Below are positions 1-64,000 of a stretch of 64,000 nt of DNA, piece after piece. The notes beneath the pieces are model-generated. The model saw only the letters and a program-made list of their open reading frames with translations. It did not search any database and was not told where the DNA came from. The DNA is taken from the IMG/VR virus record IMGVR_UViG_3300020473_001965, positions 124,001-188,000 of that record; one strand, 5' to 3'. How positions within the stretch are numbered: the first letter of the stretch is position 1; the number at the start of each line of letters is the position of its first letter. A program made the position numbers and the translations under genes.

Positions 1-746
1 TTTTCTTCTTGGCCTTCAACCTCTTCGAAGAGTAGGTCAGCAAGTGACTCTTCTTTACTCTCCCTATAGTAGTACTGGTCGTTCATCGCAAAGTCTTGGA
101 AGTAAATTACTACCCCTCGAAGAACAGCGATAATGGTGTTGGCCGTTTTTGTATCAAGCTGCTCGGCGTCATGAGCAGAAACTACATCATCATAGATTTT
201 TTGAAACTTAGCTGCTTCAGTCTTGAAACCGGATTTGTTTGCCTTGTTAGGGAATTCTGCTTGAACAAGCTCATCATACAAGTCTGAAAGCGGTTTATAT
301 TCTATTGCTTTTAGCCAAGATTCTGCTTCTCTCTTTGCATTATCTTTAAGTTCTTGTCGCTTCTTGATATCAAACGTCTCATTTCCCCCTAGAAGTGTTC
401 CGGCTTTGTTTCCGAACATTCCAATGTCTTTGATCCCTTTGATTCGATCAACTGTCTTAGCAAAAAAGCCGCGGGTGTCTTCGCCGGCTTCTTCTTGCTT
501 GGCTTTCAGCATTTTCTTCAATGCAGATTTTGACAAAGCTTTAAGTTCGGCCTCGTCTGCTTGTGGATCACGATCCATTATCTTTTTGATCAAAGTTTTC
601 TTTCGAGTGAAACCCAGTAACTCATTCAGCTCATCGTCTGAAAGCCCATTATTTGATGCTAAGATTGCTATGTGCTCTTCTGTCAAGTTGGCAAAATCTT
701 CGTCGTCGAGCTCAAAAAGCAAAGATTCTAAGTCGTGTTGATTCAT
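1..746 (-). CDS. Hypothetical acidic/helical protein, probably virion-associated; 3' end runs off the window
   Basis: Manually translated from the ATG at 746 (MNQHDLESLLFELDDEDFANL...ESLADLLFEEVEGQEE), open to base 1. GGAG RBS and an ATAATTA motif lie upstream. Absent from the ORF track because it has no stop in the window. Confidence 0.75.
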   Translation of the reverse strand, partial: MNQHDLESLLFELDDEDFANLTEEHIAILASNNGLSDDELNELLGFTRKKTLIKKIMDRDPQADEAELKALSKSALKKMLKAKQEEAGEDTRGFFAKTVDRIKGIKDIGMFGNKAGTLLGGNETFDIKKRQELKDNAKREAESWLKAIEYKPLSDLYDELVQAEFPNKANKSGFKTEAAKFQKIYDDVVSAHDAEQLDTKTANTIIAVLRGVVIYFQDFAMNDQYYYRESKEESLADLLFEEVEGQEE

Positions 747-821
747 TATATAACTCCGCGTGCCTGCAGCCTACAATCTAATTATTACGCAAAGAGACAA
801 AATAATGACACACGCAGCTGT

Positions 822-1226
822 TTATTGGTAACTTTTAACAGACACACCTGAAGAGAGAAGCAAATCTATCCCAGACCTATCACGATACTCTTCGTCATAG
901 ATCACTTCATCAATTCCGGCGTTTATCATCGCTTTGGCACACATTCTACAAGGTGAGAGCGTCACATACATTATCTTCTTCTTAGGATTGTTATAATCCA
1001 TTTTTAGAAGTGCGTTAATTTCTGCATGAATCATTCCCGACGCGCCTGGTTCTACTGACTCTACTTCATTAGGCCCGCCTTGATGGTTTCCGTTATACCC
1101 AACGGAAAGAACTTGTGTATTATCGTCAGTGACTACTATAGCTCCCACTTGATATCTTGGATCGTATGACCTTCTAGAAATGTTTCTGGCAAAGCTCATC
1201 CATATTTCATCCCACTCTGGACGCAT
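822..1226 (-). CDS. dCMP deaminase (cytidine/deoxycytidylate deaminase family)
   Basis: HAEINAL and SPCRMC zinc motifs; VGA and GYNG motifs; AGGAGG RBS. Confidence 0.92.
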   Translation of the reverse strand: MRPEWDEIWMSFARNISRRSYDPRYQVGAIVVTDDNTQVLSVGYNGNHQGGPNEVESVEPGASGMIHAEINALLKMDYNNPKKKIMYVTLSPCRMCAKAMINAGIDEVIYDEEYRDRSGIDLLLSSGVSVKSYQ

Positions 1227-1309
1227 CTGATTACCTCCTGTTGCAATTATATTATTGTCTATAGGATTGTATTAAAAAACACATAAGTGACAACCAGGAT
1301 CATTCTAGA

Positions 1310-2248
1310 TTACTTGTCAGTACTTTCTTTTGTTGATTCGCCAGCATTCTTATCAGCGCCAACATTTTTAGCAGCTGTCTTCTTGACAAGCTTCTTTCTT
1401 GTAGATCTAGTTCTTTTGGGCTTATCAAATAAATCTTCCACATGCTTGTTTTTGGGAAGCTGAAAACCTGACGCTTTTTTATGTCCGCCGCCGCCGTATT
1501 TCTTTGCAATCTCTGAAACGTCTACAGTGTCATGAAATGCCCTTAAACTTACTTTTGTTTCTTTAGACTCATGGTCCCAAAACCATATCATCGCAAAATC
1601 ACAGTCAGGAGCTAGACGAGCGCCAATCTCAGACATCCAGTGTGATGCATTAACAACAAGGACATCCATTCCTCCTAGCTTTCTCTTTGATGCTTTCTCG
1701 CAGACTTTTTTCACAACTGTCTTGCTATACGCAAGTATGTAGGATCCTCGCTTGCACGCATCATCGAAAACTGAGTCGTCTTCAAATTTCTCAAATTCCT
1801 CAAATTCAAAGGGCACCATATCGAAAGCCGCACTGAATTCTTTAGAGTATTCAAGCTCCCACTTCCACAAGTCTCTATCCTGGATATATCGTATAAACTT
1901 TGGTGGCTCTTTTCCAGGGTGGAAAAACTCCCATGCAAGCATTGCGCCGGATTTTGTCATGTCAAAATGTGTATGAGACACGTCGTGCAACTCTACCATA
2001 GCTGACTTATGATGATCTATTACCAACAATGAATTAGCTTCTTCGATCATTTGCTTAGTAGTTGCATTATTAAAAGAAAAATCTAGTATTACTACATTCT
2101 TCCCCTTCACATCTGGGGGAGGTGTGCCGTGTTTGCACGCGTGATATTCAGCCCGATTGCCCAACTGCTTCCATGCAGAATACGCAGCACCAAAGCCGTC
2201 TGTGCAATCAGCATGATAAATAACGCAATTAACTGAAGTTGGTTCCAA
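1310..2248 (-). CDS. DHH/DHHA1 family phosphoesterase (NrnB/oligoribonuclease-like)
   Basis: YHADCTDG, ILDF, IDHH, DRDLW, SLR and GGGGHKKASG motifs; Lys-rich C-terminal tail. Confidence 0.88.
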   Translation of the reverse strand: MEPTSVNCVIYHADCTDGFGAAYSAWKQLGNRAEYHACKHGTPPPDVKGKNVVILDFSFNNATTKQMIEEANSLLVIDHHKSAMVELHDVSHTHFDMTKSGAMLAWEFFHPGKEPPKFIRYIQDRDLWKWELEYSKEFSAAFDMVPFEFEEFEKFEDDSVFDDACKRGSYILAYSKTVVKKVCEKASKRKLGGMDVLVVNASHWMSEIGARLAPDCDFAMIWFWDHESKETKVSLRAFHDTVDVSEIAKKYGGGGHKKASGFQLPKNKHVEDLFDKPKRTRSTRKKLVKKTAAKNVGADKNAGESTKESTDK

Positions 2249-2251
2249 TTC

Positions 2252-2851
2252 TTAGTCCTTTCTATTAGCCCTATTGATATATCTATGCATTTCCCAACAT
2301 CTTGGCTCGTAGAGGTCGGAGCCTCCAACAGCAATCTCGTCCAAGTCTTCTTGCTTTCTGTGGGTATAAAATGCATCTCTTCCCGTAATAGGACAGACAG
2401 CAGGACATATCTCAATTTTGGTTGCCCAGGGCATTATATCTCGAACTTCTTCAAAAATATTCCCTGAGGCTGACATCTGCAAGGAGCTTACCACTATTGT
2501 ATAACCTTGTTGAAAAATTTCTATTAAAGCTTTCGCCACACCTGGAATCATAAAGGCTTCATCTACAGCCACTACATCGGGTTTTTCTGATGCATCTTTT
2601 ATATATTTTAACACATCTTCACCCTTGTTTACACAAATCGCGTCCAGCCTTCCGCCTGAGTGAGTTACGATAGCATTGTTGTCATATCTATCGTCGATCA
2701 AGGGCTTGAATGCTACTATCTTCTTATTTTGATACCTGTATCTATCAATTGTAGCAAGCATTCTGGTTGTCTTGGATCCGAACATGGGACCTGCAAAAAT
2801 AATGAACTTTGGATCATTAGTCATTTCTTTCTCGTGCTTATTGTTTCTCAT
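2252..2851 (-). CDS. tdk: Thymidine kinase (type II)
   Basis: GPMFGSKTT P-loop, FKP..D.RY, VAVDEAF, lasso region AVGGSDLYEPRC. Start is probably 2851 or 2824 rather than 2905. Confidence 0.9.
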   Translation of the reverse strand: MRNNKHEKEMTNDPKFIIFAGPMFGSKTTRMLATIDRYRYQNKKIVAFKPLIDDRYDNNAIVTHSGGRLDAICVNKGEDVLKYIKDASEKPDVVAVDEAFMIPGVAKALIEIFQQGYTIVVSSLQMSASGNIFEEVRDIMPWATKIEICPAVCPITGRDAFYTHRKQEDLDEIAVGGSDLYEPRCWEMHRYINRANRKD

Positions 2852-3263
2852 CACAGCGACCGTAGTCGTCTTCGATTCGTACGCAGTTGCTTCTAAGATT
2901 ATCACCTACTTCAATTATTTCACAGTCTTCAAGCGCCTCAATTCGGTATGGGCAACCGCTTTGAACGTGAAGAACGTCTCCTGCACTCATTTCTTGTGTC
3001 TGGATTGGGTTAAGATCCCCCGGCTCTTTCAACGAATATTCATTTCCAAACGTTGCTAAAGCTCTTCCTTTTAACAAAAACAGTGTTTCATTTTTTTGTG
3101 TGTTATATTTGAAGCTAGTTCTAAAACCTGCGTTTATTAATAGCGTCTTTCCGTGTACACCAGTAAACCCTGACCATACTATCTCTTGACCCCAGGGTTT
3201 CTCAACACTTGTACCCTTGGTTACCCATGCGGTTTTCTTGTGTTTTCTAGACATAAACATCAT
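2838..3263 (-). CDS. Cupin, mannose-6-phosphate isomerase type II (ManC C-terminal)-like
   Basis: VEKPWGQE N-terminus and RIEDDYGR C-terminus. The usual metal-binding His positions appear substituted. Confidence 0.7.
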   Translation of the reverse strand: MMFMSRKHKKTAWVTKGTSVEKPWGQEIVWSGFTGVHGKTLLINAGFRTSFKYNTQKNETLFLLKGRALATFGNEYSLKEPGDLNPIQTQEMSAGDVLHVQSGCPYRIEALEDCEIIEVGDNLRSNCVRIEDDYGRCDEKQ

Positions 3264-4300
3264 TCACCTCCGTGCAAAATGTGGGGTGTACCTTCGTATG
3301 ATCCGGCTGCAGTCTGAATGCCCCACTTCGCAACAACGGGTATTTCGCTCAAATTATGTGCATTCATATAAGACATGCTACTTTGGATTCCTGACTTCAA
3401 ATCCTTGATGATCGTCTGAGCGCTGGGCTTTACAGGCACTGAAGTTCTTACGCCCTCACCTACTGGCATATCTGCTCTGTCCCTATTTTTTCTGTCTATC
3501 ATGGCAGATGTAGAAGCCATGCCTCGAAATATCTTTACAGGCCCTGTTGGAGTTTGAACTACCGATCCTGGTGTTTCCGGAGCGCCAGAAAAAACACTCC
3601 CTAGCATGACATAATCTGCGCCGGCGGCTAATGCTTTTGCAATATCGCCTGAAGATCTTAAGCCTCCATCTGCGATGATTTTTACGCCCAATGAGTCAGC
3701 TACATCACAGCATTTAATCAAGCATGAGAACATCGGGACACCGTGTCCTGTGATCACCCTTGTTGAGCAACAAGATCCTCCACCGATACCTACTTTAATG
3801 CAATCGGCGCCCCAGTCTGCTAAATCTTTAACTGCCTCTGGTGTGGCTACGTTTCCTGCTACTATGTAGATGTCACTACCGTATGTGTTTCTCATTACCT
3901 TGAGTGTGTGACGCATCATGGTGCTATGCCCGTGTGCTATGTCGACTATAAAGTTTCTAGCGCCTGACTCATAAAGTGCTCGTGTTCTTTCAAAATCAGA
4001 CTCGCTGGCACCTACAGAAACAAAACAATCTTTTTCAGCAGCTCGGACTTGAAGATAATCGTCTACCGCACCTTGGATTGAATTAAATCGATGAAGGGCA
4101 CCTACTCCACCCGCGCTAGCAATAGCAACAGCCATCTCGGGCCCTGTAACAGTGTCCATATTTGCAGATAGAATAGGAACGCCCAAATCGATTGTTCCAA
4201 TAGTAGATGACGTGTCGAGTGATGATCTTGACGTACAGTCAGTCATTTGTGGTATCAGAAACACATCATTAAAAGTATAATAGGTCTCACCAGTCGGCAT
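3260..4300 (-). CDS. IMP dehydrogenase/GMP reductase family TIM barrel (no CBS domains; GMP-reductase-like)
   Basis: TFNDVFLIP, SANMDTVT, VDIAHGH, GNVAT, KVGIGGGSCCSTR (catalytic Cys), IADGG, FRGMAS, GEG. The ATG at 4300 overlaps the upstream TGA. Confidence 0.9.
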   Translation of the reverse strand: MPTGETYYTFNDVFLIPQMTDCTSRSSLDTSSTIGTIDLGVPILSANMDTVTGPEMAVAIASAGGVGALHRFNSIQGAVDDYLQVRAAEKDCFVSVGASESDFERTRALYESGARNFIVDIAHGHSTMMRHTLKVMRNTYGSDIYIVAGNVATPEAVKDLADWGADCIKVGIGGGSCCSTRVITGHGVPMFSCLIKCCDVADSLGVKIIADGGLRSSGDIAKALAAGADYVMLGSVFSGAPETPGSVVQTPTGPVKIFRGMASTSAMIDRKNRDRADMPVGEGVRTSVPVKPSAQTIIKDLKSGIQSSMSYMNAHNLSEIPVVAKWGIQTAAGSYEGTPHILHGGE

Positions 4301-5307
4301 CAATCTAGCTCCCACCAATCAATAGTCCTCTCAAGACCTTCCCAAAATCTTACAGTGGGCTCGTAACCGAGATCATTTTTAATCTCAGAAATGTCTGCTT
4401 GAGTGTGCATTACGTCCCCTGGCCTCCAGGGAGCATCTTGAACTACTACATGAGAAAATCGATTCTTGAAATACTCTAAGATTTCTTTGTTTGTAGTCCT
4501 GTCTCCGCAAGCAACGTTGTAACACTTACCCATAAACTTCATTGAAGCGTTTGCAGCTAAAACATTTGCATCTACAACGTTGTCAACATAACACATGTCT
4601 CTAGACTGTGTTCCGTCGCCGTCAGACCTCAGGGGTTTCATAAACTTAGTATTGTTACACCAGGCTGATACTGCAGTCGAATACGGCGAGTCTCCATACT
4701 GCCCCGGACCAAACACATTAAAGTATCGTAAACAAACAATATCTAGATTGTAGAGATCTCCAAATAATTTTGCCACATCTTCGATGGCACTCTTTTGCCA
4801 AGCGTAAGGTGATTTTGGATCTTTTGACTCCGCCTCTGTTGTAGGAAGAGTATCAGCGCCTCCGTACACTGAAGACGATGATGCCCAAACAACTCTGTCA
4901 ACAGCATTTCTAGAAGCTTCAAATAGAGCAACTGTCTTTGTTATATTGACGTCAGTAGTTTCAGTCGGATGCTCAACAGAATATGACACTCTAGGAACAG
5001 CGGCTTGATGAAATACTACATCGTACTCTCCTGATGCTACTAGCGATAATACTCTTTGATTAGCAAAATCATCTTGAATGACGAGAACCGTTCTGTCTGT
5101 AAAGGAACTGCTGTCTTTGGCTGCTAGCAAAAAAGAATCATAAAGCCCTGCATCTGGTACAGTTCTAAAGTCTAGGCCATCTAAAAGCTCAAGATGACCG
5201 TTTGACATATCGTCCACTATGGTAACAGACCATCCTTCTTTTACAAGCCTCTTGGCTAAGTTGCTCCCGATGAAACCGCAACCTCCCGTAACTAAAGCTT
5301 TTTTCAT
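4300..5307 (-). CDS. NAD-dependent NDP-sugar epimerase/dehydratase (extended SDR, WbpP/GalE-like)
   Basis: TGGCGFIG, HQAA, ASSSSVYG, SPYAWQK (YxxxK), LRYFNVFGP, RDMCYV, RPGDVMHT. Confidence 0.92.
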   Translation of the reverse strand: MKKALVTGGCGFIGSNLAKRLVKEGWSVTIVDDMSNGHLELLDGLDFRTVPDAGLYDSFLLAAKDSSSFTDRTVLVIQDDFANQRVLSLVASGEYDVVFHQAAVPRVSYSVEHPTETTDVNITKTVALFEASRNAVDRVVWASSSSVYGGADTLPTTEAESKDPKSPYAWQKSAIEDVAKLFGDLYNLDIVCLRYFNVFGPGQYGDSPYSTAVSAWCNNTKFMKPLRSDGDGTQSRDMCYVDNVVDANVLAANASMKFMGKCYNVACGDRTTNKEILEYFKNRFSHVVVQDAPWRPGDVMHTQADISEIKNDLGYEPTVRFWEGLERTIDWWELD

Positions 5308-5326
5308 TGTTATCTCCTCTCCTATT

Positions 5327-6238
5327 CTACACCAAAATATGGGCAGAGTTTAAGTTAAAGCGCATTCTAACATCAACTTCTTTAGGAATTAAATTTAATT
5401 CTTTATAGACAGCATTTGTCAAAAAGTACAAAAAATTTAGATCGTATCTAAAAGTCTTTGCAACCTCAGACGACCTTAATACAAAATGCATGTCAAGCGT
5501 TGAGTCCCTATAAGAGGCATGAATTAGAGAAATACATGTATCATCTGTATATATAAACCGCCTTGATGTTACATGCTCTACTCTATTATACTCATTTTCT
5601 CCGCGTAACTCTCTTCTAATCTTTGTAATCATTGAAGAATAAATTTTCTTATAATAATCTTTTTCGTGCTCATAATCCATGACAGAAGGATCTACATCCT
5701 CAAAGGTCCCATCATCATAAAGTGTCATAGACAAGGGTGTAGCTTCATGACTAGGAGAGTTAGCAGCAAAAGTCTTGACAAAGTCTGCAATTAAATCTAA
5801 GTTGCCGTTTTCGATTGCTTCTATCTCGTTCTTTACGAGGCTTACATTGTAATCTAACTCTGATCCTCTTAAAACAGTGACATTAGGAAAGTGACAAAGC
5901 CTGTTAGCATGATTTTCAAAATCCTTATAGAGACCCTTGATATCTTCAAGAGATTGTATCTCATCTCCACGCATACTGTATCTTAAAATCACATCTTGAA
6001 AGTCTGGAAGCAGAATTACAAATCTATTGTTTAAGTTTAAGATTTCTCGAGACATACCATACTCATGATGTTTTGTGTCTCTCTCATATTGCGCAGCGTG
6101 AACAAGCATGGAAAGATATGACCTGTCTTGTATGTTCCACTTGTAGCTGGAATCCTTATGAAGCGAATTATAGAAAGTTGTTTTTCCTGAAAGGTCTGGG
6201 CCTTCGAGAATTATATAGTTTGTCGGAAATCTTGTCAT
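5327..6238 (-). CDS. Fusion of a dNMP (thymidylate)-kinase-like P-loop domain and a minimal thymidylate-synthase/dCMP-hydroxymethylase-fold domain
   Basis: N-terminus: ILEGPDLSGKTT and QDRSYLS (TMK motifs). C-terminus: SRRF..C..(LDMHFVL)RSSE......YD...SAH, which aligns with TS R126/R127, C146, R166/S167, position 177 and H207. Confidence 0.75.
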   Translation of the reverse strand: MTRFPTNYIILEGPDLSGKTTFYNSLHKDSSYKWNIQDRSYLSMLVHAAQYERDTKHHEYGMSREILNLNNRFVILLPDFQDVILRYSMRGDEIQSLEDIKGLYKDFENHANRLCHFPNVTVLRGSELDYNVSLVKNEIEAIENGNLDLIADFVKTFAANSPSHEATPLSMTLYDDGTFEDVDPSVMDYEHEKDYYKKIYSSMITKIRRELRGENEYNRVEHVTSRRFIYTDDTCISLIHASYRDSTLDMHFVLRSSEVAKTFRYDLNFLYFLTNAVYKELNLIPKEVDVRMRFNLNSAHILV

Positions 6239-9200
6239 GATACCACCGGTTTCATCTTGGCCCCTGATGTCGATGCTCCCCAGTCAGGATCATTGGTTAC
6301 ATCAGCCAGCCATATTGTAAAAGGTTCTGCTTCTTGGGGTAGGAATCCCCAGACTCTTAACCAAGAAAGATTATTTTGATCATCACAAACACGAAGCCTG
6401 AAAAATGTCTTGCCCTTCTTGGTCTTCTTTTTTATTATTTCCTGGATACAAAACCAGACTACAGTTCGCGTGCTCCCCTCAAGAGAGGTCAATCTAGGAA
6501 TGTCTGCTTTTTCGATCTTGTCAAGTATGTTACCCGGATAGAGAAGATCTCTTGGAACTGTTGACGTCAAGTCGTAATGCATTGCGAGTTTTTCTGAACG
6601 TGTCCAATCGTCGACATACTCAGTCTTTGAAATCAGTTCTGGCAATATTGGCGGCGCGCTAGACTTCATTGCTTTTCGAAGCGTCATTCCATACATGCTT
6701 TTCCGTAAAATCTCGTAGTTTTCAATGATTATCTCATAAAGCTGCCTGTGATTATTGATTCTGCCGGTGGCAAAATCTTCCAAAGATGAAAAAGCATTAA
6801 TCTTGCAAAGAGAAGAGAAACACGTCTTGTTCATTTTGGAATGCTTCCATTTACCTTCGTCGTCATACAATAGATTGTGCAAGCTCGTGTACGGTCTTGT
6901 TGCCATTATTTCTTGAACAGCGTTAATACCCACACCCTTGACAGACGTCAAAGGCGGCACGAAAGCATTGCGATCATCAGAGTATGCCCACTCGTCGCCA
7001 GAATAGTTGATATCAGCAGGAGCAAACTTATAACCCATTTGTTTGATCTCTGCAATAGTTTTTTCTAGACCCTTTGGATTGTTATTTTCTGACTGAAGGA
7101 TTGTTGCCAACCAAGACTTTTCATGGTATGTATGCAACCAAGCAGCGTAGTAAGAATCAATAGCATAAGCTACAGCGTGCGACTTATTGAAACCGTAAAC
7201 ACTGAAGAACTCAATCCTATCAAAGAGTTTGTGCATTTTATCTTCGGGCAAACCGTGTAGTTGATTAGCTCCTTCGACAAACTTTTTACGTAGTGCATCT
7301 CGTTCCGCGCCTTTCTTACCAATCGTGTCAAGTGACTTCTTAACAAGAGTCTTGCGCATCTTATCAGATTCACCCGGAGAAAAACCTGCCAACTTTTGTG
7401 CAAGAAGCATAAACTGCTCTTGGAATGTAATGTGGCCGAATGTTGTACCAAGAATCTCTTCAATAATCGGGTGATCATACTCAATCTTGCTAGCATTTTT
7501 CTTGTCCCGAACGTACTTTTTATGAACATTTGCCCGCAGTGGTCCAGGGCGGTAAATCGCTGTCAGAGCAGCCAGCTCTTCAATTGATGTAGGCTTTGCT
7601 GCTTCGCAGAACTTTCTAGCACCCTCAGCAGTAAATTGAAAGACGCCAGTCTTTCTTCGCTGATGATAAACATGCTTCCATACCTTTTCATCGTCCTGTG
7701 TAACAAACCTACAATTTAAGTGCTTGTCAAAATAATCTCTAATATCGATAAAAGTCGGATCTTCATTGCCTTCACTCTTTAGGATCCGTCGAATGCAATT
7801 TTCAACGTCTTTCAAGAGTGTCAACCCCAAGAAGTCAAACTTGATAAAACCATTGTCTTCAAGATTTCGGAAGTTCATCCCTTCAGTCCAGGGTGTTTGC
7901 AACTCACCGCGAACTGAGACTAGAGGCATTGTCTTTTCAAGGTCTTCGGCAGGTGCTATAATCACGCCGCCGGCGTGGCGACCGATTGAACGATTTTGCA
8001 TAAAGAGTGCTTCAATATGATCTTTTACCTTAGGGTAGTTGTTCATGAAATCCCGATAGCGCTTAGAATACTTCATACAATCTTCATGCTGGAGAACAAA
8101 AACAGACTTCTCGGTGTTTTCGTCGCGAGCCTGTGCCATTACCTCATCTTGAAGTGGCCCGGTCATCTTATTGACCTCTCCGAAATCAACACCGTAAAAC
8201 TTTGAAATGTCCTTAACGAGAGATTTAAGCTTCAAAGTATTGAAATTGGAAACAGGGATTACTGCTTCGTCACCGTATAGTTCACGGGCTGCATCAATAA
8301 GGGCATCTCTGTCGCCTGCATCGGAATCAATATCTGGCCAAGATGTTCTATGTCTTCCAAGGAATCGGTCCCAAAGTAGGCCATACGGAATAGGATCAAG
8401 CTGGGTTATCCCTAGCAAGTAATTTACAAGACTGCCGCCGCCAGAGCCACGGGCTGGGCCAAAGAGAGTTCTATCTTCTGCTTTGTGGAAAACCTGATAC
8501 ATCGTCAAGAAATAGTTTTCAAAACCTAGATACTTGATATCTGACATTTCTGTTTTAGTACGCTCGACGTATTCAGGCTTTAAGTGAAGCCCTGTGTCTA
8601 CGAGCCCTTGTTTTACAAGATCTAGTAGCTGATCAAAGGCAGACTTTTCAGGAGTGTTAAAGTTTGGAAGCTTAACTGACTGGTCGATCCAGACGTCTTC
8701 ACACATTTCCCATGCAATATCATGTGTACGTTCGATGGCATCTGAAATTGTTTGGTCGTGCCCTTTATAAAAATCGTACTTGTCGCGGTGCAATGTATAC
8801 TCATCCCACATCTGCTCAGCATTCTTCGGATAAAGCTCACATTTTAGGTTGTCAAACTCGGGCAGCGGTGAGGGGTTATCTCTCATCCACCCTAAACGCT
8901 TATACAACTCTCGTGCCTCCCACTTATTCGGATTATAATAATGAGAATCGGCTGTGGCCACCAGTGGGACACCTGTCGAATCATGCAGGCTTAGAAGGTG
9001 TTTGTTAACTGTGTGTTGCGCGTCCAGTTTATTGAATTGCAGCTCAAGAAAGAAGTTTTCATTACCTACACATTGAGTAAATCTATCCGTCAGGTTTTGA
9101 AGTTCCATCTGGATTTCAGCTTCTGATTTCTTTAGAGCTGTTCCGCGGAGAATGCGATTAGAATAAATCCCGCCTAAACATGCTGTGCTTACAACAAGGC

Positions 9201-9765
9201 CTTCGCCATGCTCTTGAAGCATATTAAAATCGATTCGTGGGAATCGATAGAATCCATGTTTATAAGCCTTCTTGATCAATGTAAAAAGATTACCAAGGCC
9301 CACTTGGTTTTTAGCGATAACAACCAAGTGATATCTACGCTTCCACTCATCTTTGAGGACATCAATTGTCTTTGTTTCGTCCTCGTCTTCAATGGTGTGC
9401 CCGGTAGCTTTGACATCATCATCAGCGTCGATGTCTGTCACCTCTAAAGCCTTTGCCTCAGACTTGGCGTCTCGGACGGCTTGCCGGTGAGCCTCGTAAT
9501 CGTTCCTCCAGTCAGTCAAAGAAGGTACGAAATAAAACTCACAGCCATAAAGCTGTCGATAATTGCGTCCAGCCTTTTGCAATTTTTCTGTATGTTTCCG
9601 AGCGTGCGCCAATCCTGATCCGTTACCGTGATCAGTTAGGGCCCAGGCATCCATGCCGTTCTCCAAAACAAAATCGATATGATCAGCGGGATAACCCAAG
9701 CCGTCAAAGACCGAAAAACCTGTGTGTGCGTGTAATCCTACAAACCGCTTTGGCTTGATTATCAT
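6235..9765 (-). CDS. dnaE: DNA polymerase III alpha subunit (family C) with PHP domain
   Basis: LHAHTGFS..DG, LTDHG, TADSHY (PHP); GPARGSGGGS, PDIDSD, GRHAGG, KFDFLGL, GVFQF, YRPGP, YGFNKSHA. Confidence 0.95.
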   Translation of the reverse strand: MIIKPKRFVGLHAHTGFSVFDGLGYPADHIDFVLENGMDAWALTDHGNGSGLAHARKHTEKLQKAGRNYRQLYGCEFYFVPSLTDWRNDYEAHRQAVRDAKSEAKALEVTDIDADDDVKATGHTIEDEDETKTIDVLKDEWKRRYHLVVIAKNQVGLGNLFTLIKKAYKHGFYRFPRIDFNMLQEHGEGLVVSTACLGGIYSNRILRGTALKKSEAEIQMELQNLTDRFTQCVGNENFFLELQFNKLDAQHTVNKHLLSLHDSTGVPLVATADSHYYNPNKWEARELYKRLGWMRDNPSPLPEFDNLKCELYPKNAEQMWDEYTLHRDKYDFYKGHDQTISDAIERTHDIAWEMCEDVWIDQSVKLPNFNTPEKSAFDQLLDLVKQGLVDTGLHLKPEYVERTKTEMSDIKYLGFENYFLTMYQVFHKAEDRTLFGPARGSGGGSLVNYLLGITQLDPIPYGLLWDRFLGRHRTSWPDIDSDAGDRDALIDAARELYGDEAVIPVSNFNTLKLKSLVKDISKFYGVDFGEVNKMTGPLQDEVMAQARDENTEKSVFVLQHEDCMKYSKRYRDFMNNYPKVKDHIEALFMQNRSIGRHAGGVIIAPAEDLEKTMPLVSVRGELQTPWTEGMNFRNLEDNGFIKFDFLGLTLLKDVENCIRRILKSEGNEDPTFIDIRDYFDKHLNCRFVTQDDEKVWKHVYHQRRKTGVFQFTAEGARKFCEAAKPTSIEELAALTAIYRPGPLRANVHKKYVRDKKNASKIEYDHPIIEEILGTTFGHITFQEQFMLLAQKLAGFSPGESDKMRKTLVKKSLDTIGKKGAERDALRKKFVEGANQLHGLPEDKMHKLFDRIEFFSVYGFNKSHAVAYAIDSYYAAWLHTYHEKSWLATILQSENNNPKGLEKTIAEIKQMGYKFAPADINYSGDEWAYSDDRNAFVPPLTSVKGVGINAVQEIMATRPYTSLHNLLYDDEGKWKHSKMNKTCFSSLCKINAFSSLEDFATGRINNHRQLYEIIIENYEILRKSMYGMTLRKAMKSSAPPILPELISKTEYVDDWTRSEKLAMHYDLTSTVPRDLLYPGNILDKIEKADIPRLTSLEGSTRTVVWFCIQEIIKKKTKKGKTFFRLRVCDDQNNLSWLRVWGFLPQEAEPFTIWLADVTNDPDWGASTSGAKMKPVVS

Positions 9766-9788
9766 TGAAACTCCATGTTAGTGATAAC

Positions 9789-9817
9789 ATTATATACTGC
9801 GGTTTTGGGTTTTACAA
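9789..9817 (-). promoter_or_regulatory. sigma70-like promoter for the dnaE operon
   Basis: Minus strand TTGTAA-N17-TATAAT in the intergenic gap. Confidence 0.75.
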
Positions 9818-9838
9818 CTATCTCAACTGATAATTTTG

Positions 9839-10618
9839 TCAAGGACCAGAGTTATATTTCTTGACTAATGAATCGTAGAACTTTTTTTCAGGCCCTGTTT
9901 TTCCATTCCAAGGTTTCTTACTTCCTACAAAATGAAAAATTGCATTGCCCGATCTATGATAGTTGGCGTTAGAGTTGTAAATGTAAGGTGCATATAAAAC
10001 ATTGATTTTGTTTTCTACGAAAAATTGTCGCAAAAAAGGCTGATCGTCTGGAATACGTGATGCTTCTGAAATCTGTTTGCGAAGTTTTTGAAATTCTTTT
10101 GTCTTGAAAAACTCAGACTTGAACAAAAGAACGCCCGTATTTACGCCTCCAAAACTAGGATCGGTTGTCTCATACCACACTTTACTTTTTGCCTTTTGCT
10201 CAACACCAGAAATCAAGGCTTCAGAAGCTCGAAACTCACTTAGCCATCTATCGACATCTGTGTGGACGATTACGTCTGCATCGATATACATCATGTAGTC
10301 CGCTGAATGAATAGATGACTTTGTAAACGCGTCGAACCACCAGACATATTTGTCTGATTTCGAAGCTTTGGGTTTAAAGAACTTAGCACGAATTCCTAGC
10401 GACCTGATCTTTGCTTTTTGACTTTCCGTTATGTCGGGTGAAAAAACATAAAAATATAGCATTGCTGCTGTGTTTTTTGACAGAGAAAGAATTGTATTGA
10501 CAGCACCTGGATAGTGATTTTGATCAAAAGCTAGGATCGCACTGACCGCCGGCGTGGTTTGAGTGTCAAATACGCTCGTAAATCCATGATCATATCTTAA
10601 TTCTAACCATGTCGACAT
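9839..10618 (-). CDS. Glycosyltransferase family 8-like
   Basis: AFDQNH, YIDADVIV (DxD), NTGVLL, DDQPFL, YN, FHFVGSKKPW. Confidence 0.82.
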   Translation of the reverse strand: MSTWLELRYDHGFTSVFDTQTTPAVSAILAFDQNHYPGAVNTILSLSKNTAAMLYFYVFSPDITESQKAKIRSLGIRAKFFKPKASKSDKYVWWFDAFTKSSIHSADYMMYIDADVIVHTDVDRWLSEFRASEALISGVEQKAKSKVWYETTDPSFGGVNTGVLLFKSEFFKTKEFQKLRKQISEASRIPDDQPFLRQFFVENKINVLYAPYIYNSNANYHRSGNAIFHFVGSKKPWNGKTGPEKKFYDSLVKKYNSGP

Positions 10619-10620
10619 TG

Positions 10621-10929
10621 CTATTGTTCTGAGTTATATCTTGATCTCGCATCCAAAAGAAGTTTTATTGACTCATACAAGCCCTTGTCTGAATTTCGAT
10701 CTGCCGTATACAGTGTATAAATTCTATCAACGAGTGTTACCATCTCTCCAAACGCTTCTGAGTTACTTAAAGACTTAAACTTCTTGTCAAAAGCTTTCTC
10801 TCTTTTTTCTAACTCTTTTGTTCTCTCGTTAAGACTTGCCACGTCTTGATCGTACTGATCGCAGCGCTCCTTCAGGTCACGCTCCATCGCTACAAGTTTT
10901 TCAATTTTCTGTTTTTCGGTTTCTGCCAT
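10621..10929 (-). CDS. Hypothetical coiled-coil protein
   Basis: Heptad-like charged helix; tightly packed with its neighbours. Confidence 0.6.
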   Translation of the reverse strand: MAETEKQKIEKLVAMERDLKERCDQYDQDVASLNERTKELEKREKAFDKKFKSLSNSEAFGEMVTLVDRIYTLYTADRNSDKGLYESIKLLLDARSRYNSEQ

Positions 10930-10932
10930 GTT

Positions 10933-11214
10933 CTAATCCTCCGTATCTCCAAAAAGAACTCTAACTCTATCAAAAAATGTCACTTCAAATCCGGGTGGAA
11001 GAAACATTTCTTGTCCAGACATTGTAATCACAGAAAGAGGTTCTGTTAACACGACCTTCTCTGAATGAGGTTCTGGAAAAATATCGTATATGTGTATCTT
11101 GCCTTCTAAAACATTTTCAATTCTAAGAATGAGCTCCTTAGCATGTACTTCATACGTGAAATAAAAAGTCAGCCTGGTCTTCTCATTTTCTGCAAAGTAC
11201 CTGTAGATGTCCAT
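10933..11214 (-). CDS. Hypothetical protein
   Basis: ORF packed between neighbours on the coding strand. Confidence 0.55.
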   Translation of the reverse strand: MDIYRYFAENEKTRLTFYFTYEVHAKELILRIENVLEGKIHIYDIFPEPHSEKVVLTEPLSVITMSGQEMFLPPGFEVTFFDRVRVLFGDTED

Positions 11215-11218
11215 TCAC

Positions 11219-12601
11219 TCACTTTATTCCTAGTCTAGATGACCACTTAACCCTTATGCGGTCAATCATGGCTTCTATATCCTTTGCAACAAATCCTTTG
11301 GCTGCAGCCCTGTCTCTTATTGTACTCATGTCAACTGATAATAGTTCAGACGGATCCTGGCCGGTTCTTCTAGCTCTTCCTAAAATTCCTGCGCTGTGTC
11401 CGCGGACTTCTGCGTCGCAACCATAGTATTTTTCAATATTTTTTATGCTGTCCCACCGTGTTGTTGGATCTCCACAGTCATCACTTGATAGAGTTTCTGT
11501 ATCGTCGCAACTATGTTGAATTTCATGAGATAACGCATCTGCTAACTCGGCGGACAGCCAGTCTTGAAAACCTTCAATTGTCGGATATGATCTTGGAATA
11601 TCTAGTGTCAACACAAGATTAGACTTTGATCGATCTTCAATCACACAGACGTAAGCAGCCTCTACGTTGGCAGAGCCGTCATCGGTGACTGCTATGCCTA
11701 AGTGTACTTCATTGATGTTTTTAAATTCGTCAAATATGCTTGTGGGTAAAACAAGCGTCGCTTCAACTCCAGCCGATAATTTTTGAAGCTCATCAAACGT
11801 GCTTCTCGTAAAAAGAAAAGAAAATATGGCGTCTTCTAAATCATCAACGTATTGAGTCATATCAGGATCACCTGATGCTGCTTCTATCAAAAGGCCTCTT
11901 ACATACTCTCTTATGATTGATTCGTTCATAGCATCCTTTCCCCATGACGAATGAGAAAGCCATGCACGCTGTGTTTCTTCAGCTTCTTTTCGTGTCATCT
12001 TTCGCGCCTTTACCTGATTATCTAAATATATCGACATCAACTCTTTTACTGGTCGGCCAGTAGCATATGATTCTCCCCGGAAGCCAACGACAAATGCTGG
12101 AACCTCACAAGACGAAGTAAAATAATGAAACGCACTCTTTGAAGATGAGTTCGTCAAAGGGCAAGAAACTCTTTGAAAAGGTTGATCTTTCTGAGTCAGG
12201 TGGTGCATCTCATGTGGCACAACATTGTACAACTCGATTCTTAGTTTTTCAAGTACTTCAGAATCACCTAGTTTTTCTGGTGACAACTGAATGTCTATGT
12301 CGATTCTTGCTTCGGAGCTCTCAGTGAAACCTGCCTCACCATCGATATTCCACCCTGGATGACCTTCATCAAACTGATCAGTTCTTACTTTTACTTCTAT
12401 CTCATACAGGGCATACCCGACATCTTCCCACAAATCAAACCAAACGTCAGGGTCGATTGGGTAGTCCCAGACATATTGAAACGTTTTTTGACCTGGCTTT
12501 TTTAGCTTTGAAATAAAGCTCAGAATGTCTTTGATGACAGGGGCTGCAGCGTCTTGATAAAAGAAATCTTCTTGATCGAGACCTATTACTCGAGATTCCA
12601 T
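11219..12601 (-). CDS. Protein with two tandem HExxH (zincin-like) domains
   Basis: HEMHH..Q...CEVPA in domain 1 and HEIQH...AEVRG in domain 2, joined by MNESIIREYVRGLLIE. Likely start ATG at 12601 (GAGGG RBS). Confidence 0.65.
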   Translation of the reverse strand: MESRVIGLDQEDFFYQDAAAPVIKDILSFISKLKKPGQKTFQYVWDYPIDPDVWFDLWEDVGYALYEIEVKVRTDQFDEGHPGWNIDGEAGFTESSEARIDIDIQLSPEKLGDSEVLEKLRIELYNVVPHEMHHLTQKDQPFQRVSCPLTNSSSKSAFHYFTSSCEVPAFVVGFRGESYATGRPVKELMSIYLDNQVKARKMTRKEAEETQRAWLSHSSWGKDAMNESIIREYVRGLLIEAASGDPDMTQYVDDLEDAIFSFLFTRSTFDELQKLSAGVEATLVLPTSIFDEFKNINEVHLGIAVTDDGSANVEAAYVCVIEDRSKSNLVLTLDIPRSYPTIEGFQDWLSAELADALSHEIQHSCDDTETLSSDDCGDPTTRWDSIKNIEKYYGCDAEVRGHSAGILGRARRTGQDPSELLSVDMSTIRDRAAAKGFVAKDIEAMIDRIRVKWSSRLGIK

Positions 12602-12636
12602 AACTGCACCCTCACATAGCAATAAATATCACGCTA

Positions 12637-13611
12637 CTAGTAATAATCTGTCAGGTCAACACCCTTTTCTTTTGCGTCATTAAGGTGAATCAGGGGGTCA
12701 TAAGTGCCTGAATCGGACGTGATTGTTCGCAAACTTGAAGCGATCCCAGACTCCAAAGTAATGTAAGGTCGCCACCCTGAGGCTTCTCTAAACTTTGCAC
12801 TAGACAGAATATGATTGCCCAGATAATCCGTTTCAGGGTGCCACTTGATTATGCTGGAAACATCTTTCCCCACTATGCTTGAAAGCATCTCAACAATGCC
12901 CCCGGTGTTATAAGGCGTTTCAGCAGCTACATTATAATCAGCTCCAAACATACCCTTGACACAACTCATGAAGACTGCATTACAAAAATCAGAGACATGC
13001 ATGTAGTCCTTAGTCTTGTTAGGATTTAAAAACATGTCAAGCGAATTAACGTCATTAAGAGCTGAGTATATTGTCTTTGCTATCAAAGAGTTCATGTCGC
13101 CGGCGCCGCCGTATGCAAAAAGAGGTCGCATAATCACCCAGTCTCGAGCTGTGCTTCTTACGATCTGTTCTCCGGCTAGCTTCTGAACGCCATAAAAAGT
13201 TCTAGGGTTTAGGTCTGAATCCTCGAAGATTGGTCTGTCTTGATACTTTTCTGTATCATAGATTACTGTGGTACCCATATAACAAACTGGGACGTTTGCT
13301 TTTCTTGCCGCCCTTGCAATATTATGTGTCCCCATCACGTTACTAAGAGAAGAATCCTCAGCATTCAGTGCGACGACATCTGTTCCAACAACAGCGGCGT
13401 TATGAACGATTACATCGATACCTCTATTTGAAAGAACACTCGACCATACATCTTCAGTGTTTCCCCACACACAAGGTTCGTTTGTCTTGTGTCGTCTAAC
13501 AGCCAGATCCTCATCATCCATTAGTGAAACAAATTCATGATCAGTCGTTTGTATCAATCTCCCTAGATTGTCTCCGATGAATCCGCGTTCGCCTGTAATT
13601 GCAATTTTCAT
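12637..13611 (-). CDS. NAD-dependent NDP-sugar epimerase/dehydratase/reductase (second extended SDR)
   Basis: ITGERGFIG, HNAA, NVMGT, YGVQK, KDYMHV.D. The ATG at 13611 overlaps the upstream TGA. Confidence 0.85.
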   Translation of the reverse strand: MKIAITGERGFIGDNLGRLIQTTDHEFVSLMDDEDLAVRRHKTNEPCVWGNTEDVWSSVLSNRGIDVIVHNAAVVGTDVVALNAEDSSLSNVMGTHNIARAARKANVPVCYMGTTVIYDTEKYQDRPIFEDSDLNPRTFYGVQKLAGEQIVRSTARDWVIMRPLFAYGGAGDMNSLIAKTIYSALNDVNSLDMFLNPNKTKDYMHVSDFCNAVFMSCVKGMFGADYNVAAETPYNTGGIVEMLSSIVGKDVSSIIKWHPETDYLGNHILSSAKFREASGWRPYITLESGIASSLRTITSDSGTYDPLIHLNDAKEKGVDLTDYY

Positions 13612-13871
13612 ATACTTGAAATCCTCTCTATGATTGCCAAAGACCACGTATTAGAATTTGGGCTTGGCACATAATCGTATAGCACATGAGGTGCTACTTC
13701 ATCATACGTGTCTAGCTCAAAATTTTCTATTAGATAGACGATTCCTTTTGTGGCCTTGCTGGCTTTTTTGTTTGAGTAATCTTTTTCACATGCCTCTTTG
13801 GCAAGATCTAGATGTGAATACACACCTATTGATTCATTCTTTTCTAAGATAACTCTGCTGACTAAAAACAT
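13608..13871 (-). CDS. Hypothetical protein
   Basis: ORF with AGGG RBS, translationally coupled to the downstream SDR; IGVYS..LA motif common in small phage proteins. Confidence 0.55.
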   Translation of the reverse strand: MFLVSRVILEKNESIGVYSHLDLAKEACEKDYSNKKASKATKGIVYLIENFELDTYDEVAPHVLYDYVPSPNSNTWSLAIIERISSI

Positions 13872-13913
13872 TTGTGTTCCCTTGTTTAAAGATACTCAGC
13901 AATTCTATTTTTT

Positions 13914-14477
13914 TTAAGTTAATCTAAATTCTTTTAAAATATTTTTAATGTACGAAAATAGCAAGCCTTCATTTACAAGATGCGACACAACTTTAACATT
14001 ATCGCTTTTTAGTTGTTCAATCGCAACAATGTTATTTGGACTATCTTCCCAGAGATATACTACGTCGGCATTTAGTTTCTCAACATATTCAAGAGCCTTG
14101 ACATACTTGGCTCGAGGATCGGAACTTCCTACTGCTTCGATTTTTGGCATAGGATTGACGCCATAATCAGAAAGAAACTTTGCAACAGGAGCTGGATTCG
14201 CCCTTGCAGTCAATACTATAACTCTTTCCGACCCATGCTGTTTTAAAGCACTTTCCATTTTTGACCATACAGACTTAATAATAGAAGCGTCAGGTGGATA
14301 GACATCAAACTCAGCAAAGTCAAGAACATCACCTGGCTGACTTAGAGATCGTTCATAATCTCTATACTGTCTAGAGGTTACGTACTCTGTCTCACCTGAC
14401 TTTCTATTAATGATCACTTTAGCGCCTGAGTCTACTAAGGTGTCATCAAAATCAAATATGTAAAATGGGCTTTCCAT
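13914..14477 (-). CDS. HAD-superfamily phosphatase
   Basis: IFDFDDTL (motif I), VLTAR (II), K (III), WEDSPNN (IV). Confidence 0.8.
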   Translation of the reverse strand: MESPFYIFDFDDTLVDSGAKVIINRKSGETEYVTSRQYRDYERSLSQPGDVLDFAEFDVYPPDASIIKSVWSKMESALKQHGSERVIVLTARANPAPVAKFLSDYGVNPMPKIEAVGSSDPRAKYVKALEYVEKLNADVVYLWEDSPNNIVAIEQLKSDNVKVVSHLVNEGLLFSYIKNILKEFRLT

Positions 14478-14522
14478 GAAATAACTACTTACCAAAAGAT
14501 AAGTATGTATTTGATTGATTAT

Positions 14523-14972
14523 TTACTCGATCTCTTGATCATAAGGTTCTTCAATCAAATAACCAGTCGAATGAACTCTGTCCAAATAATCTTCAAGTTG
14601 CTCAAAAGTTGTACATACCTTTATACCGCTTCTTGCTAGCATCAAGTTAAACTTTGCCCCTTCTGGGAGGCCTTGACAAAAGTACACGATCGGAACATTC
14701 TTAGCGTAGGCATAGCCGGCTTCCCATATGGTTCCGATATCCTTGTCTCTAGTATTGACAATCAAGAAATCTGATGTTTCGATATGATACAAGTTCCCTG
14801 CGAAGGTTTCATCCTGGGTCTCTTTTGGTGCATTCGGAGGGCAAACAAAAATCTTTCTTGGGCTTGCAAGGTCGATCCACTTTCGACTCTCACAAATCTC
14901 TTCAAGCCTTGTTAGCTCTTCTGCTTGAGTAGGATTGAACCACCCAGATGCCAAATAAATCTTCTTTTCCAT
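14523..14972 (-). CDS. Nucleoside 2-deoxyribosyltransferase / nucleotide N-hydrolase (NDT, DNPH1/Rcl, MilB family)
   Basis: KIYLASGWF, D.GTIWEAGYAYA (catalytic Glu), FNLML. Confidence 0.85.
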   Translation of the reverse strand: MEKKIYLASGWFNPTQAEELTRLEEICESRKWIDLASPRKIFVCPPNAPKETQDETFAGNLYHIETSDFLIVNTRDKDIGTIWEAGYAYAKNVPIVYFCQGLPEGAKFNLMLARSGIKVCTTFEQLEDYLDRVHSTGYLIEEPYDQEIE

Positions 14973-14974
14973 TT

Positions 14975-15958
14975 TTACTTCTCCATCTTTTTTTGATAAT
15001 CAGACTCAAGATCTGAAATTTGCTCTAGTAAATTGTTCCACTGTTGTCTAAACTTCGTGTTTCCGTCTGCTTCTTCAGTAGGCGGGTTAGTACCATTAAG
15101 ATCATAACGATAAGCTTGGTAAATTGTATCATTCGGATGATATTCAATATGCTGGTCGCTGTCATCATCAGGCCAGTAAAGATTAGTCCCCGTTCCTGCC
15201 CTTACATTTTTAATATAGTGCCATGCCGGACTGGTAAGCGCTTTTGTACCAATGACAGTACTAGCCTCAGGCAAGACCTTGATTATAGCCAGTGCCATCT
15301 TTGCAGCAATAAGATTATCAATTGCAGGTTGAATCTGCTTGTCTGATCTTTGCTTAACAAATCCGATAATATCTTTGAGATTGAACCTGCCATAGTAAAA
15401 TGTGGAGAGGCACTTTGGAAGAATAGTTCTCGCATCCATCATAGAAATTTGACGAGTGTCAACCATATCTGCGTAAAGTTTCTTTGAGTCCTCAACATGT
15501 CGCTTCCATCTGCGATAAAGCTCTGGACTGTTCTCAACAGAGCTTGGTACAAGACAGGGCTCATGGTGAAGAAATCTATCACCTGTACACTGGGCTGCAA
15601 AAGATCCTGCACGATGGCGGATGAGATGCGTTACGGTCTGTAGGTCGATTCCGCTGAACTTGAAGGTGAAGCTAAAAATCTCCATTGGCGTTGGAAGCGC
15701 TCTAAAATTTAGAACGTCCTCGAGATTTTCGCTTAGCTCATAAGTTGATGCAGATGATGGATCAGTGTACTCTGGCGTATCCGCCCAAGTTGCTTTAACA
15801 TAGCGCCAAGCAACTTCTCTCATTTGTTCAGCAGTTGGGTGATCGACAAGTTCAACTTCTAGACCTTCAAGGTCGTTAAGAAAATCAGTCGTTGGCTCTT
15901 CGTCAAATCGAAGAGTCATAGGTAGTTCTACAGGTGTTAGATCGTTATTTTGAGGCAA
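14975..15958 (-). CDS. Divergent ThyX-fold (flavin-dependent thymidylate synthase-like) protein
   Basis: TPME.FSFTF, HLIRHRAGSF, DARTILP, RFNLK...FVKQR. The canonical RHRx7S Ser is Cys here. Confidence 0.8.
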   Translation of the reverse strand: MPQNNDLTPVELPMTLRFDEEPTTDFLNDLEGLEVELVDHPTAEQMREVAWRYVKATWADTPEYTDPSSASTYELSENLEDVLNFRALPTPMEIFSFTFKFSGIDLQTVTHLIRHRAGSFAAQCTGDRFLHHEPCLVPSSVENSPELYRRWKRHVEDSKKLYADMVDTRQISMMDARTILPKCLSTFYYGRFNLKDIIGFVKQRSDKQIQPAIDNLIAAKMALAIIKVLPEASTVIGTKALTSPAWHYIKNVRAGTGTNLYWPDDDSDQHIEYHPNDTIYQAYRYDLNGTNPPTEEADGNTKFRQQWNNLLEQISDLESDYQKKMEK

Positions 15959-15978
15959 TTTTTTTCTCCTTAGATAGT

Positions 15979-16007
15979 ATAATACGGCCTGCTTTGTCTT
16001 TGTACAA
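15979..16007 (-). promoter_or_regulatory. sigma70-like promoter for thyX-like and NDT genes
   Basis: TTGTAC-N17-TATTAT followed by an AAGGAG RBS. Confidence 0.7.
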
Positions 16008-16008
16008 G

Positions 16009-16413
16009 CTAATATCCAGTATTGATTCTGTCATGAATGATCCCATCTTTTTCTTTGTAAGCACTGTAAAGATCATTTGAATCAAACCCTACAAGAATCA
16101 ATAACGAAAAGAAGTAGTTAAAAGCATCTACTACCTCTTCGAGAAAAGCACTTCTATCAAAATCAGTTACTTGAGTTGATCTGTGCGGTTTCCAGTTCTT
16201 TAAATGTTGGAGTGCTTCAAACATCTCTTCGACACCTCTTAGTGCGATATCGCGAACATATTGTTGATCTTCTCTCGTCTTTAGATCAAGAGGCCAAACA
16301 GGAGATATTTCCGGATTTTTTGATTGTAATGCTTTCATAAATGCCTCTCTCATTTGAAACATTTCTAAAAGTTTGTCATCACCACTGGTCGACATCAGCT
16401 TGTTCCTCATCAT
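16009..16413 (-). CDS. All-alpha NTP pyrophosphatase (dimeric dUTPase / T4 gp56 dCTPase / MazG-like)
   Basis: EEMFEA...KNWKPH...EEVVDAFNY...Y..K...I..R..GY. Confidence 0.8.
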   Translation of the reverse strand: MMRNKLMSTSGDDKLLEMFQMREAFMKALQSKNPEISPVWPLDLKTREDQQYVRDIALRGVEEMFEALQHLKNWKPHRSTQVTDFDRSAFLEEVVDAFNYFFSLLILVGFDSNDLYSAYKEKDGIIHDRINTGY

Positions 16414-16765
16414 TAGTCACCTCGGATTCAGAATCTTCTTCTGTGTCGTCTTGAAGAGCACTAATTATTTCATCATTTATATTAGTCATCATTTTTCTAG
16501 CATTTTCAATATCTTTTTCTGTCATTTCTTCGCCATCTGCTAGAGCTTCCTCTTTAGCTCTCTGCAACTGAATCTCTGTCATCATCTCGTTCAAAGACTT
16601 GTCAAAAATCTCTAAGCATACTGGGTGGAGTGTCAAGACTCCATCATCAGACTTCAGTCGCATCATCCTTAAGTTGTCAACTACGTCTGTTCCTGTCAAG
16701 AGTGCTACTTGCAATACCTTTGCAACATGTCCTATTACATCATCTGACATTTTCAATTGTTCCAT
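16379..16765 (-). CDS. Hypothetical protein with acidic C-terminus
   Basis: AGGAG RBS before the ATG at 16765; LQVALLTGTDVVDNLR core. Confidence 0.6.
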   Translation of the reverse strand: MEQLKMSDDVIGHVAKVLQVALLTGTDVVDNLRMMRLKSDDGVLTLHPVCLEIFDKSLNEMMTEIQLQRAKEEALADGEEMTEKDIENARKMMTNINDEIISALQDDTEEDSESEVTNDEEQADVDQW

Positions 16766-16773
16766 TTTTTCTC

Positions 16774-17577
16774 CTATGATTGTCTTTTTGGTGACCAAAA
16801 TGTTGATCTTCCGTCTTTAGTTTTTTCTTTCACAACTTCGTTGCCATCTAGATCAACTTTTCTATTATATACTAAAAACTTTGATCCGTATTCCCCTAAA
16901 TTTCCATCAAATTGCTTATATGATTTAAGCGTCGCACCGCCAGATTGAAAACTTGTGACCATTACTTCTCTAACAGCATCGTTGAGCTTCACCAACTCCC
17001 GGTCTGAGATTTCTTCAACCTTTCTATGAGGTGAAATCTCTGCTAGCCAAAGTGCATCAGACTTTATATAATTTCCAACACCAGCGACAACAGACTGGTC
17101 CATTAAAGCTTGTACGACTAGCTTGGCATCTTGTGTCCTCATCTGTTGAACAAATAAGTGGTCCGGACATTTTTCGCTTAATAGATCTGGCCCTAATGAC
17201 TTTAACTTTTCAATCAATGGCTGGGGACCTTTTACAAACTTCATTGTTCCAAAATTTCTAATATCATTGTAGTATATCATTTCATCATCAACTACAAACT
17301 TAAATCTTGTATGCTTGTTAGGGTGGATTGACCACTCGCCTGTCATTCCTAGTGTTGACCAAATTGACCAGGTCCCTTCTAAGAGCCAGTACATAAACTT
17401 ACCGTGAACTCCTGTCCCAAGAACATGTAGCGGTAATTCTTCTTCAAATATATCAGCACCATCCGGAGATTTCTTTGTGTACCTCCCAGAGACAACTGAT
17501 ACTGAATTCAAAGTTTTTCCCGTCACTGCCCTTGAAAGATCTAATGCATATCTTCTTACTTCTGGTCCTTCTGGCAT
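16774..17577 (-). CDS. Fpg/Nei family DNA glycosylase/AP lyase (Nei-type, zincless finger)
   Basis: N-terminal MPEGPEV, HGK, LGMTG, D.RNFG, LGPD, LMDQ..VAGVGNYI (H2TH), C-terminal GRSTFW without Cys ligands. Confidence 0.92.
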   Translation of the reverse strand: MPEGPEVRRYALDLSRAVTGKTLNSVSVVSGRYTKKSPDGADIFEEELPLHVLGTGVHGKFMYWLLEGTWSIWSTLGMTGEWSIHPNKHTRFKFVVDDEMIYYNDIRNFGTMKFVKGPQPLIEKLKSLGPDLLSEKCPDHLFVQQMRTQDAKLVVQALMDQSVVAGVGNYIKSDALWLAEISPHRKVEEISDRELVKLNDAVREVMVTSFQSGGATLKSYKQFDGNLGEYGSKFLVYNRKVDLDGNEVVKEKTKDGRSTFWSPKRQS

Positions 17578-17603
17578 TTTTGAACTTTATCTCCTACTTG
17601 TGT

Positions 17604-17632
17604 ATTATATAGAATGTAGGGCTTTTGTTCAA
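17604..17632 (-). promoter_or_regulatory. sigma70-like promoter for the nei-like operon
   Basis: TTGAAC-N17-TATAAT followed by an AGGAG RBS. Confidence 0.75.
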
Positions 17633-18304
17633 ATGAATCGAATCATTATATCTGACACACATATCGGTACTAAATTTTATAGATCAAAAGCACTTCTCAA
17701 ATTCTTGCAAGAAAATCTCCATAAGTACGATGAACTAATCTTAGCAGGAGATATTATTGATTTTATTAAAATCCCTGTGTTTACAGAGCGCTGTCTTGAA
17801 ATATTGGAAAAAGCTCAGTCAGCAAAAAGAATTGTTTACGTCGTTGGAAATCATGATGAATCTCTAGTCGGTGTTATCGGAAAAAAAGTAATGGGGGTTG
17901 AGTTTGTCAAGAGATATGAGTTCGAAGAAGATGGTAGAAAGTTTAGAGTAGAGCATGGTGATGCTTATGACAAAGGCGTTCTTCATAACCGAATCTTTGT
18001 CAAGTTTCTTTCCGTCATTCAAAACATGCTTGAGTTTACATTTAACTTTGACTTCACATCTTGGTGGACAGCAATTCAGATTAAAAAGCACAAGCTAAGA
18101 TCGATTATTCATATCCTTAGGCACAATCCGAAAATCGATGTCTTTATTATGGGTCACACACACATACCCGAAGCTTTAATCTGGGTTGATGAAGATCAGA
18201 ATATAAAAACCTACATTAACTCAGGCGACTGGGTCACTCACCAGACCTATGTTACCATTGAAGAGGGGGTTGCGAGACTTAGGAAGTTCGAAGATCAGGA
18301 GTAG
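17633..18304 (+). CDS. Calcineurin-like metallophosphoesterase (LpxH / UDP-2,3-diacylglucosamine hydrolase-like)
   Basis: ISDTHIG, GDIID, GNHD, EHGD, MGHTH, NSGDW. The real start is probably the ATG at 17633. Confidence 0.85.
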   Translation: MNRIIISDTHIGTKFYRSKALLKFLQENLHKYDELILAGDIIDFIKIPVFTERCLEILEKAQSAKRIVYVVGNHDESLVGVIGKKVMGVEFVKRYEFEEDGRKFRVEHGDAYDKGVLHNRIFVKFLSVIQNMLEFTFNFDFTSWWTAIQIKKHKLRSIIHILRHNPKIDVFIMGHTHIPEALIWVDEDQNIKTYINSGDWVTHQTYVTIEEGVARLRKFEDQE

Positions 18305-18720
18305 TTATTCTTCAAAAAGTTGTGGTAATTTACTAGAGCCCCGTCTTTTGGTTCGACTTTTTTCCATTCTCCTAGACAAAAAATACGATATGCATCTGAG
18401 CCGTACTTTCCGATCCCATAGAGTACATCTGGTTGATCTTTCCAGTCTTTTTGCAGGTAATCCTTAGACATATCGACAAGGGCTTTAGAACGTCTCTGAG
18501 ACAACCCTAAGGGTTTTATCAGCGCTTCTATTTCAACTGGATTAGCACTTGCCATGGCTGATGGGTCTGGCCAGCGGCGCAAACACTCCCAAAAATAAGG
18601 TTCAGCTTGGACTCGCTTTGTTAGGTTGCAAAATATACAGACAACAAAGATCTTCCAGGGGTCTTCCCAAAGCTGTTCTTGAATTAGGTTGTAGGGTGAT
18701 TTAGGGGGTTCCCATCGCAT
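18295..18720 (-). CDS. MBD4-like HhH-GPD mismatch DNA glycosylase (catalytic domain only)
   Basis: WEPPKSPYNLIQEQLWEDPWK, LIKPLGL...R, LYGIGKYGSDAYRIFC..EWKKVEPKD..L..Y: a near-colinear match to the vertebrate MBD4 glycosylase domain as I recall it. Confidence 0.88.
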   Translation of the reverse strand: MRWEPPKSPYNLIQEQLWEDPWKIFVVCIFCNLTKRVQAEPYFWECLRRWPDPSAMASANPVEIEALIKPLGLSQRRSKALVDMSKDYLQKDWKDQPDVLYGIGKYGSDAYRIFCLGEWKKVEPKDGALVNYHNFLKNNYS

Positions 18721-18726
18721 GATACT

Positions 18727-18755
18727 ATTCTATCACTTCGCGACGTGCTTTACAT
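18727..18755 (-). promoter_or_regulatory. sigma70-like promoter, probably producing leaderless MBD4-like mRNA
   Basis: ATGTAA-N17-TAGAAT, only 6 nt before the ATG, with no SD. Confidence 0.6.
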
Positions 18756-19492
18756 CATTCTTCTGTTTCAGTATCTAATTTTTTTCTTGCCCAAACGATG
18801 CTTTTTCCCGGATGTTTTTTATTTCTCGATTTTTTCTTCGCTGCGCCCGGGCGAGTCCAGCCTCTAGAATTGACAAACTTGTTTAAGATTTCTTTTTTGA
18901 GTTTATCATCACCGTGATACCACATCCAGTACAGGGAATCTTTTATGTCTGTCAGCTTCTTTTCAAGACCCTTGCACTTGTTATTGAGTATGTCATAAAC
19001 ATCTTTTTCTTCAGGTAGGCTTAGCCCCATATCAAGTGCTTCCATTACAAGAATAGAATAATCTCCAGAAGCGTATGCTTCTGTTACTCTCGTATACACC
19101 TTAGTTTTTTTAATCTTTTCGTCAGGGCTGCAATTTATCAGCCTATCTGGATGTGTTTTTAAAGTTATTTTTCTATAGATTTTTTTCGCCCAATCAGGTA
19201 CGACAATACTGGGTTTTTCACTTTCTTGTTCTTTGTCTATCAAGGCAGGATCGTCGGATGATGCTTTGGCTGAATTCGGGTCTTGATCCAGGGTATTTGT
19301 TGACGATTTTCCCTCATTGGCTCTGCCAAAATCATTATCGAGTACCGGATCATGAACATTTAACTCTGCTTGAATTTTTCTTATCTCACCATCAAGCTCA
19401 AGTTTTGCAATCGAAACTATTTCTTCTGCTTCTTCGACAGATGCCTTAAGATACTTTGCCTTGTAGGCATACTTCTTTGTCTTGTTCACCAC
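18755..19492 (-). CDS. J-domain-containing protein
   Basis: KKIYRKITLKTHPDRL...Y..VTEAY (HPD motif), flanked by coiled coils. Confidence 0.75.
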   Translation of the reverse strand: MVNKTKKYAYKAKYLKASVEEAEEIVSIAKLELDGEIRKIQAELNVHDPVLDNDFGRANEGKSSTNTLDQDPNSAKASSDDPALIDKEQESEKPSIVVPDWAKKIYRKITLKTHPDRLINCSPDEKIKKTKVYTRVTEAYASGDYSILVMEALDMGLSLPEEKDVYDILNNKCKGLEKKLTDIKDSLYWMWYHGDDKLKKEILNKFVNSRGWTRPGAAKKKSRNKKHPGKSIVWARKKLDTETEE

Positions 19493-19502
19493 TTGAGCAC
19501 AT

Positions 19503-19724
19503 CTAATCTTGCTCTTTCAACAGCTTCAACAGCCTCTGTGCAATATCAACAGGCCACCATACGAATTTGATCATGGTTCCCGAATAAAATTCTGCTTCTT
19601 TAGCTGCAGAGGCGGCTGCGGCGCGGTCTCGAGATAACGATTTCCTTCTAACTGCTGCTTCGTATAACATAAAATTCATTACAAAATGAACAGCAGCTCC
19701 TGAGAGGTATAAGTTTAAAAACAT
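19503..19724 (-). CDS. Small hypothetical, possibly membrane, protein
   Basis: Hydrophobic N-terminus and a VWWP motif. Confidence 0.5.
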   Translation of the reverse strand: MFLNLYLSGAAVHFVMNFMLYEAAVRRKSLSRDRAAAASAAKEAEFYSGTMIKFVWWPVDIAQRLLKLLKEQD

Positions 19725-19731
19725 GTTTTAT

Positions 19732-20229
19732 TCACCTAGCTTTTCTTTCTTCTAACATTTCGATCAGCTTTTTCTTCTGAGAATTAGAAAGCTTTGCAAT
19801 ATCAATTGATCGTGCCTTCTTCGTCTTGCTGGATTCTTTCTTTTCTTCAGCAATTACACTTGCTTTCTTTGGGGCACTAACTATTGATGCCGAAGCCTTC
19901 ATTTTTGTCTTCTGTTTTCTAGTTACAGCTTCTGCTGTTACTTTTACAGATTGTTTAAAATTGGCATTAAAAGTTAGAGGTACAAAGATTCTATCATCAA
20001 CTAGCACCTCAAGGTGTGCTTGATAGTTTCCCTCTGTTAGATTACTCTTCATTGTTGGTATAGAAACTGATACCTCACCGTCAGTAGACACATCACCATT
20101 AAACACGTAAGAAAAATCATTTTTCTCTAGCATTAGTCTGCATCTGGCGGTGCCTTGATTGGTTCCTTCTACAACAACCTTGAAAAGTAATTCGTTATCG
20201 TTGTCTAAGTGTAGATCGATTGTATCCAT
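19732..20229 (-). CDS. Hypothetical protein (beta-rich N-terminal domain, Lys-rich tail), possibly virion
   Basis: ORF with AAGGA RBS and an upstream ATATTTA motif. Confidence 0.6.
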   Translation of the reverse strand: MDTIDLHLDNDNELLFKVVVEGTNQGTARCRLMLEKNDFSYVFNGDVSTDGEVSVSIPTMKSNLTEGNYQAHLEVLVDDRIFVPLTFNANFKQSVKVTAEAVTRKQKTKMKASASIVSAPKKASVIAEEKKESSKTKKARSIDIAKLSNSQKKKLIEMLEERKAR

Positions 20230-20232
20230 ATT

Positions 20233-20586
20233 TTAATCCTTGAGAATTTTAATTCTGTCTATAAATATCTTGACAACGGGCTTAGTTACAGTCACTTCAG
20301 CAAAATCAGAAACTTTAACTGCTGTCTCTACACTCTCGTTATAAGCTTTTTTAACTGATGACCACGTGGGGTTGATTATTCGCTCTCCGTTTACTGCTAT
20401 TAGTGCTGCCTTTACAACAAACTCGTCATAGAGTTCTTCGGCTTTTTCTGACGCTCTTGTCCCACCCTTTACTAAAGCAGCTCGAGCTTTGGTGGCTGCT
20501 TCTTTGGCAGCTTCAGTTACCTTTTTTCCGAAGCCTCGCGTGACTATTGTACTGTTCTCTCCGAAGCCTCGCGAAACAATGTTCAC
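20233..20586 (-). CDS. Hypothetical protein with N-terminal IV[ST]RGFG duplication
   Basis: GTG start overlaps the upstream TAG. Confidence 0.55.
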   Translation of the reverse strand: MNIVSRGFGENSTIVTRGFGKKVTEAAKEAATKARAALVKGGTRASEKAEELYDEFVVKAALIAVNGERIINPTWSSVKKAYNESVETAVKVSDFAEVTVTKPVVKIFIDRIKILKD

Positions 20587-21017
20587 TAATCAAGCCTTTG
20601 TCTCTCAAAGACGCTTTCAACAGAAGGCGAGCCATCAGACCCTGACATCCCAAATGTTGCAATCACTGTGGAATTATCATTTTTATAAAACGTCATTGTT
20701 TTATTAGTTGAATCTAATTTCCACCTTCCGCCCTCGATACTATTGATAAAGTCTATTTGTTCTGGTTGCGGATTATACTCTTCTGTCGCATATGCTGGTG
20801 AAGATTCTCCAGTGTCCCACAGTATAGAGCCACTAAAGTTTGCAGAAAAGTAGATACTTGCGCTGTAAATTCCTGTCCCAGCTAAAAGCTCCCCTACGCC
20901 AGATGTTATCCTTGACCCGCTTAACGTTCCTGCTGAGTCGAGAAGGCGATATCCTACAGTTGAGAGACCCGTTTTTCCTGGCCCAAAATTAGCATTTTTG
21001 ACAAGCTTAATTGGCAT
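20586..21017 (-). CDS. Hypothetical, probably virion, protein
   Basis: Gly/Ser-rich beta protein with SGS motifs like the adjacent fibre proteins. Confidence 0.6.
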   Translation of the reverse strand: MPIKLVKNANFGPGKTGLSTVGYRLLDSAGTLSGSRITSGVGELLAGTGIYSASIYFSANFSGSILWDTGESSPAYATEEYNPQPEQIDFINSIEGGRWKLDSTNKTMTFYKNDNSTVIATFGMSGSDGSPSVESVFERQRLD

Positions 21018-21560
21018 TCACTCACCTTCTTCTACTGTTTGCCCAGTTTGTTCTTCTTTATCACTAACTATATCTTCAAACTGGCGTTTTGCCTTGAGAG
21101 TGTGTGGTCGTTCACCTAAAGCCCTCTTATCAAGGTTCACACCTGACTCTGCTTTAGTCAACAGTTCTCTTTGGTTGACGAGCATTGCCTCTTTACTCTT
21201 GACTTTCTCAGCCAGCGTTGATGACATGTCATTTAAAACAACGTACTTACCCTGGGTCATTCCTGCGACTTTCGATACACTAGCTACTTCTCTAGAAATT
21301 GCTTGTCTGACAGTTGTTATCAAGTCAAAAAAATCTGAAATTAAATTTTCACTATTCTTTAAATCTAGATTTATTAAACCTACATCAAGTGTAGACGATA
21401 CTTTGTTTAAAGATTTTATCACTTGAGCCGATGACTTATCGACCTCTACTGCATTTTGATAATTAGCTTCCAAACTTTCTTTGATCATGCTTTCAGCCTC
21501 TACCAGGCCTTTTACTTCACCTTCAGAATTTAAAATAAAATCTAAAACTTTCTCTCTCAT
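21018..21560 (-). CDS. Hypothetical coiled-coil protein
   Basis: Helical composition; likely start ATG at 21560 (GGGGA RBS); TATAAT elements upstream. Confidence 0.6.
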   Translation of the reverse strand: MREKVLDFILNSEGEVKGLVEAESMIKESLEANYQNAVEVDKSSAQVIKSLNKVSSTLDVGLINLDLKNSENLISDFFDLITTVRQAISREVASVSKVAGMTQGKYVVLNDMSSTLAEKVKSKEAMLVNQRELLTKAESGVNLDKRALGERPHTLKAKRQFEDIVSDKEEQTGQTVEEGE

Positions 21561-21622
21561 TGCACGTTCCCCAAACACTAAGTTGTATTATAACATATTA
21601 TACACTAGAATGACATAGTATT

Positions 21623-21655
21623 AAAAAAAAAGGGTGCCCTCTTGCGAGGGCACCC
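21623..21655 (-). terminator. Rho-independent terminator after the 1046-aa virion protein
   Basis: GGGTGCCCTC-GCAA-GAGGGCACCC followed by T9 on the minus strand (perfect 10-bp stem, GNRA loop). Confidence 0.92.
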
Positions 21656-21681
21656 AGGTGTTTTAGGACGAATTCTAAGAA

Positions 21682-24600
21682 TTAGGCCTTAATTACGATT
21701 ACCTGATCTTCGTTCTCAAGAGCGAAGAAGAACGCAACTCTATCAGCACCTACGCCGTGAAGCTTGTAGTCACCATTAGTAGCTGCAGTTCCTGAAAGCA
21801 TCAACTGGCCATTGACGTAAACGTCGGTAGCAGAAGGGTTCTGTCCACCGTCGTGATCAAGACTGTTGTTAACTGTCAGTGGAACACCAGCTGTGTGCGA
21901 TCCAGTGATTGCAACATTAAACTTGCCACGAGTACCACCGCCTGCGAGATCATTGAGAGCTCCGACGATTGACTTGTTGGCGGCAAAGTTTGAGATGTAA
22001 TCAGTGTACTCACCTACTGAAACAGCGAGTGAGAGAGCACCACCAGTAATGTTTGCTGCACCCGAGAATGCATCACCAAACTGAATTTCAGCGTTGGCGA
22101 CGGAGCCCGTAAGAAGCAGGTTACCACCCTTGCTGTCGATTGTCAAAACGCCTGTCTCGTTAGTAATCGATGAAGCTGAGCCGTTGTGTGACAGCTTAAG
22201 GTCTCTTCCTGTACCTGCACCCAAGAGTGTGTTATCAGGTACTCCAACGAAGTTGTTAGCAGAGTTGACAGTGAAGAGCAACGCATCAGAAGCATTCTTG
22301 ATTTCAAGAGCATCAGCATCAGAGTCTGAAACGATTATATCGCGGGATCCTTGCATATCAAGGTTGGCATCCAAGTCAAGAAGTTGACTTACTAGCACCT
22401 TCTCACTACCGTTTGATGTGATAGCAGCGATGTAGTTATTTGCACCCTCTTGGATAGCAAATGCCTGTGCGCTGTTATCAAGAATACCAATACGTGAAGT
22501 ACCTGAGAAGTGAGTATTGAGTCCACCTCCACCGTCCATCAAGAGTTGAGTATCTGCAACGAAGTGAAGAATACCATCAGCAACCTGCTGAATTCTAGTG
22601 TTGGCATCACCGAACTGAAGTTGCTTGTTACCGTTCAACAGAAGACCATTGTCAGGTACGTGAGTCAAACTTACATCTTGATCATCACCGAAGTTAAGAA
22701 CTGCAGAATCTGCAAGGAACAGATCTGACCAGTTGTTGTTAGCGCTACCAAGAGATGCACCATCATCATTCAGCGGGATAAGACCAGCTGTAGCGTTGAT
22801 AGTAACAGCACCGTTAGACTTGACTGCCAAGTTAACACCGGAAGATGCAATTCCCTTGTTGCTGCCATCGAACTGAAGTTCTCTGTTGTTGCCAAGGATT
22901 CGAATGTGAGCCGAACCTGAAAGTAGCGCTGCATCAGAATCTGATTCATCATACTCAATACCGAAGTTTAAGTCATTTCCGAACCAAACAACCTGGTTAT
23001 CAGCGAATCTCCAGTCTGCACCCGTCACGACAACTTTGTCTGCACTTGCTTCATCGTATGAGATAGTTCCGTCATTGTTACTACCAAATACAAGGCTCTT
23101 GTCGTCAGCCATCTGAAGACCGCTTCCGTTCATTGACATTACATCTGCGCCACCTGCTTCGAATGAGATTACGTCATCAGAAGGTGAGCGGATTGAAGTA
23201 TCGCCATCGAGGTCCAAGTCAATACGACCTTGGCCGTTTAGATCGATATCATCAACGAAGAGCTTACGCCAAGCAGTGCCATCAGCACCAAGGTCGTCAG
23301 CAGAGTCCCCACCAGGAAGAACGTTGTTACCAGCTGGATCGAGAACGATATCAGCAGCAGCAACAATTCTAACATTTGAAGAGTCAATGTCGATTTGGTT
23401 AGTTGCACCAGCAATCTGGAATGAGTCAGCGCGGAATGAGATATCAGATGTCATACTTGCAACAGATGTAATTGAGCCACTGTTCGGGTTAGCAATAGAA
23501 CCGATACCGAAAGCATTAGTATCGATACGGCCGAGTGCGACGTCAGGACGAGCAGCAGTAGCAGAGCCTGATGTGAAAAGGATACCGCTGTTAGAGTTAA
23601 GTGCTTGAGCACCTACACCCATAACGATAACTGGATCCTGAACAAGAAGGTTAGCTGTATCAAGCGTGGTTGTTGTTCCGTTAACTGTCAAATCACCTGG
23701 AACGGTGAGCGAACCAGCGATGGTAAACGCACCAGCAATTGTCATATCAGATAGAACGTGAACTGAATCAGCTCCCGATGAGCCACTTAACTCAATCTTT
23801 CCAGCAGAGGCTGAAAGGACGAGGTTTCCTGCATTAGCAACAAACTTTGAAGCAGCACCACCAGTTAGCTCAACAGCACCACCAGCATTGTGAGTAGAAG
23901 CGCCAGTTACATCAATATCAAGAATACCCGCGTCGACATCTACAATAGATCCGGCGTTAGCATCAGCGTCGATGTGAAGAGCAACTCCAGCAGTGTGAGC
24001 TGAGACTAGTGAAATGTGACCATCAGCAGAAGTCGTTGTTAAACTGATTTCGTCAGCGACATCGACGTCCATACCACCAGCTGAGGTTACTTTAAGTGCA
24101 TCTGCATCAGTTCCGTCAGCGTCTAGGATCAGAGAGTCATTACCTGCTTGAACAGTAACACCACCAGCAGTTGCGACAAGGCTGATAGCATCATCAGCTG
24201 TACCTGCTGTGTTTGTAAGTGAGACCTTCTCATTTGCAGGTGTACCGTGAGGGGTGAAGACCATCTCTACAGCACCGTTTTTACCGAGCTTGAGAGTCTG
24301 TCCGTCAGCAAGAATCGCACCCACTGTCATCGAGCCAGCTGAAGAGTCGATTGAAACCGCCCCTGAGCCGTCGATGTCAATAGCAGCAGCGTTAGCAACT
24401 GTTACGTTTCTATTGTCAGCAATGTTGAGGATTGAAACGCCACCTTCCTGAAGATCGACACCGGCTGCACCGTCAATTGTGAGAGCACCAGCAGCTGTAT
24501 CGATTTCCATGGCATCAGTAGCTTTAATATCACCTTCAAGGTGAAGATCTTGCCAAGCAGCAGATGCTGAACCTAAGTCGTAGGTGTCATCTGTTCCTGG

Positions 24601-24822
24601 AAGAAGGTTTTGATGAAATGTGCCTGCAGCTGATTCAGAGAATGACCCGGCGTGACCGTGAATTCTCTTAATAGATGAGGCTAAATGTGAGAGGACTACA
24701 TCAAGTGATCCAGCGCCAATAGATCCTGTTGCAAGTGCAGCTAACTGATCGTTAATCTGACCTGAACCATCACCGATTGATCCGGTTACTTGAGATAATC
24801 TCATTTGTGTTTTTGAAGCCAT
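21682..24822 (-). CDS. Large virion structural protein (tail fibre/whisker-like, 1046 aa)
   Basis: G/A/D/S-rich beta repeats; P..D...DLG....W..L motifs; GDLTVNGTTTT...L.V.DP.I fibre motif; strong terminator; C-terminal GSH..NGQL domain. Confidence 0.75.
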   Translation of the reverse strand: MASKTQMRLSQVTGSIGDGSGQINDQLAALATGSIGAGSLDVVLSHLASSIKRIHGHAGSFSESAAGTFHQNLLPGTDDTYDLGSASAAWQDLHLEGDIKATDAMEIDTAAGALTIDGAAGVDLQEGGVSILNIADNRNVTVANAAAIDIDGSGAVSIDSSAGSMTVGAILADGQTLKLGKNGAVEMVFTPHGTPANEKVSLTNTAGTADDAISLVATAGGVTVQAGNDSLILDADGTDADALKVTSAGGMDVDVADEISLTTTSADGHISLVSAHTAGVALHIDADANAGSIVDVDAGILDIDVTGASTHNAGGAVELTGGAASKFVANAGNLVLSASAGKIELSGSSGADSVHVLSDMTIAGAFTIAGSLTVPGDLTVNGTTTTLDTANLLVQDPVIVMGVGAQALNSNSGILFTSGSATAARPDVALGRIDTNAFGIGSIANPNSGSITSVASMTSDISFRADSFQIAGATNQIDIDSSNVRIVAAADIVLDPAGNNVLPGGDSADDLGADGTAWRKLFVDDIDLNGQGRIDLDLDGDTSIRSPSDDVISFEAGGADVMSMNGSGLQMADDKSLVFGSNNDGTISYDEASADKVVVTGADWRFADNQVVWFGNDLNFGIEYDESDSDAALLSGSAHIRILGNNRELQFDGSNKGIASSGVNLAVKSNGAVTINATAGLIPLNDDGASLGSANNNWSDLFLADSAVLNFGDDQDVSLTHVPDNGLLLNGNKQLQFGDANTRIQQVADGILHFVADTQLLMDGGGGLNTHFSGTSRIGILDNSAQAFAIQEGANNYIAAITSNGSEKVLVSQLLDLDANLDMQGSRDIIVSDSDADALEIKNASDALLFTVNSANNFVGVPDNTLLGAGTGRDLKLSHNGSASSITNETGVLTIDSKGGNLLLTGSVANAEIQFGDAFSGAANITGGALSLAVSVGEYTDYISNFAANKSIVGALNDLAGGGTRGKFNVAITGSHTAGVPLTVNNSLDHDGGQNPSATDVYVNGQLMLSGTAATNGDYKLHGVGADRVAFFFALENEDQVIVIKA

Positions 24823-24964
24823 TTGTTATTTTCCTTTTAGTTTATGTTTGTTTAGAATGATTTCTTACTAAACTACACGCTAACACTAACTGTCTTATTT
24901 AACCTAAACTAATAAACGAAATTAACTTAATTTTTAACTTAACGAAAACAAACGAAGCTGGGCT

Positions 24965-25192
24965 TCATTTCTTATATATCATCTTCTTTAGCAATCTTAT
25001 GTGATTGTCAAATTTTGAACACTCACTGTTAATAAAATCATACGCTAAAGAAATAGCCGATCCGTCTGAATCATCAAATTCAAACATGAATCTTCCATTG
25101 GCCGATGACTCTGCCTTTATTAACTTCAGGCCTTTCATGTGCAAGAAAGCAGCTGTGGCTAAGTCGGATGTTACAAAAGTTTTTTGAGCCAC
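24965..25192 (-). CDS. DUF5659-like small putative DNA-binding protein
   Basis: F.TSDLATAAFL...G.KL......F.FEF pattern; GAGGAG RBS before the GTG at 25192. Confidence 0.55.
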   Translation of the reverse strand: MAQKTFVTSDLATAAFLHMKGLKLIKAESSANGRFMFEFDDSDGSAISLAYDFINSECSKFDNHIRLLKKMIYKK

Positions 25193-25305
25193 TGGACCAG
25201 TCTCCTCGACTACAAAGTCATCAAAAATAAATATCAACTTAGTTCTAAATTTAACTTCTCAATACGACTGTCTTGATATCATATTGTCAATGAAAAGATG
25301 GACAC

Positions 25306-26583
25306 TTAACCAATCATCAAAGCTGTGACTACATCATCTTTTTCTAAATTAAATTTGAAAGTTATTCCTGACGTCGACGACCCTTCTAGTTCATAGTCGT
25401 AAGATGATCCCGAGGTCATTAGCTGGCCGTTTAAAAATATGTGTATTTTTGATGGCTTGTACTCTGCTTTTGAAAAATCTGCACTGCCCATCTTCAAAGC
25501 AATGTTTTGAGCATGAGAACCTGTAACGGCATAGACTACCTTGGATGGTAATCCAGAAGCAAATCCCGTCACAGAAGATGATGTCAGATAGGTTACGGCG
25601 TCTATTAAATCATCTTTCTCAAGCAGCGCATTTAATTTTATCTGGTTGTCTGATAGTATTGTGTAGTCAGCTTCATTGTCGTCTACTTGTGCACTTGTTC
25701 CAGAATGTAGAAGCTGCCCATTAAGGAAAACGTCTATCATGTTAGGTCTATTACCTGATTTTTCAAAACTAGTACTAGCAACCCTAAAGGCAGAACCAGC
25801 CGCATGTGACCCTGTTACAGTGTAGACCTTCTTCTCTCTAGTGTCATCAGATCCACTGCCGCCGCCGGAACCACTACCCCCGCCCCCGTTGCCAGAACCT
25901 GATGATCCTGACGCTACTACTTCGTCGAGCATCTTTCCTACATAAAGAAATGCCCTTGCTGTTGTTGGAATTTTAGCAGCATCATAATCTTGCAAGAACA
26001 CGATACCGTTATAATAATCAATACTCCAGTCTAGCTCGTCAAGAAGAGGAATCTCATTAGCCTCAGAAGGTTCGCCGGCGTAGATCTTCATGATGTAGGG
26101 GTTGGGTGCATCGTTAGAGAAGTTTGGTGGGACAATTTGAAGCCCACCTAGCGTCTCATAAAGCGTTTTACCATTATTAAATGTTCCGTTGCCCTTCTTG
26201 GCATTAGAAGAAACTGTTTGGTATGTTCCTGTCAAAGAAAGCTTATAAGCATGCGGACCGGAGCTTTGAGCTTCGTCTCCGCCACCAAAGCCTGTACTAC
26301 CAAATGAGCCTACGTTGGCGTCGTAAGTTGTTCCAGCTACTGCAGTTAAGTCAAACTGAACAAATTCAACTGTTGCATCTGAACCTGCCGAAGCACTCTG
26401 GAGTAAGTACAGTGTTTTTGCCGGGCTTGTGGGTATTGACTGTCCAAATATTGTCTGTGAAGCTACTTGAATATTTGAGCCGATCGTTTCTTGAGCATCA
26501 GACTTTAATGCAGACGTGTTTGCTTTGCCCAGAAGTTTTTTCTGAGCAAATAAAGTCGCTATCTGATTAGTTTTTCCTGCCAT
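25306..26583 (-). CDS. Virion structural protein (425 aa): shared N-terminal module, Gly/Ser linker and two GSH..NGQL domains
   Basis: The N-terminal ~220 aa are paralogous to the N-terminus of 26587..35313. The two C-terminal domains resemble the C-terminus of 21682..24822. Confidence 0.75.
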   Translation of the reverse strand: MAGKTNQIATLFAQKKLLGKANTSALKSDAQETIGSNIQVASQTIFGQSIPTSPAKTLYLLQSASAGSDATVEFVQFDLTAVAGTTYDANVGSFGSTGFGGGDEAQSSGPHAYKLSLTGTYQTVSSNAKKGNGTFNNGKTLYETLGGLQIVPPNFSNDAPNPYIMKIYAGEPSEANEIPLLDELDWSIDYYNGIVFLQDYDAAKIPTTARAFLYVGKMLDEVVASGSSGSGNGGGGSGSGGGSGSDDTREKKVYTVTGSHAAGSAFRVASTSFEKSGNRPNMIDVFLNGQLLHSGTSAQVDDNEADYTILSDNQIKLNALLEKDDLIDAVTYLTSSSVTGFASGLPSKVVYAVTGSHAQNIALKMGSADFSKAEYKPSKIHIFLNGQLMTSGSSYDYELEGSSTSGITFKFNLEKDDVVTALMIG

Positions 26584-26586
26584 GAT

Positions 26587-29500
26587 CTACTCGTATGCCA
26601 CCGTAATTCTATCTAAATAACCTGTCCAATTCTTGTGAGCCGTAATTCGAATTGCAACATACTCAGCTGAGGAAGCTGTTCCGTTACATGTCTCGCCATT
26701 GAGCGTGCAGATGTTTTCGGCACCGGACTTCACAACTGCGGCTGTCAAGTCACCGCTGAGACCTCCGTCTCCATCTGATGTGTTTCCGGCACCTGACGAA
26801 GCTCTGGCTGTGTCTAACCATCCCGTCTTTCCAGGCACCTTACATTCAACATGAATACTATCATTTGCTCCCAAGCTTCCTGAGTTGGGACCTGCTAGAG
26901 CTTTGATTGTAGCGTTTCCTCTTAATGTTATTGTGACTTGAGCCACATCGTTGGTGGTGTTGTTTTTGAACGCCCTAAAATATTCCCGGCGGCCGACAGA
27001 GGGTGAGCTATAGTTCATATTACCATCAGGTCCTTGCAAACTTCCTCCATCAGCAACGTTTCTATAGTCTCCTGAGTTTCCGCCTGTCAAGGGAGTTACT
27101 AGATGACCATCGTAAATTATTAATCCGCTATAGTAATTTGTATTACCACCGTCATTTACAGACTTTGTCGAATCCCAAGATCCTGTGGGTGCTCCGGCTT
27201 GACCCTGTGTTGTGTATGAACCTGAAATTAGCCTGTATTTTTCACCACTAAAGTATTCTTCAGTGTTTGCATTTGAATTATCGCTGGCACTAAACACCAT
27301 AAAGTTGGATTTAGTCTGGGTTGCAGTAGTTACATTACTCTTTAGCGGATGTTTTACCCTAAGCGCTGCGGCCGCAGAAGTTGCATTTTCTGGTAAAGAA
27401 TCAGCAGAAGCAAAAACCAGTGAAGCTGTCAAATTAAGGTTTGTCAGCTCAGACCCAGCTGTGGTCGATAATGACGGCATCGTTGTACTAGAGGCTGTCA
27501 CCTTTTTGTCTGTCAGCAAGGTTCCTGATGCTACTATATGCTGAACAGTCACATTTGATGTGTTTACGACTGAGATGGCTGAGCTGTCTGAAGAGTACAC
27601 ATCCCTGTACGAATTTACAAACCTTGCAAGAAGACTTGCTGTGCAGTGTGTGTAGTATTTTATTCCGCTCAAGTGGAAGAGGTTGTTTGATCCTGAGAAG
27701 TTTGTCATCGAAACATTGTCTGCAGACATTGTCGATGAATCATTGTCATTCACCCACTCGATATAGTTTGTATTTCTATCAGACCCAGCAACGGTGTGTA
27801 TAACCCTTGCATAATTCCAGCCGTTTCTCTGATCGGCAGTATGAATTTTGTACTTAGCTGTTCTATAGATCTCTGTATAGTCAGGCATACCGTTATTGTA
27901 TTCAGCATGGTCCCAAACACTAATGTTAGTAAAGCCTGAACCGTTACTATTCAAAGAAGATCCGGCACCGTCTCCTGGGTTTCCTGTGCCTATTAAGTTA
28001 TAAGACCCAGTAATCTCTACGGTGTGTATCACAGATCCATTTACTTCTAGTTTTAAAGATCCACTGTTTGCATCGGAGAAGGAATTGGCTACATGATTTT
28101 TGTGCGATCCGTTGTTGTCTCCTGTTACGTCTTCATTAAGATCACCTGTAATGTGTGTATCAAAAGCAAACACTGATCTTCGATGGTTGTTAGAAGACGC
28201 AGCAGTCTGATATGTTCCATTTATATCAACAGCAGAAAATCCGGCTGTTGTGCTTACATTTGTATAACCCGTTATTGACTTCGATGCGCCAAACGAAAGC
28301 TTGCAATCTGTACCATCTTCGTTACAATCGATATCATCCAGATCAGGTATCGCTGTAATTGTTCCAGTGCCTCCTCCAAATGATACTGTAATTTCACTAA
28401 TGTTTCCTGTCCAGGATGCGTCAGCTTCAATTCTTAAACCTATGTACTCATTATTGCCTATTCCTACTGTTCCTAGCGTTACATAGTTTGTGGCGCTTAA
28501 AGTATTGTCAAAGCTTAGTGAGCCATTTGCTGTGTGCGCTCCGTCGTTGTCGTCATATGAATCAAGAACAAACTCGGTCGCTAGATCTAACCAACCAGTA
28601 GATCTAGATCCATCTGACGGGAATTTTACAAAAGCACGGAGTCTGCTTGAATTTAGAGCAGTTGCTGCTGGGACGATTGTCCCGCCAGAGCCGTTAATTA
28701 CTATGGAGAGATCATATTTTGTAGAACCTGTTTCATTCTTGAACCATCTATAGAATGTTCTTTGACCAGACTCTCCTGAATAGTTGGGATTCTCTAGCGG
28801 CGAATTGTTTAAAGTCCCGCCCTCACTATCATCTCTAAAGTCACCTGAATTTAGTGCCTGAGTTGGTGAACAAAGTTTATCATCATAGAACTGAAGGCCG
28901 TTACTGTGCCCTCCATTTGACGATGTCATGTGTTTCTTAGAGTCCCATTTATTTGATGCATCATAGAGAGATGCTTGGGTATCATAAGATCCGCTAACAA
29001 TTCTATAATTTTCTCTTCTAAATGTCTCAGCAAGCGCTGTGGATGAATTAGAGAGGTCATACATCAATATCCCGGTAGTAGAAGATTGACCGCTATTAGA
29101 CAGGTTAGATTTTAGTGGGTGCGTAACTGAGACTCCTGCAGTTAGAGAACCACTGAGGAAATAGTTTGCTGATACAGTTGCTGATCCTGTTAGGTGGAGT
29201 GTTTTAGTGTGGTTTTCTCCTGCGCCCGTATTTATCGTTGGTTTTGCCTGTGCTGATATCGAATAAGTTACTCCAGATTTAGACGATGCTGAATTTGAAG
29301 TTGTAAAAGTTATATTGTTAGTATCGTAAACATTCCTATAGGCATTCTTAACTCTAGCCTTGTATGTTGCTGTTCCACTTCTAAAGTACTCGATACCGGA
29401 CAAGTGAATACTTCCCGAACCAACGAAGGCTAATGAATTACCCTCAGCAACAAGAGTGTTTGGATCATCATCATTCACCCATTCAATGTAATTGGTCGTC

Positions 29501-32500
29501 TGTGTAGATCCGGTTCTAATATGCTGAACTCTAGCATAGTTCCACCCTCTTCTCTGCGTTCCTGATGCGATAAAGAACTTGCCTGTTCGATGTTTGAACG
29601 AAGTAAATGCATTTCCGTTTGATAAGGTTCCAGTAGAGGGAGAAGAAAAGAATTTAAATCCCGAGCCATTCGCGTCTACATGTGACCCGGAACCAAGGCC
29701 TGATGATCCGCTTCCGATTGGGTCTTGCGTCAAGTCCACTGTTTTGATTGTCGTTCCATTGACTGTCAAGCGAACGACACCCGAATCACCCTCTCCAAAA
29801 GAATACTTTGGATAATTCTGTATGCTATTCCCTTGACTATTATACGCCACATCACTGTTTAAGATTCCCGTGATATGAGTGTCACCATCAAATACTCCCA
29901 TGCGAATATTGTTGCTAGCTGTAACAACTGTATACAAAGCATTTACATCTGCTGCAGATCCAACCCCGGCGGATGCTGCTACACTAGTGTATGCTGGGTT
30001 TGATGAAGCCAGATTATTTGAAGATCCGAACGAGAGGTACACACCTGAACCTGAGTGGAGTGCGTTGATATTATCTAAAGCGGGTGCTGGTTCTGGTGCG
30101 AGTGCTTTTAAAACCTCATTAAATCTATCGATTGCAGTCCCGATAGGTGTTGTTGACAAAAAGTCCGTAAATAGCCCGTCTGTGTACGAGCCGTCTTCAG
30201 GTTTACCTATCGAAGATGTAACCGATGCTATCCCACCCTGAGAATCATTTACTACAAACCCGTCTGTAAAGTCGACTCTTGAAATACTTGAGATGGAAGT
30301 TGACCCTGAGCTTACATTGATTGATCCGCCGCTAGCTGAAGCTGATATCGTTACTTGACCATTTGAAGCAGAAGCTATAGTTACATTATTTCCTGCAACT
30401 AGATATGAGACGCCTTCTTTGGTATTATTAATCGACCCAGAAATTACGCCACCAAACGGGCCCTTAGCTGCAAGAACTCCACTAGTAACAAGATCTCCTG
30501 AGAATATCGACTCATTCGATTTCACTCTTAGCGACACACCTCCCGTCAGGTGAAGCTCACCCTTTGTGTGTATGCGAACTTTTCTCTGAGTTCCAGTAGC
30601 AGATCCTGTCAAGTATATGTTACCTGCAGCAGAGCTTCCTAAGTCTATTAATCGTATTGTACCTGCATCTGATCCCAGCTTTACTTCGTCTCGAGCAAAT
30701 AGTTTTATGCTTCCTGACGGGTTCTTTACTGTGGGTGTTGTTCCGTCTGTTGTGTTGAACTCAAAGTCGTTACCCACCTTAAGAGGTGAACCACCGAAAA
30801 GTGTACCACTTAAAACAACATCACCACTAAAGACAGCAACGCCTGAAGTGGCGGGTGTTACACCGCCTCCCTGTGCGCCTGAAACGAAGAACGTTACATT
30901 TGTTCCTGGGAGTGGGGGTAGATGATTTGATGTTGCAACTGATGAACTTCCAAAAATAGTTGTACCAGTTATAGCAAGCGCAACAGACGATCCTCCTGCA
31001 ACCTTTATCTGCACGGGTTGATTATCTACAGTTATTATTGCTCCGGCACCGGTAGCACCTTCATCGTAAGCTTGATCAAGAGTGTTTCCTAAGTCTGAGT
31101 CGAACGGGTTCATCGCAACAGTGACTTGTCCATTCGAAGCAGATGTTATTGCAACGCCTGATCCTGCAATTAGATAAGAAGATCCATCAGAAAGGCGAGT
31201 GAGTGATCCGGATAAAGCTGAGCCCTTGATAGTACCATCGACATCCAGCTCAGTAGAAGGACTTCCCGTTCCAATTCCTACTTTCCCAGCACTATCTATT
31301 GTCATCCTGGTATTCAACCCGTTCGTACCAAACCTCATTTTATTGGTGTTGCCGGAATAATCAATCCAGCCTTCACCATCATTTGCGTTTGTGGTTCGAG
31401 CAAATCTAATAGTACCAATACCGGTGTTTGCGGAAGCAATTGTCATTCCGCGGTTGCCTGTATGGTCACCGATGACAAGATCGTCTTTTTCGTCGGGTTG
31501 AGCACCCGGTGTGGTCGTTCCAATACCGACACTGTCGTTTCCGCCATCTACGAATAGCATGCCGGTTTTGCCACTTGACTCTACACGGAAGTCTTTATCA
31601 GCGCCCGATTCGTTAAATGTTACATTCCCATCTACTTTCAGAGTGCCAGCAATATCGACTGAGCCTGTAAAGTGGTGTGTGTCGTCAGAAGTATCTCCAA
31701 ATTTAGTAGAGCCGGAGCGGTACATTATACTCGATGAAACAACCATTGTGTGAAATTCATTTGCAATGATTGAGCCCGAAACTACTAGGTCGTCATTTAT
31801 TGTGACCTGGCCTCTAAATGTACTTCCAGAGAGTGTCGCCACTAGTGAGTCATCGATTGCCAGCTCAGTCGAATCTATCTTTAATCCACCCCCGGACTTG
31901 AGGTCGAGTGCAAACTCTGTCCCACCAAGATCAAGACCGTTTCCAGCTGTATACGTCGTATTGGTATTGGTAGCTGCAACTGTAACTTGTCCATTCGAAG
32001 CAGATGTTATCGTTACGTTGTTTCCTGCAACGAGGTAGCTCTTTCCATCAATCAGTCTAGTTAGTGACCCGCTTAAGCCGAGTGTTGACCTTAGTGTCCC
32101 TGTCAAGTCAACAGCTATGTTAGGTAGATTGCTTCCGATTCTTACGCGCTCTACCAAAGACGTACCATCGTGTGTAGACAAAACAAGATCGTTTGTCGTA
32201 GCACCTGAAAGCATTAGAGACGCGCCGACAGCTCCTGCAGCCCCTTCAAAGCTTAAGTTGCTGTTTTGAGAATTGTTCGACCTTCGAAGAGTAATCTTTG
32301 GACTAGCTGCGTTCAGCTCAACTTCGGTTCCTGTGAATGTAAAGGCTGAGCTTGCTCCGAAAGATCCGCCATTATTGTATTGGATCTGGGTGTTAGCACC
32401 TGCAGGTGATGATGCAGCAGCAGCTACAGTTACCTGACCGTTAGAAGCTGACGTTATCGTTACGTTGTTTCCTGCGACTAGATATGATTTACCATCGACT

Positions 32501-35313
32501 AATCGTGTTAATGACCCAGAAATCCCACTGGTGAAACTAGCAGAACCTGTAAAGAAGTGAGTGTCGTCTGAAGTGTCTCCAAACTTTGTCGAGCCGCTCC
32601 TATACATTATGCTAGAAGACACCACCATGGTGTGAAACTCATTAGCGACTATTGTACCAGAGACAATCAAGTCATCGTTGACAGTAACTTTGCCTTTAAA
32701 AGTACTCCCTGAGAGGGTTGCTACGAGAGAATCATCTAGTGCCAACTCAGTTGAATCTATCTTTAGACCTCCACCAGATTTAAGATCCAGAGAGAACGTG
32801 GTCGTTGAAAGGTCAAGCCCGTCGCCGGCAGTATACGTCGTGTTGGTATCTGTTGATGTAACTGTAACCTGACCATTAGAGGCTGAGGATATGGTTACGT
32901 TGTTTCCTGCAACTAGATATGATTTGCCATCGGTAAGCTGGGTTAGTGATCCAGAAAGACCTTTCGTTGCCTCTATAGAGCCTGTTGCACCAACATTTCC
33001 TCTAAATTGTGATCCACTGATAGTTGCTACAACTGAATCATTGATCGCGAGCTCTGTTGAATCTATTTTTAATCCGCCCCCAGACTTGAGATCGAGAGAA
33101 AACGTGGTTGTTGAAAGATCTAGTCCATCACCAGCTGTGTATGTTGTGTTGGTATCCGTCGACGTGACCGTAACTTGCCCATTAGACGAGGATGATATCG
33201 TAACATTATTACCGGCAACTAAATAAGATTTTCCATCTGTTAGGCGTGTTAATGAACCTGACATTCCAGTGGTAAAACTAGCTGATCCCGTAAAGAAGTG
33301 GGTGTCGTCTGAAGTGTCACCAAATTTAGTAGATCCAGATCTATACATAATGCTCGATGAGACCACCATGGTATGGAACTCATTGGCAACTATTGTACCA
33401 GAGACGATCAAATCATCGTTTACTGTGACCTTGCCCTTGAATGTACTACCTGAAAGTGTTGCTACAAGACTGTCATCGATTGTCAGTTCTGTTGAATCTA
33501 TCTTTAGACCACCGCCAGACTTAAGATCAAGAGCAAATTCTGTCCCACTAAGATCTAATCCATTACCAGCTGTGTATGTTGTGTTGGTATCAGTTCCGGT
33601 TATTGTAACCTGGCCGTTAGAAGCTGAAGTTATTGTTACATTCGATCCTGCAACTAGGTAGCTCTTTCCATCTGTTAGGCGTGTTAGAGAGCCAGAGAGA
33701 CCTGTTGTAGCGCCCAACGATCCTGTTACCCCGATATTTCCTCTAAACTGTGAACCAGTTAGAGTCGCGACGTATGAATCATCTATAGATAACTCTGTTG
33801 AGTCTATTTTTAATCCACCGGCAGATTTAAGATCTAGTGAAAATGTCGTAGTCGAAAGATCAAGACCATCGCCTGCTGTATAGGTTGTATTAGTATCAGT
33901 AGCAGCTATCGTAACAGATCCGTTAGAGGCTGAGGTAACTGATACGTTGTTTCCTGCAACTAGATATGAACGTCCATTGGTCAGTTTTGTAAGTGATCCT
34001 GAGAGACCGGCTGTGGCCTCTACAGATCCTGTCACTCCAACGTTTCCTCTGAACTGAGAACCGCTCGTAGTTGCAACAATTGAATCATCGATTGCCAGCT
34101 CAGTTGAATCTATCTTTAGGCCCCCAGATGACTTTAGATCAAGTGAGAATGTTGTGGTTGAAAGATCTAGTCCATCGCCGGCCGTGTACGTTGTGTTAGT
34201 ATCAGCTGAAGTTACTGTCACCTGTCCGTTTGATGAGCTAGTTATCGTTACATTACTTCCCGCTACTAAATAGCTCTTTCCATCCGTCAACCTCGTTAAA
34301 GATCCGGACATCCCCTGAGTAAAACTGGCAGATCCTGTAAAGAAGTGTGTGTCGTCTGAAGTGTCTCCAAACTTTGTCGACCCAGAACGATACATTATGC
34401 TGGAAGACACGACCATCGTATGGAATTCATTCGATATAATGGTTCCCGATACCACTAGATCATCTTTGACAGTCACTTGCCCTCGGAATGTACTTCCTGA
34501 CAGTGTTGCTACAAGGCTGTCATCAATTGCCAGCTCAGTTGAGTCTATCTTTAGACCACCACCAGATTTAAGATCAACACTAACTGTCGAGCTTGCTATA
34601 TCAATTCCATCTCCAGCTGTTAGAGAGCTTGAGCCGCTAGAAATGACCTCTTCGGCCATTTTTCCAACATAGACAAACGCTCGAGCATGTGCCGGAACTT
34701 TTGAAGCACTGTAATCTTGTAAAAAGAGTATCCCGTTATAGTAATCAACATTCCAGTCAATGTTGTCAAGCAGCGGGATTTCGTCCCCGACTCCGCCGGA
34801 TCCGTCATCTTTATATATCTTTACAATGTATGGGTTTGGTGCTGTCTGAGAAAAGAAGGGCGGGACGATTTGTATTTTACCCAATGTTTCATGAACGATC
34901 TTTCCGTTCTTGAATACAGTCCCACCTTTTGATGGGTTGCTAGAGCTTGCCTCATAATCAGACGTCAGTACAAACTTGTATGTATGAGGACCAGATGTTT
35001 GACTCGATTCTCCTGAATCAGATCCAGCGCCTCCACCAGTATCATTTGCATCGTATGTTGTACCTGTAAGGACGTTCAGAGAAAACTGAACATACTCTAC
35101 AGTATTAGCTGAGGATCCTGTCGCACTTTGTAGGACATAAAGCGTTCGGGTTGGCGACTCTGGAATTGATTCACCAAATATCAGCTCAGTGGATGTCTGG
35201 ATATTTGAACCAATCAGCTCTTCACCGTCTACTTTTAGATTCGACGTGTGCGCCTTACCTAGAAGCTTCTTCTGGGCAAAATAAGTTGCTGATATGTTAC
35301 TCTTTTTTGCCAT
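26587..35313 (-). CDS. Giant repetitive virion fibre/adhesin-like protein (2908 aa)
   Basis: S/T/G-rich; seven DLKS.GGLKIDSTEL repeat units; GKVGIGT..P...LDV.G fibre motifs; the C-terminal ~1200 aa are paralogous to 35314..39243. Confidence 0.8.
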   Translation of the reverse strand: MAKKSNISATYFAQKKLLGKAHTSNLKVDGEELIGSNIQTSTELIFGESIPESPTRTLYVLQSATGSSANTVEYVQFSLNVLTGTTYDANDTGGGAGSDSGESSQTSGPHTYKFVLTSDYEASSSNPSKGGTVFKNGKIVHETLGKIQIVPPFFSQTAPNPYIVKIYKDDGSGGVGDEIPLLDNIDWNVDYYNGILFLQDYSASKVPAHARAFVYVGKMAEEVISSGSSSLTAGDGIDIASSTVSVDLKSGGGLKIDSTELAIDDSLVATLSGSTFRGQVTVKDDLVVSGTIISNEFHTMVVSSSIMYRSGSTKFGDTSDDTHFFTGSASFTQGMSGSLTRLTDGKSYLVAGSNVTITSSSNGQVTVTSADTNTTYTAGDGLDLSTTTFSLDLKSSGGLKIDSTELAIDDSIVATTSGSQFRGNVGVTGSVEATAGLSGSLTKLTNGRSYLVAGNNVSVTSASNGSVTIAATDTNTTYTAGDGLDLSTTTFSLDLKSAGGLKIDSTELSIDDSYVATLTGSQFRGNIGVTGSLGATTGLSGSLTRLTDGKSYLVAGSNVTITSASNGQVTITGTDTNTTYTAGNGLDLSGTEFALDLKSGGGLKIDSTELTIDDSLVATLSGSTFKGKVTVNDDLIVSGTIVANEFHTMVVSSSIMYRSGSTKFGDTSDDTHFFTGSASFTTGMSGSLTRLTDGKSYLVAGNNVTISSSSNGQVTVTSTDTNTTYTAGDGLDLSTTTFSLDLKSGGGLKIDSTELAINDSVVATISGSQFRGNVGATGSIEATKGLSGSLTQLTDGKSYLVAGNNVTISSASNGQVTVTSTDTNTTYTAGDGLDLSTTTFSLDLKSGGGLKIDSTELALDDSLVATLSGSTFKGKVTVNDDLIVSGTIVANEFHTMVVSSSIMYRSGSTKFGDTSDDTHFFTGSASFTSGISGSLTRLVDGKSYLVAGNNVTITSASNGQVTVAAAASSPAGANTQIQYNNGGSFGASSAFTFTGTEVELNAASPKITLRRSNNSQNSNLSFEGAAGAVGASLMLSGATTNDLVLSTHDGTSLVERVRIGSNLPNIAVDLTGTLRSTLGLSGSLTRLIDGKSYLVAGNNVTITSASNGQVTVAATNTNTTYTAGNGLDLGGTEFALDLKSGGGLKIDSTELAIDDSLVATLSGSTFRGQVTINDDLVVSGSIIANEFHTMVVSSSIMYRSGSTKFGDTSDDTHHFTGSVDIAGTLKVDGNVTFNESGADKDFRVESSGKTGMLFVDGGNDSVGIGTTTPGAQPDEKDDLVIGDHTGNRGMTIASANTGIGTIRFARTTNANDGEGWIDYSGNTNKMRFGTNGLNTRMTIDSAGKVGIGTGSPSTELDVDGTIKGSALSGSLTRLSDGSSYLIAGSGVAITSASNGQVTVAMNPFDSDLGNTLDQAYDEGATGAGAIITVDNQPVQIKVAGGSSVALAITGTTIFGSSSVATSNHLPPLPGTNVTFFVSGAQGGGVTPATSGVAVFSGDVVLSGTLFGGSPLKVGNDFEFNTTDGTTPTVKNPSGSIKLFARDEVKLGSDAGTIRLIDLGSSAAGNIYLTGSATGTQRKVRIHTKGELHLTGGVSLRVKSNESIFSGDLVTSGVLAAKGPFGGVISGSINNTKEGVSYLVAGNNVTIASASNGQVTISASASGGSINVSSGSTSISSISRVDFTDGFVVNDSQGGIASVTSSIGKPEDGSYTDGLFTDFLSTTPIGTAIDRFNEVLKALAPEPAPALDNINALHSGSGVYLSFGSSNNLASSNPAYTSVAASAGVGSAADVNALYTVVTASNNIRMGVFDGDTHITGILNSDVAYNSQGNSIQNYPKYSFGEGDSGVVRLTVNGTTIKTVDLTQDPIGSGSSGLGSGSHVDANGSGFKFFSSPSTGTLSNGNAFTSFKHRTGKFFIASGTQRRGWNYARVQHIRTGSTQTTNYIEWVNDDDPNTLVAEGNSLAFVGSGSIHLSGIEYFRSGTATYKARVKNAYRNVYDTNNITFTTSNSASSKSGVTYSISAQAKPTINTGAGENHTKTLHLTGSATVSANYFLSGSLTAGVSVTHPLKSNLSNSGQSSTTGILMYDLSNSSTALAETFRRENYRIVSGSYDTQASLYDASNKWDSKKHMTSSNGGHSNGLQFYDDKLCSPTQALNSGDFRDDSEGGTLNNSPLENPNYSGESGQRTFYRWFKNETGSTKYDLSIVINGSGGTIVPAATALNSSRLRAFVKFPSDGSRSTGWLDLATEFVLDSYDDNDGAHTANGSLSFDNTLSATNYVTLGTVGIGNNEYIGLRIEADASWTGNISEITVSFGGGTGTITAIPDLDDIDCNEDGTDCKLSFGASKSITGYTNVSTTAGFSAVDINGTYQTAASSNNHRRSVFAFDTHITGDLNEDVTGDNNGSHKNHVANSFSDANSGSLKLEVNGSVIHTVEITGSYNLIGTGNPGDGAGSSLNSNGSGFTNISVWDHAEYNNGMPDYTEIYRTAKYKIHTADQRNGWNYARVIHTVAGSDRNTNYIEWVNDNDSSTMSADNVSMTNFSGSNNLFHLSGIKYYTHCTASLLARFVNSYRDVYSSDSSAISVVNTSNVTVQHIVASGTLLTDKKVTASSTTMPSLSTTAGSELTNLNLTASLVFASADSLPENATSAAAALRVKHPLKSNVTTATQTKSNFMVFSASDNSNANTEEYFSGEKYRLISGSYTTQGQAGAPTGSWDSTKSVNDGGNTNYYSGLIIYDGHLVTPLTGGNSGDYRNVADGGSLQGPDGNMNYSSPSVGRREYFRAFKNNTTNDVAQVTITLRGNATIKALAGPNSGSLGANDSIHVECKVPGKTGWLDTARASSGAGNTSDGDGGLSGDLTAAVVKSGAENICTLNGETCNGTASSAEYVAIRITAHKNWTGYLDRITVAYE
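31680..34630 (-). repeat. Intragenic tandem repeats (long ~148-aa and short ~102-aa units, order L-S-S-L-S-L-[unique]-L)
   Basis: Recurrent TYTAG[DN]GLDL..., KIDSTEL, EFHTMVVSSSIMYRSGSTKFGDTSDDTH (4x), QFRGN (3x), SGSLT.L.DG.SYLVAG.NVTI; copies diverge at synonymous sites. Confidence 0.9.
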
Positions 35314-38300
35314 TTATCCGCTCCAACTCACATCTACCCTGCTTATGTAGCCTGACCAATTTTTATGGGCAGTTATTTTTAAAACAAAATATTCTTGTCC
35401 TGAAACTGTACCGTCTACAGTTAACCCATTAAAGGTGCACGTGTTTACTGCACCTGAACCATCTGCAGTTGCGTCTAGATCTCCGCTCAAACAGCCGTCG
35501 CCATCAGATGTATTGCCCGAACCGGGTGATGGACGACCCAAGTCTAGGAACCCTGACTTCTCTGGTATTTTTGCCTCTACATATATGTTTTTATTTGTTC
35601 CCAGAGATCCTGAATTTGCGCCGGCTTTTCCAACAATTATTGCATCACCGTAGATTGTAATAGAAACACTCGGTCGATCGTTAGCTGTGTTATTTAAAAA
35701 CCCACGATAGTATTCTCTGGCGCCGATAGCTAAACTGCTATAATTAACATTTCCAGCAGGGCCCTCTATTGTTCCGCCCTCTGAATGATTTCTAAAGTCT
35801 CCTGAATTTCCTCCATCGAGTGGGCTAATTAGATAACCGTCATAAAGCATTAAACCATTATAATAAGTTGAAGCGCTTGCGTTATTAATCGAAGATGTAG
35901 AAGACCATTTATTTCCAGACGAGGTCACAGAAGACTGAGTTCCGTAGCTTCCGCTTTGCAGTCTATACTTTTCTCCATCAAAATATTCGTTCGTATTTGC
36001 ATTTGATCCATCACTAGCCGAATACACGTGAAGATTTGTTGTTGTCAAAGTTGACATCGTCAAATTCGTCTTCAACGGATGATCAAAAACCATTGCACCG
36101 GCACAACTATAAGCCGTCGTATAAGTTCCCAATAAAGACTTCGATCGAGAAAATCTAATTGTTCCTGTGGCGTGAAGGCTTTCATTTTGAGAATCAGTTG
36201 CAGAGCTCAAAGTTTGTAATGAATCAGTTGACGAAGATGTCGACTTTGTAGAAGACAATCCCGAACCTGACTGAATAATTTTTATTGCTGAAGCGTTTGA
36301 TAAAGCTGTAAATGATATCGCAGAATTGCTATCTGAATATACGTTCTTATACAGATTTGAGACTCTTGTTTGTATGGTTCCGCTTGGCTGAACAAAATAC
36401 TTCACACCGCTTAAATGGAACGTATTATCATCTTGAAATGCAGCAAGCGAAGAGCCCGCTTCAGCCAAAGCATTAGAGTCGTTATCATTTACCCACTCAA
36501 CGTAGTTGGTAGCTCTATCAGATCCTGCTACAGAGTGAATTACCCTCGCATAGTTCCATCCGTTTCTTTGATCAGCAACTACGACTCTATACTTTCCTGT
36601 CCTAAAAACCTCTGTATAGTCTGGAACGTTATTGGCATACGTTTCTGGCTCCCATGTGCTCAAACTCACAAAGCCTGAGCCATTACTGTTAACTGACGTG
36701 CCTCCCCCAGATCCTGGCGCGCCGGACCCTACTAGATTATAAGACCCGGTCAATTCAACTGTATGGATAACTGAGCCATTCACTTCTAATTTTAATGATC
36801 CGCTATTTGCGTCAGAAAATGAATCAGCGACGTACTTCCCTGAAACAGCTGATACATCGTCGTTTAATTTGCCTTCCACAACCGTATCTAGCGCAAACAC
36901 AGAACGCCTCAGGTTGTTTGAAGATGCAGCAGTCTGATACAGACCATTGATATCGACAGCAGTTCCCAGACCTGCTGAAGCTGCAACGTTTGCATACCCA
37001 GTGACCGACTTTGAAGATCCGAACGATAAATTGCAATCCGTTCCGTCATCGTCACAACCAATATCATCTAGATCTGGAATTGCTGTGATCGTTCCTGAGC
37101 CTGCGCCAAACGATACAGTTACATTATCCAGATATCCTGTCCAAGAAGCATCAGCCTCGATTCTCAAGACAATATATTCATTATTTCCAACGCCTACTGT
37201 GCCTAAAGTCACCTCGTTGGTTGCGTCTACACTTGAATCAAAGGTGTTACCACTTGACCACGATGCATTAGCTCCATCATTATCATCATAAGAATCCAAG
37301 ACAAAATCTGTTGCTATGTCAAGCCAACCAGTCGACCTTGATCCGTCTGATGGGAACTTGACAAACACTCTTATTCTTCCGCTATTTAAAGCGGTGGCAG
37401 CTGAGACTATTGTCGTGCCACTTCCTTCTATCACCAGGGAAAGATCATACTTTGTAGAACCTGTTTCATTCTTGAACCATCTATAAAATGTTCTCTGGCC
37501 AGACTCGGAAGAGTAGTTAGGATTTTTTGAAGGTGCATTATTTAATGTCCCTCCATCAGCGTTATCCCTAAAGTCACCTGAATTGAGAGTTTTTGTGGGA
37601 GAATATAATCTATCTCTATAAAATTGCAGGCCATTTGAATGACCACCATTAGAGGACGTCATATGTTTGTTAGAATTCCACGAATTCGCGCCGGCGACGA
37701 TAGATGCCTGGGTGTCGTATGCGCCGCTTACTATTCGATAATTTTCTCTTCTGAACGTTTCAACAAGCGCTGTAGAAGAGTTCGACAGGTCGTACATCAG
37801 GATGCCTGTTGTTGATGCTTGACCTGAATTTGATAGATTGCTTTTAAACGGATGTGTTACACTGACCCCTGCAGTCAAAGATCCGCTAAGAAAGTAGTTG
37901 GCAGATACAGTTGCAGAACCTGTCAAGTGAAGTGTTTTGGTATTGTCTTCTCCTGCGCCTGTATTTATTGTTGGTTTTGACTGGGCAGAAATTGAATATG
38001 AGGCTCCGCTTGAAGCGGCTGCACTATTGGATGTGGTAAAAGTTATATTATTAGTATCGTATACGTTTTTGTATGCATTTGCAACACGAACAACGTAGCT
38101 AGCTGTTCCGCTTCGGAAATATTCTATACCTGAAAGGTGTATGCTTCCTGATCCTACAAAAGATAGTTCGTTTCCTGCAGCAGTTAAAGCATTTGCATTA
38201 TCATCATTTACCCATTCGATATAATTGGTTGTAGTTGTTGTACCTGTTCTTACGTGTTGGACCCTAGCATAGTTCCAGCCGCGGCGTTGGGTGCCGGATG

Positions 38301-39243
38301 CTATAAAGAACTTGCCTGTCCTGTGTCTGAAAGAATCGAAAGAATTTCCATTGGAAAGCGTTCCTGTAGTAGACACGGAAAAGAATTTAAACCCAGAGCC
38401 ATTTGCATCTACGTGGGATCCCGTTCCCAACCCAGAAGTTCCGCTTCCAATTGGATCTTGAGATAAATCAACTGTCTTAATTGTTGAACCATTAACAGTT
38501 AGTCGAACAACTCCTGAGTTCCCTTCTCCAAAAGAATACTTTGGATAATTCTGAATACTGCTACCCTGACTGTTATAAGCTACATCACTATTTAGAATTC
38601 CCGTAATATGAGTGTCGCCGTCGAAAACGCCTAGACGAAGATTGTTGCTCGATGTGACAACTGTATATAGACCGTTTACATCAACGGCGGACGCAACGCC
38701 TGCTGACGCTGCTACACTTACGTATGCGGGCGTAGCTGATGCTAGATTGTTTGAAGACCCGAATGAAAGATAGACTCCCGAACCAGAGTGAAGAGCATTA
38801 ATATTATCTAAAGCAGGGGCGGGTTCAGGTGCTAAAGCTTTGAGCACTTCGTTAAACCTGTCGATTGCAGTCCCAATTTCTGTGTTGGTTGTGAAATCTG
38901 TAAAAAGACCGTCTGTATATGACCCATCTTCTGCCGAACCTATGGTACTAGACCCAGATGTTGCCGCTGTAATTGTTATTTGACCATCAGATGAACTTGC
39001 CACAGTCACGTTGTTTCCTGCAACAATATATGATCGACCATCTTTTATCTTTGTAATTGATCCAGTTATGGCCCCGCCACTGGGTCCCAGTGAACTAACT
39101 GTCCCACTTAAAAAAGATGACCCTGTCAAAAACAGTTGTTGATCTTTGAAAGTTAGTTTTGCATCCCCGGTAAACTCACTACCGCTGGCGAACTGTATCG
39201 ATCCATCAGAACCAGATGGGCTTACTACACGAATAGCTGTCAT
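35314..39243 (-). CDS. Large virion structural protein (1309 aa), paralogue of the C-terminal part of the 2908-aa protein
   Basis: Shares EDGSYTDGLFTDF..IGTAIDRFNEVLKALAPEPAPALDNI, GWNYARV.H, NY.EWVND and QRTFYRWFKNETGSTKYDL with it. Confidence 0.8.
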   Translation of the reverse strand: MTAIRVVSPSGSDGSIQFASGSEFTGDAKLTFKDQQLFLTGSSFLSGTVSSLGPSGGAITGSITKIKDGRSYIVAGNNVTVASSSDGQITITAATSGSSTIGSAEDGSYTDGLFTDFTTNTEIGTAIDRFNEVLKALAPEPAPALDNINALHSGSGVYLSFGSSNNLASATPAYVSVAASAGVASAVDVNGLYTVVTSSNNLRLGVFDGDTHITGILNSDVAYNSQGSSIQNYPKYSFGEGNSGVVRLTVNGSTIKTVDLSQDPIGSGTSGLGTGSHVDANGSGFKFFSVSTTGTLSNGNSFDSFRHRTGKFFIASGTQRRGWNYARVQHVRTGTTTTTNYIEWVNDDNANALTAAGNELSFVGSGSIHLSGIEYFRSGTASYVVRVANAYKNVYDTNNITFTTSNSAAASSGASYSISAQSKPTINTGAGEDNTKTLHLTGSATVSANYFLSGSLTAGVSVTHPFKSNLSNSGQASTTGILMYDLSNSSTALVETFRRENYRIVSGAYDTQASIVAGANSWNSNKHMTSSNGGHSNGLQFYRDRLYSPTKTLNSGDFRDNADGGTLNNAPSKNPNYSSESGQRTFYRWFKNETGSTKYDLSLVIEGSGTTIVSAATALNSGRIRVFVKFPSDGSRSTGWLDIATDFVLDSYDDNDGANASWSSGNTFDSSVDATNEVTLGTVGVGNNEYIVLRIEADASWTGYLDNVTVSFGAGSGTITAIPDLDDIGCDDDGTDCNLSFGSSKSVTGYANVAASAGLGTAVDINGLYQTAASSNNLRRSVFALDTVVEGKLNDDVSAVSGKYVADSFSDANSGSLKLEVNGSVIHTVELTGSYNLVGSGAPGSGGGTSVNSNGSGFVSLSTWEPETYANNVPDYTEVFRTGKYRVVVADQRNGWNYARVIHSVAGSDRATNYVEWVNDNDSNALAEAGSSLAAFQDDNTFHLSGVKYFVQPSGTIQTRVSNLYKNVYSDSNSAISFTALSNASAIKIIQSGSGLSSTKSTSSSTDSLQTLSSATDSQNESLHATGTIRFSRSKSLLGTYTTAYSCAGAMVFDHPLKTNLTMSTLTTTNLHVYSASDGSNANTNEYFDGEKYRLQSGSYGTQSSVTSSGNKWSSTSSINNASASTYYNGLMLYDGYLISPLDGGNSGDFRNHSEGGTIEGPAGNVNYSSLAIGAREYYRGFLNNTANDRPSVSITIYGDAIIVGKAGANSGSLGTNKNIYVEAKIPEKSGFLDLGRPSPGSGNTSDGDGCLSGDLDATADGSGAVNTCTFNGLTVDGTVSGQEYFVLKITAHKNWSGYISRVDVSWSG

Positions 39244-39334
39244 TTAACCACTTTACCAGAAATACACTTGTCATTCTACACAAATATTGACTAGCAGTAT
39301 ATATGTATTGTCTTCGTGAAGGTTAAAGAATACC

Positions 39335-40273
39335 TCAGTCTATATTATACATCGGTGAACTTTTTACCTCGTCTAAAAGAGTAGGAAGATCAAGACCAGC
39401 ACAATCAATTTTCGTTTTGATAAAGTTGTAGTGGTTGCAGACTCCATGAAACTCTCCTCGCTCACAATCTCTGTGAACACTTGTCTCTATGTAACCCTTG
39501 TCATTTTTAGGATATTCAAGAGGAATCCCTATTCCTATGTGACATGCCTTCCAAAGCGCTTTAAGTGCTTCGAGCTGAACTGGATAAAAATCTGTAAAGG
39601 GCTTCAATGTTTTTCCATGAACATATCCATGCTCTTGAACAGGCCTTTCGCCGAAACCATTCTTGACGTACCAAGACTGATACTTTAGATAATATGCATT
39701 TGCTATTTCTACCCCTATGCCTTTCGTGTTTCCGCCTTCGTACTTTGGTATACCTGCGTGCCACGCCTTATGTTGTGTATCTAGCATTTGATAAATTGTT
39801 CCATTATTATCAATCAGGAAATGAACTGATATCCCACGACGATTTAAGACTTTTGCGCAAGATTCAGAGCTCAAGCATACATCCCAGTGGTTGACGAACA
39901 TGGTTGGCTCTCTATCTGGTTTTCCTGAATAATCTGTATAGCAGCCCTTGTTCGCTTTAAAGCCTTCGTCTTCATCCCATAAAATAACCTTGTCCCACTC
40001 AATTGGAATAAATTTTCCGTTATGAACGATGTGTTTATCACCAGGTGTATACAGATTCTTCTTTGGCTTGTGATCTGAGATGCTTGATTCTCTCTCGGTC
40101 CATATTCTTCTGTAAGTTGTGGGACCTACGAGACCGTCTGCTTTTAATCCATTAGCTCTCTGCCACTTTTGGACTGCTTTGACAAGATTGTGATCAAATT
40201 CGTCGCAACCAAACCATGATGGCTCCCATTCAAGCTTTGAAGCACTTGAACTGTTATAGAAGTCTTTATCCAT
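39335..40273 (-). CDS. Endolysin: peptidoglycan-binding domain plus N-acetylmuramoyl-L-alanine amidase (Amidase_2)
   Basis: AVQKWQRANGLKADGLVGPTT (PG_binding_1); NHWD, SVHFLIDNNGTIYQ, AWHAG, GVEI, NHY...KIDC (Zn amidase). Start ATG at 40273. Confidence 0.88.
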   Translation of the reverse strand: MDKDFYNSSSASKLEWEPSWFGCDEFDHNLVKAVQKWQRANGLKADGLVGPTTYRRIWTERESSISDHKPKKNLYTPGDKHIVHNGKFIPIEWDKVILWDEDEGFKANKGCYTDYSGKPDREPTMFVNHWDVCLSSESCAKVLNRRGISVHFLIDNNGTIYQMLDTQHKAWHAGIPKYEGGNTKGIGVEIANAYYLKYQSWYVKNGFGERPVQEHGYVHGKTLKPFTDFYPVQLEALKALWKACHIGIGIPLEYPKNDKGYIETSVHRDCERGEFHGVCNHYNFIKTKIDCAGLDLPTLLDEVKSSPMYNID

Positions 40274-40520
40274 TTTTCTTCCTCTTTTTCTCTCTTTCGT
40301 ATTCGTCGATATGAAACAAGACAGTTGAGGCCCAGGTCCTGTCACTGTCTTTTTCTCTTTCACTTAAATCTGAGTACTCTGTCTGGAGTTGCTTTCGCCA
40401 CCTCTCAACATTCTCAGGTGTGTAGTTGTCCAACATGTATCTAGTCCAATGGGCCCACTGGCGATGTTCTAGGTCAGCTAATATTTCTAGCAAATCGCGG
40501 CGGGAAGCATTGTCAATCAT
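40266..40520 (-). CDS. Small RyR-domain-like phage protein
   Basis: LADLEH.QW..W...Y.DLSEREKDSDR matches the RyR repeat pattern. Confidence 0.55.
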   Translation of the reverse strand: MIDNASRRDLLEILADLEHRQWAHWTRYMLDNYTPENVERWRKQLQTEYSDLSEREKDSDRTWASTVLFHIDEYEREKKRKKNG

Positions 40521-40521
40521 T

Positions 40522-41124
40522 TCAATCTAGCTCGATATCTACGTTTATCTCAATAGATAGCTTTGGAACCCTAAGCTGATTAGCCATTCCGTGCTTTTTC
40601 GCTTCTTCTGCATCCAAAAACCAGTCAGCATGCTTTTTCTTATCGACGATCTTCATAAAATAGTCGTCTTTCTTACCGCAATTTCGCGCCATCATTGTAT
40701 AAATCTTTTCATTAAGTCTGTCAGCTTCAGCAGCTCCGGCTTTTAATTCTTCAACTTTTCCCATATCCATAGAAGATACATCGTGTATCATAACAGTAGC
40801 GTTAGGATCCATAAATCTCAACCCTTCTTCTCCAAAGGAAAACAAAACAGCTCCACATGACATTGCTTTGCCTTCAACTATTGTAGCTACTGGAAGGTCC
40901 GCATGCTTTATTGCACTAATCATACTCATCAAGCTATACACTTGACCACCGTACGAATCAATAATAATCGGAATTACCTTTTGTCCCGTATTGTGTGCCA
41001 ACCCCATTTGTTCATCAAACTTTTTAGCTGAATCTTCGTTAAATTTGTTTACCCTTATTATTACAGGGCTTTTTCTTAGTTCCACTTCTTTGATTAATGG
41101 TGAAACATTGCTCGTCCAAATCAT
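40522..41124 (-). CDS. clpP: ClpP-like serine protease
   Basis: IDSYGGQV, GKAMSCGA (Ser), MIHD (His), DWFLDAEEAKKHG. Confidence 0.85.
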   Translation of the reverse strand: MIWTSNVSPLIKEVELRKSPVIIRVNKFNEDSAKKFDEQMGLAHNTGQKVIPIIIDSYGGQVYSLMSMISAIKHADLPVATIVEGKAMSCGAVLFSFGEEGLRFMDPNATVMIHDVSSMDMGKVEELKAGAAEADRLNEKIYTMMARNCGKKDDYFMKIVDKKKHADWFLDAEEAKKHGMANQLRVPKLSIEINVDIELD

Positions 41125-41145
41125 TTTGTACCTCTTTGAATTTAT

Positions 41146-43647
41146 TTATCCGCACTTAGCATAACCACAATTCAAGCAAGTGGCGCAGCCTTCTTGGTAA
41201 ACTATATTAGGATTGTCACAACATTGTGTGTCAATGACACCGCTGCCTGGTTTTGTACCGTCTAATATATATTTCTTTAAGCATCTTGCAATTACTTTTG
41301 AGAAGCTAAATAAGTCTGCATCTCTATCTTTTTGTAGTTGTTCACAAATATAATGAACTGGTGCGCCATGGCGTAATGCCAGTGATAGTGTTCTTGTAAA
41401 AGCTGAATGGTTGGGATTGTCAAAGATCTTGACAATGTCTTTCACAATCACTTCATTTCCATCTTCTCCAAATTTTAAATCGTAGATTGAGTTCATTGTC
41501 TTTCTTGGTCGCTTTATAAGATGACCACTTTTGTATTTTCTTGGGATTTCAACATACTCAGATTTACCTCCGAAAATTTCGTAAGGTTTACCTTCAAGAA
41601 GGCCGATCAAAATAGTCCATGGTTCTCCAGCAATCGATGCCTGATGTACATCACACTCAAGCTCTTTTAGCCTCTTTGGCGCTGAATTCTCATTAAAGAC
41701 AAGTTTCTCTTCTGGGTTGGCATCAGAGGAAACTAATACACCGGCGCGACTGCCGTCGCGATAAACAGTCACACCCTTGCACCCAAGTTCCCAGCCGGTC
41801 ATGTATACATCTTTGACGGTTTCGACATCGATGTCAGACGGCAAGTTTGTTGTGTTTGAAATTGCATGACATACCCATTTTTGAGCTGCTGCTTGCATTC
41901 TTACTTTTGCAACCCAATCTATTTCATTTGCAGTCGAACATTTATAGGGGCTTAAATCCACTAACTCATCAGGGTCATCATCGCTCTGAAATACAGATTG
42001 TTCGATCCACTGTTTAAAACCATGGTGATAGACTGTGTACTCTTGCCACTTGTCACCCGAATCATCAACAAAGTCCACACGGGCGTCTGCGTCTTGTCCT
42101 GTCAGCTTCTTCCGTCGTGTATAGTGAAGCATAAATGCTGGCTCGATACCCGAAGTTGTCTGAGTCAATACAGAAACAGATCCTGCTGGCGCTGTTGTAG
42201 TATTTGCGATGTTTCTTCGACCGTATTTCACATAATCTTCTTGGCGATGGGGTAAAAGCTCGCCTATGATTCTTGATATGAAAGGATGATCCTTTTCTTT
42301 GTCATAATCCCAAGCTCCAAATGATCCTCTTTCTTTTGCAAGAATGATCGATGACTCATAAGAATTTAGCGAAAGCCACTTATAAACTTCTTCTGTTATT
42401 TCAACAGACTCGTCTGATCCATACTTTACACCTATCATCGCGAGCATATCACCCAGACCTGTAATCCCTAGACCTGTGCGTCTGCCCAGCACTGCTTGTG
42501 TCTTTATATTTTCCCAAAGATCAAGCTCAATTTGCTTAACTGTGTGGGGTTCGGGATCATTCTTAATTTTTGAGATGATTTTATTGACTTGATCTATTTC
42601 AAGATCGATCATATCGTCCATAAGTCGCTGCGCTTTTTGAACTTTTCTAGCAAACTCGCCATAATCAAATTCAGCAGAATCTGACCACGGGTTCGTTACA
42701 AAAGCAGTCAAATTCATCAACATTAGTCTACAAGAATCATATGGGGAAAGTATGATTTCTCCACATGGGTTTGTAGATGTTGAACCAAAGCCTTCAGCTT
42801 CATAAGCATCAGAAGGAGTCATTGTCTTTGCTGTGTCCCAAAAAAGGACCCCGGGTTCAGCTGAAGAGTGGGCAGACTCAATAAGTGCATGCCAAATTTC
42901 TTGTGCGCTATCTGTGACTGTCACCTCAGGTTTGTCTGAATCGACAGGCCACTTTAAAGTAACATCGTCACATGCCTTCACAGCGTTCATAAACTCATCA
43001 GTTACACGGACAGAAATATTAGCACCTGTCACTCTGGTCAAGTCCCTCTTAATCTTTATAAAGTCACGAATCTGGGGGTGGTGGACTGAAATAGTTAACA
43101 TTAGAGCCCCTCTGCGCCCTCCCTGTGCTACTTCTCGACATGAGTTGCTGAATCTATCCATGAAGACTTCAATGCCATCTGTCGTCCTTGCAGCATTCCC
43201 TGTCGTCATTCCCTTAGGTCGAATGTTTGAAATATCAAATCCCACGCCGCCGCGGCGCTTGGCAATCTGAACAAGTTCTTGATCAGTCTTCAAGATACCG
43301 CCGTAAGAGTCATAGGGAGATTCGATCACAAAGCAGTTTGAAATAGACTGTATTTGATTATCATTACCTATTCCTGCCATGGGTGAACCTTGTGGCACTA
43401 TGTATTTAAAATCTTTTAAGAGGCTGTAGATTTCGTCTTCAGGCATTGGGTTGGGATATTTTGACTCTGCCTTATAATACTCGCGGGCGAGGCGCCTGTG
43501 CATATCATCCGGTGTTGTTTCTTGATAGTCACCTAATCTATTTGTCAAGGCATACTTTGTTACAAAAACATTAGCAGCCAACTCATCTCCCTTAAAATAC
43601 TCAAGAGAGTTTTTAAAAGCGACACTGTATCCTAATTTCTCGTCCAT
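41146..43647 (-). CDS. nrdJ: Class II (adenosylcobalamin-dependent) ribonucleotide reductase
   Basis: SNCFV, RRGGVG, GGRRGALM, NISV, TNPCGEI, C.L, GLGITG, TAPAGSVS, SGIEP, KGVTVYRDGSR, C-terminal Cys cluster; no tyrosine pair and no beta subunit gene nearby. Confidence 0.92.
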   Translation of the reverse strand: MDEKLGYSVAFKNSLEYFKGDELAANVFVTKYALTNRLGDYQETTPDDMHRRLAREYYKAESKYPNPMPEDEIYSLLKDFKYIVPQGSPMAGIGNDNQIQSISNCFVIESPYDSYGGILKTDQELVQIAKRRGGVGFDISNIRPKGMTTGNAARTTDGIEVFMDRFSNSCREVAQGGRRGALMLTISVHHPQIRDFIKIKRDLTRVTGANISVRVTDEFMNAVKACDDVTLKWPVDSDKPEVTVTDSAQEIWHALIESAHSSAEPGVLFWDTAKTMTPSDAYEAEGFGSTSTNPCGEIILSPYDSCRLMLMNLTAFVTNPWSDSAEFDYGEFARKVQKAQRLMDDMIDLEIDQVNKIISKIKNDPEPHTVKQIELDLWENIKTQAVLGRRTGLGITGLGDMLAMIGVKYGSDESVEITEEVYKWLSLNSYESSIILAKERGSFGAWDYDKEKDHPFISRIIGELLPHRQEDYVKYGRRNIANTTTAPAGSVSVLTQTTSGIEPAFMLHYTRRKKLTGQDADARVDFVDDSGDKWQEYTVYHHGFKQWIEQSVFQSDDDPDELVDLSPYKCSTANEIDWVAKVRMQAAAQKWVCHAISNTTNLPSDIDVETVKDVYMTGWELGCKGVTVYRDGSRAGVLVSSDANPEEKLVFNENSAPKRLKELECDVHQASIAGEPWTILIGLLEGKPYEIFGGKSEYVEIPRKYKSGHLIKRPRKTMNSIYDLKFGEDGNEVIVKDIVKIFDNPNHSAFTRTLSLALRHGAPVHYICEQLQKDRDADLFSFSKVIARCLKKYILDGTKPGSGVIDTQCCDNPNIVYQEGCATCLNCGYAKCG

Positions 43648-43655
43648 ATCTACCC

Positions 43656-45059
43656 CTACTGATCTTGCTGTACTTCTTTCCACTTAGTCTTCAACAGTGA
43701 TTTCATTGTTGCAGCATCATTCTTAGCGACTTCTCTTAAGTCTAAATCTTCTTCATCCAGGACCTTTATTTTAGATCTTGCTGTGTCCATTTGAATAGGA
43801 AAGAGAAGACCATCTCTTCCTGCACGATTCTTTGCGACAAAAAGTCGACCTGCACCTGTTGACTTTTCCAGTGGCTTTCGAGAGAGCGATATAACAACAT
43901 CAGCAACCATTGCTTTTCCATATGCCTCTGACATATTTTCAAGTCCGACGATGTCTGATTTTGCTGAGTCTCTGTTAGCTTGTGATGCTGTCCAAATCGG
44001 TATGTTTATTTCCATCGCAAGATTTCTTAGCTCTTCATAAATTAATTTCAACTCATGACGAAGCGAGTCGTAAGACTTGGATGACCGCATGATATCAGCG
44101 TAATCAATAACAATAAGGCTGGGCATGAAAGATTTTAGCTTCAGCTTCTCTATATGGTTCCTGATTGTCTGGACTGTCGCAGCACCTGTTGGATATTCTT
44201 TTATTATCAATCTTCCCAACTCCATTCCCTCGTATTTTGATAGTACTCTGTCTTTGTTGTCTTGTACCTCATTACTAGGAATATCACATAAATTTGAATC
44301 GTACCTCAAACCGACTGCTGTTTCGGTTAGCTCAAATGTATAGTGAACAACGTTCTTACCTCGTCGAAGTGCGTTTGCTCCCATAGCTACCAAAAAGTGA
44401 CTCTTGCCTACACCTGTATTTGCAGTAACAACCCCTATTTCACCCCTGCCCAAGCCACCATTTAGAATATCTTTTCGATCTAATTCAAGTATTCCAGTTG
44501 GGCAGACGCGTCGATTAACTTTTACAAATCTCGCCTCAATGTCTTCAAAGAAATCGTGCCCAGTAGATGATGGCATGCCGACTGAAACTGCTTCTTTCAT
44601 TATTGTCAAGACATTTTCAAATTGACCGTCATGAATAAGATTTACTGAATTTTCCAATGCTTCTTTAAAAGCTTGACGCTTACAAAAATCAAGTGCCTTG
44701 TCTTTAACATATGAAAGGTCACCATTATCAGGGTTAGATTTTACTCTATGAAGATACTCGACAATTTGTTCTCTTAAGACAGCGTCATTACCCTGTGTTA
44801 GATCTTCTCTTATTATGCTTACTAGCAATCCCAGTGTTGGAAAGCACCTATATTTTTTGTGATAGTTAAAATATTTTTCTGTCAAGTAATTTAGATATTT
44901 TATCTCAAAAAAAGACGGGTCCATCACCTCGATCATCTGTGCTGCCCATGTATCATCATGCAAGAGACCTTGAAAGATCTTTTCTTGAAAAGATTTGCCA
45001 TACTGCTTGAAATGGCCTTCGTGCGGTTGTGTAGCTTTCTTGTCACTAGCAAGACTCAT
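43656..45059 (-). CDS. Replicative DNA helicase (DnaB / T4 gp41-like)
   Basis: ANTGVGKS, TFEL, IIKEYPTG, IDYADIM, WTASQANR, KNRAG. Confidence 0.92.
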   Translation of the reverse strand: MSLASDKKATQPHEGHFKQYGKSFQEKIFQGLLHDDTWAAQMIEVMDPSFFEIKYLNYLTEKYFNYHKKYRCFPTLGLLVSIIREDLTQGNDAVLREQIVEYLHRVKSNPDNGDLSYVKDKALDFCKRQAFKEALENSVNLIHDGQFENVLTIMKEAVSVGMPSSTGHDFFEDIEARFVKVNRRVCPTGILELDRKDILNGGLGRGEIGVVTANTGVGKSHFLVAMGANALRRGKNVVHYTFELTETAVGLRYDSNLCDIPSNEVQDNKDRVLSKYEGMELGRLIIKEYPTGAATVQTIRNHIEKLKLKSFMPSLIVIDYADIMRSSKSYDSLRHELKLIYEELRNLAMEINIPIWTASQANRDSAKSDIVGLENMSEAYGKAMVADVVISLSRKPLEKSTGAGRLFVAKNRAGRDGLLFPIQMDTARSKIKVLDEEDLDLREVAKNDAATMKSLLKTKWKEVQQDQ

Positions 45060-45060
45060 C

Positions 45061-46014
45061 TCAACTCCTGATCGAAAAATTTAATGATAAAAAAAGAGCG
45101 TCTACATCAAACGTGTGTAGACCTTCTCTAGATAGCATTCTCATCACAGCTATCTTATTGCGACTGGGTTCAAAAGTATTAATGGCACCCTGTATTTTTT
45201 GAATTTGTGTTGCTGCTAAATTTGCTGTACCTAAATGCATAAGTTTCCAATTTCGCCTTGCAATATCTTCGCCTTCATCAATTCTTTTAAAAATTTTTGC
45301 CTTAGATTTAGCTTGACGAATCTTGCTCGAATTAAGTATGTCTTCAATACTGACAAATTCTGGGTTTGTCAGTTCTGGAAATTGGTTCACTAGTACCTTA
45401 AAACCTACACCTTTTATTCCTGGGACTCCGTCAGAAGTATCTCCACAAAATGATCTTGCTTGACAAAAATTATTTGGATGAATCTTAAATCTTTCCAAGA
45501 CATCATCGACCTTTATGTATTTTTTGCTAGTAGGAGAAAAGACTTCGACTCGATCAGAAATGAGCTGATAGTAGTCCTTGTCAGAAGAGTATATCACACA
45601 CTTCTTGTCTGTGAACATTGTTTTTGACATATACCCGATTGCGTCATCAGCTTCACAGTCGGATACATAAATTTGACATACTGGTGTGTGTTTCAACACA
45701 TTGACAAGAAATGCAACCTGGCCATTCCTATTTGAAACTGTATCGGGTATTTCGGCATAAAAACGATTTAATCGCTGGGGTCTTCTGTTCTTTTTATAGT
45801 CTGGAAATATTTTTCTTCTTCTAGCTGAGCCGCCTCCTTCCCAAATTATATAAACTTGTTCCGGAAATATTTCAGCAACTATGTTCTTGAGCCCATTTAA
45901 AAAGCCTACAACACCACCGATAGGTTCTCCGTGACGATCTAGGGTTGGATTTGCACAAAAATGACGAGTAAAAACATTATAGGCATCTATTAGAAGAACT
46001 GTGTTTGAACTCAT
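45061..46014 (-). CDS. 5'-3' exonuclease / flap endonuclease (T4 RNase H-like)
   Basis: LIDAYN, YKKNR, EADDAI, SSDKDYYQL, GDTSDGVPGIKGVG.K. Confidence 0.92.
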   Translation of the reverse strand: MSSNTVLLIDAYNVFTRHFCANPTLDRHGEPIGGVVGFLNGLKNIVAEIFPEQVYIIWEGGGSARRRKIFPDYKKNRRPQRLNRFYAEIPDTVSNRNGQVAFLVNVLKHTPVCQIYVSDCEADDAIGYMSKTMFTDKKCVIYSSDKDYYQLISDRVEVFSPTSKKYIKVDDVLERFKIHPNNFCQARSFCGDTSDGVPGIKGVGFKVLVNQFPELTNPEFVSIEDILNSSKIRQAKSKAKIFKRIDEGEDIARRNWKLMHLGTANLAATQIQKIQGAINTFEPSRNKIAVMRMLSREGLHTFDVDALFLSLNFSIRS

Positions 46015-46015
46015 T

Positions 46016-47194
46016 CTACATTTCTGCCTCGAGAGCTATAGACCGAATCTCTTCGTAAGATTCAGGATCAATTTCTAACTCATCGTTTTTCATCTTTTTA
46101 ACCATAGCTACTTCGAGCAAATCATCAATATAGTGCGAATAATCTGGGTTTTTCATTATCTCACCAAACTTTGGTTTATGAAATTTCTTTTCCACCAAAA
46201 TCTCACCTGTGACTACATCTGTCACTGTCAAACATTTCCAAGAACCCGTACCAGAAAGACAAACTTCTTTCCCGTTTATTGTTTCGGCGCCGTGTTTTCG
46301 TAACAAATCAAACACTTGCTCATGCTCTTTGATTCCGACGCCAAAATGAATTTCAAAGTCAATCTTTCTGAAAGGGGGAGCGACTTTATTTTTAATAGTC
46401 TTTGCTGAGACGTGAATTCCTACTACATCATCTCCGTCCTTTATTTGTTGACCGGCTCCAAGTTTTATTCTAGTTGAAGAATGAAATGGGATAGCTTTTC
46501 CACCGGGTGTGGTGTCTGGGTCTCCGTACATCACCCCTATTTTTGTACGAATTTGATTAAGAATGACAAACAGGACATTCTGGTTCGCTATGACACCTGT
46601 AATCTTTCTCATACCCTTAGAGATCGCTCGCGCTTGGAGACCTATAGACTCCTTATCATAGTCGCCAAGAAGCTCTGCTTTTGGTGAAGAAGCTGCAACA
46701 GAGTCCCAAACAATGGTTACGGGTATGTCTTTGTCCATTGCTTTTGCCTTCATGATCGTGGCTTCAGCGATTGATAACACCTCTTCAGTACAGTGCGTAT
46801 CAACGTATACGAATCTCTTAGATACATCGACGCCTAGCATACCCAGGTTCTCAACAGAGGTTGCGTTCTCGGTATCAATATAAACTACAATTCCACCCAG
46901 ACGTTGCGTAGTTCTTGCGATCTGGGTGGCTATGTGCGACTTTCCAATTGACGGTGGGCCAAAGATCTCTACGATCCTACCCTCAGGAAGACCCCCATCT
47001 CTTCTGTTAGAACAAATATAATCTAACAATCTAGAGCCGGTAGAAATCCACCTGTTGACATGCGTAGGAGATTCATCATACGCAAGGTTGTAAGCGACTC
47101 TTTCTCCCAACTCTTTGTTGAGCGAGTCAATTAAATCAGCAGTAAAATCTTCTTTATTAGATTGGTTACTAGATATTGTCTTCTTTTTTCCCAT
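46016..47194 (-). CDS. recA: RecA/UvsX recombinase
   Basis: ISTGS..LD, GLPEGRIVEIFGPPSIGKS, YIDTE, WDSVAA, NQIR, TPGGKAIPFHSS.R, KNKVAPPF. Confidence 0.93.
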   Translation of the reverse strand: MGKKKTISSNQSNKEDFTADLIDSLNKELGERVAYNLAYDESPTHVNRWISTGSRLLDYICSNRRDGGLPEGRIVEIFGPPSIGKSHIATQIARTTQRLGGIVVYIDTENATSVENLGMLGVDVSKRFVYVDTHCTEEVLSIAEATIMKAKAMDKDIPVTIVWDSVAASSPKAELLGDYDKESIGLQARAISKGMRKITGVIANQNVLFVILNQIRTKIGVMYGDPDTTPGGKAIPFHSSTRIKLGAGQQIKDGDDVVGIHVSAKTIKNKVAPPFRKIDFEIHFGVGIKEHEQVFDLLRKHGAETINGKEVCLSGTGSWKCLTVTDVVTGEILVEKKFHKPKFGEIMKNPDYSHYIDDLLEVAMVKKMKNDELEIDPESYEEIRSIALEAEM

Positions 47195-47211
47195 TGTTAC
47201 CTCGTATTTAG

Positions 47212-47241
47212 ATAGTAATGCGCTAGATACAAAGTGTTCAT
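47212..47241 (-). promoter_or_regulatory. Possible sigma70-like promoter for the recA-exo-helicase-nrdJ operon
   Basis: ATGAAC-N18-TACTAT immediately after the terminator. Confidence 0.5.
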
Positions 47242-47244
47242 ATT

Positions 47245-47274
47245 AAAAAAGGGCGAAACAAAGTTCGCCCTTTT
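47245..47274 (-). terminator. Rho-independent terminator after the SSB gene
   Basis: AAAA-GGGCGAA-CTTTGT-TTCGCCC-TTTTTT. Confidence 0.88.
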
Positions 47275-47296
47275 AAAACTCAATCTAATTTTCTAT

Positions 47297-48076
47297 CTAC
47301 ATAGACTCAAGATCAGCAAAAGCATCATCAAGAGACTTGTAGCTATCTCCAGACTTTTCAGTTGAACCAGTTGAGGTAGTGGTATTACCTGCGCCTTCGG
47401 TGCCAACATCATCGGCAGAGTCGTCGCCATTCAACCAGTCGTTAACAATCTTTTCTAGTTCATCATACGACTTAAGTGTAAAGAGTTCATCAAGATCTGG
47501 AATGGTCTTTACCCACTCTGCTGCCTGGCTGTCATCAGAAGAAAGTGCTGTACCCTTTCCTCGAGGACGAACTTCAGTCATAGCCCACATCCGACCCGGG
47601 GGCTTGTTGCACACAACCTTTACATCACGGCCGTCATGTGGGTCTGTAATGTCTCCGTAGTCCTCATCAAGCATGATGTTGAGAAGAGACTGATAAACAG
47701 TCTTTCCGAAGGCCCAAAGGCGTACACCCTTATCTTCTTCCCCTCGAACGATGACAGGAGCATAGGTCCTCATCTTAGGGTATAGCTTCTTTGCTAGCTC
47801 ATACGATTCCTTAGAACCGTCGTCACGAAGCTTAGTGATAAGCTCCTGGATGGGGTCAGGCTTTCCAAACTGGTATGGTGCCAAAAGACCCGGGTTATTT
47901 CCAATATTGTAGTAGAAATAACGCTCCTTGAAAGGTTGACCATCATTATCTTGGAAGGATAGCAAGCGAACTGTGTGTTCTTCGCCTTCTTGCGGCCGCC
48001 ACATCGTGTTTCGCTTTGAATTGTTACCAGAAAGCTGTCCCAGCTTCTTTCGAATTGCATCTAAATCAATTGCCAT
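47297..48076 (-). CDS. Single-stranded DNA-binding protein (T4 gp32-like)
   Basis: W.P.EG...VRL, PF.E, G..DPI, GVRLW.FGK, DYGDITD...GRD, acidic tail LDDAFADL; adjacent to recA. Confidence 0.85.
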   Translation of the reverse strand: MAIDLDAIRKKLGQLSGNNSKRNTMWRPQEGEEHTVRLLSFQDNDGQPFKERYFYYNIGNNPGLLAPYQFGKPDPIQELITKLRDDGSKESYELAKKLYPKMRTYAPVIVRGEEDKGVRLWAFGKTVYQSLLNIMLDEDYGDITDPHDGRDVKVVCNKPPGRMWAMTEVRPRGKGTALSSDDSQAAEWVKTIPDLDELFTLKSYDELEKIVNDWLNGDDSADDVGTEGAGNTTTSTGSTEKSGDSYKSLDDAFADLESM

Positions 48077-48128
48077 TTTTTATCTCCTTAATGTTTAATG
48101 TGCAAATGTCCAATTACTTGGCTTGTAT

Positions 48129-48157
48129 AAAGTACTGTGTGTGTATTAGTTGTTCAA
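48129..48157 (-). promoter_or_regulatory. sigma70-like promoter for SSB
   Basis: TTGAAC-N17-TACTTT. Confidence 0.65.
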
Positions 48158-48161
48158 ATAT

Positions 48162-48755
48162 TTATTTGTTTGTCTTGCGACTTTTTTTGCCCTTTTTTCT
48201 CTTACCGGGCATGTAAGGTTTTGCTCCTCCGAAGCCGCTGCCGGCTGCGGCGGCAGGAGTTCTTCTCTTTCTCCCATGGGATGGTGGTGATTGGCCGAGG
48301 GGCAGAGTCACCCCTCTGATTGTTCCTCTAGAAGCGCCGCCTCCTCCACCCATACCAATTGCATTTATTTCTTCTACTTCATCTTCTTCTTCGAGTTCAT
48401 CTTCATCAATAATGTCTTCGCCGTCTTCAGACTCTGCTTTCTTGGTCGGTCCCGGGTATGCGGGAGGTGTATGAGGAGGCTCTAAAGACAGTGTTCCTCC
48501 TTCTAGCAAGATATGCCTAACATATTCTCTAATCAAACCCTCTTCCATTGTTTCCTCCAACTCCTCATCGTAGCATTCAAATGAATCTTCATCGCATTCA
48601 GGATCGTAAAAACCCGCTAAAGGTGTACTGGTTTTTCTTGAGAAATCAGTTGATGCATAAGAAGAAGGATCGCCTACTTGACCTGTCAGGGTTGGTGACT
48701 TAATTCTTCCAGATGCATAACCGGGTGCTATATGAAATTCAGCTGATTTTGGCAT
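48162..48755 (-). CDS. Low-complexity hypothetical protein (acidic centre, basic C-terminus), probably an internal head protein
   Basis: EEGLIREYVRHILLE motif, E/D-rich tract, GVTLPLG, Lys/Arg tail. Confidence 0.6.
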   Translation of the reverse strand: MPKSAEFHIAPGYASGRIKSPTLTGQVGDPSSYASTDFSRKTSTPLAGFYDPECDEDSFECYDEELEETMEEGLIREYVRHILLEGGTLSLEPPHTPPAYPGPTKKAESEDGEDIIDEDELEEEDEVEEINAIGMGGGGGASRGTIRGVTLPLGQSPPSHGRKRRTPAAAAGSGFGGAKPYMPGKRKKGKKSRKTNK

Positions 48756-48775
48756 GTATATACATATTCTCTACA

Positions 48776-49357
48776 TTACCCTTTTAATACAGCAGTCAGC
48801 CTGATAGCGTTATTTAAAGCCACAGACAAAATGGGCTGTCCGTTATGATAGAACTTAGACTCATCTGCCAGAGCACCTGAGCTTAAGAGGACTGCTAGCC
48901 ATTCATTCTTTGAAAGATTTATTCCCAAATGATTTAGCAGCCAGAGCGATCGATGTTCAACTGTCATTTTTTCAAGCTTTTCATTAAACTTAAAATGTTG
49001 ACCTAGTTTTTCCTGGTGCCACTTGGATGTCTCTTTGACAAAAAGGTCATGTTCGGTGTCCCCTACCTTTCCTATTGCATGAAACAACGATACTGTTATC
49101 ATCTCGTCAGACGTCAAGCCCAAATTGTGTGCTTCGTTTTCTCTCCTTAAGTGATTTAAGACACTCAAAGAATACTCTATGAGACCTCCTTGATAGGCCC
49201 AGCCCTGCTCTTCCCTGCAATTAAACGGGCACAAAGCAAGGCGCTCTCCAAGTGCCTCAATAAAAAGCTCATAAGACTCAGACCTCTCTGAAACTTTCTG
49301 ACTTAACTTATAGAATAATTCAAAATTGGACTGAATTTTTTCTGTTGGTAAACTCAT
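48776..49357 (-). CDS. HD-domain-like protein with degenerate metal ligands
   Basis: YQGGLIEYSL.V and LFHAIGKVG (compare Y.GGL.EHSL.V and L.HD.GK), RSL.LL...GI.L...E..A. Confidence 0.65.
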   Translation of the reverse strand: MSLPTEKIQSNFELFYKLSQKVSERSESYELFIEALGERLALCPFNCREEQGWAYQGGLIEYSLSVLNHLRRENEAHNLGLTSDEMITVSLFHAIGKVGDTEHDLFVKETSKWHQEKLGQHFKFNEKLEKMTVEHRSLWLLNHLGINLSKNEWLAVLLSSGALADESKFYHNGQPILSVALNNAIRLTAVLKG

Positions 49358-49374
49358 TCATCATCTCCTGGTAA

Positions 49375-49403
49375 ATCATACACCAAGAGAGTCGATTTTA
49401 CAA
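49375..49403 (-). promoter_or_regulatory. sigma70-like promoter
   Basis: TTGTAA-N17-TATGAT followed by AGGAG. Confidence 0.7.
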
Positions 49404-49404
49404 A

Positions 49405-49635
49405 TTAATCTAAGTTTTTAAGCTCTGATAGAACGAAGTTACGAAGCTTTTCGGCTGTAAAAGTCTCAATGAGGTCTTCTTCGTGATCCTTGTTGTAGTG
49501 TAGATTTTCTCCACCTGACCACGCGTCTTCTTTAGCCTTGACATCTTCTGGTTTGTCTTTGTCGATTGCTAAGCCTGTTGCCTTCTTCATTTCTTCAATT
49601 ATGATTCTTTTAAGATCACTCTTCTTGATTCTCAT
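49405..49635 (-). CDS. Small hypothetical protein, probably head-associated
   Basis: MRIKKSDLKRIIIEE and EKLRNFVLSEL amphipathic motifs; GAGGAG RBS; upstream ATAATTA. Confidence 0.6.
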   Translation of the reverse strand: MRIKKSDLKRIIIEEMKKATGLAIDKDKPEDVKAKEDAWSGGENLHYNKDHEEDLIETFTAEKLRNFVLSELKNLD

Positions 49636-49686
49636 CTTTAACTCCTCAAGACTACAGGATTAATTATTAACGTCAACGCCAAATTA

Positions 49687-50895
49687 TTAAACTTTAGATA
49701 TGGAAAGTGGGAATGATTCTTTAAACCCGGAAATCACAGAGGCTGTTTTGACTAAATTCTTTAAATCGTCGACAGCAAAAGGAGCTACATCCAAAAGCAG
49801 AGCATCGTGAATAATGTAAATGGGCGTTATGCCCAAGTCTTTTGCCCGGATCTCTTCAATAATTTTTCTAAATCCGGACAGACACACGTCTACACCCGTC
49901 GATTGTATATAGTGACTCACAAGTAAATGTGAATCACACTTAGTGAATGTCAACGGGCGACCGTAATAGTTTTGTATTGAGCTTCCGCTTTCATGACACT
50001 CTCTTAACAACCTTCTAGCAAGTACGTCTATCTTAAAAAACGTTCTTATTTTATCCAGGACTATGGAAGCATCGACGTCTCGACCGACAATAAGCTGTAA
50101 CTTAACGGGCGATATACCGTAAAGTGCTCCCATGACTGCAATTTTTAACTTTACTCGATCAAGTTTTAGCCCTGTTTTTAAAGCTAAGCTATCGTAGATA
50201 TCTTTATCAAATTCGACTCCGGCAAGGCACCCAGCTATTCGAGGCTCTAGAGAAGAGTAATCTACTTGTATTATTCTTCCTCCGGGATATCTTGACTTAA
50301 AAATCTTTCTATGCTCTTTCTTAAGTGTAAGAATCTTGGGTCCTCTTTTAACAACTGTCCTTCCAGTCGCACCTTGTTGATAGACAGGAGGTGGCAGCTT
50401 GTCGTCTGGCTTAGGACTAAAAGAATTAAGCGTTGATATCAATGTCGGGTTCGTTTCTTGAGCCTTTAGATCGTTAAGAATTTTTTTATCAATCAAGGCA
50501 GGTTGCAAGCTCGTCAGTGCTTCTCTGTTGACTAGAAAGTTGTCGACGTATGTTGTATCATTTATCTTGTCAAGTGCGCTCCAGAGATCAGCCACAAGGT
50601 TAGAAATATAACTTTGGAACACAGCTCGAGGGAGTGCATGATGCCATGGTATTGAAAGTCCAGCGGGTAGACCACAAGTTGTATACGCAGTCACGTATTT
50701 TTCTGGTGGTCTGTCTCGTGGATCGATATTGAACATCAAGCACAAATCATTTAAAGACCTAACTGCATTGGGAGCATTTCCGTATATCCATGCATCTTCA
50801 GGTGGCGATGATACCCAAGAAAAGAGACCTGTACTCCTTTCACACAAAAGATTCTTATCTGTCCCTAAGAGGTTTTTTGAAATACAAACTTGCAC
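49687..50895 (-). CDS. Family A DNA polymerase, polymerase domain only
   Basis: TGR, motif A VDYSSLEPR, motif B R...K...M...YG, YYGR, IQSTG.D, motif C IIHDAL; no recognisable exonuclease domain. Confidence 0.82.
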   Translation of the reverse strand: MQVCISKNLLGTDKNLLCERSTGLFSWVSSPPEDAWIYGNAPNAVRSLNDLCLMFNIDPRDRPPEKYVTAYTTCGLPAGLSIPWHHALPRAVFQSYISNLVADLWSALDKINDTTYVDNFLVNREALTSLQPALIDKKILNDLKAQETNPTLISTLNSFSPKPDDKLPPPVYQQGATGRTVVKRGPKILTLKKEHRKIFKSRYPGGRIIQVDYSSLEPRIAGCLAGVEFDKDIYDSLALKTGLKLDRVKLKIAVMGALYGISPVKLQLIVGRDVDASIVLDKIRTFFKIDVLARRLLRECHESGSSIQNYYGRPLTFTKCDSHLLVSHYIQSTGVDVCLSGFRKIIEEIRAKDLGITPIYIIHDALLLDVAPFAVDDLKNLVKTASVISGFKESFPLSISKV

Positions 50896-50900
50896 ATGTT

Positions 50901-50929
50901 AAAATAACACGCATAAAGAAAATGTTCAA
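50901..50929 (-). promoter_or_regulatory. sigma70-like promoter, possibly leaderless, for the polA-like gene
   Basis: TTGAAC-N17-TATTTT, 5 nt before the GTG start. Confidence 0.55.
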
Positions 50930-53900
50930 GGAAGACGAGCTTCGGCAGCTTTGACTCTATTTTCCCACACAGTTTTTTGACTAGAATCTTCCTCTGAAGA
51001 AAATGAAGAGCCTAGCCAGGCGTTAAAGAGGCCTATTAGGCGCTTGCATTTTGCTTTATTGTTATCAGACTTTTTCTGCTTTGCGTCTTTGTCTTTGCCT
51101 GTTCTCCTGTCAGCGTCTTCTTTGTACCTAGCAGCCAGGATGGCTGCGCCTTCGATATCATGCAGAAGGTTTCTAGGTTTCACGCTTCTGAGCGTTGCTA
51201 ATCTAGCTGCCTTAGCAGCTGCCTTTTCAGCAGCTTCTTTTGCGATCCCCGCTTCTTCAGCATGTTCGTTAATTAAGTCTGTTTCAACAATTCCACGAAG
51301 AGCTTGCTGGTTAGTAACTCTCACTCTTACTTCATCTTTGTTTGCATCAACTTCATCTATGGCAGCCGCTGTCTGATCATCAACAGTTGTTCCGCTCGAG
51401 CCTACACGTGTTGCGATATCTGACAGGCGTTGAGTCAGATCTTTAAAGACTGCATATCCCCCTGTGTATAAGAGATTTGCAGACGTCGTAAACTTTCCTG
51501 CCGCAACTTCATGAGACACACTCATTACACTGTACAAAGCATCAAGATCTGTGCCTGTTCTGAAGTCTACAAAAACTGTTTGCAAGGGTGCGATAATGGG
51601 ACATCCTGGAAGGGTCAAGTTTAATTGTTGAGGCATCATAGTCATCGGCATTATATCTTCTTCGATACCAGAATCATCGCCTGGATCAGACCCCTTCAAC
51701 ATGTGAACGGTGTTCAAGTCAGAATTTGATGAGTTACTAATACTTGCAGCAAATAGTGCTGAATTACTAGAGCCTATGTCAATAGAAGGTGCAAAAGTTT
51801 TTAATAAGTCTTTGTATGCGTTGCCTCGTTTAAATACTAGATAGTCTCCTTCGTTTGACAATAGACCTAAATCTTCAGCAAAAGTATAAGCTCTATTTCT
51901 ATCAATCGCACGTGAAACAGATGCTGTGTAAGGCTCCTCTTCACCTTCAGATTGATTAACTGCAGACGGGACATAGTCTTCAAAGATTCTATACATTAAA
52001 TCTGTCGCTCCTGAATATGACATCGATTTTTCGTCTTCAATGTATATCCTCAAGATCTTTGACGATTCGCATGTGGCTGCGCCTCCTACTTCTGCTTTTC
52101 CCTCTGGGGTCAAAGGCTGGATTGGAGGTGCTTCAAACTGAACCTTTATCAGTGGGGTTCTGAACTCATAGGGGCCCGTTTCGTAAGCGTGCTTTAATGC
52201 TTCTGACCTTTTGCTGTTAGCAGTTTCGAGAACTCGTTCAGACTCAATTTCTTTATAATCAAAAAACCCTGTGTCCTTGTTTACAGTTCTTGTATAGTCG
52301 CGACCTTTTGATCCGAAGCCGTATTCTGCCCATCCTTGATTATCAAAAAAGACGTTCTGAATCAGTCCTACAAAATCCATTATCCCTATGTTGGGACCTT
52401 GTGCATTGGTAACTCGATCCATTGCAGCTTTAAAGTCTGGCCAGTGGATTGGTATCGCTGCGATTGACATGTTGCTTATATAAGAAGCTCTGTCATTAAT
52501 AACACCCCATATCACTTGAATCTCGTCAAACTCAGGAAAACCTGGGGCGTATGTCAGAGGTGATACGACGTAGAGATTGAAAAGCTTTCCTAGAGAAACA
52601 TAGTCTCGGTTTTGCTTTCCTATCAACATATACTTTTCGACGCGTGCTGAATCTTTTAAGTCAGGCTTGTATTCGTAAAGCCTTGGGTGTGTACTACCTC
52701 CCCAGCATTTATCCCAAACGAGCCAAGGATCAGGCGCGTCCCAAACTCCAGTCAACTTCTTAGACGCAACGCTTTTGATTGTCTCTCTTGCTGAAGTCAA
52801 CGCTGATATGTTTGACCCACCCGACCCTATCAATTCTTCTAGTGCAGCTACTGCATCATCGGGAACAGCATCACCAGCTTTTTTTGCAGTCGCTATTAAG
52901 GCATTGATTGAGTCAAGTGCTATAGGAAATGTAAATTGCTTTCCGGCTTTGCCTGCTGATTCAAAAATCTTTTTAATTCTTGTCGTAGGAAGGCCGGGGG
53001 TTTTTTCAGGCAAATAATCACGTATAGAGACGATGAGATCTTCCAGGTCTTGCAACATCCTCTGTTCAGATTTTGCGACATCATCGAGTATCTTTCCACC
53101 CTCGATAAACTGTTGTGCTCCGCTAGCTGCAATCGTCAACGTTACCTGAACTTCTCCTGTTGGAGTGAAAGAATACGAAGAGTTTGCAATCATGAACGTC
53201 TCAGATCTTCTCATGCTATTGATAAATTGACCAAAAGGTGCGTCGCCTATCGGCAAGTTTGCATCTGGATGGATCCAGCCATATTCTATTTTTAGATATG
53301 TAGTGCCCATATGACGTGGGCTTACGAGAGATGCTATTTCTGCAAGTCGAGATCTGTCATGCAGAGTAAAAGTTAGAGACCCGTCTGTAAAGATAATAGA
53401 GTTTACTTGGGGCGCTACATTTAGCTTTATGCCCATAAGAGACATGAACGGACGGTATGGGTCGATTACGCCAGATGTGGTTCCATTAAACCCACCTATT
53501 CTAGTTACTGTCCCACGGCGCTCGTCGGAATTTACCAGTGTTTGTGGTGATAAGAATACTTCCATGCCGCTTACATTTCTTATTTTCGATTGTTCAGCCT
53601 TCACGGACGTATCGTCTGCGCCGTCGGGCATTTCCAGCCTGTTTGAAGTTTTTGACCATGATGTGGAAGAGAACTCATCCTCGCCTAGTAAAAACCTGTA
53701 TAATGATGGGACACCTTCTGCATCTACATTATCTGTACCACGACCTGGTCCGAAAAATTGAACGTCTAAATACGGCACACACCTGGACAACTCAATTGTT
53801 GGAAGTGCATTAAGAAAGATGTGCAGAGCTTCAGAATTTCCTGTTTCTCTAGAGAATGTTATATCATTGCTGCAAATATTGGTTATTATGGGTTCTTCTA

Positions 53901-54378
53901 TCTCTTCTCTATTTTGGGCCACCACCGCAGCAGGCGATGTCGATTCGAGTACCCTCATCATCATCACCGTCCAAACACCCATCCAGCATGTGGCATTATC
54001 AGGATTTAAGCTAAATCCACCTCCGGCTGCCGGAGAAAGAGTAGGCGGGCCAAATGACTGCACTACAACTTTGCCTGCAAGATCTCCAGTATTGGCTTCT
54101 AGCATCTGGATGATCTCACCTATGGGTGGGTTTCCATTACCGACCCCATACAGAGAATTGCGAAGGAGAGAGATCGCATCGATTTCACTCACTGTCTTAG
54201 GAATTGCTGCGTTCGGCCCTGTATCTGTGTTTCCTTCAATATTATTGACAGGCTCAAACGTTACAGCGTCAGCTATGCCTTCAAGCAATCCTGTATTCCT
54301 ACCCAGATACTTGGACAACTCATTTATTACTTCATAAAGATTTGATGGGTTCCATCTTTTTATTTGATCGCCAGACAT
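50926..54378 (-). CDS. Baseplate hub-like tail protein (1150 aa)
   Basis: Follows the LysM/tail-X gene; LKIEYGW.HP motif; hub-like segment LTLPGCP....Q.VFVDF.TGT.LD.LY.V..VSH....GKF.T; C-terminal helical extension. Confidence 0.65.
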   Translation of the reverse strand: MSGDQIKRWNPSNLYEVINELSKYLGRNTGLLEGIADAVTFEPVNNIEGNTDTGPNAAIPKTVSEIDAISLLRNSLYGVGNGNPPIGEIIQMLEANTGDLAGKVVVQSFGPPTLSPAAGGGFSLNPDNATCWMGVWTVMMMRVLESTSPAAVVAQNREEIEEPIITNICSNDITFSRETGNSEALHIFLNALPTIELSRCVPYLDVQFFGPGRGTDNVDAEGVPSLYRFLLGEDEFSSTSWSKTSNRLEMPDGADDTSVKAEQSKIRNVSGMEVFLSPQTLVNSDERRGTVTRIGGFNGTTSGVIDPYRPFMSLMGIKLNVAPQVNSIIFTDGSLTFTLHDRSRLAEIASLVSPRHMGTTYLKIEYGWIHPDANLPIGDAPFGQFINSMRRSETFMIANSSYSFTPTGEVQVTLTIAASGAQQFIEGGKILDDVAKSEQRMLQDLEDLIVSIRDYLPEKTPGLPTTRIKKIFESAGKAGKQFTFPIALDSINALIATAKKAGDAVPDDAVAALEELIGSGGSNISALTSARETIKSVASKKLTGVWDAPDPWLVWDKCWGGSTHPRLYEYKPDLKDSARVEKYMLIGKQNRDYVSLGKLFNLYVVSPLTYAPGFPEFDEIQVIWGVINDRASYISNMSIAAIPIHWPDFKAAMDRVTNAQGPNIGIMDFVGLIQNVFFDNQGWAEYGFGSKGRDYTRTVNKDTGFFDYKEIESERVLETANSKRSEALKHAYETGPYEFRTPLIKVQFEAPPIQPLTPEGKAEVGGAATCESSKILRIYIEDEKSMSYSGATDLMYRIFEDYVPSAVNQSEGEEEPYTASVSRAIDRNRAYTFAEDLGLLSNEGDYLVFKRGNAYKDLLKTFAPSIDIGSSNSALFAASISNSSNSDLNTVHMLKGSDPGDDSGIEEDIMPMTMMPQQLNLTLPGCPIIAPLQTVFVDFRTGTDLDALYSVMSVSHEVAAGKFTTSANLLYTGGYAVFKDLTQRLSDIATRVGSSGTTVDDQTAAAIDEVDANKDEVRVRVTNQQALRGIVETDLINEHAEEAGIAKEAAEKAAAKAARLATLRSVKPRNLLHDIEGAAILAARYKEDADRRTGKDKDAKQKKSDNNKAKCKRLIGLFNAWLGSSFSSEEDSSQKTVWENRVKAAEARLP

Positions 54379-54385
54379 AAGCCTA

Positions 54386-54670
54386 CTATAATGCGTTTGA
54401 TATAATACCTAAATCTGTAGGTATTCTAAGAAAAGTTCCGGGTGGGCACTGCAGACCCCAACCTATGTCGGAAGCGGCGGCTATTACCCACCAGAGGCGT
54501 GTGTCTCCATAGTATTTGTGTGCAACGTGATCCAACCTCTCAGATTCTCTTAGGGCAAGCTCTTTTACAGGTACTTTTTTCCTCTTGACAAGCCCACGTA
54601 CAACCCTTATAGCGTCAGATGTTCCGTAGTAAAGCCTTTCACGCTGAGAAGTTATCTTATGTCTTTTCAT
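54386..54670 (-). CDS. LysM / tail protein X-like baseplate protein
   Basis: ERLDHVAHKYYGDTRLWWVIAAAS...PGTFLRIP. Confidence 0.82.
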   Translation of the reverse strand: MKRHKITSQRERLYYGTSDAIRVVRGLVKRKKVPVKELALRESERLDHVAHKYYGDTRLWWVIAAASDIGWGLQCPPGTFLRIPTDLGIISNAL

Positions 54671-54673
54671 TCG

Positions 54674-57600
54674 TTAGTCTCCATTCGGCTTACTCTTTTC
54701 ATATGGCCCTCTGGCAAGCTTACCTACAGAGTTTCCAGCATTGTAGATTGGTGCCCTGTTCATTCCGTACTTATCTAATCCAGGCCCAATATCGTGGATT
54801 GGGGAGAATGAGATTGTAATCTGACAAGCTTTTGGCGCTTTTGATCCTTCTGAAGTTTCCCAGGTTATTTGATCAAGCCACTGAAAGTCCATCTGAGTTA
54901 TGAATCCTGCGAGGCCTCGACCCATGGAGGATTCAAATGCCCTGACAACTGGGTTTGTCTCAGAAGACATGAATTCTCCAAAGTCTGGTGGGTCTGCAGC
55001 AGGTGCGTACTCAATTGAATCAGGATCTACTTCAAAGACCCCGGCCTTGGCAAGAATATAATACGGTATTACAACTTTAGAAAGATCGAGATCCCTAACC
55101 TTCATAGCTTGTTGAAATGTCCCATATTTTAAAGCCGCTGCCGCCAGGGCGCCGGCGGCACCTACCACAGTTTTTCGGGCCGGAGGTATGGGCGCAGTGA
55201 CTTTACAATGAGCTATTCCGTATTTTGATATATTGCCAAAATCGCCAGATGTCAATCCCATTTCTAAAGATTCTAGTGTTGGTTCGATTTTTGAAATCTC
55301 AAAGACCATACCAGACGGAACCCAAACTTGACGCATCTTTTCTTTTCCGTCCTTCTGGATCATGACTTTCACTCTTTCTTTACTGGTGAATTTTGCGGAA
55401 ATTGCGCCAAGGAGAGGCGGCTCGGCGTATTCTGGAGTTGCACTTTTATTAATCGCTGAATTTACATCTTCCGTCAGCTCGACTGCAGAGATGATATCAG
55501 ATGCAGCCTCGGCAGCAAAGTCTGGATTTACACCTGGGCCGAAAAGCCTTGCCAGTGCAAATTTAGAATAATTTGATTTTATTAAATCACCTAATCTCAA
55601 TCGAATCATTGGAGATGCTGCTAGTACTTGTGAGAACGGGGCAGTAAAAGGTTTGTCATCATTTACGTCTGGGTTTTGCACCATGGTTCCGCCAGAATAC
55701 TGTGGGTACATCAGTGTCGTCAGCTTGTTAATCTTCCACCACATCTCATCAAAATCCCTCGGATTAGTTGAGACAACCCAGAAGGTCATTCCAATCGCTC
55801 GCTGCGTATTGTTGTAAATCATCACTGGATCTGCACGGCCGTACCCTTGATTTGAGTCATAATTGGCTGTATAGGAATCAGATAGTGACGTCAAAAAAGC
55901 ATTAAATGATACAATTTCGTTTGTTCTAATATCGTGAAAATAAAAAGGCATGTACTCGCCTTCGCAAAGATCTTCTACTTTTTTAACTAACTCGGCTGAA
56001 AGTCTTGTGTCGCCTGAATCGAGAACCTGTTGCTTGTATCTATGGTCATCCCCCAAAGCGTCTTTAAACTCATTTTGATAGTTTGGATCTTCTAGACCGA
56101 ATGATACTATTTCACCGCCGACAGATTTTGCCATTGTCAAGACGTCTGCACTTATCAAGTAAGTACTGGGAGGGGCTCCCTGGCGCCAAACTAGTGTTTG
56201 ATCAGCCCCGTCGATTGTATATCTACTTTTACCTACTCGATATTCTTGAATTCCTGCCTTTAACTCTATTGCATCGATTGATGAGACTTTTGTATCAATA
56301 ACTCCTGAAGCATCGCCAGGTTTAGAAATTATCTTGGATGCATCAGCTTCAATAAGGACGTCTTCGTAGATATCACCCATTGCTGCTAGCATGTTTATGT
56401 AGCCAATTAGTTTCGAGTTCCTAATTGTGGCAAAGAGGTCAGCAATTGCGCCTAAGGCAGCGAACAGACCTCCCTTGAAAATGTCACCAAACGCCAGGCC
56501 GATCTCAATGGTCGATCTAATGACAGCACGGAAAACAATTGAATAATAACCCGGGGAGTCATTAATGTTTCTCCCGCCCGGCAAGAATGAAAATATCCCA
56601 CCTGAGCCTCCTTTGAAGGCATCTACTTCTCCAAAGAAAATTTCTGTCCCTAATGATGTCGCCTCGACAAAATCCATGTTCGTAGGACGTACACCGAAGA
56701 ACGATGGTTTAACAAGCGCCGCTCCGCTGCCTCGGAAAAATTTACCTATTTTTCCTGGGTTTGGGTTGTTATACGATGATACTAGCTTATTACTCGATGG
56801 AAGAGGTAGGATCAGTGCACCAATAATCATCGCCACAAGATCTACTAGTATTCCAATTGCTAGAACAAGCGCAATGACAAGCACAGTCATTCCCATTTTT
56901 GGTGTTGCGCCGAACGGTTCAAGTGGGCTGTTTAAAACACCCCAAGATTTATCACGAAAACCCTTGTAGACTTTTGTAACAGATGCACCTTTAGTCTCTC
57001 GGTTTCCTCCGCCGAAACCGGGTTTCTCGACATTACGAGCAAGAACATCATTGGGGTCAACTTTTGTAGCCCCTAGCTGCTGGAGAGAAGGTAGGATCGC
57101 TGCCAAGTCGCCCGTTGACGGTGAGTGTCCTGTCGCAGCTACGATGAGCTTGTGACCGATATCCTTCATCTCTTTTAGCTTAACACCCCCAGAGTTACTA
57201 TCATACTCACCTAATTTGTCTTGCTTCGAAACAAACTTCAAAGCATCAACATCACCTGATGACATCGGGGATCTGGATGGGTTGTAGGGTGACTTACCAT
57301 CGGGGTGGAATCTATTGAATTGTGTCAAAACTGGGCTTATTAAAGCTTTGTCACGAGCCTGCTTAAGGGCTTCATGACCGGTTTTTGCCTCATCTTTTCC
57401 TGACTTATCAACAACATCAGCTATTTGATTTCCATCAAAGGTTCCGCCGCCCTTAGCATCGGGTGCAGACCCTCCTGAAATGGTATCATAATACGATCTT
57501 AGACCTGCTGCGTCGATGTTTTTATCGTATGAAACAGCAGATCCGCCGGATCCTACTGTGTGGTGGGCGCGGCCGCCGTCGTCAGCTATGATAGAAAAAT

Positions 57601-57823
57601 CTTCAGATCCCGGTTTTAAAAAATACCTGTTCGATTCATTTGTTTCTTTTGCAACATAGTCACCTAACGCATCTCGAATATCTTCTCGAAGATCATCAAC
57701 ACCAGGATCAGCTGTACCGTCTCCCTGCTGATCGATTATATAATCGATCTTGTCAGTACCTTCTTTGGCACCATAGGGGTGTGCCCTTAGAAAATCTTTT
57801 AATGTTGATCTTGACTCTGCCAC
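54674..57823 (-). CDS. Tail tube initiator/baseplate-like protein with a large N-terminal extension (1049 aa)
   Basis: MPFYFHDIR..F.AFL..LSD.Y...Y....GYGR.DPV.IY..T.R.I...F, P.IRLRLGDL, GFITQMDF.W...WE...KAPK...I.ISF.PIHD; lies between the TMP and LysM genes. Confidence 0.65.
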   Translation of the reverse strand: MAESRSTLKDFLRAHPYGAKEGTDKIDYIIDQQGDGTADPGVDDLREDIRDALGDYVAKETNESNRYFLKPGSEDFSIIADDGGRAHHTVGSGGSAVSYDKNIDAAGLRSYYDTISGGSAPDAKGGGTFDGNQIADVVDKSGKDEAKTGHEALKQARDKALISPVLTQFNRFHPDGKSPYNPSRSPMSSGDVDALKFVSKQDKLGEYDSNSGGVKLKEMKDIGHKLIVAATGHSPSTGDLAAILPSLQQLGATKVDPNDVLARNVEKPGFGGGNRETKGASVTKVYKGFRDKSWGVLNSPLEPFGATPKMGMTVLVIALVLAIGILVDLVAMIIGALILPLPSSNKLVSSYNNPNPGKIGKFFRGSGAALVKPSFFGVRPTNMDFVEATSLGTEIFFGEVDAFKGGSGGIFSFLPGGRNINDSPGYYSIVFRAVIRSTIEIGLAFGDIFKGGLFAALGAIADLFATIRNSKLIGYINMLAAMGDIYEDVLIEADASKIISKPGDASGVIDTKVSSIDAIELKAGIQEYRVGKSRYTIDGADQTLVWRQGAPPSTYLISADVLTMAKSVGGEIVSFGLEDPNYQNEFKDALGDDHRYKQQVLDSGDTRLSAELVKKVEDLCEGEYMPFYFHDIRTNEIVSFNAFLTSLSDSYTANYDSNQGYGRADPVMIYNNTQRAIGMTFWVVSTNPRDFDEMWWKINKLTTLMYPQYSGGTMVQNPDVNDDKPFTAPFSQVLAASPMIRLRLGDLIKSNYSKFALARLFGPGVNPDFAAEAASDIISAVELTEDVNSAINKSATPEYAEPPLLGAISAKFTSKERVKVMIQKDGKEKMRQVWVPSGMVFEISKIEPTLESLEMGLTSGDFGNISKYGIAHCKVTAPIPPARKTVVGAAGALAAAALKYGTFQQAMKVRDLDLSKVVIPYYILAKAGVFEVDPDSIEYAPAADPPDFGEFMSSETNPVVRAFESSMGRGLAGFITQMDFQWLDQITWETSEGSKAPKACQITISFSPIHDIGPGLDKYGMNRAPIYNAGNSVGKLARGPYEKSKPNGD

Positions 57824-57839
57824 TTAAGTTCACCTATTA

Positions 57840-58088
57840 CTAAGTATTCATCTTCTGAATATTCTCTTTAAACTCCTGACGCTCTTCGTCAGATAGCTCA
57901 TTTAATCCTTGATAGAATTTTGCGATGTTTGGCATGAATATACTGGTTATCTCTTCAACAAAACCTTCTACGTGTGCCTTCTGTTCTTCATCGAGCTGAT
58001 CGTAGTACTTCTTGAATCGATCGTCTTCTTGAAGCTTCTTTTTAAAGTCTACATCTAAAAGGTCGGATGGGTTTACTCTTGATGACAT
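57840..58088 (-). CDS. Hypothetical helical protein
   Basis: GGAG RBS; packed between the TMP and the baseplate gene. Confidence 0.6.
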   Translation of the reverse strand: MSSRVNPSDLLDVDFKKKLQEDDRFKKYYDQLDEEQKAHVEGFVEEITSIFMPNIAKFYQGLNELSDEERQEFKENIQKMNT

Positions 58089-58098
58089 TTCTTATCTC

Positions 58099-61000
58099 CT
58101 ATTTGGGTGGTGGTGTCTTCTTAAATGGTAAGTGTACTTTGAAGTTTTCTGTTTGTAACATTGCCTTGGCCAGATTCTCTGCGTCAAGATGAATATCAAG
58201 CGCGAAGTTAATCGATATCGGCTTGTCTTTGATCTTAGTAAATTCTTCTACGATTGATAAATGATCTTCAATATCATCGATTGTGGCTTTCAATTCAATG
58301 TTAGGAATGCCTTCAACCAGCGTGTTGATTGTAGCAAGCTCCATTGCCAGTGCTTCGATGTGCCCCTGGAGCGTAACGGCAGCTTCGATTCTCTCATCCC
58401 AGAGTTCTGGAATATAACCATAAAGGAATTCATGCTGGAATAAATCAGCTAGGTCGTTACCATCTGTAATGGCGTCTTGCATGTAACTGTACATCTCAGC
58501 AAAAGTTCCCGCGTATGCACCCATATTGTATCCCGAAGCATTGGCATTATACAACATACTCCCGATAGATTCAAATGCATTGGCCATGACTACACCCGCT
58601 TCATTAAAGTTGTCTGTCATTGATGGACCCAGCTTCATTATCTTCTTTGATGACTCGTTCAAGTTGGACATCGAGTCCAACGTACTGTTAACCAACCCTA
58701 CTTGTTTCTGGATAGCTTCTTGCTGCTCGGCGAAGGCGGACATGCCCCGGCCCATCATTTCGAGCATTGTTCCTCCGGTTGCCCGGTCTAGCGCCGTTTT
58801 GCCGTCTTCGGTTTTGGCGCGGGCTGTGTCTCGAACTCGTTGCTGACCATGCATGCCGGCGAGGTGCTGCAACTTGTTCTCCATCATCTCATCTGCGGAG
58901 ATGTCCAACATCCCCAGGGCAACCAGTTGGTCATTTCCTGCGCCCCCGAAGCCGGCTTCACTCATTTCTCGCTGCATCTTCTTCCCGGCCAAGCCCATTT
59001 CAATCATCTCTACTTGGAACTTGTCATTCATCTTCTTGATGCGTCGAAACATGCCGTCGGGCCCGAGCATAACAGATTCAAAATCAGAGATTGCGTTTTC
59101 CATCGCAGACTGAGCAGCTGCTCGATCGAACTCAATATCTGATGCATCGTGCATTGTCTTGACGATGTCTTGAACACCTCCGACGACTGTCTGGATCATC
59201 TGAAATGCTGTCTGAATGCCTTTACCAGTTGCTGATAATTCTCCAGTATTGGGATCTATTCCGAATTTTCCTGCAATTGCCGGACCTATTGCCTCCATTG
59301 CGTCGAGCGCAGTGTTAATACCTGAGTCTAGGCCTTCAATCAGCCAGCTACCATTCTGCTTCATTACTTTGGATTCAGATCCGAACTTCCAAAATTTCTT
59401 CAGGGAATCGCCCATTCCGGACGAAACCCTGCCCCACCCTTTCTTTAGACTGTTTAGCGCTCGTGACTTCTTGAATGGCGCGCCGAAACCGTCGAGTAGC
59501 CAACTGCCTGCTTTTTTAAGTCCTCCTAGAATCTTCCTTCCTGCGCCTGATTTAGTGAACTTCTTTAAAAAGCCTAGAGACTTTGAGAACATTCCGGTAA
59601 ACTTTTTACTCTTACCTTCTTTTTCAACACCCATGTTGATACCTTGCATCATCGGGCGACCAATCCACTTTGCAAGGTTTTTGGCAGGGGATCCTAACCC
59701 GATCCAGCCTCCTACTTTCTTTAATCCTCTTTTGACACTTTTCTTTGCAGAGCGGCCGATGTCTTTTGCTTTTTTAACTCCAGAATCGATGCCATCCATG
59801 ATGCCCTTTCCTACTTCTTTTGCTTTGGCTTTGGCTTTATCTTTGAGGTCCCCCAAGCCTTTCATGAGATTACTGCCAAGGTTTTTTGCCATGCTCCAAC
59901 CCTTCTTCACCCACTTGGCTGCTTTCTTAAACGGCCAAAGGAGAATGTTGACGATTGCATCTTTAGCCGCTGCAAAACCGTCGATCATCTCTTGCATTAT
60001 TGGTGGGAGCGATCCGGGCAATAGCCAAGACCATACGCTCTTAATTATTTCCCAGGCTTTCTTGAACGGCCAAGTTATGATGTCGACGAAGGCTTGTCCG
60101 ACTGAGGCGAACCATTCAATAGTGCTGTTCCAGGCGTCTCTAATCCAGTTTCCAAGATCTTGGAAGGCGCCCCAGATTACTTCTACAAATAGCCAGTGGA
60201 AGGCGTCTCCGAGACCTGCCCAAGAATCTATGAGCCCTTGTTCAAAATTAAAAAAACCAAATGTTAGGAAGTCACCAAAAGCTGCACCCCACTCTAAGAA
60301 GGCTCGAATACCCGAACCTATAGTGTCAAATACCTTTGATATAACACTGCCCGTACCAGTCCAAATGTCTTTAACCCTCGAGAGGTGCTCACCCATCTTT
60401 TTAAGCCCTTGCCAGAAGAAAACTACGGGTGTTACTAGCTTTCCAAACAACTTGCCGACACCTTTCAGCAGGCCTGCAAACTTTGATGTCTTTGGAAAAA
60501 CATTTCCAAAGAAAGTACTGAATTTACTTCCTACGTCTTTAATCCATTTTCCGGCTGACTGAAACCACTGACCTACTGTATAAAGAGGTTTAAACATCTT
60601 ATCAGCAATCTTTCCAGGGCCGGTCAGCCAACTGAGGAATCCGTTCCACGCTGCTTGAAAAGGTTTGAAAATAAAGCTGGCACCCTTCATTGCGTTCCAG
60701 ATTGTACTGAAGAACCCTCCAATAAACGCTCCCGCACCAATAATACCCAGACCTGCAACTTTAAGAAGAACAGCAGGGCTGAAAAGTGCCATTAAAGCTA
60801 AAACGATATAGGCCGCTTCTTTAGGATTAGATTTTGCCCATTCATAAATTCCCTTGCAGATCTCGGCCAGAATCAGTTCGATGTAGGGCCAGAGAGCTTT
60901 GAAGAATCGACCCCATGCGCTGAAGAGTTTCGCAAAACCCGATTCCATCTGGCCCACGTTTCCTTCCCCGGTTAGGGAGGCTTCGAACATTGGGAAGAAT

Positions 61001-62730
61001 TCCTCTAGAGCCTTTGCAGCAGCAGTTACTAGTTCAGCTGCCATTCCGGCGAGGTAGTCCAGGGCTTTCATAATGGCATCTTTGAATCCCATCCCAAATA
61101 CTGATTGGAATGTCTTGTCAAAGTCTTGAAATGCTTCGGTAAATTTACCCTGCATCAACAAGTCAAAGAATCCGCCGGGTCGTGCAAGCTGGTCCATCAG
61201 TGGAAGTAGCTTGCTGATGTTGTCAATAATCTTGTCGAAAAACCCTATGTCAACGAGGCGTTGGAAAACCTCACCTAGCTTCCAACCGAGTTCGTACATT
61301 TTCTCATTAAGTTCTTGAAACGACTGAAGATCGCCTTTTGACTTCATAAAGTCACTAAAGCCTTTCGTGATGTTCTCAAATATTCCACCTGTAGACAGAA
61401 TTTCAATCATCTTTGAGAATTCATTAGTGAGATTCTTTACTGCGGCTGTCATCTTGTCCGCATCTGACATCTGGTCTTTTGAAGCTTTCTTCAAGTCTTT
61501 GACTGATTTACCCCTGTTCTTTTGTGAGAACATCAGCTGGGCTTCCTGCTCTGATAGGCCTGTCTGAGAAGCGAGGAGTCGTAACTGCGCTGCATTCATC
61601 TTTTCAGATGATTTCCCGGCGGCGAACATTCTCTTTCGCAACATCTCCAGATTCTTAATAGGATCCTTGGCAGCATTTTTCATCATCTTCATTGGATTTA
61701 GAGCCATGCCGAATGCTTGACCTAAAGCAGCTGCTGACTTGGCAGCATTATCGAAGTTCATAAACTTGTTTGTGATTTTAGCCAGGGACTTAAATGAAGT
61801 TCCAAGAGATCTTAAGCGACCTGCAGTTACGGCTGCAGTCTTAATTGTGATGTTACCAAAGTTGGCGACATCAGCCATTATCCCACCGATATCTTTCGAG
61901 ATGACCTTTTGAGCAACCCCTGTTGCTTCCATCATTGCGTAGGATTGTTGAACTAATTCATCAGAGAAAGAATTCAGGTCTCTTCCAGTAGCTAAGGCTC
62001 GTGTTCCCAAAGCTTGCATTTCGGTTGCACCAAGACCCAGCACCTTGCTTAGAATGAGCGTATTTTCAATGTTTGGCATTAGGCCATTGGCATCTAAAGC
62101 GTTAAATGTGTCGCCTAGATCTTCAGCAGCTTTACCCACTGCGGCATATTCCTCGCCTGACATGAACTTGAACATGTTGCCAAACTTTTTCTCAACTGCG
62201 CCGGCGCCCTTGGCCATCTGGCGGAGACCCTTTGCTTGAGAACCGAACTGAGTTGCCAAATCTTGAGACTTTTGGGCAATCTCGGCACGCTTTTGGGCTA
62301 TTTCATTAGCCATCTTCATCAACGCATTGACGACTTTTAGAGGTGCAATTATAAGGTTGAAGTTAAGCTTTAAGAAAGACTTGCCTAAAGATAGGAAGCC
62401 ACCTCGCATCGCGTTGGCTGCTTTTGTCGCAAGCTCAATCGCGCTAGCCATACCCTTTAATGCTGCTGCGGCTACACCGGCTGCTCTACCAAACTTCTTT
62501 GTATCTTTAGCTGCTACACGCAAGGCCTTGCTAAGGGCACCTGTCATAGAGTTTGTTTTAGCAAGCTCTTTACCAAATGTTGATCCAAAATCTCCGCCGG
62601 CGTCGGAAAGCCGGTTAATCTCTTGTGAACCTTTTCTCCATGCAGACGTAAGCTGTTGAGAGAGCTTTATCTGCTCACCCATAGCATCATTTATGTCATT
62701 TAAATCATCAACATTGATATCAGATGCCAT
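58099..62730 (-). CDS. Tail tape measure protein (1543 aa)
   Basis: Long Ala/Gly/Lys-rich helical protein downstream of the tail chaperones; hydrophobic central segment; periodic W/F repeats; GSP-type motifs near the C-terminus. Confidence 0.88.
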   Translation of the reverse strand: MASDINVDDLNDINDAMGEQIKLSQQLTSAWRKGSQEINRLSDAGGDFGSTFGKELAKTNSMTGALSKALRVAAKDTKKFGRAAGVAAAALKGMASAIELATKAANAMRGGFLSLGKSFLKLNFNLIIAPLKVVNALMKMANEIAQKRAEIAQKSQDLATQFGSQAKGLRQMAKGAGAVEKKFGNMFKFMSGEEYAAVGKAAEDLGDTFNALDANGLMPNIENTLILSKVLGLGATEMQALGTRALATGRDLNSFSDELVQQSYAMMEATGVAQKVISKDIGGIMADVANFGNITIKTAAVTAGRLRSLGTSFKSLAKITNKFMNFDNAAKSAAALGQAFGMALNPMKMMKNAAKDPIKNLEMLRKRMFAAGKSSEKMNAAQLRLLASQTGLSEQEAQLMFSQKNRGKSVKDLKKASKDQMSDADKMTAAVKNLTNEFSKMIEILSTGGIFENITKGFSDFMKSKGDLQSFQELNEKMYELGWKLGEVFQRLVDIGFFDKIIDNISKLLPLMDQLARPGGFFDLLMQGKFTEAFQDFDKTFQSVFGMGFKDAIMKALDYLAGMAAELVTAAAKALEEFFPMFEASLTGEGNVGQMESGFAKLFSAWGRFFKALWPYIELILAEICKGIYEWAKSNPKEAAYIVLALMALFSPAVLLKVAGLGIIGAGAFIGGFFSTIWNAMKGASFIFKPFQAAWNGFLSWLTGPGKIADKMFKPLYTVGQWFQSAGKWIKDVGSKFSTFFGNVFPKTSKFAGLLKGVGKLFGKLVTPVVFFWQGLKKMGEHLSRVKDIWTGTGSVISKVFDTIGSGIRAFLEWGAAFGDFLTFGFFNFEQGLIDSWAGLGDAFHWLFVEVIWGAFQDLGNWIRDAWNSTIEWFASVGQAFVDIITWPFKKAWEIIKSVWSWLLPGSLPPIMQEMIDGFAAAKDAIVNILLWPFKKAAKWVKKGWSMAKNLGSNLMKGLGDLKDKAKAKAKEVGKGIMDGIDSGVKKAKDIGRSAKKSVKRGLKKVGGWIGLGSPAKNLAKWIGRPMMQGINMGVEKEGKSKKFTGMFSKSLGFLKKFTKSGAGRKILGGLKKAGSWLLDGFGAPFKKSRALNSLKKGWGRVSSGMGDSLKKFWKFGSESKVMKQNGSWLIEGLDSGINTALDAMEAIGPAIAGKFGIDPNTGELSATGKGIQTAFQMIQTVVGGVQDIVKTMHDASDIEFDRAAAQSAMENAISDFESVMLGPDGMFRRIKKMNDKFQVEMIEMGLAGKKMQREMSEAGFGGAGNDQLVALGMLDISADEMMENKLQHLAGMHGQQRVRDTARAKTEDGKTALDRATGGTMLEMMGRGMSAFAEQQEAIQKQVGLVNSTLDSMSNLNESSKKIMKLGPSMTDNFNEAGVVMANAFESIGSMLYNANASGYNMGAYAGTFAEMYSYMQDAITDGNDLADLFQHEFLYGYIPELWDERIEAAVTLQGHIEALAMELATINTLVEGIPNIELKATIDDIEDHLSIVEEFTKIKDKPISINFALDIHLDAENLAKAMLQTENFKVHLPFKKTPPPK

Positions 62731-62804
62731 TAGACAAACCGCCTTACGCTACAGTACCTGTAAAATAAATATACAGTTCTTAAAAATCTAGGTATATAAG
62801 GCGC

Positions 62805-63050
62805 CTACAAAGGCCAGTCAATGCCTACTTTTTTCAATTCTAAGACAGCTACTTTTTTCTCATTAACAAGGTCTTTTACCTCAGACAATGTTGTCTCTTC
62901 TGAGTCTAATGCTTCTAGAAGAGCAAGTGAAGCATCGTAGGCACGCCCCAATGTCTCTGTCCTTTTACCTTCTCGCTTAAGACCTGCATATTCCTTGCGC
63001 TCAAGAAGAGAAGAAGCAGCCCCTATAATAATTTTATCATGAGTTTTCAT
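62805..63050 (-). CDS. Small hypothetical protein
   Basis: GAGG RBS before the ATG at 63050; upstream ATAATTA; ends GIDWPL. Confidence 0.6.
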   Translation of the reverse strand: MKTHDKIIIGAASSLLERKEYAGLKREGKRTETLGRAYDASLALLEALDSEETTLSEVKDLVNEKKVAVLELKKVGIDWPL

Positions 63051-63078
63051 TTGGTACCTCAAGATTAATTATCTTCTA

Positions 63079-63348
63079 TCACGTGCTTCTTCTTAATCTT
63101 GCGGGAACTTGGGCCCTGTTTTTACCAGAGAGCATCCTTGATTGTGCGTCTTGCTGGTGTGCTGCATGTGGGTTAGGCTGTTGTTTTTCGTTAGCCTTTT
63201 CAATTTCTTTACCTGTTCTTTCTATAAACCAGTGTCGATACTTGACTGGTATGTTATAGGTCTCACTATAAGTGAAACCCATGTAATACATCAATAGAAA
63301 GTGTTGCTCAAGAAGTGCTTCTCTATCATTCGGCGTCAGGCCAAAAAA
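63079..63348 (-). CDS. Tail assembly chaperone C-terminal (gp51/gpT-like) frame, probably reached by frameshift
   Basis: The frame opens at the T7 run and reads FFGLTPNDREALLEQHFLLMYYMGFTYSETYNIPVKYRHWF; no SD before the internal TTG/ATG. Confidence 0.7.
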   Translation of the reverse strand, partial: FFGLTPNDREALLEQHFLLMYYMGFTYSETYNIPVKYRHWFIERTGKEIEKANEKQQPNPHAAHQQDAQSRMLSGKNRAQVPARLRRST

Positions 63349-64000
63349 AGTTTACCCCGAGAGGTACCCCCAGTTCAGACCCCTCTCCACATGCAGGACA
63401 CTCAAACCAGGAGGTCATGTCTATTCCTGGCTCTATATCGTCCATGTACTTTCTAAGTGCACGTGAGTCCCTTGCGGGCATATTTCTAATAAAGTTATTA
63501 ATCTTTGATCGATCAGTAACTCCAGCGACTTCGACAAGAGTATGTTCAAGCCGTTGAGTAATATTGCTCTCTGAGATCTGTCCCATCTTCTTTCTTCTGG
63601 CATCGATCCTTGTAATTTCTTCTTCATCGGCGCCTGTCAAGAATCTGAACTTTACCTTCTTCTTAGTATAAGGTAGTTCGAAAGTAAAGAGGTTTTCACC
63701 TATGTCGTCTGGTGCTGCTCCTAGCCGGTTAATTGGCATTTCGGCTAAGTCAAACTCATATTTAGAGGATGTTCCACATTCAGGGCATGTTACCTCTGTT
63801 TTATACTCAGCACCGTATCCTGTAACTCTTAGAGCTATCATCAAAGCGTTTCGGTCACCAGAGATTAGGTCGGCTGCTCTAATGTTTTTGTCAACTAAGC
63901 AAGACTCAATTAGGTGTGTGATTACTGTCCCCTTTTTAATAAGAGCACGTGATGTCAGAATATCTTCTTCTCGAGCTGTCATAGGACGGATATCTACAGT
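63326..64000 (-). CDS. T4 gp26-like baseplate hub / tail assembly chaperone (5' end outside the window)
   Basis: IRPMTAREEDIL, GDRNALMIALR..GYG, CPECG, LP.....VKFR.L, CPACG, ends FFWPD. The frame is open to the window edge. Confidence 0.85.
   Translation of the reverse strand, partial: TVDIRPMTAREEDILTSRALIKKGTVITHLIESCLVDKNIRAADLISGDRNALMIALRVTGYGAEYKTEVTCPECGTSSKYEFDLAEMPINRLGAAPDDIGENLFTFELPYTKKKVKFRFLTGADEEEITRIDARRKKMGQISESNITQRLEHTLVEVAGVTDRSKINNFIRNMPARDSRALRKYMDDIEPGIDMTSWFECPACGEGSELGVPLGVNFFWPDAE

What the first reader, a model, noticed from the sequence alone, without database searches (positions are those of the whole stretch)
4300..18720. Candidate undescribed pyrimidine (probably cytosine) hypermodification system built on two folate-less thymidylate-synthase folds plus NDP-sugar enzymes
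Seen in the sequence, clustered around the replicative dnaE: a dNMP-kinase/TS-fold fusion (5327-6238), a ThyX-fold protein with an altered active site (14975-15958), an NDT/DNPH1-family N-hydrolase, a dCTPase/dUTPase-type pyrophosphatase, two NDP-sugar SDRs (one directly downstream of the kinase-TS gene in the dnaE operon), a GT8, and MBD4- and Nei-like glycosylases. Established: T4-type pre-replicative base replacement uses this logic, namely a TS-fold modifier, a kinase for the modified dNMP, a pyrophosphatase that destroys the canonical dNTP, and a sugar transfer step. Inference: this phage makes a C5-modified, perhaps glycosylated, dCMP (or dUMP) by non-folate chemistry and replicates it with its own DnaE. 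From memory (not verified here), kinase-TS fusions also occur in arabinosyl-hydroxycytosine loci of RB69-like phages. I see no U32 peptidase or arabinose-5-P isomerase in this window, so the ThyX-like and SDR partners would imply different chemistry.
Basis: partly seen in the sequence, partly recalled or inferred. Interest (0 to 1): 0.9.

Follow-up and report, generated by a model that had tools for sequence, protein, structure and literature searches.

The report
Marine phage cytosine-modification gene cluster
An uncultured 236-kb marine phage carries, next to its DNA polymerase, a fused kinase plus cut-down thymidylate-synthase-like enzyme that probably makes a C5-modified (most likely 5-hydroxy) cytosine nucleotide for its DNA; that chemistry was described in 2025-26, but this fused form is missed by standard annotation.

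Summary
The key gene (5327-6238) folds confidently (pLDDT 94.6) into a YorR/thymidylate-kinase-like kinase fused to a truncated thymidylate-synthase (TS) fold. Its best structural match is the flavin/O2-dependent dCMP 5-hydroxylase AfhB of phage HY126 (9iqu). The catalytic Cys, the phosphate-binding arginines and the cytosine-specifying Asp (E. coli N177D) are invariant in 193 homologues. The published D169N signature of 5-hydroxy-dCMP synthases is not met here: the window has Glu, and the family splits N 112 / E 42 / D 39.

Characterised 5-hydroxycytosine clusters (RB69, DLP3, RL38J1) keep the same kinase type as a separate neighbouring gene, so this protein reads as a fusion of that pair. 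A gp56-type dCTPase/dUTPase, a dCMP deaminase and a thymidine kinase complete a T4-like precursor scheme.

The ThyX-like protein (Ser88→Cys, His53→Leu) sits in a separate conserved module (unknown ORF, dCTPase, ThyX-like, NDT). It is most simply the phage's dTMP synthase; nothing shows it to be folate-independent. One sugar epimerase is conserved beside the fusion gene, but GT8 is rare among relatives, so glycosylation is only inferred.

Verdict: a real feature and a new variant of a known kind. No member of the fusion family has been tested experimentally.

The parts
5327..6238 (-). Fusion protein 'KinTS' (303 aa). The N-terminal half is a YorR/thymidylate-kinase-like nucleotide kinase (P-loop EGPDLSGKTT, D38-R39, R90-G91-D92). 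The C-terminal half, from about residue 160 to 303, is a truncated TS fold with R226/R227, C235, R255-S256-S257-E258, D266 and S298-A299-H300. Predicted function: convert dCMP to a C5-modified dCMP (most likely 5-hydroxy-dCMP), then phosphorylate it.
6235..9765 (-). DnaE-type (Pol III alpha) DNA polymerase. It is translationally coupled to the fusion gene and lies next to it in all related loci (DnaE detected in all 80; called as one intact ORF in 76).
16009..16413 (-). All-alpha NTP pyrophosphatase related to T4/RB69 gp56 dCTPase/dUTPase. Predicted to remove dCTP and dUTP and so supply dCMP and dUMP.
16379..16798 (-). 139-aa protein of unknown function, tightly linked to the pyrophosphatase and the ThyX-like gene (73 of 80 ThyX-like loci).
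14975..15958 (-). Divergent ThyX-family flavoprotein (327 aa). It keeps RHR, R128, R177 and R204. Ser88 is Cys124, His53 is Leu88 and His59 is Ile94. It has a conserved ~90-aa C-terminal extension. Most simply the phage's dUMP-to-dTMP synthase; a different C5 chemistry is not excluded.
14523..14972 (-). Nucleoside 2-deoxyribosyltransferase / DNPH1-family protein directly downstream of the ThyX-like gene (75 of 80 loci). Role unresolved: salvage, or hydrolysis of an unwanted dNMP.
4300..5307 (-). Extended SDR closest to WbgU/WbpP/TviC-type UDP-N-acetylhexosamine (or uronate) 4-epimerases. It lies 19 nt downstream of the fusion gene and is conserved there in 55-64 of 80 loci.
12637..13647 (-). 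Second extended SDR, dTDP-glucose 4,6-dehydratase / 4-keto-reductase-like. Found in 39 of 80 fusion-gene loci and 46 of 80 ThyX-like loci.
9839..10618 (-). GT8 retaining glycosyltransferase with an intact DxD motif, in a variable island between DnaE and SDR2 (2 of 80 related loci). It is the only candidate DNA glycosyltransferase in the window.
822..1226 (-). dCMP deaminase (analogue of T4 cd), conserved in 66 of 80 loci.
2252..2905 (-). Thymidine kinase, conserved in 68 of 80 loci.
16774..17577 (-). Fpg/Nei-family DNA glycosylase with an intact Pro2/Glu3 N-terminus. Found in 49 of 80 ThyX-like loci. Possibly guards the genome against deaminated or oxidised pyrimidines (inference).
18295..18720 (-). 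Short HhH-GPD glycosylase-like protein (weak Pfam hit). Found in 38 of 80 ThyX-like loci.
13914..14495 (-). HAD-type phosphatase-like protein (PHROG polynucleotide kinase/phosphatase). Rare among relatives (3-8 loci).
11219..12622 (-). Tandem duplicate of an unknown HExxH domain. Not a glycosyltransferase and probably not part of the pathway.

Best explanation
The region is the nucleotide-precursor island of an uncultured marine jumbo phage, and it works on the T4 pattern. Which steps are shown and which are inferred is marked below.

1. A gp56-type pyrophosphatase (16009-16413) turns dCTP and dUTP into dCMP and dUMP.
2. The C-terminal mini-TS domain of the fusion protein (5327-6238) binds dCMP. 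Asp266 reads the cytosine and Cys235 attacks C6, so that a substituent is installed at C5. This is most likely a hydroxyl from O2 via a flavin, as in AfhB and RB69 gp48.
3. The fused YorR-like kinase converts the modified dCMP to the diphosphate. Host NDP kinase makes the triphosphate, and the adjacent DnaE polymerase incorporates it.
4. In parallel, the dCMP deaminase, the ThyX-family enzyme and thymidine kinase supply dTTP.
5. The UDP-sugar epimerase next to the fusion gene and, in this phage, GT8 may then glycosylate the C5 hydroxyl on DNA.

Shown here: the folds, the conserved catalytic residues, the homologies and the synteny.
Inferred: the substrate, the nature of the C5 group, the cofactor, incorporation into DNA and glycosylation.
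For: Fold and closest structures
- AF2 model pLDDT 94.6.
- Top PDB match is 9iqu, the HY126 dCMP hydroxylase AfhB (E 1.7e-7). Next is 9iqc, a flavin monooxygenase with dCMP. Both rank ahead of T4 dCMP hydroxymethylase and ThyA (about 4e-5).
- The BFVD search returns phage dCMP-type TS homologues and thymidylate kinases.

Active-site residues
- Invariant in 193 homologues: R226, R227, C235, R255, S256, D266 and H300.
- The spacing C-20-RSx[N/E/D]-7-D is identical to that in RB69 gp48 and E. coli ThyA.
- hhalign against four 5-hydroxy-dCMP-synthase-type sequences gives E 1.4e-4 over 125 columns. Against a dCMP hydroxymethylase it gives E 1.5e-3.
- The protein ends 3 residues after the shared S-A-H motif. 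This resembles gp48 (about 12 residues after it) more than the hydroxymethylase (about 30).

Kinase half
- Best PDB sequence hit is SPbeta YorR (E 3.9e-7).
- It shares the unusual GPD-x-x-GK P-loop with RB69 gp45 and Marfa gp041, the kinases of the hydroxycytosine clusters (probability 93%).
- Lee et al. list a YorR/thymidylate-kinase-like kinase beside the synthase in DLP3, RB69 and RL38J1 (PMC13326640).

Pathway context
- gp56-type dCTPase, dCMP deaminase and thymidine kinase.
- The fusion gene is adjacent to DnaE in all 80 related loci, and the epimerase is conserved downstream.
- The family is virus-restricted: one full-length hit in 185,579 prokaryote genomes.
Against: - The D169N signature proposed as diagnostic for 5-hydroxy-dCMP synthases is not met in the window protein (Glu258). 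The family is N 112 / E 42 / D 39.
- Sequence similarity to verified synthases is marginal (E about 1e-4; probability 53%). It is only slightly better than to a hydroxymethylase.
- The TS domain lacks roughly the first 80 residues and the C-terminal tail of ThyA-type enzymes, so the cofactor site cannot be read.
- No flavin reductase has been identified.
- No glycosyltransferase is conserved near the gene; GT8 is in 2 of 80 loci.
- There is no cultured relative: the fusion protein has no tblastn match in 50,697 phage records and the DnaE is at most about 31% identical to any of them. So there are no chemical data on the DNA.
Confidence: 0.5

Rival explanations
1. This is a truly new hypermodification pathway in which both the mini-TS domain and the ThyX-like protein modify pyrimidines by non-folate chemistry. 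For example, the Cys-bearing ThyX-like flavoprotein could hydroxylate or otherwise derivatise dUMP or dCMP, or the mini-TS could use a pterin with O2. The SDRs would supply an unusual sugar.
For: - The ThyX-like family has an invariant QCTGDR motif with Cys at the Ser88 position. It has lost His53 and His59 and carries a conserved 90-aa extension with many invariant residues.
- It scores below the thyX equivalog cut-off.
- It is tightly linked to the dCTPase and the NDT-like gene.
- The 169-equivalent position of the fusion protein is Glu here, not the Asn of known hydroxylases.
- An SOD-like gene and a pterin-4a-carbinolamine dehydratase are conserved nearby in relatives.
Against: - The ThyX-like protein keeps every nucleotide- and FAD-binding arginine, and its best structural matches are ThyX and PolB, which are C5 methylases.
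- A Cys at the Ser88 position exists as an engineered T. maritima ThyX variant (3g4c), which is the best profile hit. From memory, that variant keeps activity.
- The phage has a dCMP deaminase that makes dUMP, and no other dTMP synthase was seen in the island.
- GR1 carries the ThyX-like gene as its only annotated TS, without the fusion gene.
Confidence: 0.2
2. This is an ordinary nucleotide-supply island and the DNA is canonical. The fusion protein would be a thymidylate or dNMP kinase whose TS-like half only binds a nucleotide (regulation or channelling). ThyX makes dTMP. The SDRs and GT8 would be auxiliary genes acting on host surface polysaccharide.
For: - dCMP deaminase, thymidine kinase, ThyX-family enzyme, dUTPase-type enzyme, RNR and a kinase form a complete canonical dTTP route.
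- Sugar-nucleotide genes are common auxiliary genes in marine phages (general knowledge).
- GT8 is not conserved.
- The TS half is heavily truncated.
Against: - The nucleophilic Cys, both phosphate arginine pairs, Ser256, Asp266 and His300 are invariant across 193 sequences at 35-100% identity. This argues for catalysis on a cytosine nucleotide rather than mere binding.
- Asp at the N177 position specifies dCMP, not dUMP or dTMP (PMC13326640).
- The closest structures are dCMP-modifying enzymes.
Confidence: 0.17
3. The mini-TS domain is a folate-dependent dCMP hydroxymethylase or methylase (T4 gp42 or XP12 type), so the DNA carries 5-hydroxymethyl- or 5-methylcytosine, possibly glycosylated.
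For: - T4 dCMP hydroxymethylase is among the top structural hits.
- 81 of 193 homologues, including the window protein, keep an acidic residue at the 169-equivalent position, as folate-using enzymes do.
- The residue three positions before the Cys is acidic (Asp232), as in hydroxymethylases.
Against: - The domain lacks the N-terminal segment and the C-terminal tail that build and close the folate site in ThyA and in the hydroxymethylase. The protein ends 3 residues after His300.
- The best structural and profile matches are the hydroxylases.
- There is no Pfam Thymidylat_synt hit at all.
Confidence: 0.13

Closest known systems
5-hydroxycytosine (arabinosyl/hexosyl-5hoC) systems of RB69, DLP3, HY126 (AfhB, PDB 9iqu) and Rhizobium phage RL38J1 (PMC13326640)
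   Same: - A TS-fold enzyme with catalytic Cys and N177D acts on dCMP before replication.
- A YorR/thymidylate-kinase-like kinase belongs to the same cluster.
- A gp56-type dCTPase is present.
- Sugar-nucleotide genes and glycosyltransferase(s) lie nearby.
- The protein has no long tail after the S-A-H motif.
   Different: - Here the kinase and TS halves are one polypeptide.
- The TS half is cut to about 140 residues and is invisible to Pfam.
- Position 169 is Glu in the window (N/E/D across the family) instead of the diagnostic Asn.
- There is no U32 peptidase-like gene, arabinose-5-P isomerase or sugar-1-P nucleotidyltransferase.
- The polymerase is DnaE, not family B.
- The candidate glycosyltransferase is GT8 (GT-A fold), not a GT-B enzyme.
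- No member has been tested.
T4 hydroxymethylcytosine pathway (gp56 dCTPase, gp42 dCMP hydroxymethylase, gp1 dNMP kinase, cd, td, alpha/beta-glucosyltransferases)
   Same: The overall logic is the same: destroy dCTP, modify dCMP on a TS fold, phosphorylate the product, deaminate dCMP for dTMP synthesis, then possibly glycosylate on DNA.
   Different: - The modifier lacks the folate-site elements.
- The kinase is YorR-like, not gp1-like.
- dTMP synthesis would use a ThyX-family enzyme rather than a ThyA-family enzyme.
Flavin-dependent thymidylate synthase ThyX and the UMP/dUMP methylase PolB (PDB 1o26, 4p5b)
   Same: The ThyX-like protein has the same fold (TM-score up to 0.76 on the target), the RHR motif and the dUMP-binding arginines.
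   Different: - Ser88 is Cys; His53 is Leu; His59 is Ile.
- The loop after the Cys is two residues longer (CTGDR).
- It has a conserved ~35-aa N-terminal and ~90-aa C-terminal extension.
- It scores below the NCBIfam equivalog cut-off.
Bacillus prophage SPbeta YorR (PDB 2axp/3kb2), uncharacterised nucleotide-kinase-like protein
   Same: Best sequence match of the kinase half. The EGPD P-loop, the DR motif and the RGDE motif are shared.
   Different: YorR is a stand-alone 173-aa protein with no TS domain.
Geobacillus phage GR1 (OK896991) nucleotide island
   Same: Full-length ThyX-like homologue at 46% identity, together with NDT-like genes, a dUTPase, DnaE and thymidine kinase.
   Different: It has no fusion gene. 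It carries an amidoligase, a gamma-glutamylcyclotransferase and a GT of another type. It is a soil thermophile siphovirus of 79 kb.

Membership tests
5-hydroxy-dCMP synthase (flavin/O2-dependent TS homologues: AfhB, RB69 gp48, DLP3 gp80) | Thymidylate-synthase fold | tested here: met
   The AF2 model (pLDDT 94.6) has 9iqu as top Foldseek hit at E 1.7e-7. The TS core aligns over about 113 columns at about 3.2 A. The fold is truncated at both ends.
5-hydroxy-dCMP synthase (flavin/O2-dependent TS homologues: AfhB, RB69 gp48, DLP3 gp80) | Catalytic cysteine (E. coli ThyA C146) | tested here: met
   C235 is invariant in 193 of 193 homologues. It lies 20 residues before the R-S motif, as in gp48 and ThyA.
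5-hydroxy-dCMP synthase (flavin/O2-dependent TS homologues: AfhB, RB69 gp48, DLP3 gp80) | Asp at the N177 position (dCMP rather than dUMP) | tested here: met
   D266 is invariant in 193 of 193 homologues and lies 8 residues after position 258, as D194 does in gp48.
5-hydroxy-dCMP synthase (flavin/O2-dependent TS homologues: AfhB, RB69 gp48, DLP3 gp80) | Asn at the D169 position (signature proposed as diagnostic in PMC13326640) | tested here: not met
   The window protein has Glu258. Across the family the residue is N 112, E 42 and D 39.
5-hydroxy-dCMP synthase (flavin/O2-dependent TS homologues: AfhB, RB69 gp48, DLP3 gp80) | Acidic residue at the L143 position | tested here: inconclusive
   The window has Asp232. 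The family is variable (D 85, S 48, N 31, Q 11, E 9), and the next residue is mostly Asp.
5-hydroxy-dCMP synthase (flavin/O2-dependent TS homologues: AfhB, RB69 gp48, DLP3 gp80) | Bound flavin; oxygen atom taken from O2; product 5-hydroxy-dCMP | not testable with these tools
   Needs purified protein, UV-visible spectra or HPLC, 18O2 labelling and LC-MS.
5-hydroxy-dCMP synthase (flavin/O2-dependent TS homologues: AfhB, RB69 gp48, DLP3 gp80) | Significant sequence relatedness to verified members | tested here: inconclusive
   hhalign of the family profile against four synthase-type sequences gives E 1.4e-4 and probability 53%. tblastn against 50,697 phage records finds no match, and there is no Pfam TS hit.
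T4-type pre-replicative cytosine replacement system | dCTP-destroying pyrophosphatase of the gp56 type | tested here: met
   hhalign of the family profile (60 sequences) against RB69 gp56 gives probability 93.9% and E 1.6e-7 over 123 columns to the C-terminal GY. Substrate not tested.
T4-type pre-replicative cytosine replacement system | Kinase able to phosphorylate the modified dNMP | tested here: inconclusive
   An intact kinase domain is fused to the modifier. It is of the same YorR-like type as the kinases in the hydroxycytosine clusters. Specificity untested.
T4-type pre-replicative cytosine replacement system | DNA glycosyltransferase acting on the modified base | tested here: inconclusive
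   GT8 with an intact DxD motif is present in the window. It occurs in only 2 of 80 related loci, and no glycosyltransferase is conserved nearby.
T4-type pre-replicative cytosine replacement system | Non-canonical cytosine in virion DNA | not testable with these tools
   The lineage is uncultured and only sequence is available.
ThyX (flavin-dependent thymidylate synthase) | ThyX fold and RHR-x7-S motif | tested here: inconclusive
   The fold criterion is met (Foldseek TM-score up to 0.76; Pfam Thy1 at 64 bits). RHR is present, but the Ser is replaced by an invariant Cys124.
ThyX (flavin-dependent thymidylate synthase) | Curated equivalog score (NCBIfam TIGR02170) | tested here: not met
   44.1 bits against a cut-off of 87.9.
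ThyX (flavin-dependent thymidylate synthase) | dUMP-binding arginines (T. maritima R78, R80, R147, R174) | tested here: met
   R114, R116, R177 and R204 are invariant. R90 is probably R128, shifted by two residues.
ThyX (flavin-dependent thymidylate synthase) | His53, which stacks on the folate pterin | tested here: not met
   It aligns to the invariant Leu88, and His59 aligns to Ile/Val94. The role of His53 is taken from established knowledge of T. maritima ThyX.
ThyX (flavin-dependent thymidylate synthase) | dTMP synthesis / thyA complementation | not testable with these tools
   Needs a genetic or enzymatic assay.

The most novel reading that the evidence does not exclude
The mini-TS/kinase fusion and the Cys-bearing ThyX-like flavoprotein could carry out pyrimidine C5 chemistry that has not been described. 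One possibility is a C5 group other than OH, CH3 or CH2OH. Others are a pterin-dependent rather than flavin-dependent hydroxylation, recycled by the neighbouring pterin-4a-carbinolamine dehydratase, or a ThyX-fold hydroxylase acting on dUMP. In that case a cosmopolitan lineage of marine jumbo phages would carry an unknown hypermodified base. The N/E/D switch at the 169-equivalent position would mark different products in different sub-lineages.
Probability: 0.2. Interest if true: 0.85.

Novelty: new variant of a known kind. Interest (0 to 1): 0.62.

Why it matters
- If the fusion protein makes a modified dCMP, a large and widespread group of uncultured marine jumbo phages would have non-canonical cytosine in their DNA. 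The group has at least 600 homologues in ocean metagenomes and contigs up to 284 kb, with DnaE as the polymerase.
- That would affect how these phages are recovered and quantified in viromes, since it can bias library preparation, amplification and nanopore base-calling. It would also affect how they evade restriction and CRISPR.
- The protein is missed by Pfam's TS model, so surveys that rely on it will not find this family.
- The fusion gives Rosetta-stone evidence that the YorR-like kinases in 5-hydroxycytosine clusters work with the synthase.
- The cut-down TS domain and the natural N/E/D variation offer a minimal scaffold for working out how a TS fold changed cofactor.

Tried and rejected
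- Megablast of the whole interval, and tblastn of the fusion protein, against 50,697 phage records gave no match. There is therefore no cultured relative with known DNA chemistry. The DnaE is at most about 31% identical to any cultured phage polymerase.
- phmmer and profile searches of the fusion protein against PDB sequences found only the kinase half (YorR). The TS half needed structure prediction.
- The 467-aa ORF was tested as a candidate glycosyltransferase and rejected. It is a tandem HExxH domain whose halves are fused elsewhere to exonuclease, NUDIX or PAP2 domains.
- I looked for a conserved glycosyltransferase among all ORF families in 80 related loci. Only sporadic GT8 and GT1-type genes turned up.
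- PHROG, Pfam and NCBIfam gave nothing for several conserved small neighbours (209, 150, 136 and 96 aa) or for the 139-aa ORF.
- The ThyX-like model was only moderately confident (pLDDT 76.8). Its conserved insertion at residues 248-291 is unmodelled, so the extension could not be interpreted.
- Whether the contig holds another thymidylate synthase outside the 64-kb window could not be checked.
- The prokaryote genome scan gave one mis-binned MAG hit and no host clue.
- I considered the ThyX-like protein as the flavin reductase for the hydroxylase. No evidence bears on this either way.

Full report
**1. Observation**

The interval 4300-18720 is a tightly packed run of minus-strand genes.
- Extended SDR at 4300-5307.
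- DnaE at 6235-9765.
- GT8 at 9839-10618.
- Second SDR at 12637-13647.
- HAD-like protein at 13914-14495.
- Nucleoside 2-deoxyribosyltransferase-family protein at 14523-14972.
- Thy1/ThyX-family protein at 14975-15958.
- dUTPase_2/MazG-like pyrophosphatase at 16009-16413.
- Fpg/Nei at 16774-17577.
- A weak HhH-GPD hit at 18295-18720.

The 303-aa protein at 5327-6238 has no Pfam hit. PHROGs split it into a thymidylate-kinase part and a thymidylate-synthase part. Just outside the interval lie a dCMP deaminase, a DHH phosphoesterase, a thymidine kinase and a GMP-reductase-like gene. Further on are RNR, DnaB, RecA, a gp32-like protein and T4-type baseplate genes.

The window is part of IMG/VR contig 3300020473_001965 (235,672 bp). 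It has no DNA match among 50,697 phage records. Its DnaE is at most about 31% identical to any cultured phage polymerase.

**2. The kinase/TS fusion**

The family is large: at least 600 homologues, nearly all about 303 aa, mostly from ocean metagenomes. It is virus-restricted, with one full-length hit in 185,579 prokaryote genomes, in a MAG.

An AlphaFold model built on 42 homologues is confident (pLDDT 94.6). Against the PDB, its best match is 9iqu, the dCMP hydroxylase AfhB of phage HY126 with dCMP (E 1.7e-7). Next is 9iqc, a flavin monooxygenase with dCMP and FAD. T4 dCMP hydroxymethylase and many ThyA structures follow. Against viral models it matches phage dCMP-type TS homologues and thymidylate kinases.

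Across 193 non-identical homologues, these residues are invariant:
- kinase half: the P-loop, D38-R39 and R90-G91-D92;
- TS half: R226, R227, C235, R255, S256, D266 and H300.

The spacing Cys-20-Arg-Ser-x-X-7-Asp equals that of E. coli ThyA (C146, R166, S167, D169, N177) and of RB69 gp48 (C163, R183, S184, N186, D194). C235 is therefore the nucleophile and D266 is the N177D change that selects dCMP.

**3. Relation to published work**

Lee et al. (NAR 2026, PMC13326640) showed that TS homologues of RB69, DLP3, RL38J1 and several metaviromic sequences make 5-hydroxy-dCMP from dCMP with O2 and a loosely bound flavin. The hydroxyl is then glycosylated on DNA. They propose D169N as a diagnostic residue.

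The window protein has Glu at that position. The family has Asn in 112, Glu in 42 and Asp in 39 sequences. So the signature is not met here, although it is met in most of the family.

Profile comparison with four synthase-type sequences gives E 1.4e-4 over 125 columns. Comparison with a dCMP hydroxymethylase gives E 1.5e-3 over 69 columns. Like gp48, and unlike the hydroxymethylase, the protein ends almost immediately after a shared Ser-Ala-His motif.

Table 1 of the paper lists a YorR/thymidylate-kinase-like 'nucleotide kinase' inside each characterised cluster: DLP3_078, RB69p045 and RL38J1_214. The kinase half of the window protein has YorR as its best PDB sequence match (E 3.9e-7). It also shares the unusual GPD-containing P-loop with RB69 gp45 and Marfa gp041 (probability about 93%). 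The window protein therefore reads as a fusion of a gene pair that stays separate in the known systems.

**4. The rest of the scheme**

The profile of the MazG-like family aligns end to end with the RB69 gp56 dCTPase/dUTPase (probability 93.9%, E 1.6e-7). With the dCMP deaminase and thymidine kinase, this reproduces the T4 precursor logic.

In 80 related IMG/VR loci, the fusion gene always follows DnaE. The other genes occur within 10 kb as follows:

| Gene | Loci of 80 |
|---|---|
| dCMP deaminase | 66 |
| Thymidine kinase | 68 |
| Epimerase-type SDR | 55-64 |
| NDT-like gene | 51 |
| Second SDR | 39 |
| ThyX-like gene | 38 |

GT8 is present in only 2 loci and the 467-aa ORF in 4.

SDR1 is closest to the WbgU/WbpP/TviC UDP-N-acetylhexosamine 4-epimerases. 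SDR2 is closest to dTDP-glucose 4,6-dehydratases and reductases. A scan of 40 variable neighbour families found only sporadic GT1-type and GT8 genes. Glycosylation is thus plausible for this phage, which has an intact GT8, but is not supported by conservation.

**5. The ThyX-like protein**

It has the ThyX fold; the top Foldseek hits are PolB and ThyX, with TM-score up to 0.76 on the target. It keeps RHR and the dUMP-binding arginines. It has an invariant Cys where ThyX has Ser88. The best PDB profile hit is in fact the T. maritima S88C mutant 3g4c. It has Leu and Ile/Val where ThyX has His53 and His59, and it carries conserved N- and C-terminal extensions. It scores below the NCBIfam thyX cut-off.

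Centred on this gene, 80 loci show a tight module: 139-aa ORF, dCTPase, ThyX-like, NDT (73-76 of 80). Fpg/Nei follows in 49 and HhH-GPD in 38. At least 45 of the 80 fusion-gene contigs also hold the ThyX-like gene.

Geobacillus phage GR1 has a homologue at 46% identity as its only annotated TS, and it lacks the fusion gene. The ThyX-like module is therefore separable from the cytosine modifier. Because the phage makes dUMP with its deaminase, and no other dTMP synthase appears in the island, the simplest role is dTMP synthesis. The altered site keeps another chemistry open. Calling it 'folate-less' is unsupported.

**6. Mechanism proposed**

1. dCTP and dUTP are hydrolysed to the monophosphates.
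2. dCMP is modified at C5 on the mini-TS domain, most likely by hydroxylation.
3. The fused kinase phosphorylates the product.
4. DnaE incorporates the triphosphate.
5. The C5 group may then be glycosylated.

dTTP comes from the deaminase, the ThyX-family enzyme and thymidine kinase. The two glycosylases may remove deamination products of the modified cytosine; this is inference from the known substrates of the Nei and MBD4 families. All chemical steps are inferred, and none was testable here.

**7. Verdict**

The chemistry most likely belongs to a kind described in 2025-26. The fused, truncated, Pfam-invisible enzyme, its N/E/D polymorphism and its presence throughout an uncultured DnaE-bearing marine jumbo-phage lineage are new. 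That lineage is probably of the PGC_A type described in PMC9123017. I rate it a new variant of a known kind, interest about 0.6.

Noticed in passing
window 11219-12622 (-): The 467-aa protein is a tandem duplicate of an unknown domain carrying HExxH motifs (HEMHH and HEIQH). In other marine proteins each half is fused to DEDD exonuclease, NUDIX, PAP2 or other domains. It has no family annotation.
   Followed up: partly
L002:18599-19282 (+), beyond the window's left end; also L048:14053-14754: A gene with an Fe/Mn superoxide-dismutase C-terminal domain is conserved about 5 kb downstream of the fusion gene in 57 of 80 loci. Two unknown conserved genes (209 and 96 aa) lie with it.
   Followed up: partly
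L034:19852-20247 and 26 other related loci: A pterin-4a-carbinolamine dehydratase homologue lies about 9.6 kb from the fusion gene. This enzyme recycles the pterin cofactor of hydroxylases, which is intriguing next to a TS-derived putative hydroxylase.
   Followed up: no
L046:5950-7056 (+): A relative carries a short (368-aa) adenylosuccinate-synthetase homologue (Pfam E 1e-71) beside DnaE. It is of PurA/PurZ size, which hints that some members may also alter their purines.
   Followed up: no
window 5327-6238, residue 258 of the protein: The position equivalent to ThyA D169 is trimorphic across the family (Asn 112, Glu 42, Asp 39) and tracks sub-lineages. The Asp type has the ThyX-like gene within 10 kb in 20 of 23 loci. 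The Glu type has two SDR copies in 14 of 15.
   Followed up: partly
window 3260-4318 (-) and 2838-3263 (-): A GMP-reductase/IMPDH-family gene (about 15 of 80 loci) and a small cupin that matches a 'cysteine dioxygenase' PHROG (about 22 loci) sit between the epimerase and thymidine kinase. Their roles are unknown.
   Followed up: no
L008:1430-3304, L021:3142-4200: Some relatives encode Hsp70 (DnaK) and a full DnaJ next to DnaE.
   Followed up: no
L016:1520-3106, L048:8923-9996, L007:4720-5709: In several relatives DnaE is split into pieces, with endonuclease-like ORFs (DUF559) between or beside them. This suggests homing elements or inteins in the polymerase gene.
   Followed up: no
window 49687-50895 (-): A 402-aa family-A DNA-polymerase-like ORF is present in addition to DnaE.
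   Followed up: no
window 26587-35313, 35314-39243, 50926-54378, 54674-57823, 58099-62730 (-): Very large ORFs (2908, 1309, 1150, 1049 and 1543 aa) fill much of the window. They were not annotated here.
   Followed up: no
L001 (Geobacillus phage GR1, OK896991: 23.9-41.3 kb): GR1 combines the ThyX-like gene with two NDT-like genes, an HD-domain protein, a 460-aa glycosyltransferase, a nitroreductase/dihydropteridine-reductase-like gene directly upstream, an amidoligase and a gamma-glutamylcyclotransferase. That gene set is reminiscent of thymidine hypermodification clusters.
   Followed up: partly
window 17477-18304 (+): The only plus-strand gene in the region is a calcineurin-like metallophosphoesterase. 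Its longest ORF overlaps the start of the Fpg/Nei gene by about 100 nt. It is conserved in 10-21 related loci.
   Followed up: no

What the first reader, a model, noticed from the sequence alone, without database searches (positions are those of the whole stretch)
5327..6238. dNMP kinase fused to a stripped-down TS fold carrying the cytosine-specific Asp177
Counting from R166 (E. coli TS numbering), the sequence reads R-S-S-E-V-A-K-T-F-R-Y-D. This places Asp at position 177, where dUMP-specific enzymes have Asn and dCMP hydroxymethylases have Asp (established). The phosphate-binding SRR, nucleophilic Cys and His207 are retained. The loop before the Cys is about 10 aa shorter, D169 is Glu, Y209 is lost and the chain ends right after SAH, so the C-terminal lid and recognisable N-terminal folate contacts are absent. 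Inference: the enzyme activates dCMP C5 covalently for a non-folate electrophile or oxidant and channels the product into the fused kinase.
Basis: partly seen in the sequence, partly recalled or inferred. Interest (0 to 1): 0.82.

Follow-up and report, generated by a model that had tools for sequence, protein, structure and literature searches.

The report
Kinase fused to minimal dCMP-modifying TS fold
An uncultivated 236-kb marine phage encodes a nucleotide kinase fused to the smallest thymidylate-synthase-type domain found here, set up to bind dCMP, which suggests that this abundant phage group makes a modified cytosine for its DNA.

Summary
Window 5327..6238 (-) is one intact 303-aa ORF with two domains.

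- **N-terminal domain (residues 1-145):** a YorR/thymidylate-kinase-like P-loop kinase.
- **C-terminal domain (residues 146-303):** a confident thymidylate synthase (TS) fold (AlphaFold pLDDT 97.7).
- **Catalytic set kept:** SRR, Cys235, Arg255-Ser256, His300 and Asp266. Asp266 sits at the Asn177 position and is invariant in 80/80 relatives.
- **Parts missing:** the R21 equivalent, the folate-holding small domain (W80, Y94), 10-16 residues of the loop before the Cys, and everything after SAH.

The nearest solved structure is not TS. It is AfhB, the flavin/O2-dependent dCMP 5-hydroxylase of phage HY126 (Foldseek E=7e-8), followed by T4 dCMP hydroxymethylase. In RB69, DLP3 and RL38J1, which make 5-hydroxy-dCMP, a YorR/TMK-like kinase lies one to three genes from the synthase. 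Here the two are fused.

The family is large, with about 600 clusters at 90% identity and 130 IMG/VR contigs. It is found only in uncultivated marine phages, has no Pfam match, and follows a PolIII-alpha gene in nearly all of 80 sampled loci.

My best reading is a bifunctional dCMP C5-modifying enzyme plus kinase, with hydroxylation as the leading chemistry. The chemistry is not settled. The diagnostic D169N is Glu in this protein and switches among N, D and E within the family. It is a new variant of a known kind.

The parts
5327..6238 (-). Whole gene: 303-aa two-domain protein (stop codon at 5327-5329)
   Evidence: Single ORF with no internal stop. Full-length AlphaFold model pLDDT 97.6, pTM 0.92. 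About 600 homologues, nearly all around 300 aa with both domains.
5804..6238 (-). N-terminal P-loop nucleotide kinase domain (residues 1-145), YorR / thymidylate-kinase-like
   Evidence: Family profile vs PDB: YorR 2axp/3kb2 E=3e-12, thymidylate kinases E=3e-4 to 3e-3. phrog_761 'thymidylate kinase' E=1.4e-11. hhalign to RB69p045 kinase 93.8%, E=1.7e-7 over 130 columns. BFVD thymidylate-kinase hits.
6176..6205 (-). Walker A / P-loop EGPDLSGKTT (residues 12-21)
   Evidence: Translation. G18 and K19 invariant; E12, G13 and D15 in at least 90% of 80 sequences. The 'GPD' form is shared with YorR and RB69p045.
6119..6127 (-). DRS motif (D38-R39-S40), counterpart of the DR(Y/H/F) motif of thymidylate kinases
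   Evidence: Translation. R39 invariant, D38 in at least 90%. Aligned to the DRF of YorR and of A. aeolicus TMK.
5963..5971 (-). R90-G91-D92 of the lid region (R86...RGDE)
   Evidence: Translation. R86 invariant; R90, G91 and D92 in at least 90%. Same RGDE as in YorR.
5330..5803 (-). C-terminal minimal thymidylate-synthase-fold domain (residues 146-303)
   Evidence: AlphaFold of the domain alone pLDDT 97.7. Foldseek PDB: AfhB 9iqu E=6.7e-8 TMq 0.65; 9iqc 2.2e-7; T4 dCMP hydroxymethylase about 2.5e-5; then thymidylate synthases. hhalign to the AfhB family 95.7%, E=1e-8. No Pfam hit.
5651..5665 (-). E192-K-D-Y195-Y196, counterpart of the E58-x-x-W-F helix B motif of TS
   Evidence: E192 77/80, Y195 75/80, Y196 74/80. 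MAFFT places it opposite ELLWF (ThyA), ELEWY (T4 gp42) and AEDFW (RB69 gp48). The profile alignment of this half alone is not significant.
5588..5602 (-). G213-E-N215-E-Y217: family-specific 8-residue insert just before SRR; possible stand-in for the deleted Y94 loop (inference)
   Evidence: G213 73/80, N215 70/80, Y217 62/80. Appears as an insertion relative to ThyA, gp42 and gp48.
5558..5566 (-). S225-R226-R227 = phosphate-binding R126/R127 of TS
5534..5536 (-). Cys235 = catalytic nucleophile C146 of TS
   Evidence: 77/80 conserved. Aligned to C146 of ThyA and to the Cys of gp42 and gp48.
5441..5476 (-). R255-S-S-E258-V-A-K-T-F-R-Y-D266 = R166...D169...N177 segment; Asp266 is the cytosine-specifying residue
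   Evidence: Translation. D266 80/80; position 258 is N40/D27/E9 in A2 and D36/N30/E14 in 80 IMG/VR loci. Alignment to ThyA.
5339..5347 (-). S298-A-H300 = H207 motif; 'SAH' is shared with AfhB/RB69 gp48; the protein ends 3 residues later
6235..9765 (-). Context: DnaE-type DNA polymerase III alpha gene; its TGA stop overlaps the ATG of the target (ATGA)
   Evidence: Pfam DNA_pol3_alpha, PHP and finger domains. Overlap read from the sequence. A PolIII-alpha ORF is present in all 80 related loci and lies upstream of the target in all but two (L058, L066); in about half nothing is inserted between them.
4300..5307 (-). Context: extended-SDR nucleotide-sugar epimerase/dehydratase-like gene 19 nt downstream, with its own GGAG-type ribosome-binding site
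   Evidence: Pfam Epimerase 5e-45. GalE/TviC-like, but below all NCBIfam cut-offs. Present in 69/80 loci, usually directly after the target.

Best explanation
The gene encodes a bifunctional enzyme of pre-replicative cytosine modification.

**C-terminal domain.** This minimal TS-fold domain binds dCMP. Asp266 reads the cytosine N3/N4 edge, and R226/R227, R255 and S256 hold the phosphate. Cys235 attacks C6, which makes C5 nucleophilic, and a small group is then added at C5. The leading candidate is a hydroxyl group from O2 through a loosely bound reduced flavin, as in AfhB/RB69 gp48 (5-hydroxy-dCMP synthase). A one-carbon unit from a folate or pterin is the second candidate.

**N-terminal domain.** This YorR/TMK-like kinase phosphorylates the modified dCMP to the diphosphate. 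A host NDP kinase would complete the triphosphate. The PolIII-alpha-type polymerase, whose gene overlaps the start of this one, would then incorporate it.

**Shown:** the fold, the conserved catalytic and nucleotide-binding residues, the fusion, the synteny, and the nearest structural relatives.

**Inferred:** substrate, cofactor, product, the order of the two reactions, any channelling between domains, and whether the kinase domain replaces the missing small domain and lid as a cover over the active site.
For: 1. TS fold at very high confidence, with AfhB (a dCMP hydroxylase solved with dCMP and FAD) as best PDB match for both the whole protein and the isolated domain. T4 dCMP hydroxymethylase is next and dUMP-specific TS after that. 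The best BFVD hit is the AfhB-family protein of phage Acj9.
2. All residues needed for covalent catalysis on a pyrimidine nucleotide are conserved across relatives with 23-82% identity to this protein. Asp at the N177 position is 80/80. [quoted passage not shown]
3. Further conserved residues lie outside the nucleotide site: E165, E192, Y195, Y196, E210, G213, N215, Y217, R244 and F269. These suggest a second-substrate pocket rather than a decaying domain.
4. Features shared with the dCMP enzymes but not with ThyA: E165 (= AfhB E43 and a Glu in T4 gp42), 'RD' after the Cys strand, a hydrophobic residue at Q165, an acidic residue three before the Cys (the L143 position), and 'SAH' shared with AfhB.
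5. In DLP3, RB69 and RL38J1, which have experimentally shown 5hodCMP synthases, a YorR/TMK-like 'nucleotide kinase' lies 1-3 genes away. The kinase domain here belongs to the same 'GPD' P-loop type.
6. The phage has its own ThyX (window 14975-15958) and dCMP deaminase. The TS-like domain is therefore not needed for dTMP synthesis.
7. The gene sits in a tight operon: ATGA overlap with the polymerase gene upstream and an SDR nucleotide-sugar-type gene downstream. This window also has a GT8 glycosyltransferase, a second SDR and a HAD hydrolase within 8 kb. That mix resembles known glycosyl-5hoC clusters.
Against: - No biochemical data exist for any member of the family.
- The residue proposed as the hydroxylase signature (D169N) is Glu in this protein. 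It is N in only 38-50% of relatives, D in 34-45% and E in 11-18%, with at least 10 switches on the tree and no co-varying pocket residue.
- By sequence, T4 dCMP hydroxymethylase (91%, E=9e-7) matches as well as RB69 gp48 (88%, E=3e-6).
- The domain lacks about 95 residues that AfhB keeps, including the FYGPR (Y94) loop and the post-SAH RD..Y..F segment. The R21 phosphate-binding Arg is also missing. A flavin site cannot be assumed.
- Glycosyltransferases are not conserved near the gene. The GT8 island is in 2 of 80 loci, and none of the 40 other neighbouring proteins scanned against Pfam is a glycosyltransferase.
- The window encodes Fpg/Nei and HhH-GPD glycosylase homologues. Their E. coli counterparts remove 5-hydroxycytosine (own knowledge), which is odd if the DNA carried free 5hoC.
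- No clear dCTPase was found. There is only a dUTPase_2 fragment.
- 3 of 80 relatives lack the Cys.
Confidence: 0.55

Rival explanations
1. Folate- or pterin-dependent one-carbon transfer. The domain would be a reduced dCMP hydroxymethylase or methyltransferase (T4 gp42-like chemistry) and the fused kinase would play the role of T4 gp1. The product would be 5-hydroxymethyl- or 5-methyl-dCDP.
For: - T4 gp42 is the best single-sequence hhalign match (91.4%, E=8.9e-7) and the second-best structural class.
- Position 169 is a carboxylate (E here; D in 34-45% of the family), as in ThyA and gp42, where Asp169 contacts the pterin (the role of D169 is own knowledge).
- There is an acidic residue at the L143 position, as in hydroxymethylases.
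- The phage already uses folate, because it has ThyX.
- A pterin-4a-carbinolamine dehydratase gene lies in the same block in 25 of 61 fully sampled loci.
Against: - Every element that holds folate in TS is absent: the small domain with W80/W83, Y94, and the C-terminal lid. T4 gp42 keeps the small domain and a long C-terminus.
- Foldseek ranks AfhB about 300-fold better in E-value than gp42.
- Position 169 is Asn in 38-50% of the family.
Confidence: 0.2
2. Plain dNMP (dTMP) kinase with a non-catalytic TS-derived nucleotide-binding module. The kinase would serve the dCMP to dUMP to dTMP to dTDP flux of this phage. The TS-like domain would only bind dCMP (or dUMP/dTMP) as a regulatory, oligomerisation or docking module.
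For: - The conserved neighbourhood is a pyrimidine/purine salvage and conversion block: dCMP deaminase, thymidine kinase, ThyX, DHH phosphoesterase, dUTPases and GMP reductase. No other thymidylate kinase was seen in the window.
- Sources annotate some members simply as thymidylate kinase.
- 3 of 80 members lack the Cys.
- The domain has lost R21, W80 and Y94.
Against: - The nucleophilic Cys, the R166/S167 pair, H207 and Asp177 are conserved at 96-100% across deep divergence. That is the pattern of a working active site.
- Additional conserved aromatic and acidic residues line what would be the cofactor side.
- The architecture has been kept for the whole breadth of the family: 212 clusters at 50% identity.
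Confidence: 0.13
3. Cofactor-free or otherwise unprecedented chemistry on the Cys-activated cytosine. Examples are hydrolytic deamination of the 5,6-dihydrocytosine adduct, or O2 activation by a tetrahydropterin recycled by the nearby carbinolamine dehydratase and an SDR. The fused kinase domain would act as the lid of the active site.
For: - The extreme reduction of the fold leaves no recognisable cofactor cradle.
- pTM 0.92 for the two-domain model implies a fixed inter-domain packing.
- In the syntenic block, a carbinolamine dehydratase is in 25/61 loci, an Fe/Mn-SOD-like protein in 61/80 and an SDR in 69/80.
- A carboxylate at position 169 is typical of pterin recognition (own knowledge).
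Against: - All of this is circumstantial.
- The dehydratase is absent within 10 kb in this phage.
- The SDR looks like a nucleotide-sugar enzyme (GalE/TviC-like), not a pteridine reductase.
- A zinc dCMP deaminase is already encoded in 65/80 loci.
Confidence: 0.08

Closest known systems
AfhB / RB69 gp48 / DLP3 gp80: flavin- and O2-dependent dCMP 5-hydroxylase (5hodCMP synthase) of the TS superfamily (PDB 9iqu, 9iqc; PMC13326640)
   Same: - Best structural match.
- Same catalytic Cys, RR, R-S and His, and Asp at position 177.
- Shared 'RD' and 'SAH' motifs, a Glu on strand 1, and a short C-terminus without the TS lid.
- Partnered with a YorR/TMK-like kinase.
   Different: - The target domain is about 158 aa against 217-238 aa.
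- It lacks the small domain (FW..GGTD...FYGPR), 16 residues of the pre-Cys loop, the R21 equivalent and the post-SAH segment.
- It is not recognised by Pfam PF00303, whereas all listed gp48 relatives are.
- Position 169 is Glu here and N/D/E in the family, instead of invariant Asn.
- The kinase is fused rather than a neighbouring gene.
- Flavin binding is untested.
T4 gp42 dCMP hydroxymethylase together with gp1 dNMP kinase
   Same: Cytosine-specific Asp, a carboxylate at position 169, an acidic residue near the L143 position, and sequence similarity comparable to that with gp48. The pathway logic is the same: modify dCMP, then phosphorylate it.
   Different: gp42 keeps the folate-binding parts and a long C-terminus. 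gp1 is an unrelated type of kinase, and it is the one shown to phosphorylate 5hodCMP in RB69. The two T4 proteins are separate.
Thymidylate synthase ThyA (PF00303)
   Same: Fold, nucleophile, phosphate-binding Arg/Ser and His207.
   Different: Asp instead of Asn177. No small domain, no Y94, no R21, no C-terminal lid. The match is weakest of the three references (75%, E=2.5e-5). The phage makes dTMP with ThyX instead.
B. subtilis SPbeta YorR (2axp/3kb2) and the cluster kinases DLP3_078, RB69p045 and RL38J1_214
   Same: The same 'GPD' P-loop variant, a DR-x-x-x-S motif, and (with YorR) the RGDE lid. All are associated with phage DNA metabolism.
   Different: Those are stand-alone proteins of 173-182 aa with untested substrates. 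RB69p045 lacks the RGDE lid.
Viral 437-aa thymidylate kinase / thymidylate synthase fusion proteins (ESM Atlas cluster; a lead only)
   Same: Both domain families (PF02223 and PF00303) occur in one phage protein. This is the nearest named cluster to the whole query (score 0.91).
   Different: The TS part is full size and is recognised by PF00303. Its specificity residue was not examined, because the sequences could not be fetched here.

Membership tests
Thymidylate synthase / dCMP hydroxymethylase superfamily (TS fold) | The TS alpha/beta fold | tested here: met
   Domain model pLDDT 97.7. 301 PDB matches at E<=0.001; the listed top 50 are all TS-fold enzymes. Best TMq 0.65.
Thymidylate synthase / dCMP hydroxymethylase superfamily (TS fold) | Catalytic Cys (C146) plus R166/S167 and the R126/R127 pair | tested here: met
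   C235, R255/S256 and R226/R227 aligned by hhalign to ThyA, gp42 and gp48. 95-99% conserved.
Thymidylate synthase / dCMP hydroxymethylase superfamily (TS fold) | Fourth phosphate-binding arginine (R21) | tested here: not met
   MAFFT puts Ser/Pro opposite R21 of ThyA and the Arg of gp48. That part of the alignment is not statistically supported.
Thymidylate synthase / dCMP hydroxymethylase superfamily (TS fold) | Match to Pfam PF00303 | tested here: not met
   No Pfam family at E<=10. Only phrog_160 'thymidylate synthase' at E=5.8e-5 over residues 234-301.
Thymidylate synthase / dCMP hydroxymethylase superfamily (TS fold) | Folate-binding small domain (W80, W83, Y94) and C-terminal lid | tested here: not met
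   About 50 residues between helix B and helix G are deleted, and the chain ends 3 residues after H300.
Thymidylate synthase / dCMP hydroxymethylase superfamily (TS fold) | Obligate homodimer with shared active sites | not testable with these tools
   Only monomer prediction was available, and no coordinates are returned.
5hodCMP synthase (AfhB / RB69 gp48 type) | Asp at the N177 position (dCMP substrate) | tested here: met
   D266, 80/80.
5hodCMP synthase (AfhB / RB69 gp48 type) | Asn at the D169 position (the signature proposed in PMC13326640) | tested here: not met
   E258 in this protein. Family counts are N40/D27/E9 and D36/N30/E14, with at least 10 changes on the tree. Asn186 is invariant in the gp48 family.
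5hodCMP synthase (AfhB / RB69 gp48 type) | Acidic residue at the L143 position | tested here: inconclusive
   D232 lies three residues before the Cys (family D32/S20/N11...), and D233 is more conserved (D49/N12/E5). The loop is 16 residues shorter, so positional equivalence is uncertain.
5hodCMP synthase (AfhB / RB69 gp48 type) | Binds a flavin and uses O2 | not testable with these tools
   Needs protein. The paper with the AfhB flavin contacts (He et al., ref. 49 of PMC13326640) is not in the library.
5hodCMP synthase (AfhB / RB69 gp48 type) | Sequence-family membership over the whole domain | tested here: inconclusive
   hhalign 95.7%, E=1e-8, but only over the 81 columns from SRR to SAH. 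The N-terminal halves do not align significantly (E=0.057, probability 1%).
5hodCMP synthase (AfhB / RB69 gp48 type) | Encoded with a TMK/YorR-like kinase, DNA glycosyltransferases and NDP-sugar genes | tested here: inconclusive
   Kinase: met, as a fusion. An SDR 'epimerase' is in 69/80 loci. A glycosyltransferase (GT8) is in only 2/80 loci within 10 kb.
T4 gp42-type dCMP hydroxymethylase | Asp at N177 and Asp at D169, with a folate site | tested here: inconclusive
   Asp at 177 is met. Position 169 is Glu here and Asp in 34-45% of relatives. The folate-holding segments that gp42 keeps are absent.
Thymidylate kinase / YorR-like P-loop dNMP kinases | Walker A GxxxxGK[ST], a DR-type motif and an Arg-rich lid | tested here: met
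   EGPDLSGKTT, D38-R39-S40 and R86...R90-G-D. YorR E=3e-12 and TMKs E about 1e-3.
Thymidylate kinase / YorR-like P-loop dNMP kinases | Match to curated models (PF02223, TIGR00041) | tested here: not met
   No Pfam hit. TIGR00041 scores 19 bits against a cut-off of 83. A few relatives carry precomputed PF02223 or PF13521 hits.
Thymidylate kinase / YorR-like P-loop dNMP kinases | Phosphorylates a (modified) dNMP rather than a nucleoside | not testable with these tools
   Deoxynucleoside kinases share the fold and motifs. One source calls a relative a deoxyadenosine/deoxycytidine kinase, and BFVD lists a 'deoxyguanosine kinase' hit.

The most novel reading that the evidence does not exclude
The about 155-residue domain is the smallest self-sufficient TS-fold catalyst. 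The fused kinase domain replaces the lost small domain and lid as the roof of the active site. The domain installs a cytosine C5 modification by a cofactor route not yet described for this superfamily, for example tetrahydropterin/O2 with the nearby carbinolamine dehydratase, or a flavin held at the domain interface. A globally distributed clade of uncultivated marine phages (contigs up to 284 kb in the 80 loci sampled) would then replicate, with a PolIII-alpha-type polymerase, DNA that carries a cytosine derivative nobody has yet measured.
Probability: 0.12. Interest if true: 0.9.

Novelty: new variant of a known kind. Interest (0 to 1): 0.7.

Why it matters
1. **A possible modified cytosine in an abundant phage clade.** The group is entirely uncultivated (130 IMG/VR contigs, about 600 protein clusters, contigs up to 284 kb). 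A modified cytosine would affect how these phages evade restriction and CRISPR systems, and how well they are recovered by sequencing.
2. **A test case for cofactor switching.** Members of the TS superfamily were only recently shown to have switched from folate to flavin/O2. A version lacking the whole cofactor-holding small domain is a sharp test of what the minimal catalytic core is and how the cofactor is held.
3. **A function for orphan kinases.** The fusion links the unexplained YorR/TMK-like 'nucleotide kinases' of the RB69, DLP3 and RL38J1 clusters to the synthase step, which suggests what they do.
4. **A limit on a proposed predictor.** The D169N rule for 5hodCMP synthases does not behave as a fixed trait in this family, so it cannot be applied blindly.
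5. **A blind spot in domain screens.** The family is invisible to Pfam- and NCBIfam-based annotation, so domain-driven screens for DNA-modification genes miss it.

Tried and rejected
- **Single-sequence searches.** Pfam and phmmer-vs-PDB found nothing useful for the TS part.
- **Cultured phages.** tblastn against 50,697 phage genomes gave no match for the whole protein. The C-terminal domain gave only E=6 hits to Aeromonas phage TS. The kinase domain gave insignificant hits. No isolate can be used as a model.
- **Stand-alone versions.** A profile search with the C-terminal domain alone returned only members of the same fused family and fragments. No bridging sequences were obtained.
- **N-terminal half of the TS-like domain.** Profile alignment to the N-terminal half of the AfhB family is topologically sensible but not significant (E=0.057, probability 1%). 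I use it only as a hint.
- **Literature.** The paper describing the AfhB crystal structure is not held. PMC13326640 has no supplements held. So the flavin contacts could not be mapped, and I could not check whether its nine IMG/VR test enzymes include this family. That is unlikely, because they were found with Pfam.
- **Glycosyltransferases near the gene.** The neighbouring gene families scanned turned out to be dUTPase, PRTase, amidase, ART, DUF2452, sulfotransferase, Hsp70, fatty-acid hydroxylase or unknown, not glycosyltransferases. The widespread 209-aa neighbour c7 stayed unidentified.
- **Two functional classes.** I looked for classes tied to the residue at position 169. Neither gene context nor co-varying positions separate N, D and E members.
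- **dTMP synthase.** Rejected because of the invariant Asp177, the missing folate site and the ThyX in the same block.
- **Chance motif match.** Rejected on the fold and profile statistics.
Full report
**1. What is at the coordinates.**
Window 5327..6238 on the minus strand is one uninterrupted ORF of 303 codons. The operators' remark about a stop does not apply here. The ATG overlaps the TGA of the upstream 1176-aa DnaE-type DNA polymerase III alpha gene (ATGA at 6235-6238). An SDR 'epimerase' gene starts 19 nt after the target's stop, behind a GGAG-rich ribosome-binding site. The window is part of IMG/VR contig UViG_3300020473_001965, 235.7 kb. It also carries ribonucleotide reductase, DnaB helicase, a UvsX-like recombinase, SSB, a head protease, an endolysin and a baseplate hub. 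So this is a large tailed phage.

**2.
- The family profile aligned to E. coli ThyA pairs the SRR with R126/R127, Cys235 with C146, R255/S256 with R166/S167, E258 with D169 and D266 with N177. H300 pairs with H207 in the multiple alignment A5.
- The same pairings come out against T4 gp42 and RB69 gp48 and in alignment A5.
- The spacer between RR and Cys is 7 residues. It is 18 in ThyA and 23 in gp42 and gp48.
- The protein ends three residues after H300.
- About 50 residues between helix B (E58 motif) and helix G are missing. That stretch is the small domain with W80, W83 and Y94.

**3. It is not a chance resemblance.**
- The protein has about 600 homologues at 90% clustering and 212 clusters at 50% identity. 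Nearly all are around 300 aa with both domains.
- In 80 sequences sharing 23-82% identity with this protein, Asp266 is invariant. Cys235, R226, R227, R255, S256, S298 and H300 are kept in 90-99%.
- AlphaFold gives pLDDT 97.6 and pTM 0.92 for the whole protein, and pLDDT 97.7 for residues 146-303 alone.
- Foldseek with the isolated domain finds 301 PDB chains at E<=0.001. The 50 listed are all TS-fold enzymes.
- Pfam and NCBIfam do not see the TS part at all. PHROGs sees it weakly (phrog_160, E=5.8e-5).

**4. Which TS-fold enzyme it resembles most.**

| Comparison | Reference | Result |
|---|---|---|
| Foldseek, isolated domain vs PDB | 9iqu, phage HY126 dCMP hydroxylase AfhB with dCMP | E=6.7e-8, TMq 0.65 |
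| Foldseek, isolated domain vs PDB | 9iqc, AfhB with dCMP and FAD | E=2.2e-7 |
| Foldseek, isolated domain vs PDB | T4 dCMP hydroxymethylase | E about 2.5e-5 |
| Foldseek, isolated domain vs PDB | dUMP-specific thymidylate synthases | after the above |
| hhalign, family profile vs AfhB/gp48 family profile | 81 columns, SRR to SAH | 95.7%, E=1e-8 |
| hhalign, family profile vs single sequence | T4 gp42 | 91%, E=9e-7 |
| hhalign, family profile vs single sequence | RB69 gp48 | 88%, E=3e-6 |
| hhalign, family profile vs single sequence | E. coli ThyA | 75%, E=2.5e-5 |

- The whole-protein model gives the same structural order.
- The best BFVD hit is the Acj9 protein, which is 62% identical to RB69 gp48.
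- The domain therefore belongs with the dCMP-specific branch. Structure favours AfhB and sequence does not decide.
- Features shared with the dCMP enzymes and not with ThyA are a Glu on the first strand (E165 = AfhB E43), 'RD' after the Cys strand, a hydrophobic residue at Q165 and an acidic residue near L143. 'SAH' is shared with AfhB specifically.

**5. What is known about those relatives.**
- Lee et al. (PMC13326640) showed that RB69 gp48, DLP3 gp80, RL38J1_216 and other TS homologues convert dCMP to 5-hydroxy-dCMP.
- These enzymes use O2 (18O2 labelling) and a loosely bound flavin. He et al. solved the HY126 enzyme with a flavin.
- The hydroxyl group is then glycosylated on DNA.
- Lee et al. 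propose N177D plus D169N as the signature.
- Their Table 1 lists a YorR/TMK-like 'nucleotide kinase' of untested function one to three genes from the synthase, in all three lineages.

**6. The kinase half.**
- Residues 1-145 carry EGPDLSGKTT, D38-R39-S40 and R86...R90-G-D.
- The family profile hits SPbeta YorR (2axp/3kb2) at E=3e-12 and thymidylate kinases at about 1e-3.
- It aligns over 130 columns with RB69p045 (93.8%, E=1.7e-7). The two share the unusual 'GPD' P-loop.
- The target thus fuses the two gene products that are neighbours in the known 5hoC phages.
- The ESM Atlas adds two leads. A viral 437-aa TMK-TS fusion cluster is the nearest named cluster. Viral clusters of 173- and 183-aa TS-like proteins also exist.

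**7. Anatomy of the reduction.**
- **Kept:** a linker helix (helix A position), strand 1, helix B with E192-x-x-Y-Y opposite E58-x-x-W-F, helix G, and the SRR strand. Also kept are the Cys strand, its partner strand ending in R255-S256, helix J starting at Asp266, the last strand and SAH.
- **Lost:** the R21 equivalent, the small domain (W80, Y94), 16 residues of the pre-Cys loop relative to gp48, and all residues after SAH.
- **Gained:** an 8-residue insert with a conserved G-x-N-E-Y just before SRR.
- Of the 12 ThyA residues within 6 Å of C5 listed by Lee et al., W80 and Y94 have no counterpart. The rest map to D232/D233, C235, I236, L254, S256, S257, E258, T262 and D266.
- The many conserved residues on the 'cofactor side' (E165, E192, Y195, Y196, E210, G213, N215, Y217, F269) argue for a second-substrate pocket.
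- The high pTM of the two-domain model suggests that the kinase domain packs rigidly against it. Whether it caps the site could not be checked, because coordinates are not returned.

**8. Position 169.**
- It is Glu in this protein.
- In the 80-sequence alignment it is N40/D27/E9. In 80 IMG/VR loci it is D36/N30/E14.
- A maximum-likelihood tree needs at least 10 changes among the three states.
- Neither gene neighbourhood nor any other alignment column separates the states cleanly.
- In the gp48 family the Asn is invariant.
- So the proposed hydroxylase signature is not met by this protein and is not a fixed trait of its family. Either the position is tolerant in this scaffold or close relatives differ in cofactor.

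**9. Genomic context.**
- 130 IMG/VR contigs encode a relative, and 80 were fetched. All 80 carry a PolIII-alpha ORF. It lies upstream of the target in all but two of them (L058, L066), and in about half nothing is inserted between them.
- Other neighbours: an SDR epimerase-like gene in 69 loci, thymidine kinase in 67 and dCMP deaminase in 65. An Fe/Mn-SOD-like protein is in 61, a DHH phosphoesterase in 58 and a nucleoside deoxyribosyltransferase-like protein in 39.
- Less frequent: ThyX in 31, a pterin-4a-carbinolamine dehydratase in 25 (of 61 fully sampled), GMP reductase in 24, a small cupin in 22 and a dUTPase_2-NT5C fusion in 19.
- This is a replication and nucleotide-conversion block. 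ThyX makes a second thymidylate synthase unnecessary.
- Glycosyltransferases are not conserved. The GT8 at 9839-10618, a 467-aa unknown, a second SDR and a HAD hydrolase form an island found in only two loci. The other neighbour families scanned are not glycosyltransferases.
- No cultured phage carries the family. The polymerase is at most 31% identical to any isolate's.

**10. Interpretation.**
- The best-supported reading is a bifunctional enzyme. It activates dCMP at C6 through Cys235, adds a small group at C5, and phosphorylates the product for incorporation by the co-encoded polymerase.
- Hydroxylation by flavin/O2 is the leading chemistry. The reasons are the nearest structure, the absence of folate-holding parts, the AfhB-like short C-terminus and SAH motif, and the kinase partnership.
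- I put the general statement at 0.55, and hydroxylation specifically at roughly 0.3.
- Arguments against are Glu258, the loss of segments that AfhB keeps, the missing R21, the lack of conserved glycosyltransferases and the lack of a clear dCTPase. Fpg/Nei and HhH-GPD glycosylase genes also lie in the window, and their bacterial homologues excise 5-hydroxycytosine (own knowledge).
- The rivals are:
  - folate/pterin-dependent hydroxymethylation or methylation (0.2);
  - a plain dNMP kinase with a non-catalytic TS-derived binding module (0.13);
  - cofactor-free or pterin/O2 chemistry (0.08).

**11. Novelty.**
The kind of system is known: a TS-superfamily dCMP modifier plus a kinase, feeding modified dCTP to a phage polymerase. 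The variant is new as far as the libraries at hand show. It is a fold cut to about 155 residues, fused to a YorR-like kinase, unrecognised by Pfam and NCBIfam, restricted to uncultivated marine phages, and with a variable residue at the supposed signature position. Sources call it 'hypothetical protein' or 'thymidylate kinase'.

Noticed in passing
window 6235-6238; window 5308-5326: The stop codon of the PolIII-alpha gene overlaps the start codon of the target (ATGA), which suggests translational coupling. The SDR gene follows after 19 nt, with a GGAGAGGAG ribosome-binding site.
   Followed up: yes
L007, L060, L076/L077, L045, L057, L069 (upstream of the target): The PolIII-alpha gene is split by inserted ORFs of 303-348 aa in several relatives. 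One type carries a DUF559/Vsr-like endonuclease domain, so these look like homing-endonuclease or intron/intein insertions.
   Followed up: partly
window 16774-17577 and 18295-18720: The phage encodes an Fpg/Nei-type DNA glycosylase and a short HhH-GPD protein. Bacterial homologues remove oxidised pyrimidines including 5-hydroxycytosine, which sits oddly with a 5hoC genome unless the base is further modified.
   Followed up: no
window 16009-16413 and 16379-16798: Only the C-terminal third of a dUTPase_2 (dimeric dUTPase/dCTPase-type) domain is found in one ORF. It overlaps a second ORF with no clear family, so this may be a split or frameshifted gene. In 19 related loci a 313-aa dUTPase_2-NT5C fusion occurs.
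   Followed up: partly
L002:18599-19279 (just outside the window's left end) and 60 other loci: A 227-aa protein with an Fe/Mn superoxide dismutase C-terminal domain is part of the conserved block (61/80 loci). It is followed by two conserved proteins of unknown function (about 209 aa in 58 loci; about 95 aa in 51 loci).
   Followed up: partly
for example L030:20496-20885; 25 of 61 loci with a full downstream flank: A pterin-4a-carbinolamine dehydratase gene lies 6-10 kb downstream of the target in many relatives, although no pterin-dependent hydroxylase was recognised. It is not present within 10 kb in this phage.
   Followed up: partly
window 3260-4318 and 2838-3263: A GMP reductase/IMPDH-family gene (24 loci) and a 141-aa cupin matching the PHROG 'cysteine dioxygenase' family (22 loci) sit between the SDR gene and thymidine kinase. 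With dCMP deaminase, TK and ThyX, this looks like a pool-shifting set that moves G/C nucleotides towards A/T.
   Followed up: no
window 9839-14495: An island of GT8 glycosyltransferase, two small ORFs, a 467-aa protein with no family, a second SDR (dTDP-glucose dehydratase-like) and a HAD hydrolase. It is found in only two of the 80 loci (L002, L003). It is a possible sugar-modification module of unknown target.
   Followed up: partly
L006:9243-9905 and five other loci: A 221-aa Sulfotransfer_2 protein lies directly between the polymerase gene and the target in L006 and elsewhere in the block in other loci. Fatty-acid-hydroxylase-like, Hsp70/DnaJ and ART-PolyVal genes also occur in the block.
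   Followed up: no
alignment A2: Three of 80 family members have Asn or Arg instead of the catalytic Cys and one or two lack R255 or H300, so some lineages may have lost catalysis.
   Followed up: no
window 26587-35313, 35314-39243, 50926-54378, 54674-57823, 58099-62730: There are five very large ORFs (1049-2908 aa) on the same strand. They were not analysed and are presumably virion or injection proteins.
   Followed up: no

What the first reader, a model, noticed from the sequence alone, without database searches (positions are those of the whole stretch)
11882..49635. Recurrent E-x-[LI]-[LI]-R-x-Y-[VI]-[RK]-x-[LI]-L-x-E tag on unrelated proteins
The tag is seen in the tandem protease (ESIIREYVRGLLIE, 11882-11929), the HAD phosphatase C-terminus (EGLLFSYIKNILKE, 13929-13970) and 48162..48755 (EGLIREYVRHILLE, 48501-48545). 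It appears more loosely in 49405..49635 (SDLKRIIIEE; EKLRNFVLSE) and 1..746 (ESLADLLFE). Every one of these genes has ATANTTA or a one-off variant just upstream. T4-type prohead proteases cleave after [LI]-x-E (established). Inference: a portable capsid-targeting/maturation signal that loads enzymes into the head.
Basis: partly seen in the sequence, partly recalled or inferred. Interest (0 to 1): 0.62.

Follow-up and report, generated by a model that had tools for sequence, protein, structure and literature searches.

The report
Portable N-terminal tag on phage enzymes
An uncultured marine T4-like jumbo phage and its relatives put the same ~14-residue helical tag, which ends in the cut site of the T4-type head protease, on a dozen unrelated enzymes; the tag most likely marks them for loading into the capsid, but no virion data exist.

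Summary
The recurring peptide is real and far beyond chance. A profile trained only on tags from other phages scores six proteins of this 236-kb genome at 6.6-14.2 bits. Reversed decoys reach at most 2.4 bits; shuffled decoys average 3.8 and peak at 7.5. Conservation is in the peptide, not the DNA.

In relatives the tag sits at residue 2-4 of separate genes. One 290-kb contig has about nine consecutive tagged genes. In fused proteins the tag sits at every domain junction. An actinophage homologue of one cargo domain lacks it.

The genome has a T4-type head: gp23 capsid protein, S77 gp21 protease, scaffold and portal. Of 56 tags, 53 end in [LIVMF]-x-E. The AlphaFold2 model shows a detached, low-confidence helix. 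Small head-module proteins have similar N-termini. ATANTTA is a real promoter-like motif that heads the tail sheath, tail tube, adaptor, tape-measure and scaffold genes but not the replication genes, and it sits directly upstream of 5 of 9 tagged genes.

The best reading is a T4 CTS-like targeting and cleavage signal (confidence 0.5). This is circumstantial, because no proteomics exist. The "protease" label on the tandem HExxH protein is unverified.

The parts
11882..11929 (-). Strong tag copy at the start of the second HExxH module of the fused protein. It begins with an in-frame ATG preceded by a GAAAGGA Shine-Dalgarno-like site.
   Evidence: orthologous single-module proteins start with the tag at residue 1-3
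11219..12601 (-). 460-aa protein (ATG start) made of two diverged HExxH modules joined by the tag. Its function is unknown and the protease label is unverified.
   Evidence: in relative L007 the two modules are separate genes with other tagged modules between them
13929..13970 (-). Degenerate tag at the C-terminal end of the HAD-type phosphatase. It is a positional homologue of the junction tag in HAD_SAK_1 fusion proteins.
   Evidence: alignment A4
13914..14477 (-). HAD-type phosphatase gene (ATG start), related to HAD_SAK_1 and polynucleotide-kinase-type phosphatases.
48501..48545 (-). Strong internal tag copy (residues 71-85) in an acidic/basic, low-complexity 197-aa protein.
   Evidence: conserved in five related contigs
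48162..48755 (-). 197-aa tagged protein between the gp32-like SSB gene and an HD-like gene. It shows weak similarity to the head-module protein p200.
49405..49635 (-). 76-aa protein whose N-terminal helix ends in I-x-E-E. It is not a profile match to the tag, but it is homologous to a 100-aa head-module protein of a related phage.
3..746 (-). N-terminal 248 residues of a 912-aa protein. The C-terminus (outside the window) carries the scaffold's terminal motif.
12623..12629 (-). ATATTTA promoter-like motif 21 nt upstream of the ATG of the tandem HExxH gene.
14500..14506 (-). ATACTTA promoter-like motif 22 nt upstream of the HAD ATG.
49661..49667 (-). ATAATTA promoter-like motif upstream of the 76-aa gene.
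779..785 (-). ATAATTA promoter-like motif upstream of the 912-aa gene.

Best explanation
The tag is a lineage-specific counterpart of the T4 capsid targeting sequence. It is a short amphipathic N-terminal helix with the consensus M-N-L-L-R-E-Y-I-R-x-L-L-x-E, followed by a flexible linker.

Inferred mechanism: the helix docks the attached protein onto the scaffold core of the assembling prohead, and the gp21-family (S77) prohead protease then clips it off after the terminal Glu. The cargo stays inside the head and can be delivered with the DNA. In fused proteins the internal tags would act as cut sites that release the separate modules. The repeated tag-coding sequence also looks like a recombination junction that shuffles cargo modules.

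Shown: the tag's reality, portability, position, terminal [LIVMF]-x-E, detached-helix model, T4-type head genes and late-type promoter association.

Inferred: docking, cleavage, packaging and ejection.
For: - The genome encodes the gp23 capsid protein and a Peptidase_S77 protease (95 bits), with a scaffold, portal and terminase in T4 order.
- Of 56 distinct tags, 39 start within the first 10 residues, and 53 have [LIVMF]-x-E ending at tag position 11-13. The background rate in random 9-mers is 13%. Half are followed by S, A or G.
- In the AF2 model the domain is confident, but tag residues 1-20 form a helix at pLDDT 44-54 that is not packed on the domain.
- One cargo domain exists with the tag in this lineage and without it in a mycobacteriophage.
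- The cargoes are unrelated: HExxH modules, RNase_T, PolyA_pol, HD_4+NUDIX, a phrog_8582 domain and several unknown domains.
- Small proteins between the protease and scaffold genes have related, highly conserved N-termini. The p157 family is invariant over 17 residues in 7 phages, and hhalign against the tag gives P about 0.001.
- ATANTTA heads the tail sheath (two copies), tail tube, adaptor, tape-measure and scaffold genes, but not DnaE, PolA, RecA, gp32 or RNR. It lies directly upstream of 5 of 9 tagged genes (Fisher P = 0.008), and two more sit in an operon that it heads.
- Literature: T4 CTSs are 10-19-residue N-terminal propeptides cut by gp21 after L/I-x-E. They are the only conserved part of otherwise diverse internal proteins (PMC9026906, PMC3012670, PMC5694885).
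Against: - No virion proteome, N-terminome or transcript data exist for this uncultured marine phage, and no RNA run holds it.
- The tag is longer and more conserved than a cut site needs.
- I did not test the tag for similarity to the T4 CTS itself.
- Some copies are internal or C-terminal.
- The identifiable cargoes are cytoplasmic RNA- and nucleotide-processing enzymes, whose mutual fusions could equally reflect a soluble complex.
- The similarity to head-module N-termini is only suggestive (hhalign probability 22%).
- The protease-tag complex prediction gave no verdict.
Confidence: 0.5

Rival explanations
1. The tag is a docking or oligomerisation helix. It bundles with other tags, or binds a common hub, so that separately encoded RNA-end-healing and nucleotide-processing enzymes work as one cytoplasmic complex. 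This would be a 'Swiss-army-knife' assembled in trans.
For: - The identifiable cargoes are functionally coherent: HAD_SAK_1, RNase_T, PolyA_pol, NUDIX, HD and a nucleotidyltransferase.
- They are found fused to each other in varying orders, with the tag at each junction.
- The hydrophobic i, i+1, i+4, i+5 spacing suits helix-helix packing (read directly from the sequences).
Against: This reading does not explain several observations:
- the near-invariant terminal [LIVMF]-x-E
- the strict placement at residue 2-4 in separate genes
- the late-type promoter association
- the resemblance to head-module N-termini

Many cargoes have no recognisable link to RNA.
Confidence: 0.2
2. The tag has no targeting function of its own. 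It is a conserved linker or module boundary that persists because recombination between tag-coding repeats keeps shuffling and fusing modules.
For: The 460-aa fusion in the window corresponds to a deletion between the first and third tags of the arrangement in relative L007. Different lineages carry different module orders between tags.
Against: Synonymous sites differ freely between copies. Codon identity at identical residues is 49% in the L023 array, and Leu and Arg codons vary in G000. Selection therefore acts on the peptide. The tag was added to a domain that exists without it elsewhere.
Confidence: 0.1
3. The tag is a degradation or processing signal for a different protease. Candidates are the phage ClpP-like protease (window 40522-41124) acting with a host unfoldase, or the HExxH modules themselves.
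For: A CLP_protease domain gene is present. HExxH modules are the commonest cargo.
Against: Amphipathic helices ending in a conserved Glu are not typical Clp degrons (my own knowledge). The HExxH module matches no peptidase family or fold. Nothing links either enzyme to the tag.
Confidence: 0.08
4. The copies are chance amphipathic helices, or a DNA- or RNA-level repeat read through in frame.
Against: The strong copies exceed every decoy. They are conserved in orthologues across contigs and diverge at synonymous sites.
Confidence: 0.01

Closest known systems
T4 capsid targeting sequences (CTS) of internal proteins IPI-III and Alt
   Same: - It is a short N-terminal propeptide-like segment ending in L/I-x-E.
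- It sits on otherwise unrelated proteins.
- The phage has a gp21-family protease and a scaffold core.
- Tagged genes occur in arrays and are scattered outside the head module.
   Different: - The sequence is a different, longer (12-15 residue) and strongly conserved helix.
- The cargoes are mostly enzymes of 150-550 residues rather than small basic proteins.
- There are about 9 or more tagged proteins per genome.
- Tags also sit at internal junctions of fused proteins.
- Cleavage and packaging have not been shown.
Long N-terminal propeptides of phiKZ/SPN3US head and ejection proteins
   Same: Both involve a jumbo phage, a diverged S77/S80-type protease cutting after Glu, and many packaged proteins with conserved N-termini among paralogues (PMC5694885).
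   Different: Those propeptides are over 100 residues long with S/A-x-E sites, and the lineage is different. Here there is one short shared tag ending in a hydrophobic-x-E site.
Encapsulin cargo-loading peptides
   Same: Conceptually similar: a short portable peptide addresses unrelated enzymes to an HK97-fold shell (my own knowledge).
   Different: Encapsulin peptides are usually C-terminal, are not cleaved, and bind the shell protein. No encapsulin is involved here.

Membership tests
T4-type capsid targeting sequence | N-terminal propeptide of about 10-19 residues | tested here: met
   39 of 56 distinct tags start within the first 10 residues. The tag core spans 12-15 residues.
T4-type capsid targeting sequence | Ends in the gp21 cleavage motif L/I-x-E | tested here: met
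   53 of 56 tags have [LIVMF]-x-E ending at tag position 11-13, against a 13% background.
T4-type capsid targeting sequence | Phage encodes a gp21-family prohead protease and a scaffold core | tested here: met
   PF03420 scores 95 bits at genome 207383-207802. A gp22-like scaffold and the gp23 capsid protein lie adjacent.
T4-type capsid targeting sequence | Only the tag is shared among otherwise unrelated cargo proteins | tested here: met
   Cargoes include HExxH, RNase_T, PolyA_pol, HD_4+NUDIX, phrog_8582 and unknown domains. An actinophage homologue lacks the tag.
T4-type capsid targeting sequence | Sequence relatedness to the T4 IPIII/IPII CTS | not tested
   No T4 sequence was fetched. From memory the two differ, so common function rather than homology is claimed.
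T4-type capsid targeting sequence | Directs protein into the prohead and is removed by the protease | not testable with these tools
   No virion or N-terminome data exist. Complex prediction of the protease with a tagged N-terminus gave no verdict.
   Two HExxH motifs are present and conserved (alignment A3). There was no Pfam or PHROG hit, no Foldseek match at E<=0.001, and VIA-align Z<=6.6 on the helical tail only.
HAD_SAK_1 phosphatase (PF10307) | Match to the family model, or clear homology to members | tested here: inconclusive
   The window protein matches only PF00702, below its cutoff (16.8 vs 26.4 bits), and phrog_415 at 1.6e-11. It aligns at 29-31% identity with PF10307-bearing proteins, including the DxD motif.

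The most novel reading that the evidence does not exclude
A marine lineage of T4-like jumbo phages runs an expandable cargo system. A single 14-residue address helix, clipped by the S77 prohead protease, loads a dozen or more enzymes into the capsid for co-injection. The cargoes include RNA-end-healing and nucleotide-processing activities and unknown HExxH modules. The tag-coding repeat doubles as the recombination junction through which new cargo modules are acquired, fused and split. If so, the packaged 'ejectome' of uncultured phages could be read from sequence alone.
Probability: 0.4. Interest if true: 0.75.

Novelty: new variant of a known kind. Interest (0 to 1): 0.6.

Why it matters
If the tag is a capsid address label, packaged and ejected proteins of an abundant uncultured marine phage group could be predicted from sequence alone. 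Near-identical DNA appears in marine metagenomes from at least five studies.

It would extend the T4 CTS principle from small anti-restriction proteins to a large enzyme toolkit. It would also offer a short, natural, cleavable tag for loading proteins into T4-type capsids.

If the tag is instead a docking helix, it would define a new way for phages to assemble multi-enzyme machines from separately encoded parts.

Either outcome can be tested with one protease, one tag and one reporter.

Tried and rejected
- **DNA search of window 40000-52000 against the phage collection:** no match.
- **tblastn of the tandem HExxH protein against phages:** no match.
- **Tag profile against LR756508, Microcystis phage Mel-JY01 and Flavobacterium phage immuto:** nothing found. 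These are the closest records by capsid protein, so no cultured phage with proteomics carries the tag.
- **Tag profile against 1.84 billion representative proteins:** only 8 hits at E<=0.001, and two of those are eukaryote-like repeat proteins that I discarded as junk. A 14-residue motif cannot reach significance more widely, so the breadth of the tag family is underestimated.
- **Complex prediction of the S77 protease with residues 1-45 of the tagged 189-aa protein:** no verdict (score 0.01). This counts neither for nor against binding.
- **Fold searches of the HExxH module (Foldseek PDB and VIA-align wide):** no convincing match.
- **Search for RNA runs:** none holds the stretch.
- **DNA- or RNA-level repeat as the cause:** rejected because synonymous sites differ.
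- **Chance:** rejected for the strong copies.
- **A loose N-terminal hydrophobic-pattern-x-E regex:** only 2.2-fold enriched at N-termini, which is too weak to use.
- No contig looked human, and no restricted step arose.
Full report
**Context**

The window is bases 124001-188000 of a single 235,672-bp IMG/VR virus record, estimated 87% complete. GC content is 42.6%, and almost every gene lies on the minus strand. Near-identical DNA occurs in marine and marine-plankton metagenomes from at least five studies. No RNA run holds it.

The genome encodes a T4-type head module outside the window, at 196-213 kb. It contains the gp23 capsid protein (PF07068, 218 bits), a gp21-family Peptidase_S77 prohead protease (PF03420, 95 bits), a long acidic scaffold-like protein, a portal and a large terminase. 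By capsid protein, the closest public phages are an uncultured 484-kb phage, Microcystis phage Mel-JY01 and Flavobacterium immuto phages, at 35-46% identity.

The window itself carries replication and nucleotide-metabolism genes: DnaE, a PolA-like polymerase, RecA, a gp32-like SSB, DnaB, FEN, RNR, ThyX, TK and dCMP deaminase. It also carries a ClpP-like protease, an amidase and several very large structural-looking ORFs.

The two strong copies in the window have a third equal outside it, at the N-terminus of a 189-aa protein (genome 23618-24187).

To avoid circularity I built a profile from 20 tags taken only from other phages' proteins and scanned this proteome:

| Protein | Score (bits) |
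|---|---|
| 197-aa protein | 14.2 |
| Tandem HExxH protein | 13.3 |
| 189-aa protein | 10.8 |
| 200-aa head-module protein | 8.9 |
| N-terminus of a 497-aa protein | 6.9 |
| N-terminus of an HD_4+NUDIX protein | 6.6 |
| Best reversed decoy | 2.4 |
| Shuffled decoys, top score | mean 3.8, maximum 7.5 |

The HAD C-terminal copy scores only 1.3. In an alignment with HAD_SAK_1-type homologues, however, it falls exactly on their junction tag, so it is a decayed true copy. The 76-aa protein and the peptide in gene 1..746 cannot be told from chance as tag copies.

The copies differ at synonymous sites, so the peptide is what is conserved, not a nucleotide element.

**How far does it go?**

Orthologues of the second HExxH module are mostly about 234-aa proteins that begin with the tag at residue 1-3. 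Other architectures place the tag at every junction:
- HAD_SAK_1 - tag - HExxH
- tag - an extra domain with two H-x-T motifs - HExxH
- HExxH - tag - domain - tag - RNase_T exonuclease
- NUDIX - tag - domain - tag - a further domain

In a related 49-kb contig, the two HExxH modules that are fused in the window are separate. A tagged exonuclease module and a tagged 161-aa gene lie between them. The window's fusion therefore looks like a deletion between two tag-coding repeats.

A 290-kb ENA contig has about nine consecutive, overlapping genes whose called starts are followed at once by the tag. One of them is a PolyA_pol-family enzyme.

The 189-aa protein's domain (phrog_8582) occurs in mycobacteriophages without the tag. 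The tag is therefore truly portable.

It is also narrow in distribution. An exhaustive profile search of 1.84 billion representatives gave only six credible hits, all of this kind. The nearest cultured phages lack it.

**What it looks like**

Among 56 distinct tags, 39 begin within the first ten residues. Fifty-three have [LIVMF]-x-E ending at tag position 11-13, against 13% for random 9-mers of this proteome. The next residue is S, A or G in half of them.

An AlphaFold2 model of tag plus HExxH module (mean pLDDT 88) shows a confident domain. Residues 1-20 form a helix at pLDDT 44-54 with a disordered linker, so the helix is not part of the fold.

**Link to the head**

Between the protease and scaffold genes lie small proteins with related N-termini. 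The p157 family keeps an invariant 17-residue N-terminal segment across seven phages that are otherwise only 33-40% identical. hhalign aligns this segment to the tag in the expected register (P about 0.001, probability 22%, so suggestive only).

The 200-aa protein in the same cluster starts with a tag variant and is weakly similar to the window's 197-aa protein (E = 0.005).

The window's 76-aa protein is homologous (E = 5e-6) to a 100-aa protein inside the head module of a 205-kb relative.

**Promoters**

ATANTTA in the sense orientation is strongly enriched 7-60 nt upstream of genes (45 observed against 5.2 expected) and has no -35-like partner. It heads both tail-sheath paralogues, the tail tube, a head-tail adaptor, the tape-measure-like gene and the scaffold. 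It is absent before DnaE, PolA, RecA, gp32 and RNR. That pattern fits a T4-style late promoter, but this is an inference.

It lies directly upstream of 5 of 9 tagged genes, against 17% of all genes (Fisher P = 0.008). Two more tagged genes sit in an operon that it heads. It is not specific to tagged genes, and near-matches carry no information.

**Interpretation**

Published work on T4 shows three relevant things (PMC9026906, PMC3012670, PMC5694885):
- Internal proteins and Alt carry 10-19-residue N-terminal CTSs that bind the scaffold core.
- gp21 removes them by cutting after L/I-x-E.
- The CTS is the only conserved part of an otherwise diverse set of packaged proteins.

Every feature I could test matches this template, so I take a CTS-like address and cleavage signal as the best explanation (0.5). 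It remains circumstantial. There are no virion, cleavage or expression data, and the single complex prediction gave no verdict.

The main rival (0.2) is a docking helix that assembles RNA- and nucleotide-processing enzymes into a complex. It explains the fusions and the functional coherence. It does not explain the terminal Glu motif, the strict N-terminal placement, the promoter class or the head-module look-alikes. Lesser rivals are a functionless recombination junction, and a signal for ClpP or for the HExxH modules.

**Novelty**

No Pfam or PHROG model covers the tag, and full-text searches found no description of it. I rate it a new variant of a known kind, namely CTS-type targeting, with a much larger and more enzymatic cargo set than in T4.

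Noticed in passing
genome 122008-122050 (C-terminus of the gene whose start is window 3-746); genome 203317-203350; genome 206407-206450: A C-terminal motif of the form R-W-x-T-L-A-G-L ends both the scaffold protein and the 912-aa protein. A W-A-x-L-A-F variant ends the p157 family. These are the only three W-x-x-L-A-[GFA] sites in the proteome, and scaffold C-termini of relatives keep the motif. It may be a second, C-terminal prohead-binding signal.
   Followed up: partly
genome 204955-205203 (outside the window); L025 5110-5337: An 82-aa ribosomal-protein-S21-like gene (PF01165, 23.4 bits, below the 27-bit cutoff) sits inside the head module between the protease and the scaffold. Microcystis phage Mel-JY01 has an annotated S21 gene in the same position.
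   Followed up: partly
window 40522-41124: A ClpP-like protease gene (PF00574, E = 3e-27) lies next to an amidase/peptidoglycan-binding lysis gene (39335-40363). It is present in addition to the T4-type prohead protease.
   Followed up: no
window 11219-12601 compared with L007 846-3714: The fused two-module HExxH protein corresponds to a deletion between the first and third of three tag-coding repeats seen in a related contig. This suggests the tag sequence acts as a recombination junction.
   Followed up: partly
window 17477-18304 (+): This is the only convincing plus-strand gene in the window. It encodes a calcineurin-like metallophosphoesterase (PF12850, E = 4e-12).
   Followed up: no
window 6235-9765 and 49687-50895: The phage carries both a full DnaE-type Pol III alpha and a short (402-aa) family-A polymerase fragment-like gene. 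It also has bacterial-type RecA, a gp32-like SSB, DnaB and FEN.
   Followed up: no
window 26587-35313, 35314-39243, 50926-54378, 54674-57823, 21682-24822: Five ORFs of 1046-2908 aa have essentially no Pfam or PHROG match. The 1543-aa ORF at 58099-62730 resembles tape-measure proteins, and the ORF at 63326-63982 is a T4 baseplate protein.
   Followed up: no
genome 189302-192769 and 192812-195994 (outside the window): Two adjacent tail-sheath paralogues exceed 1000 aa. Each is preceded by the ATANTTA motif.
   Followed up: no
L023 2789-10705: Within the array of tagged genes the Tyr-Ile pair is almost always encoded TAC ATA, while Leu and Arg codons vary freely. Overall codon identity at identical residues is 49%. 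This is unexplained.
   Followed up: no
genome 114348-114656 (outside the window): A 102-aa protein has a further weak N-terminal tag-like segment and an ATAGTTA motif 23 nt upstream.
   Followed up: no
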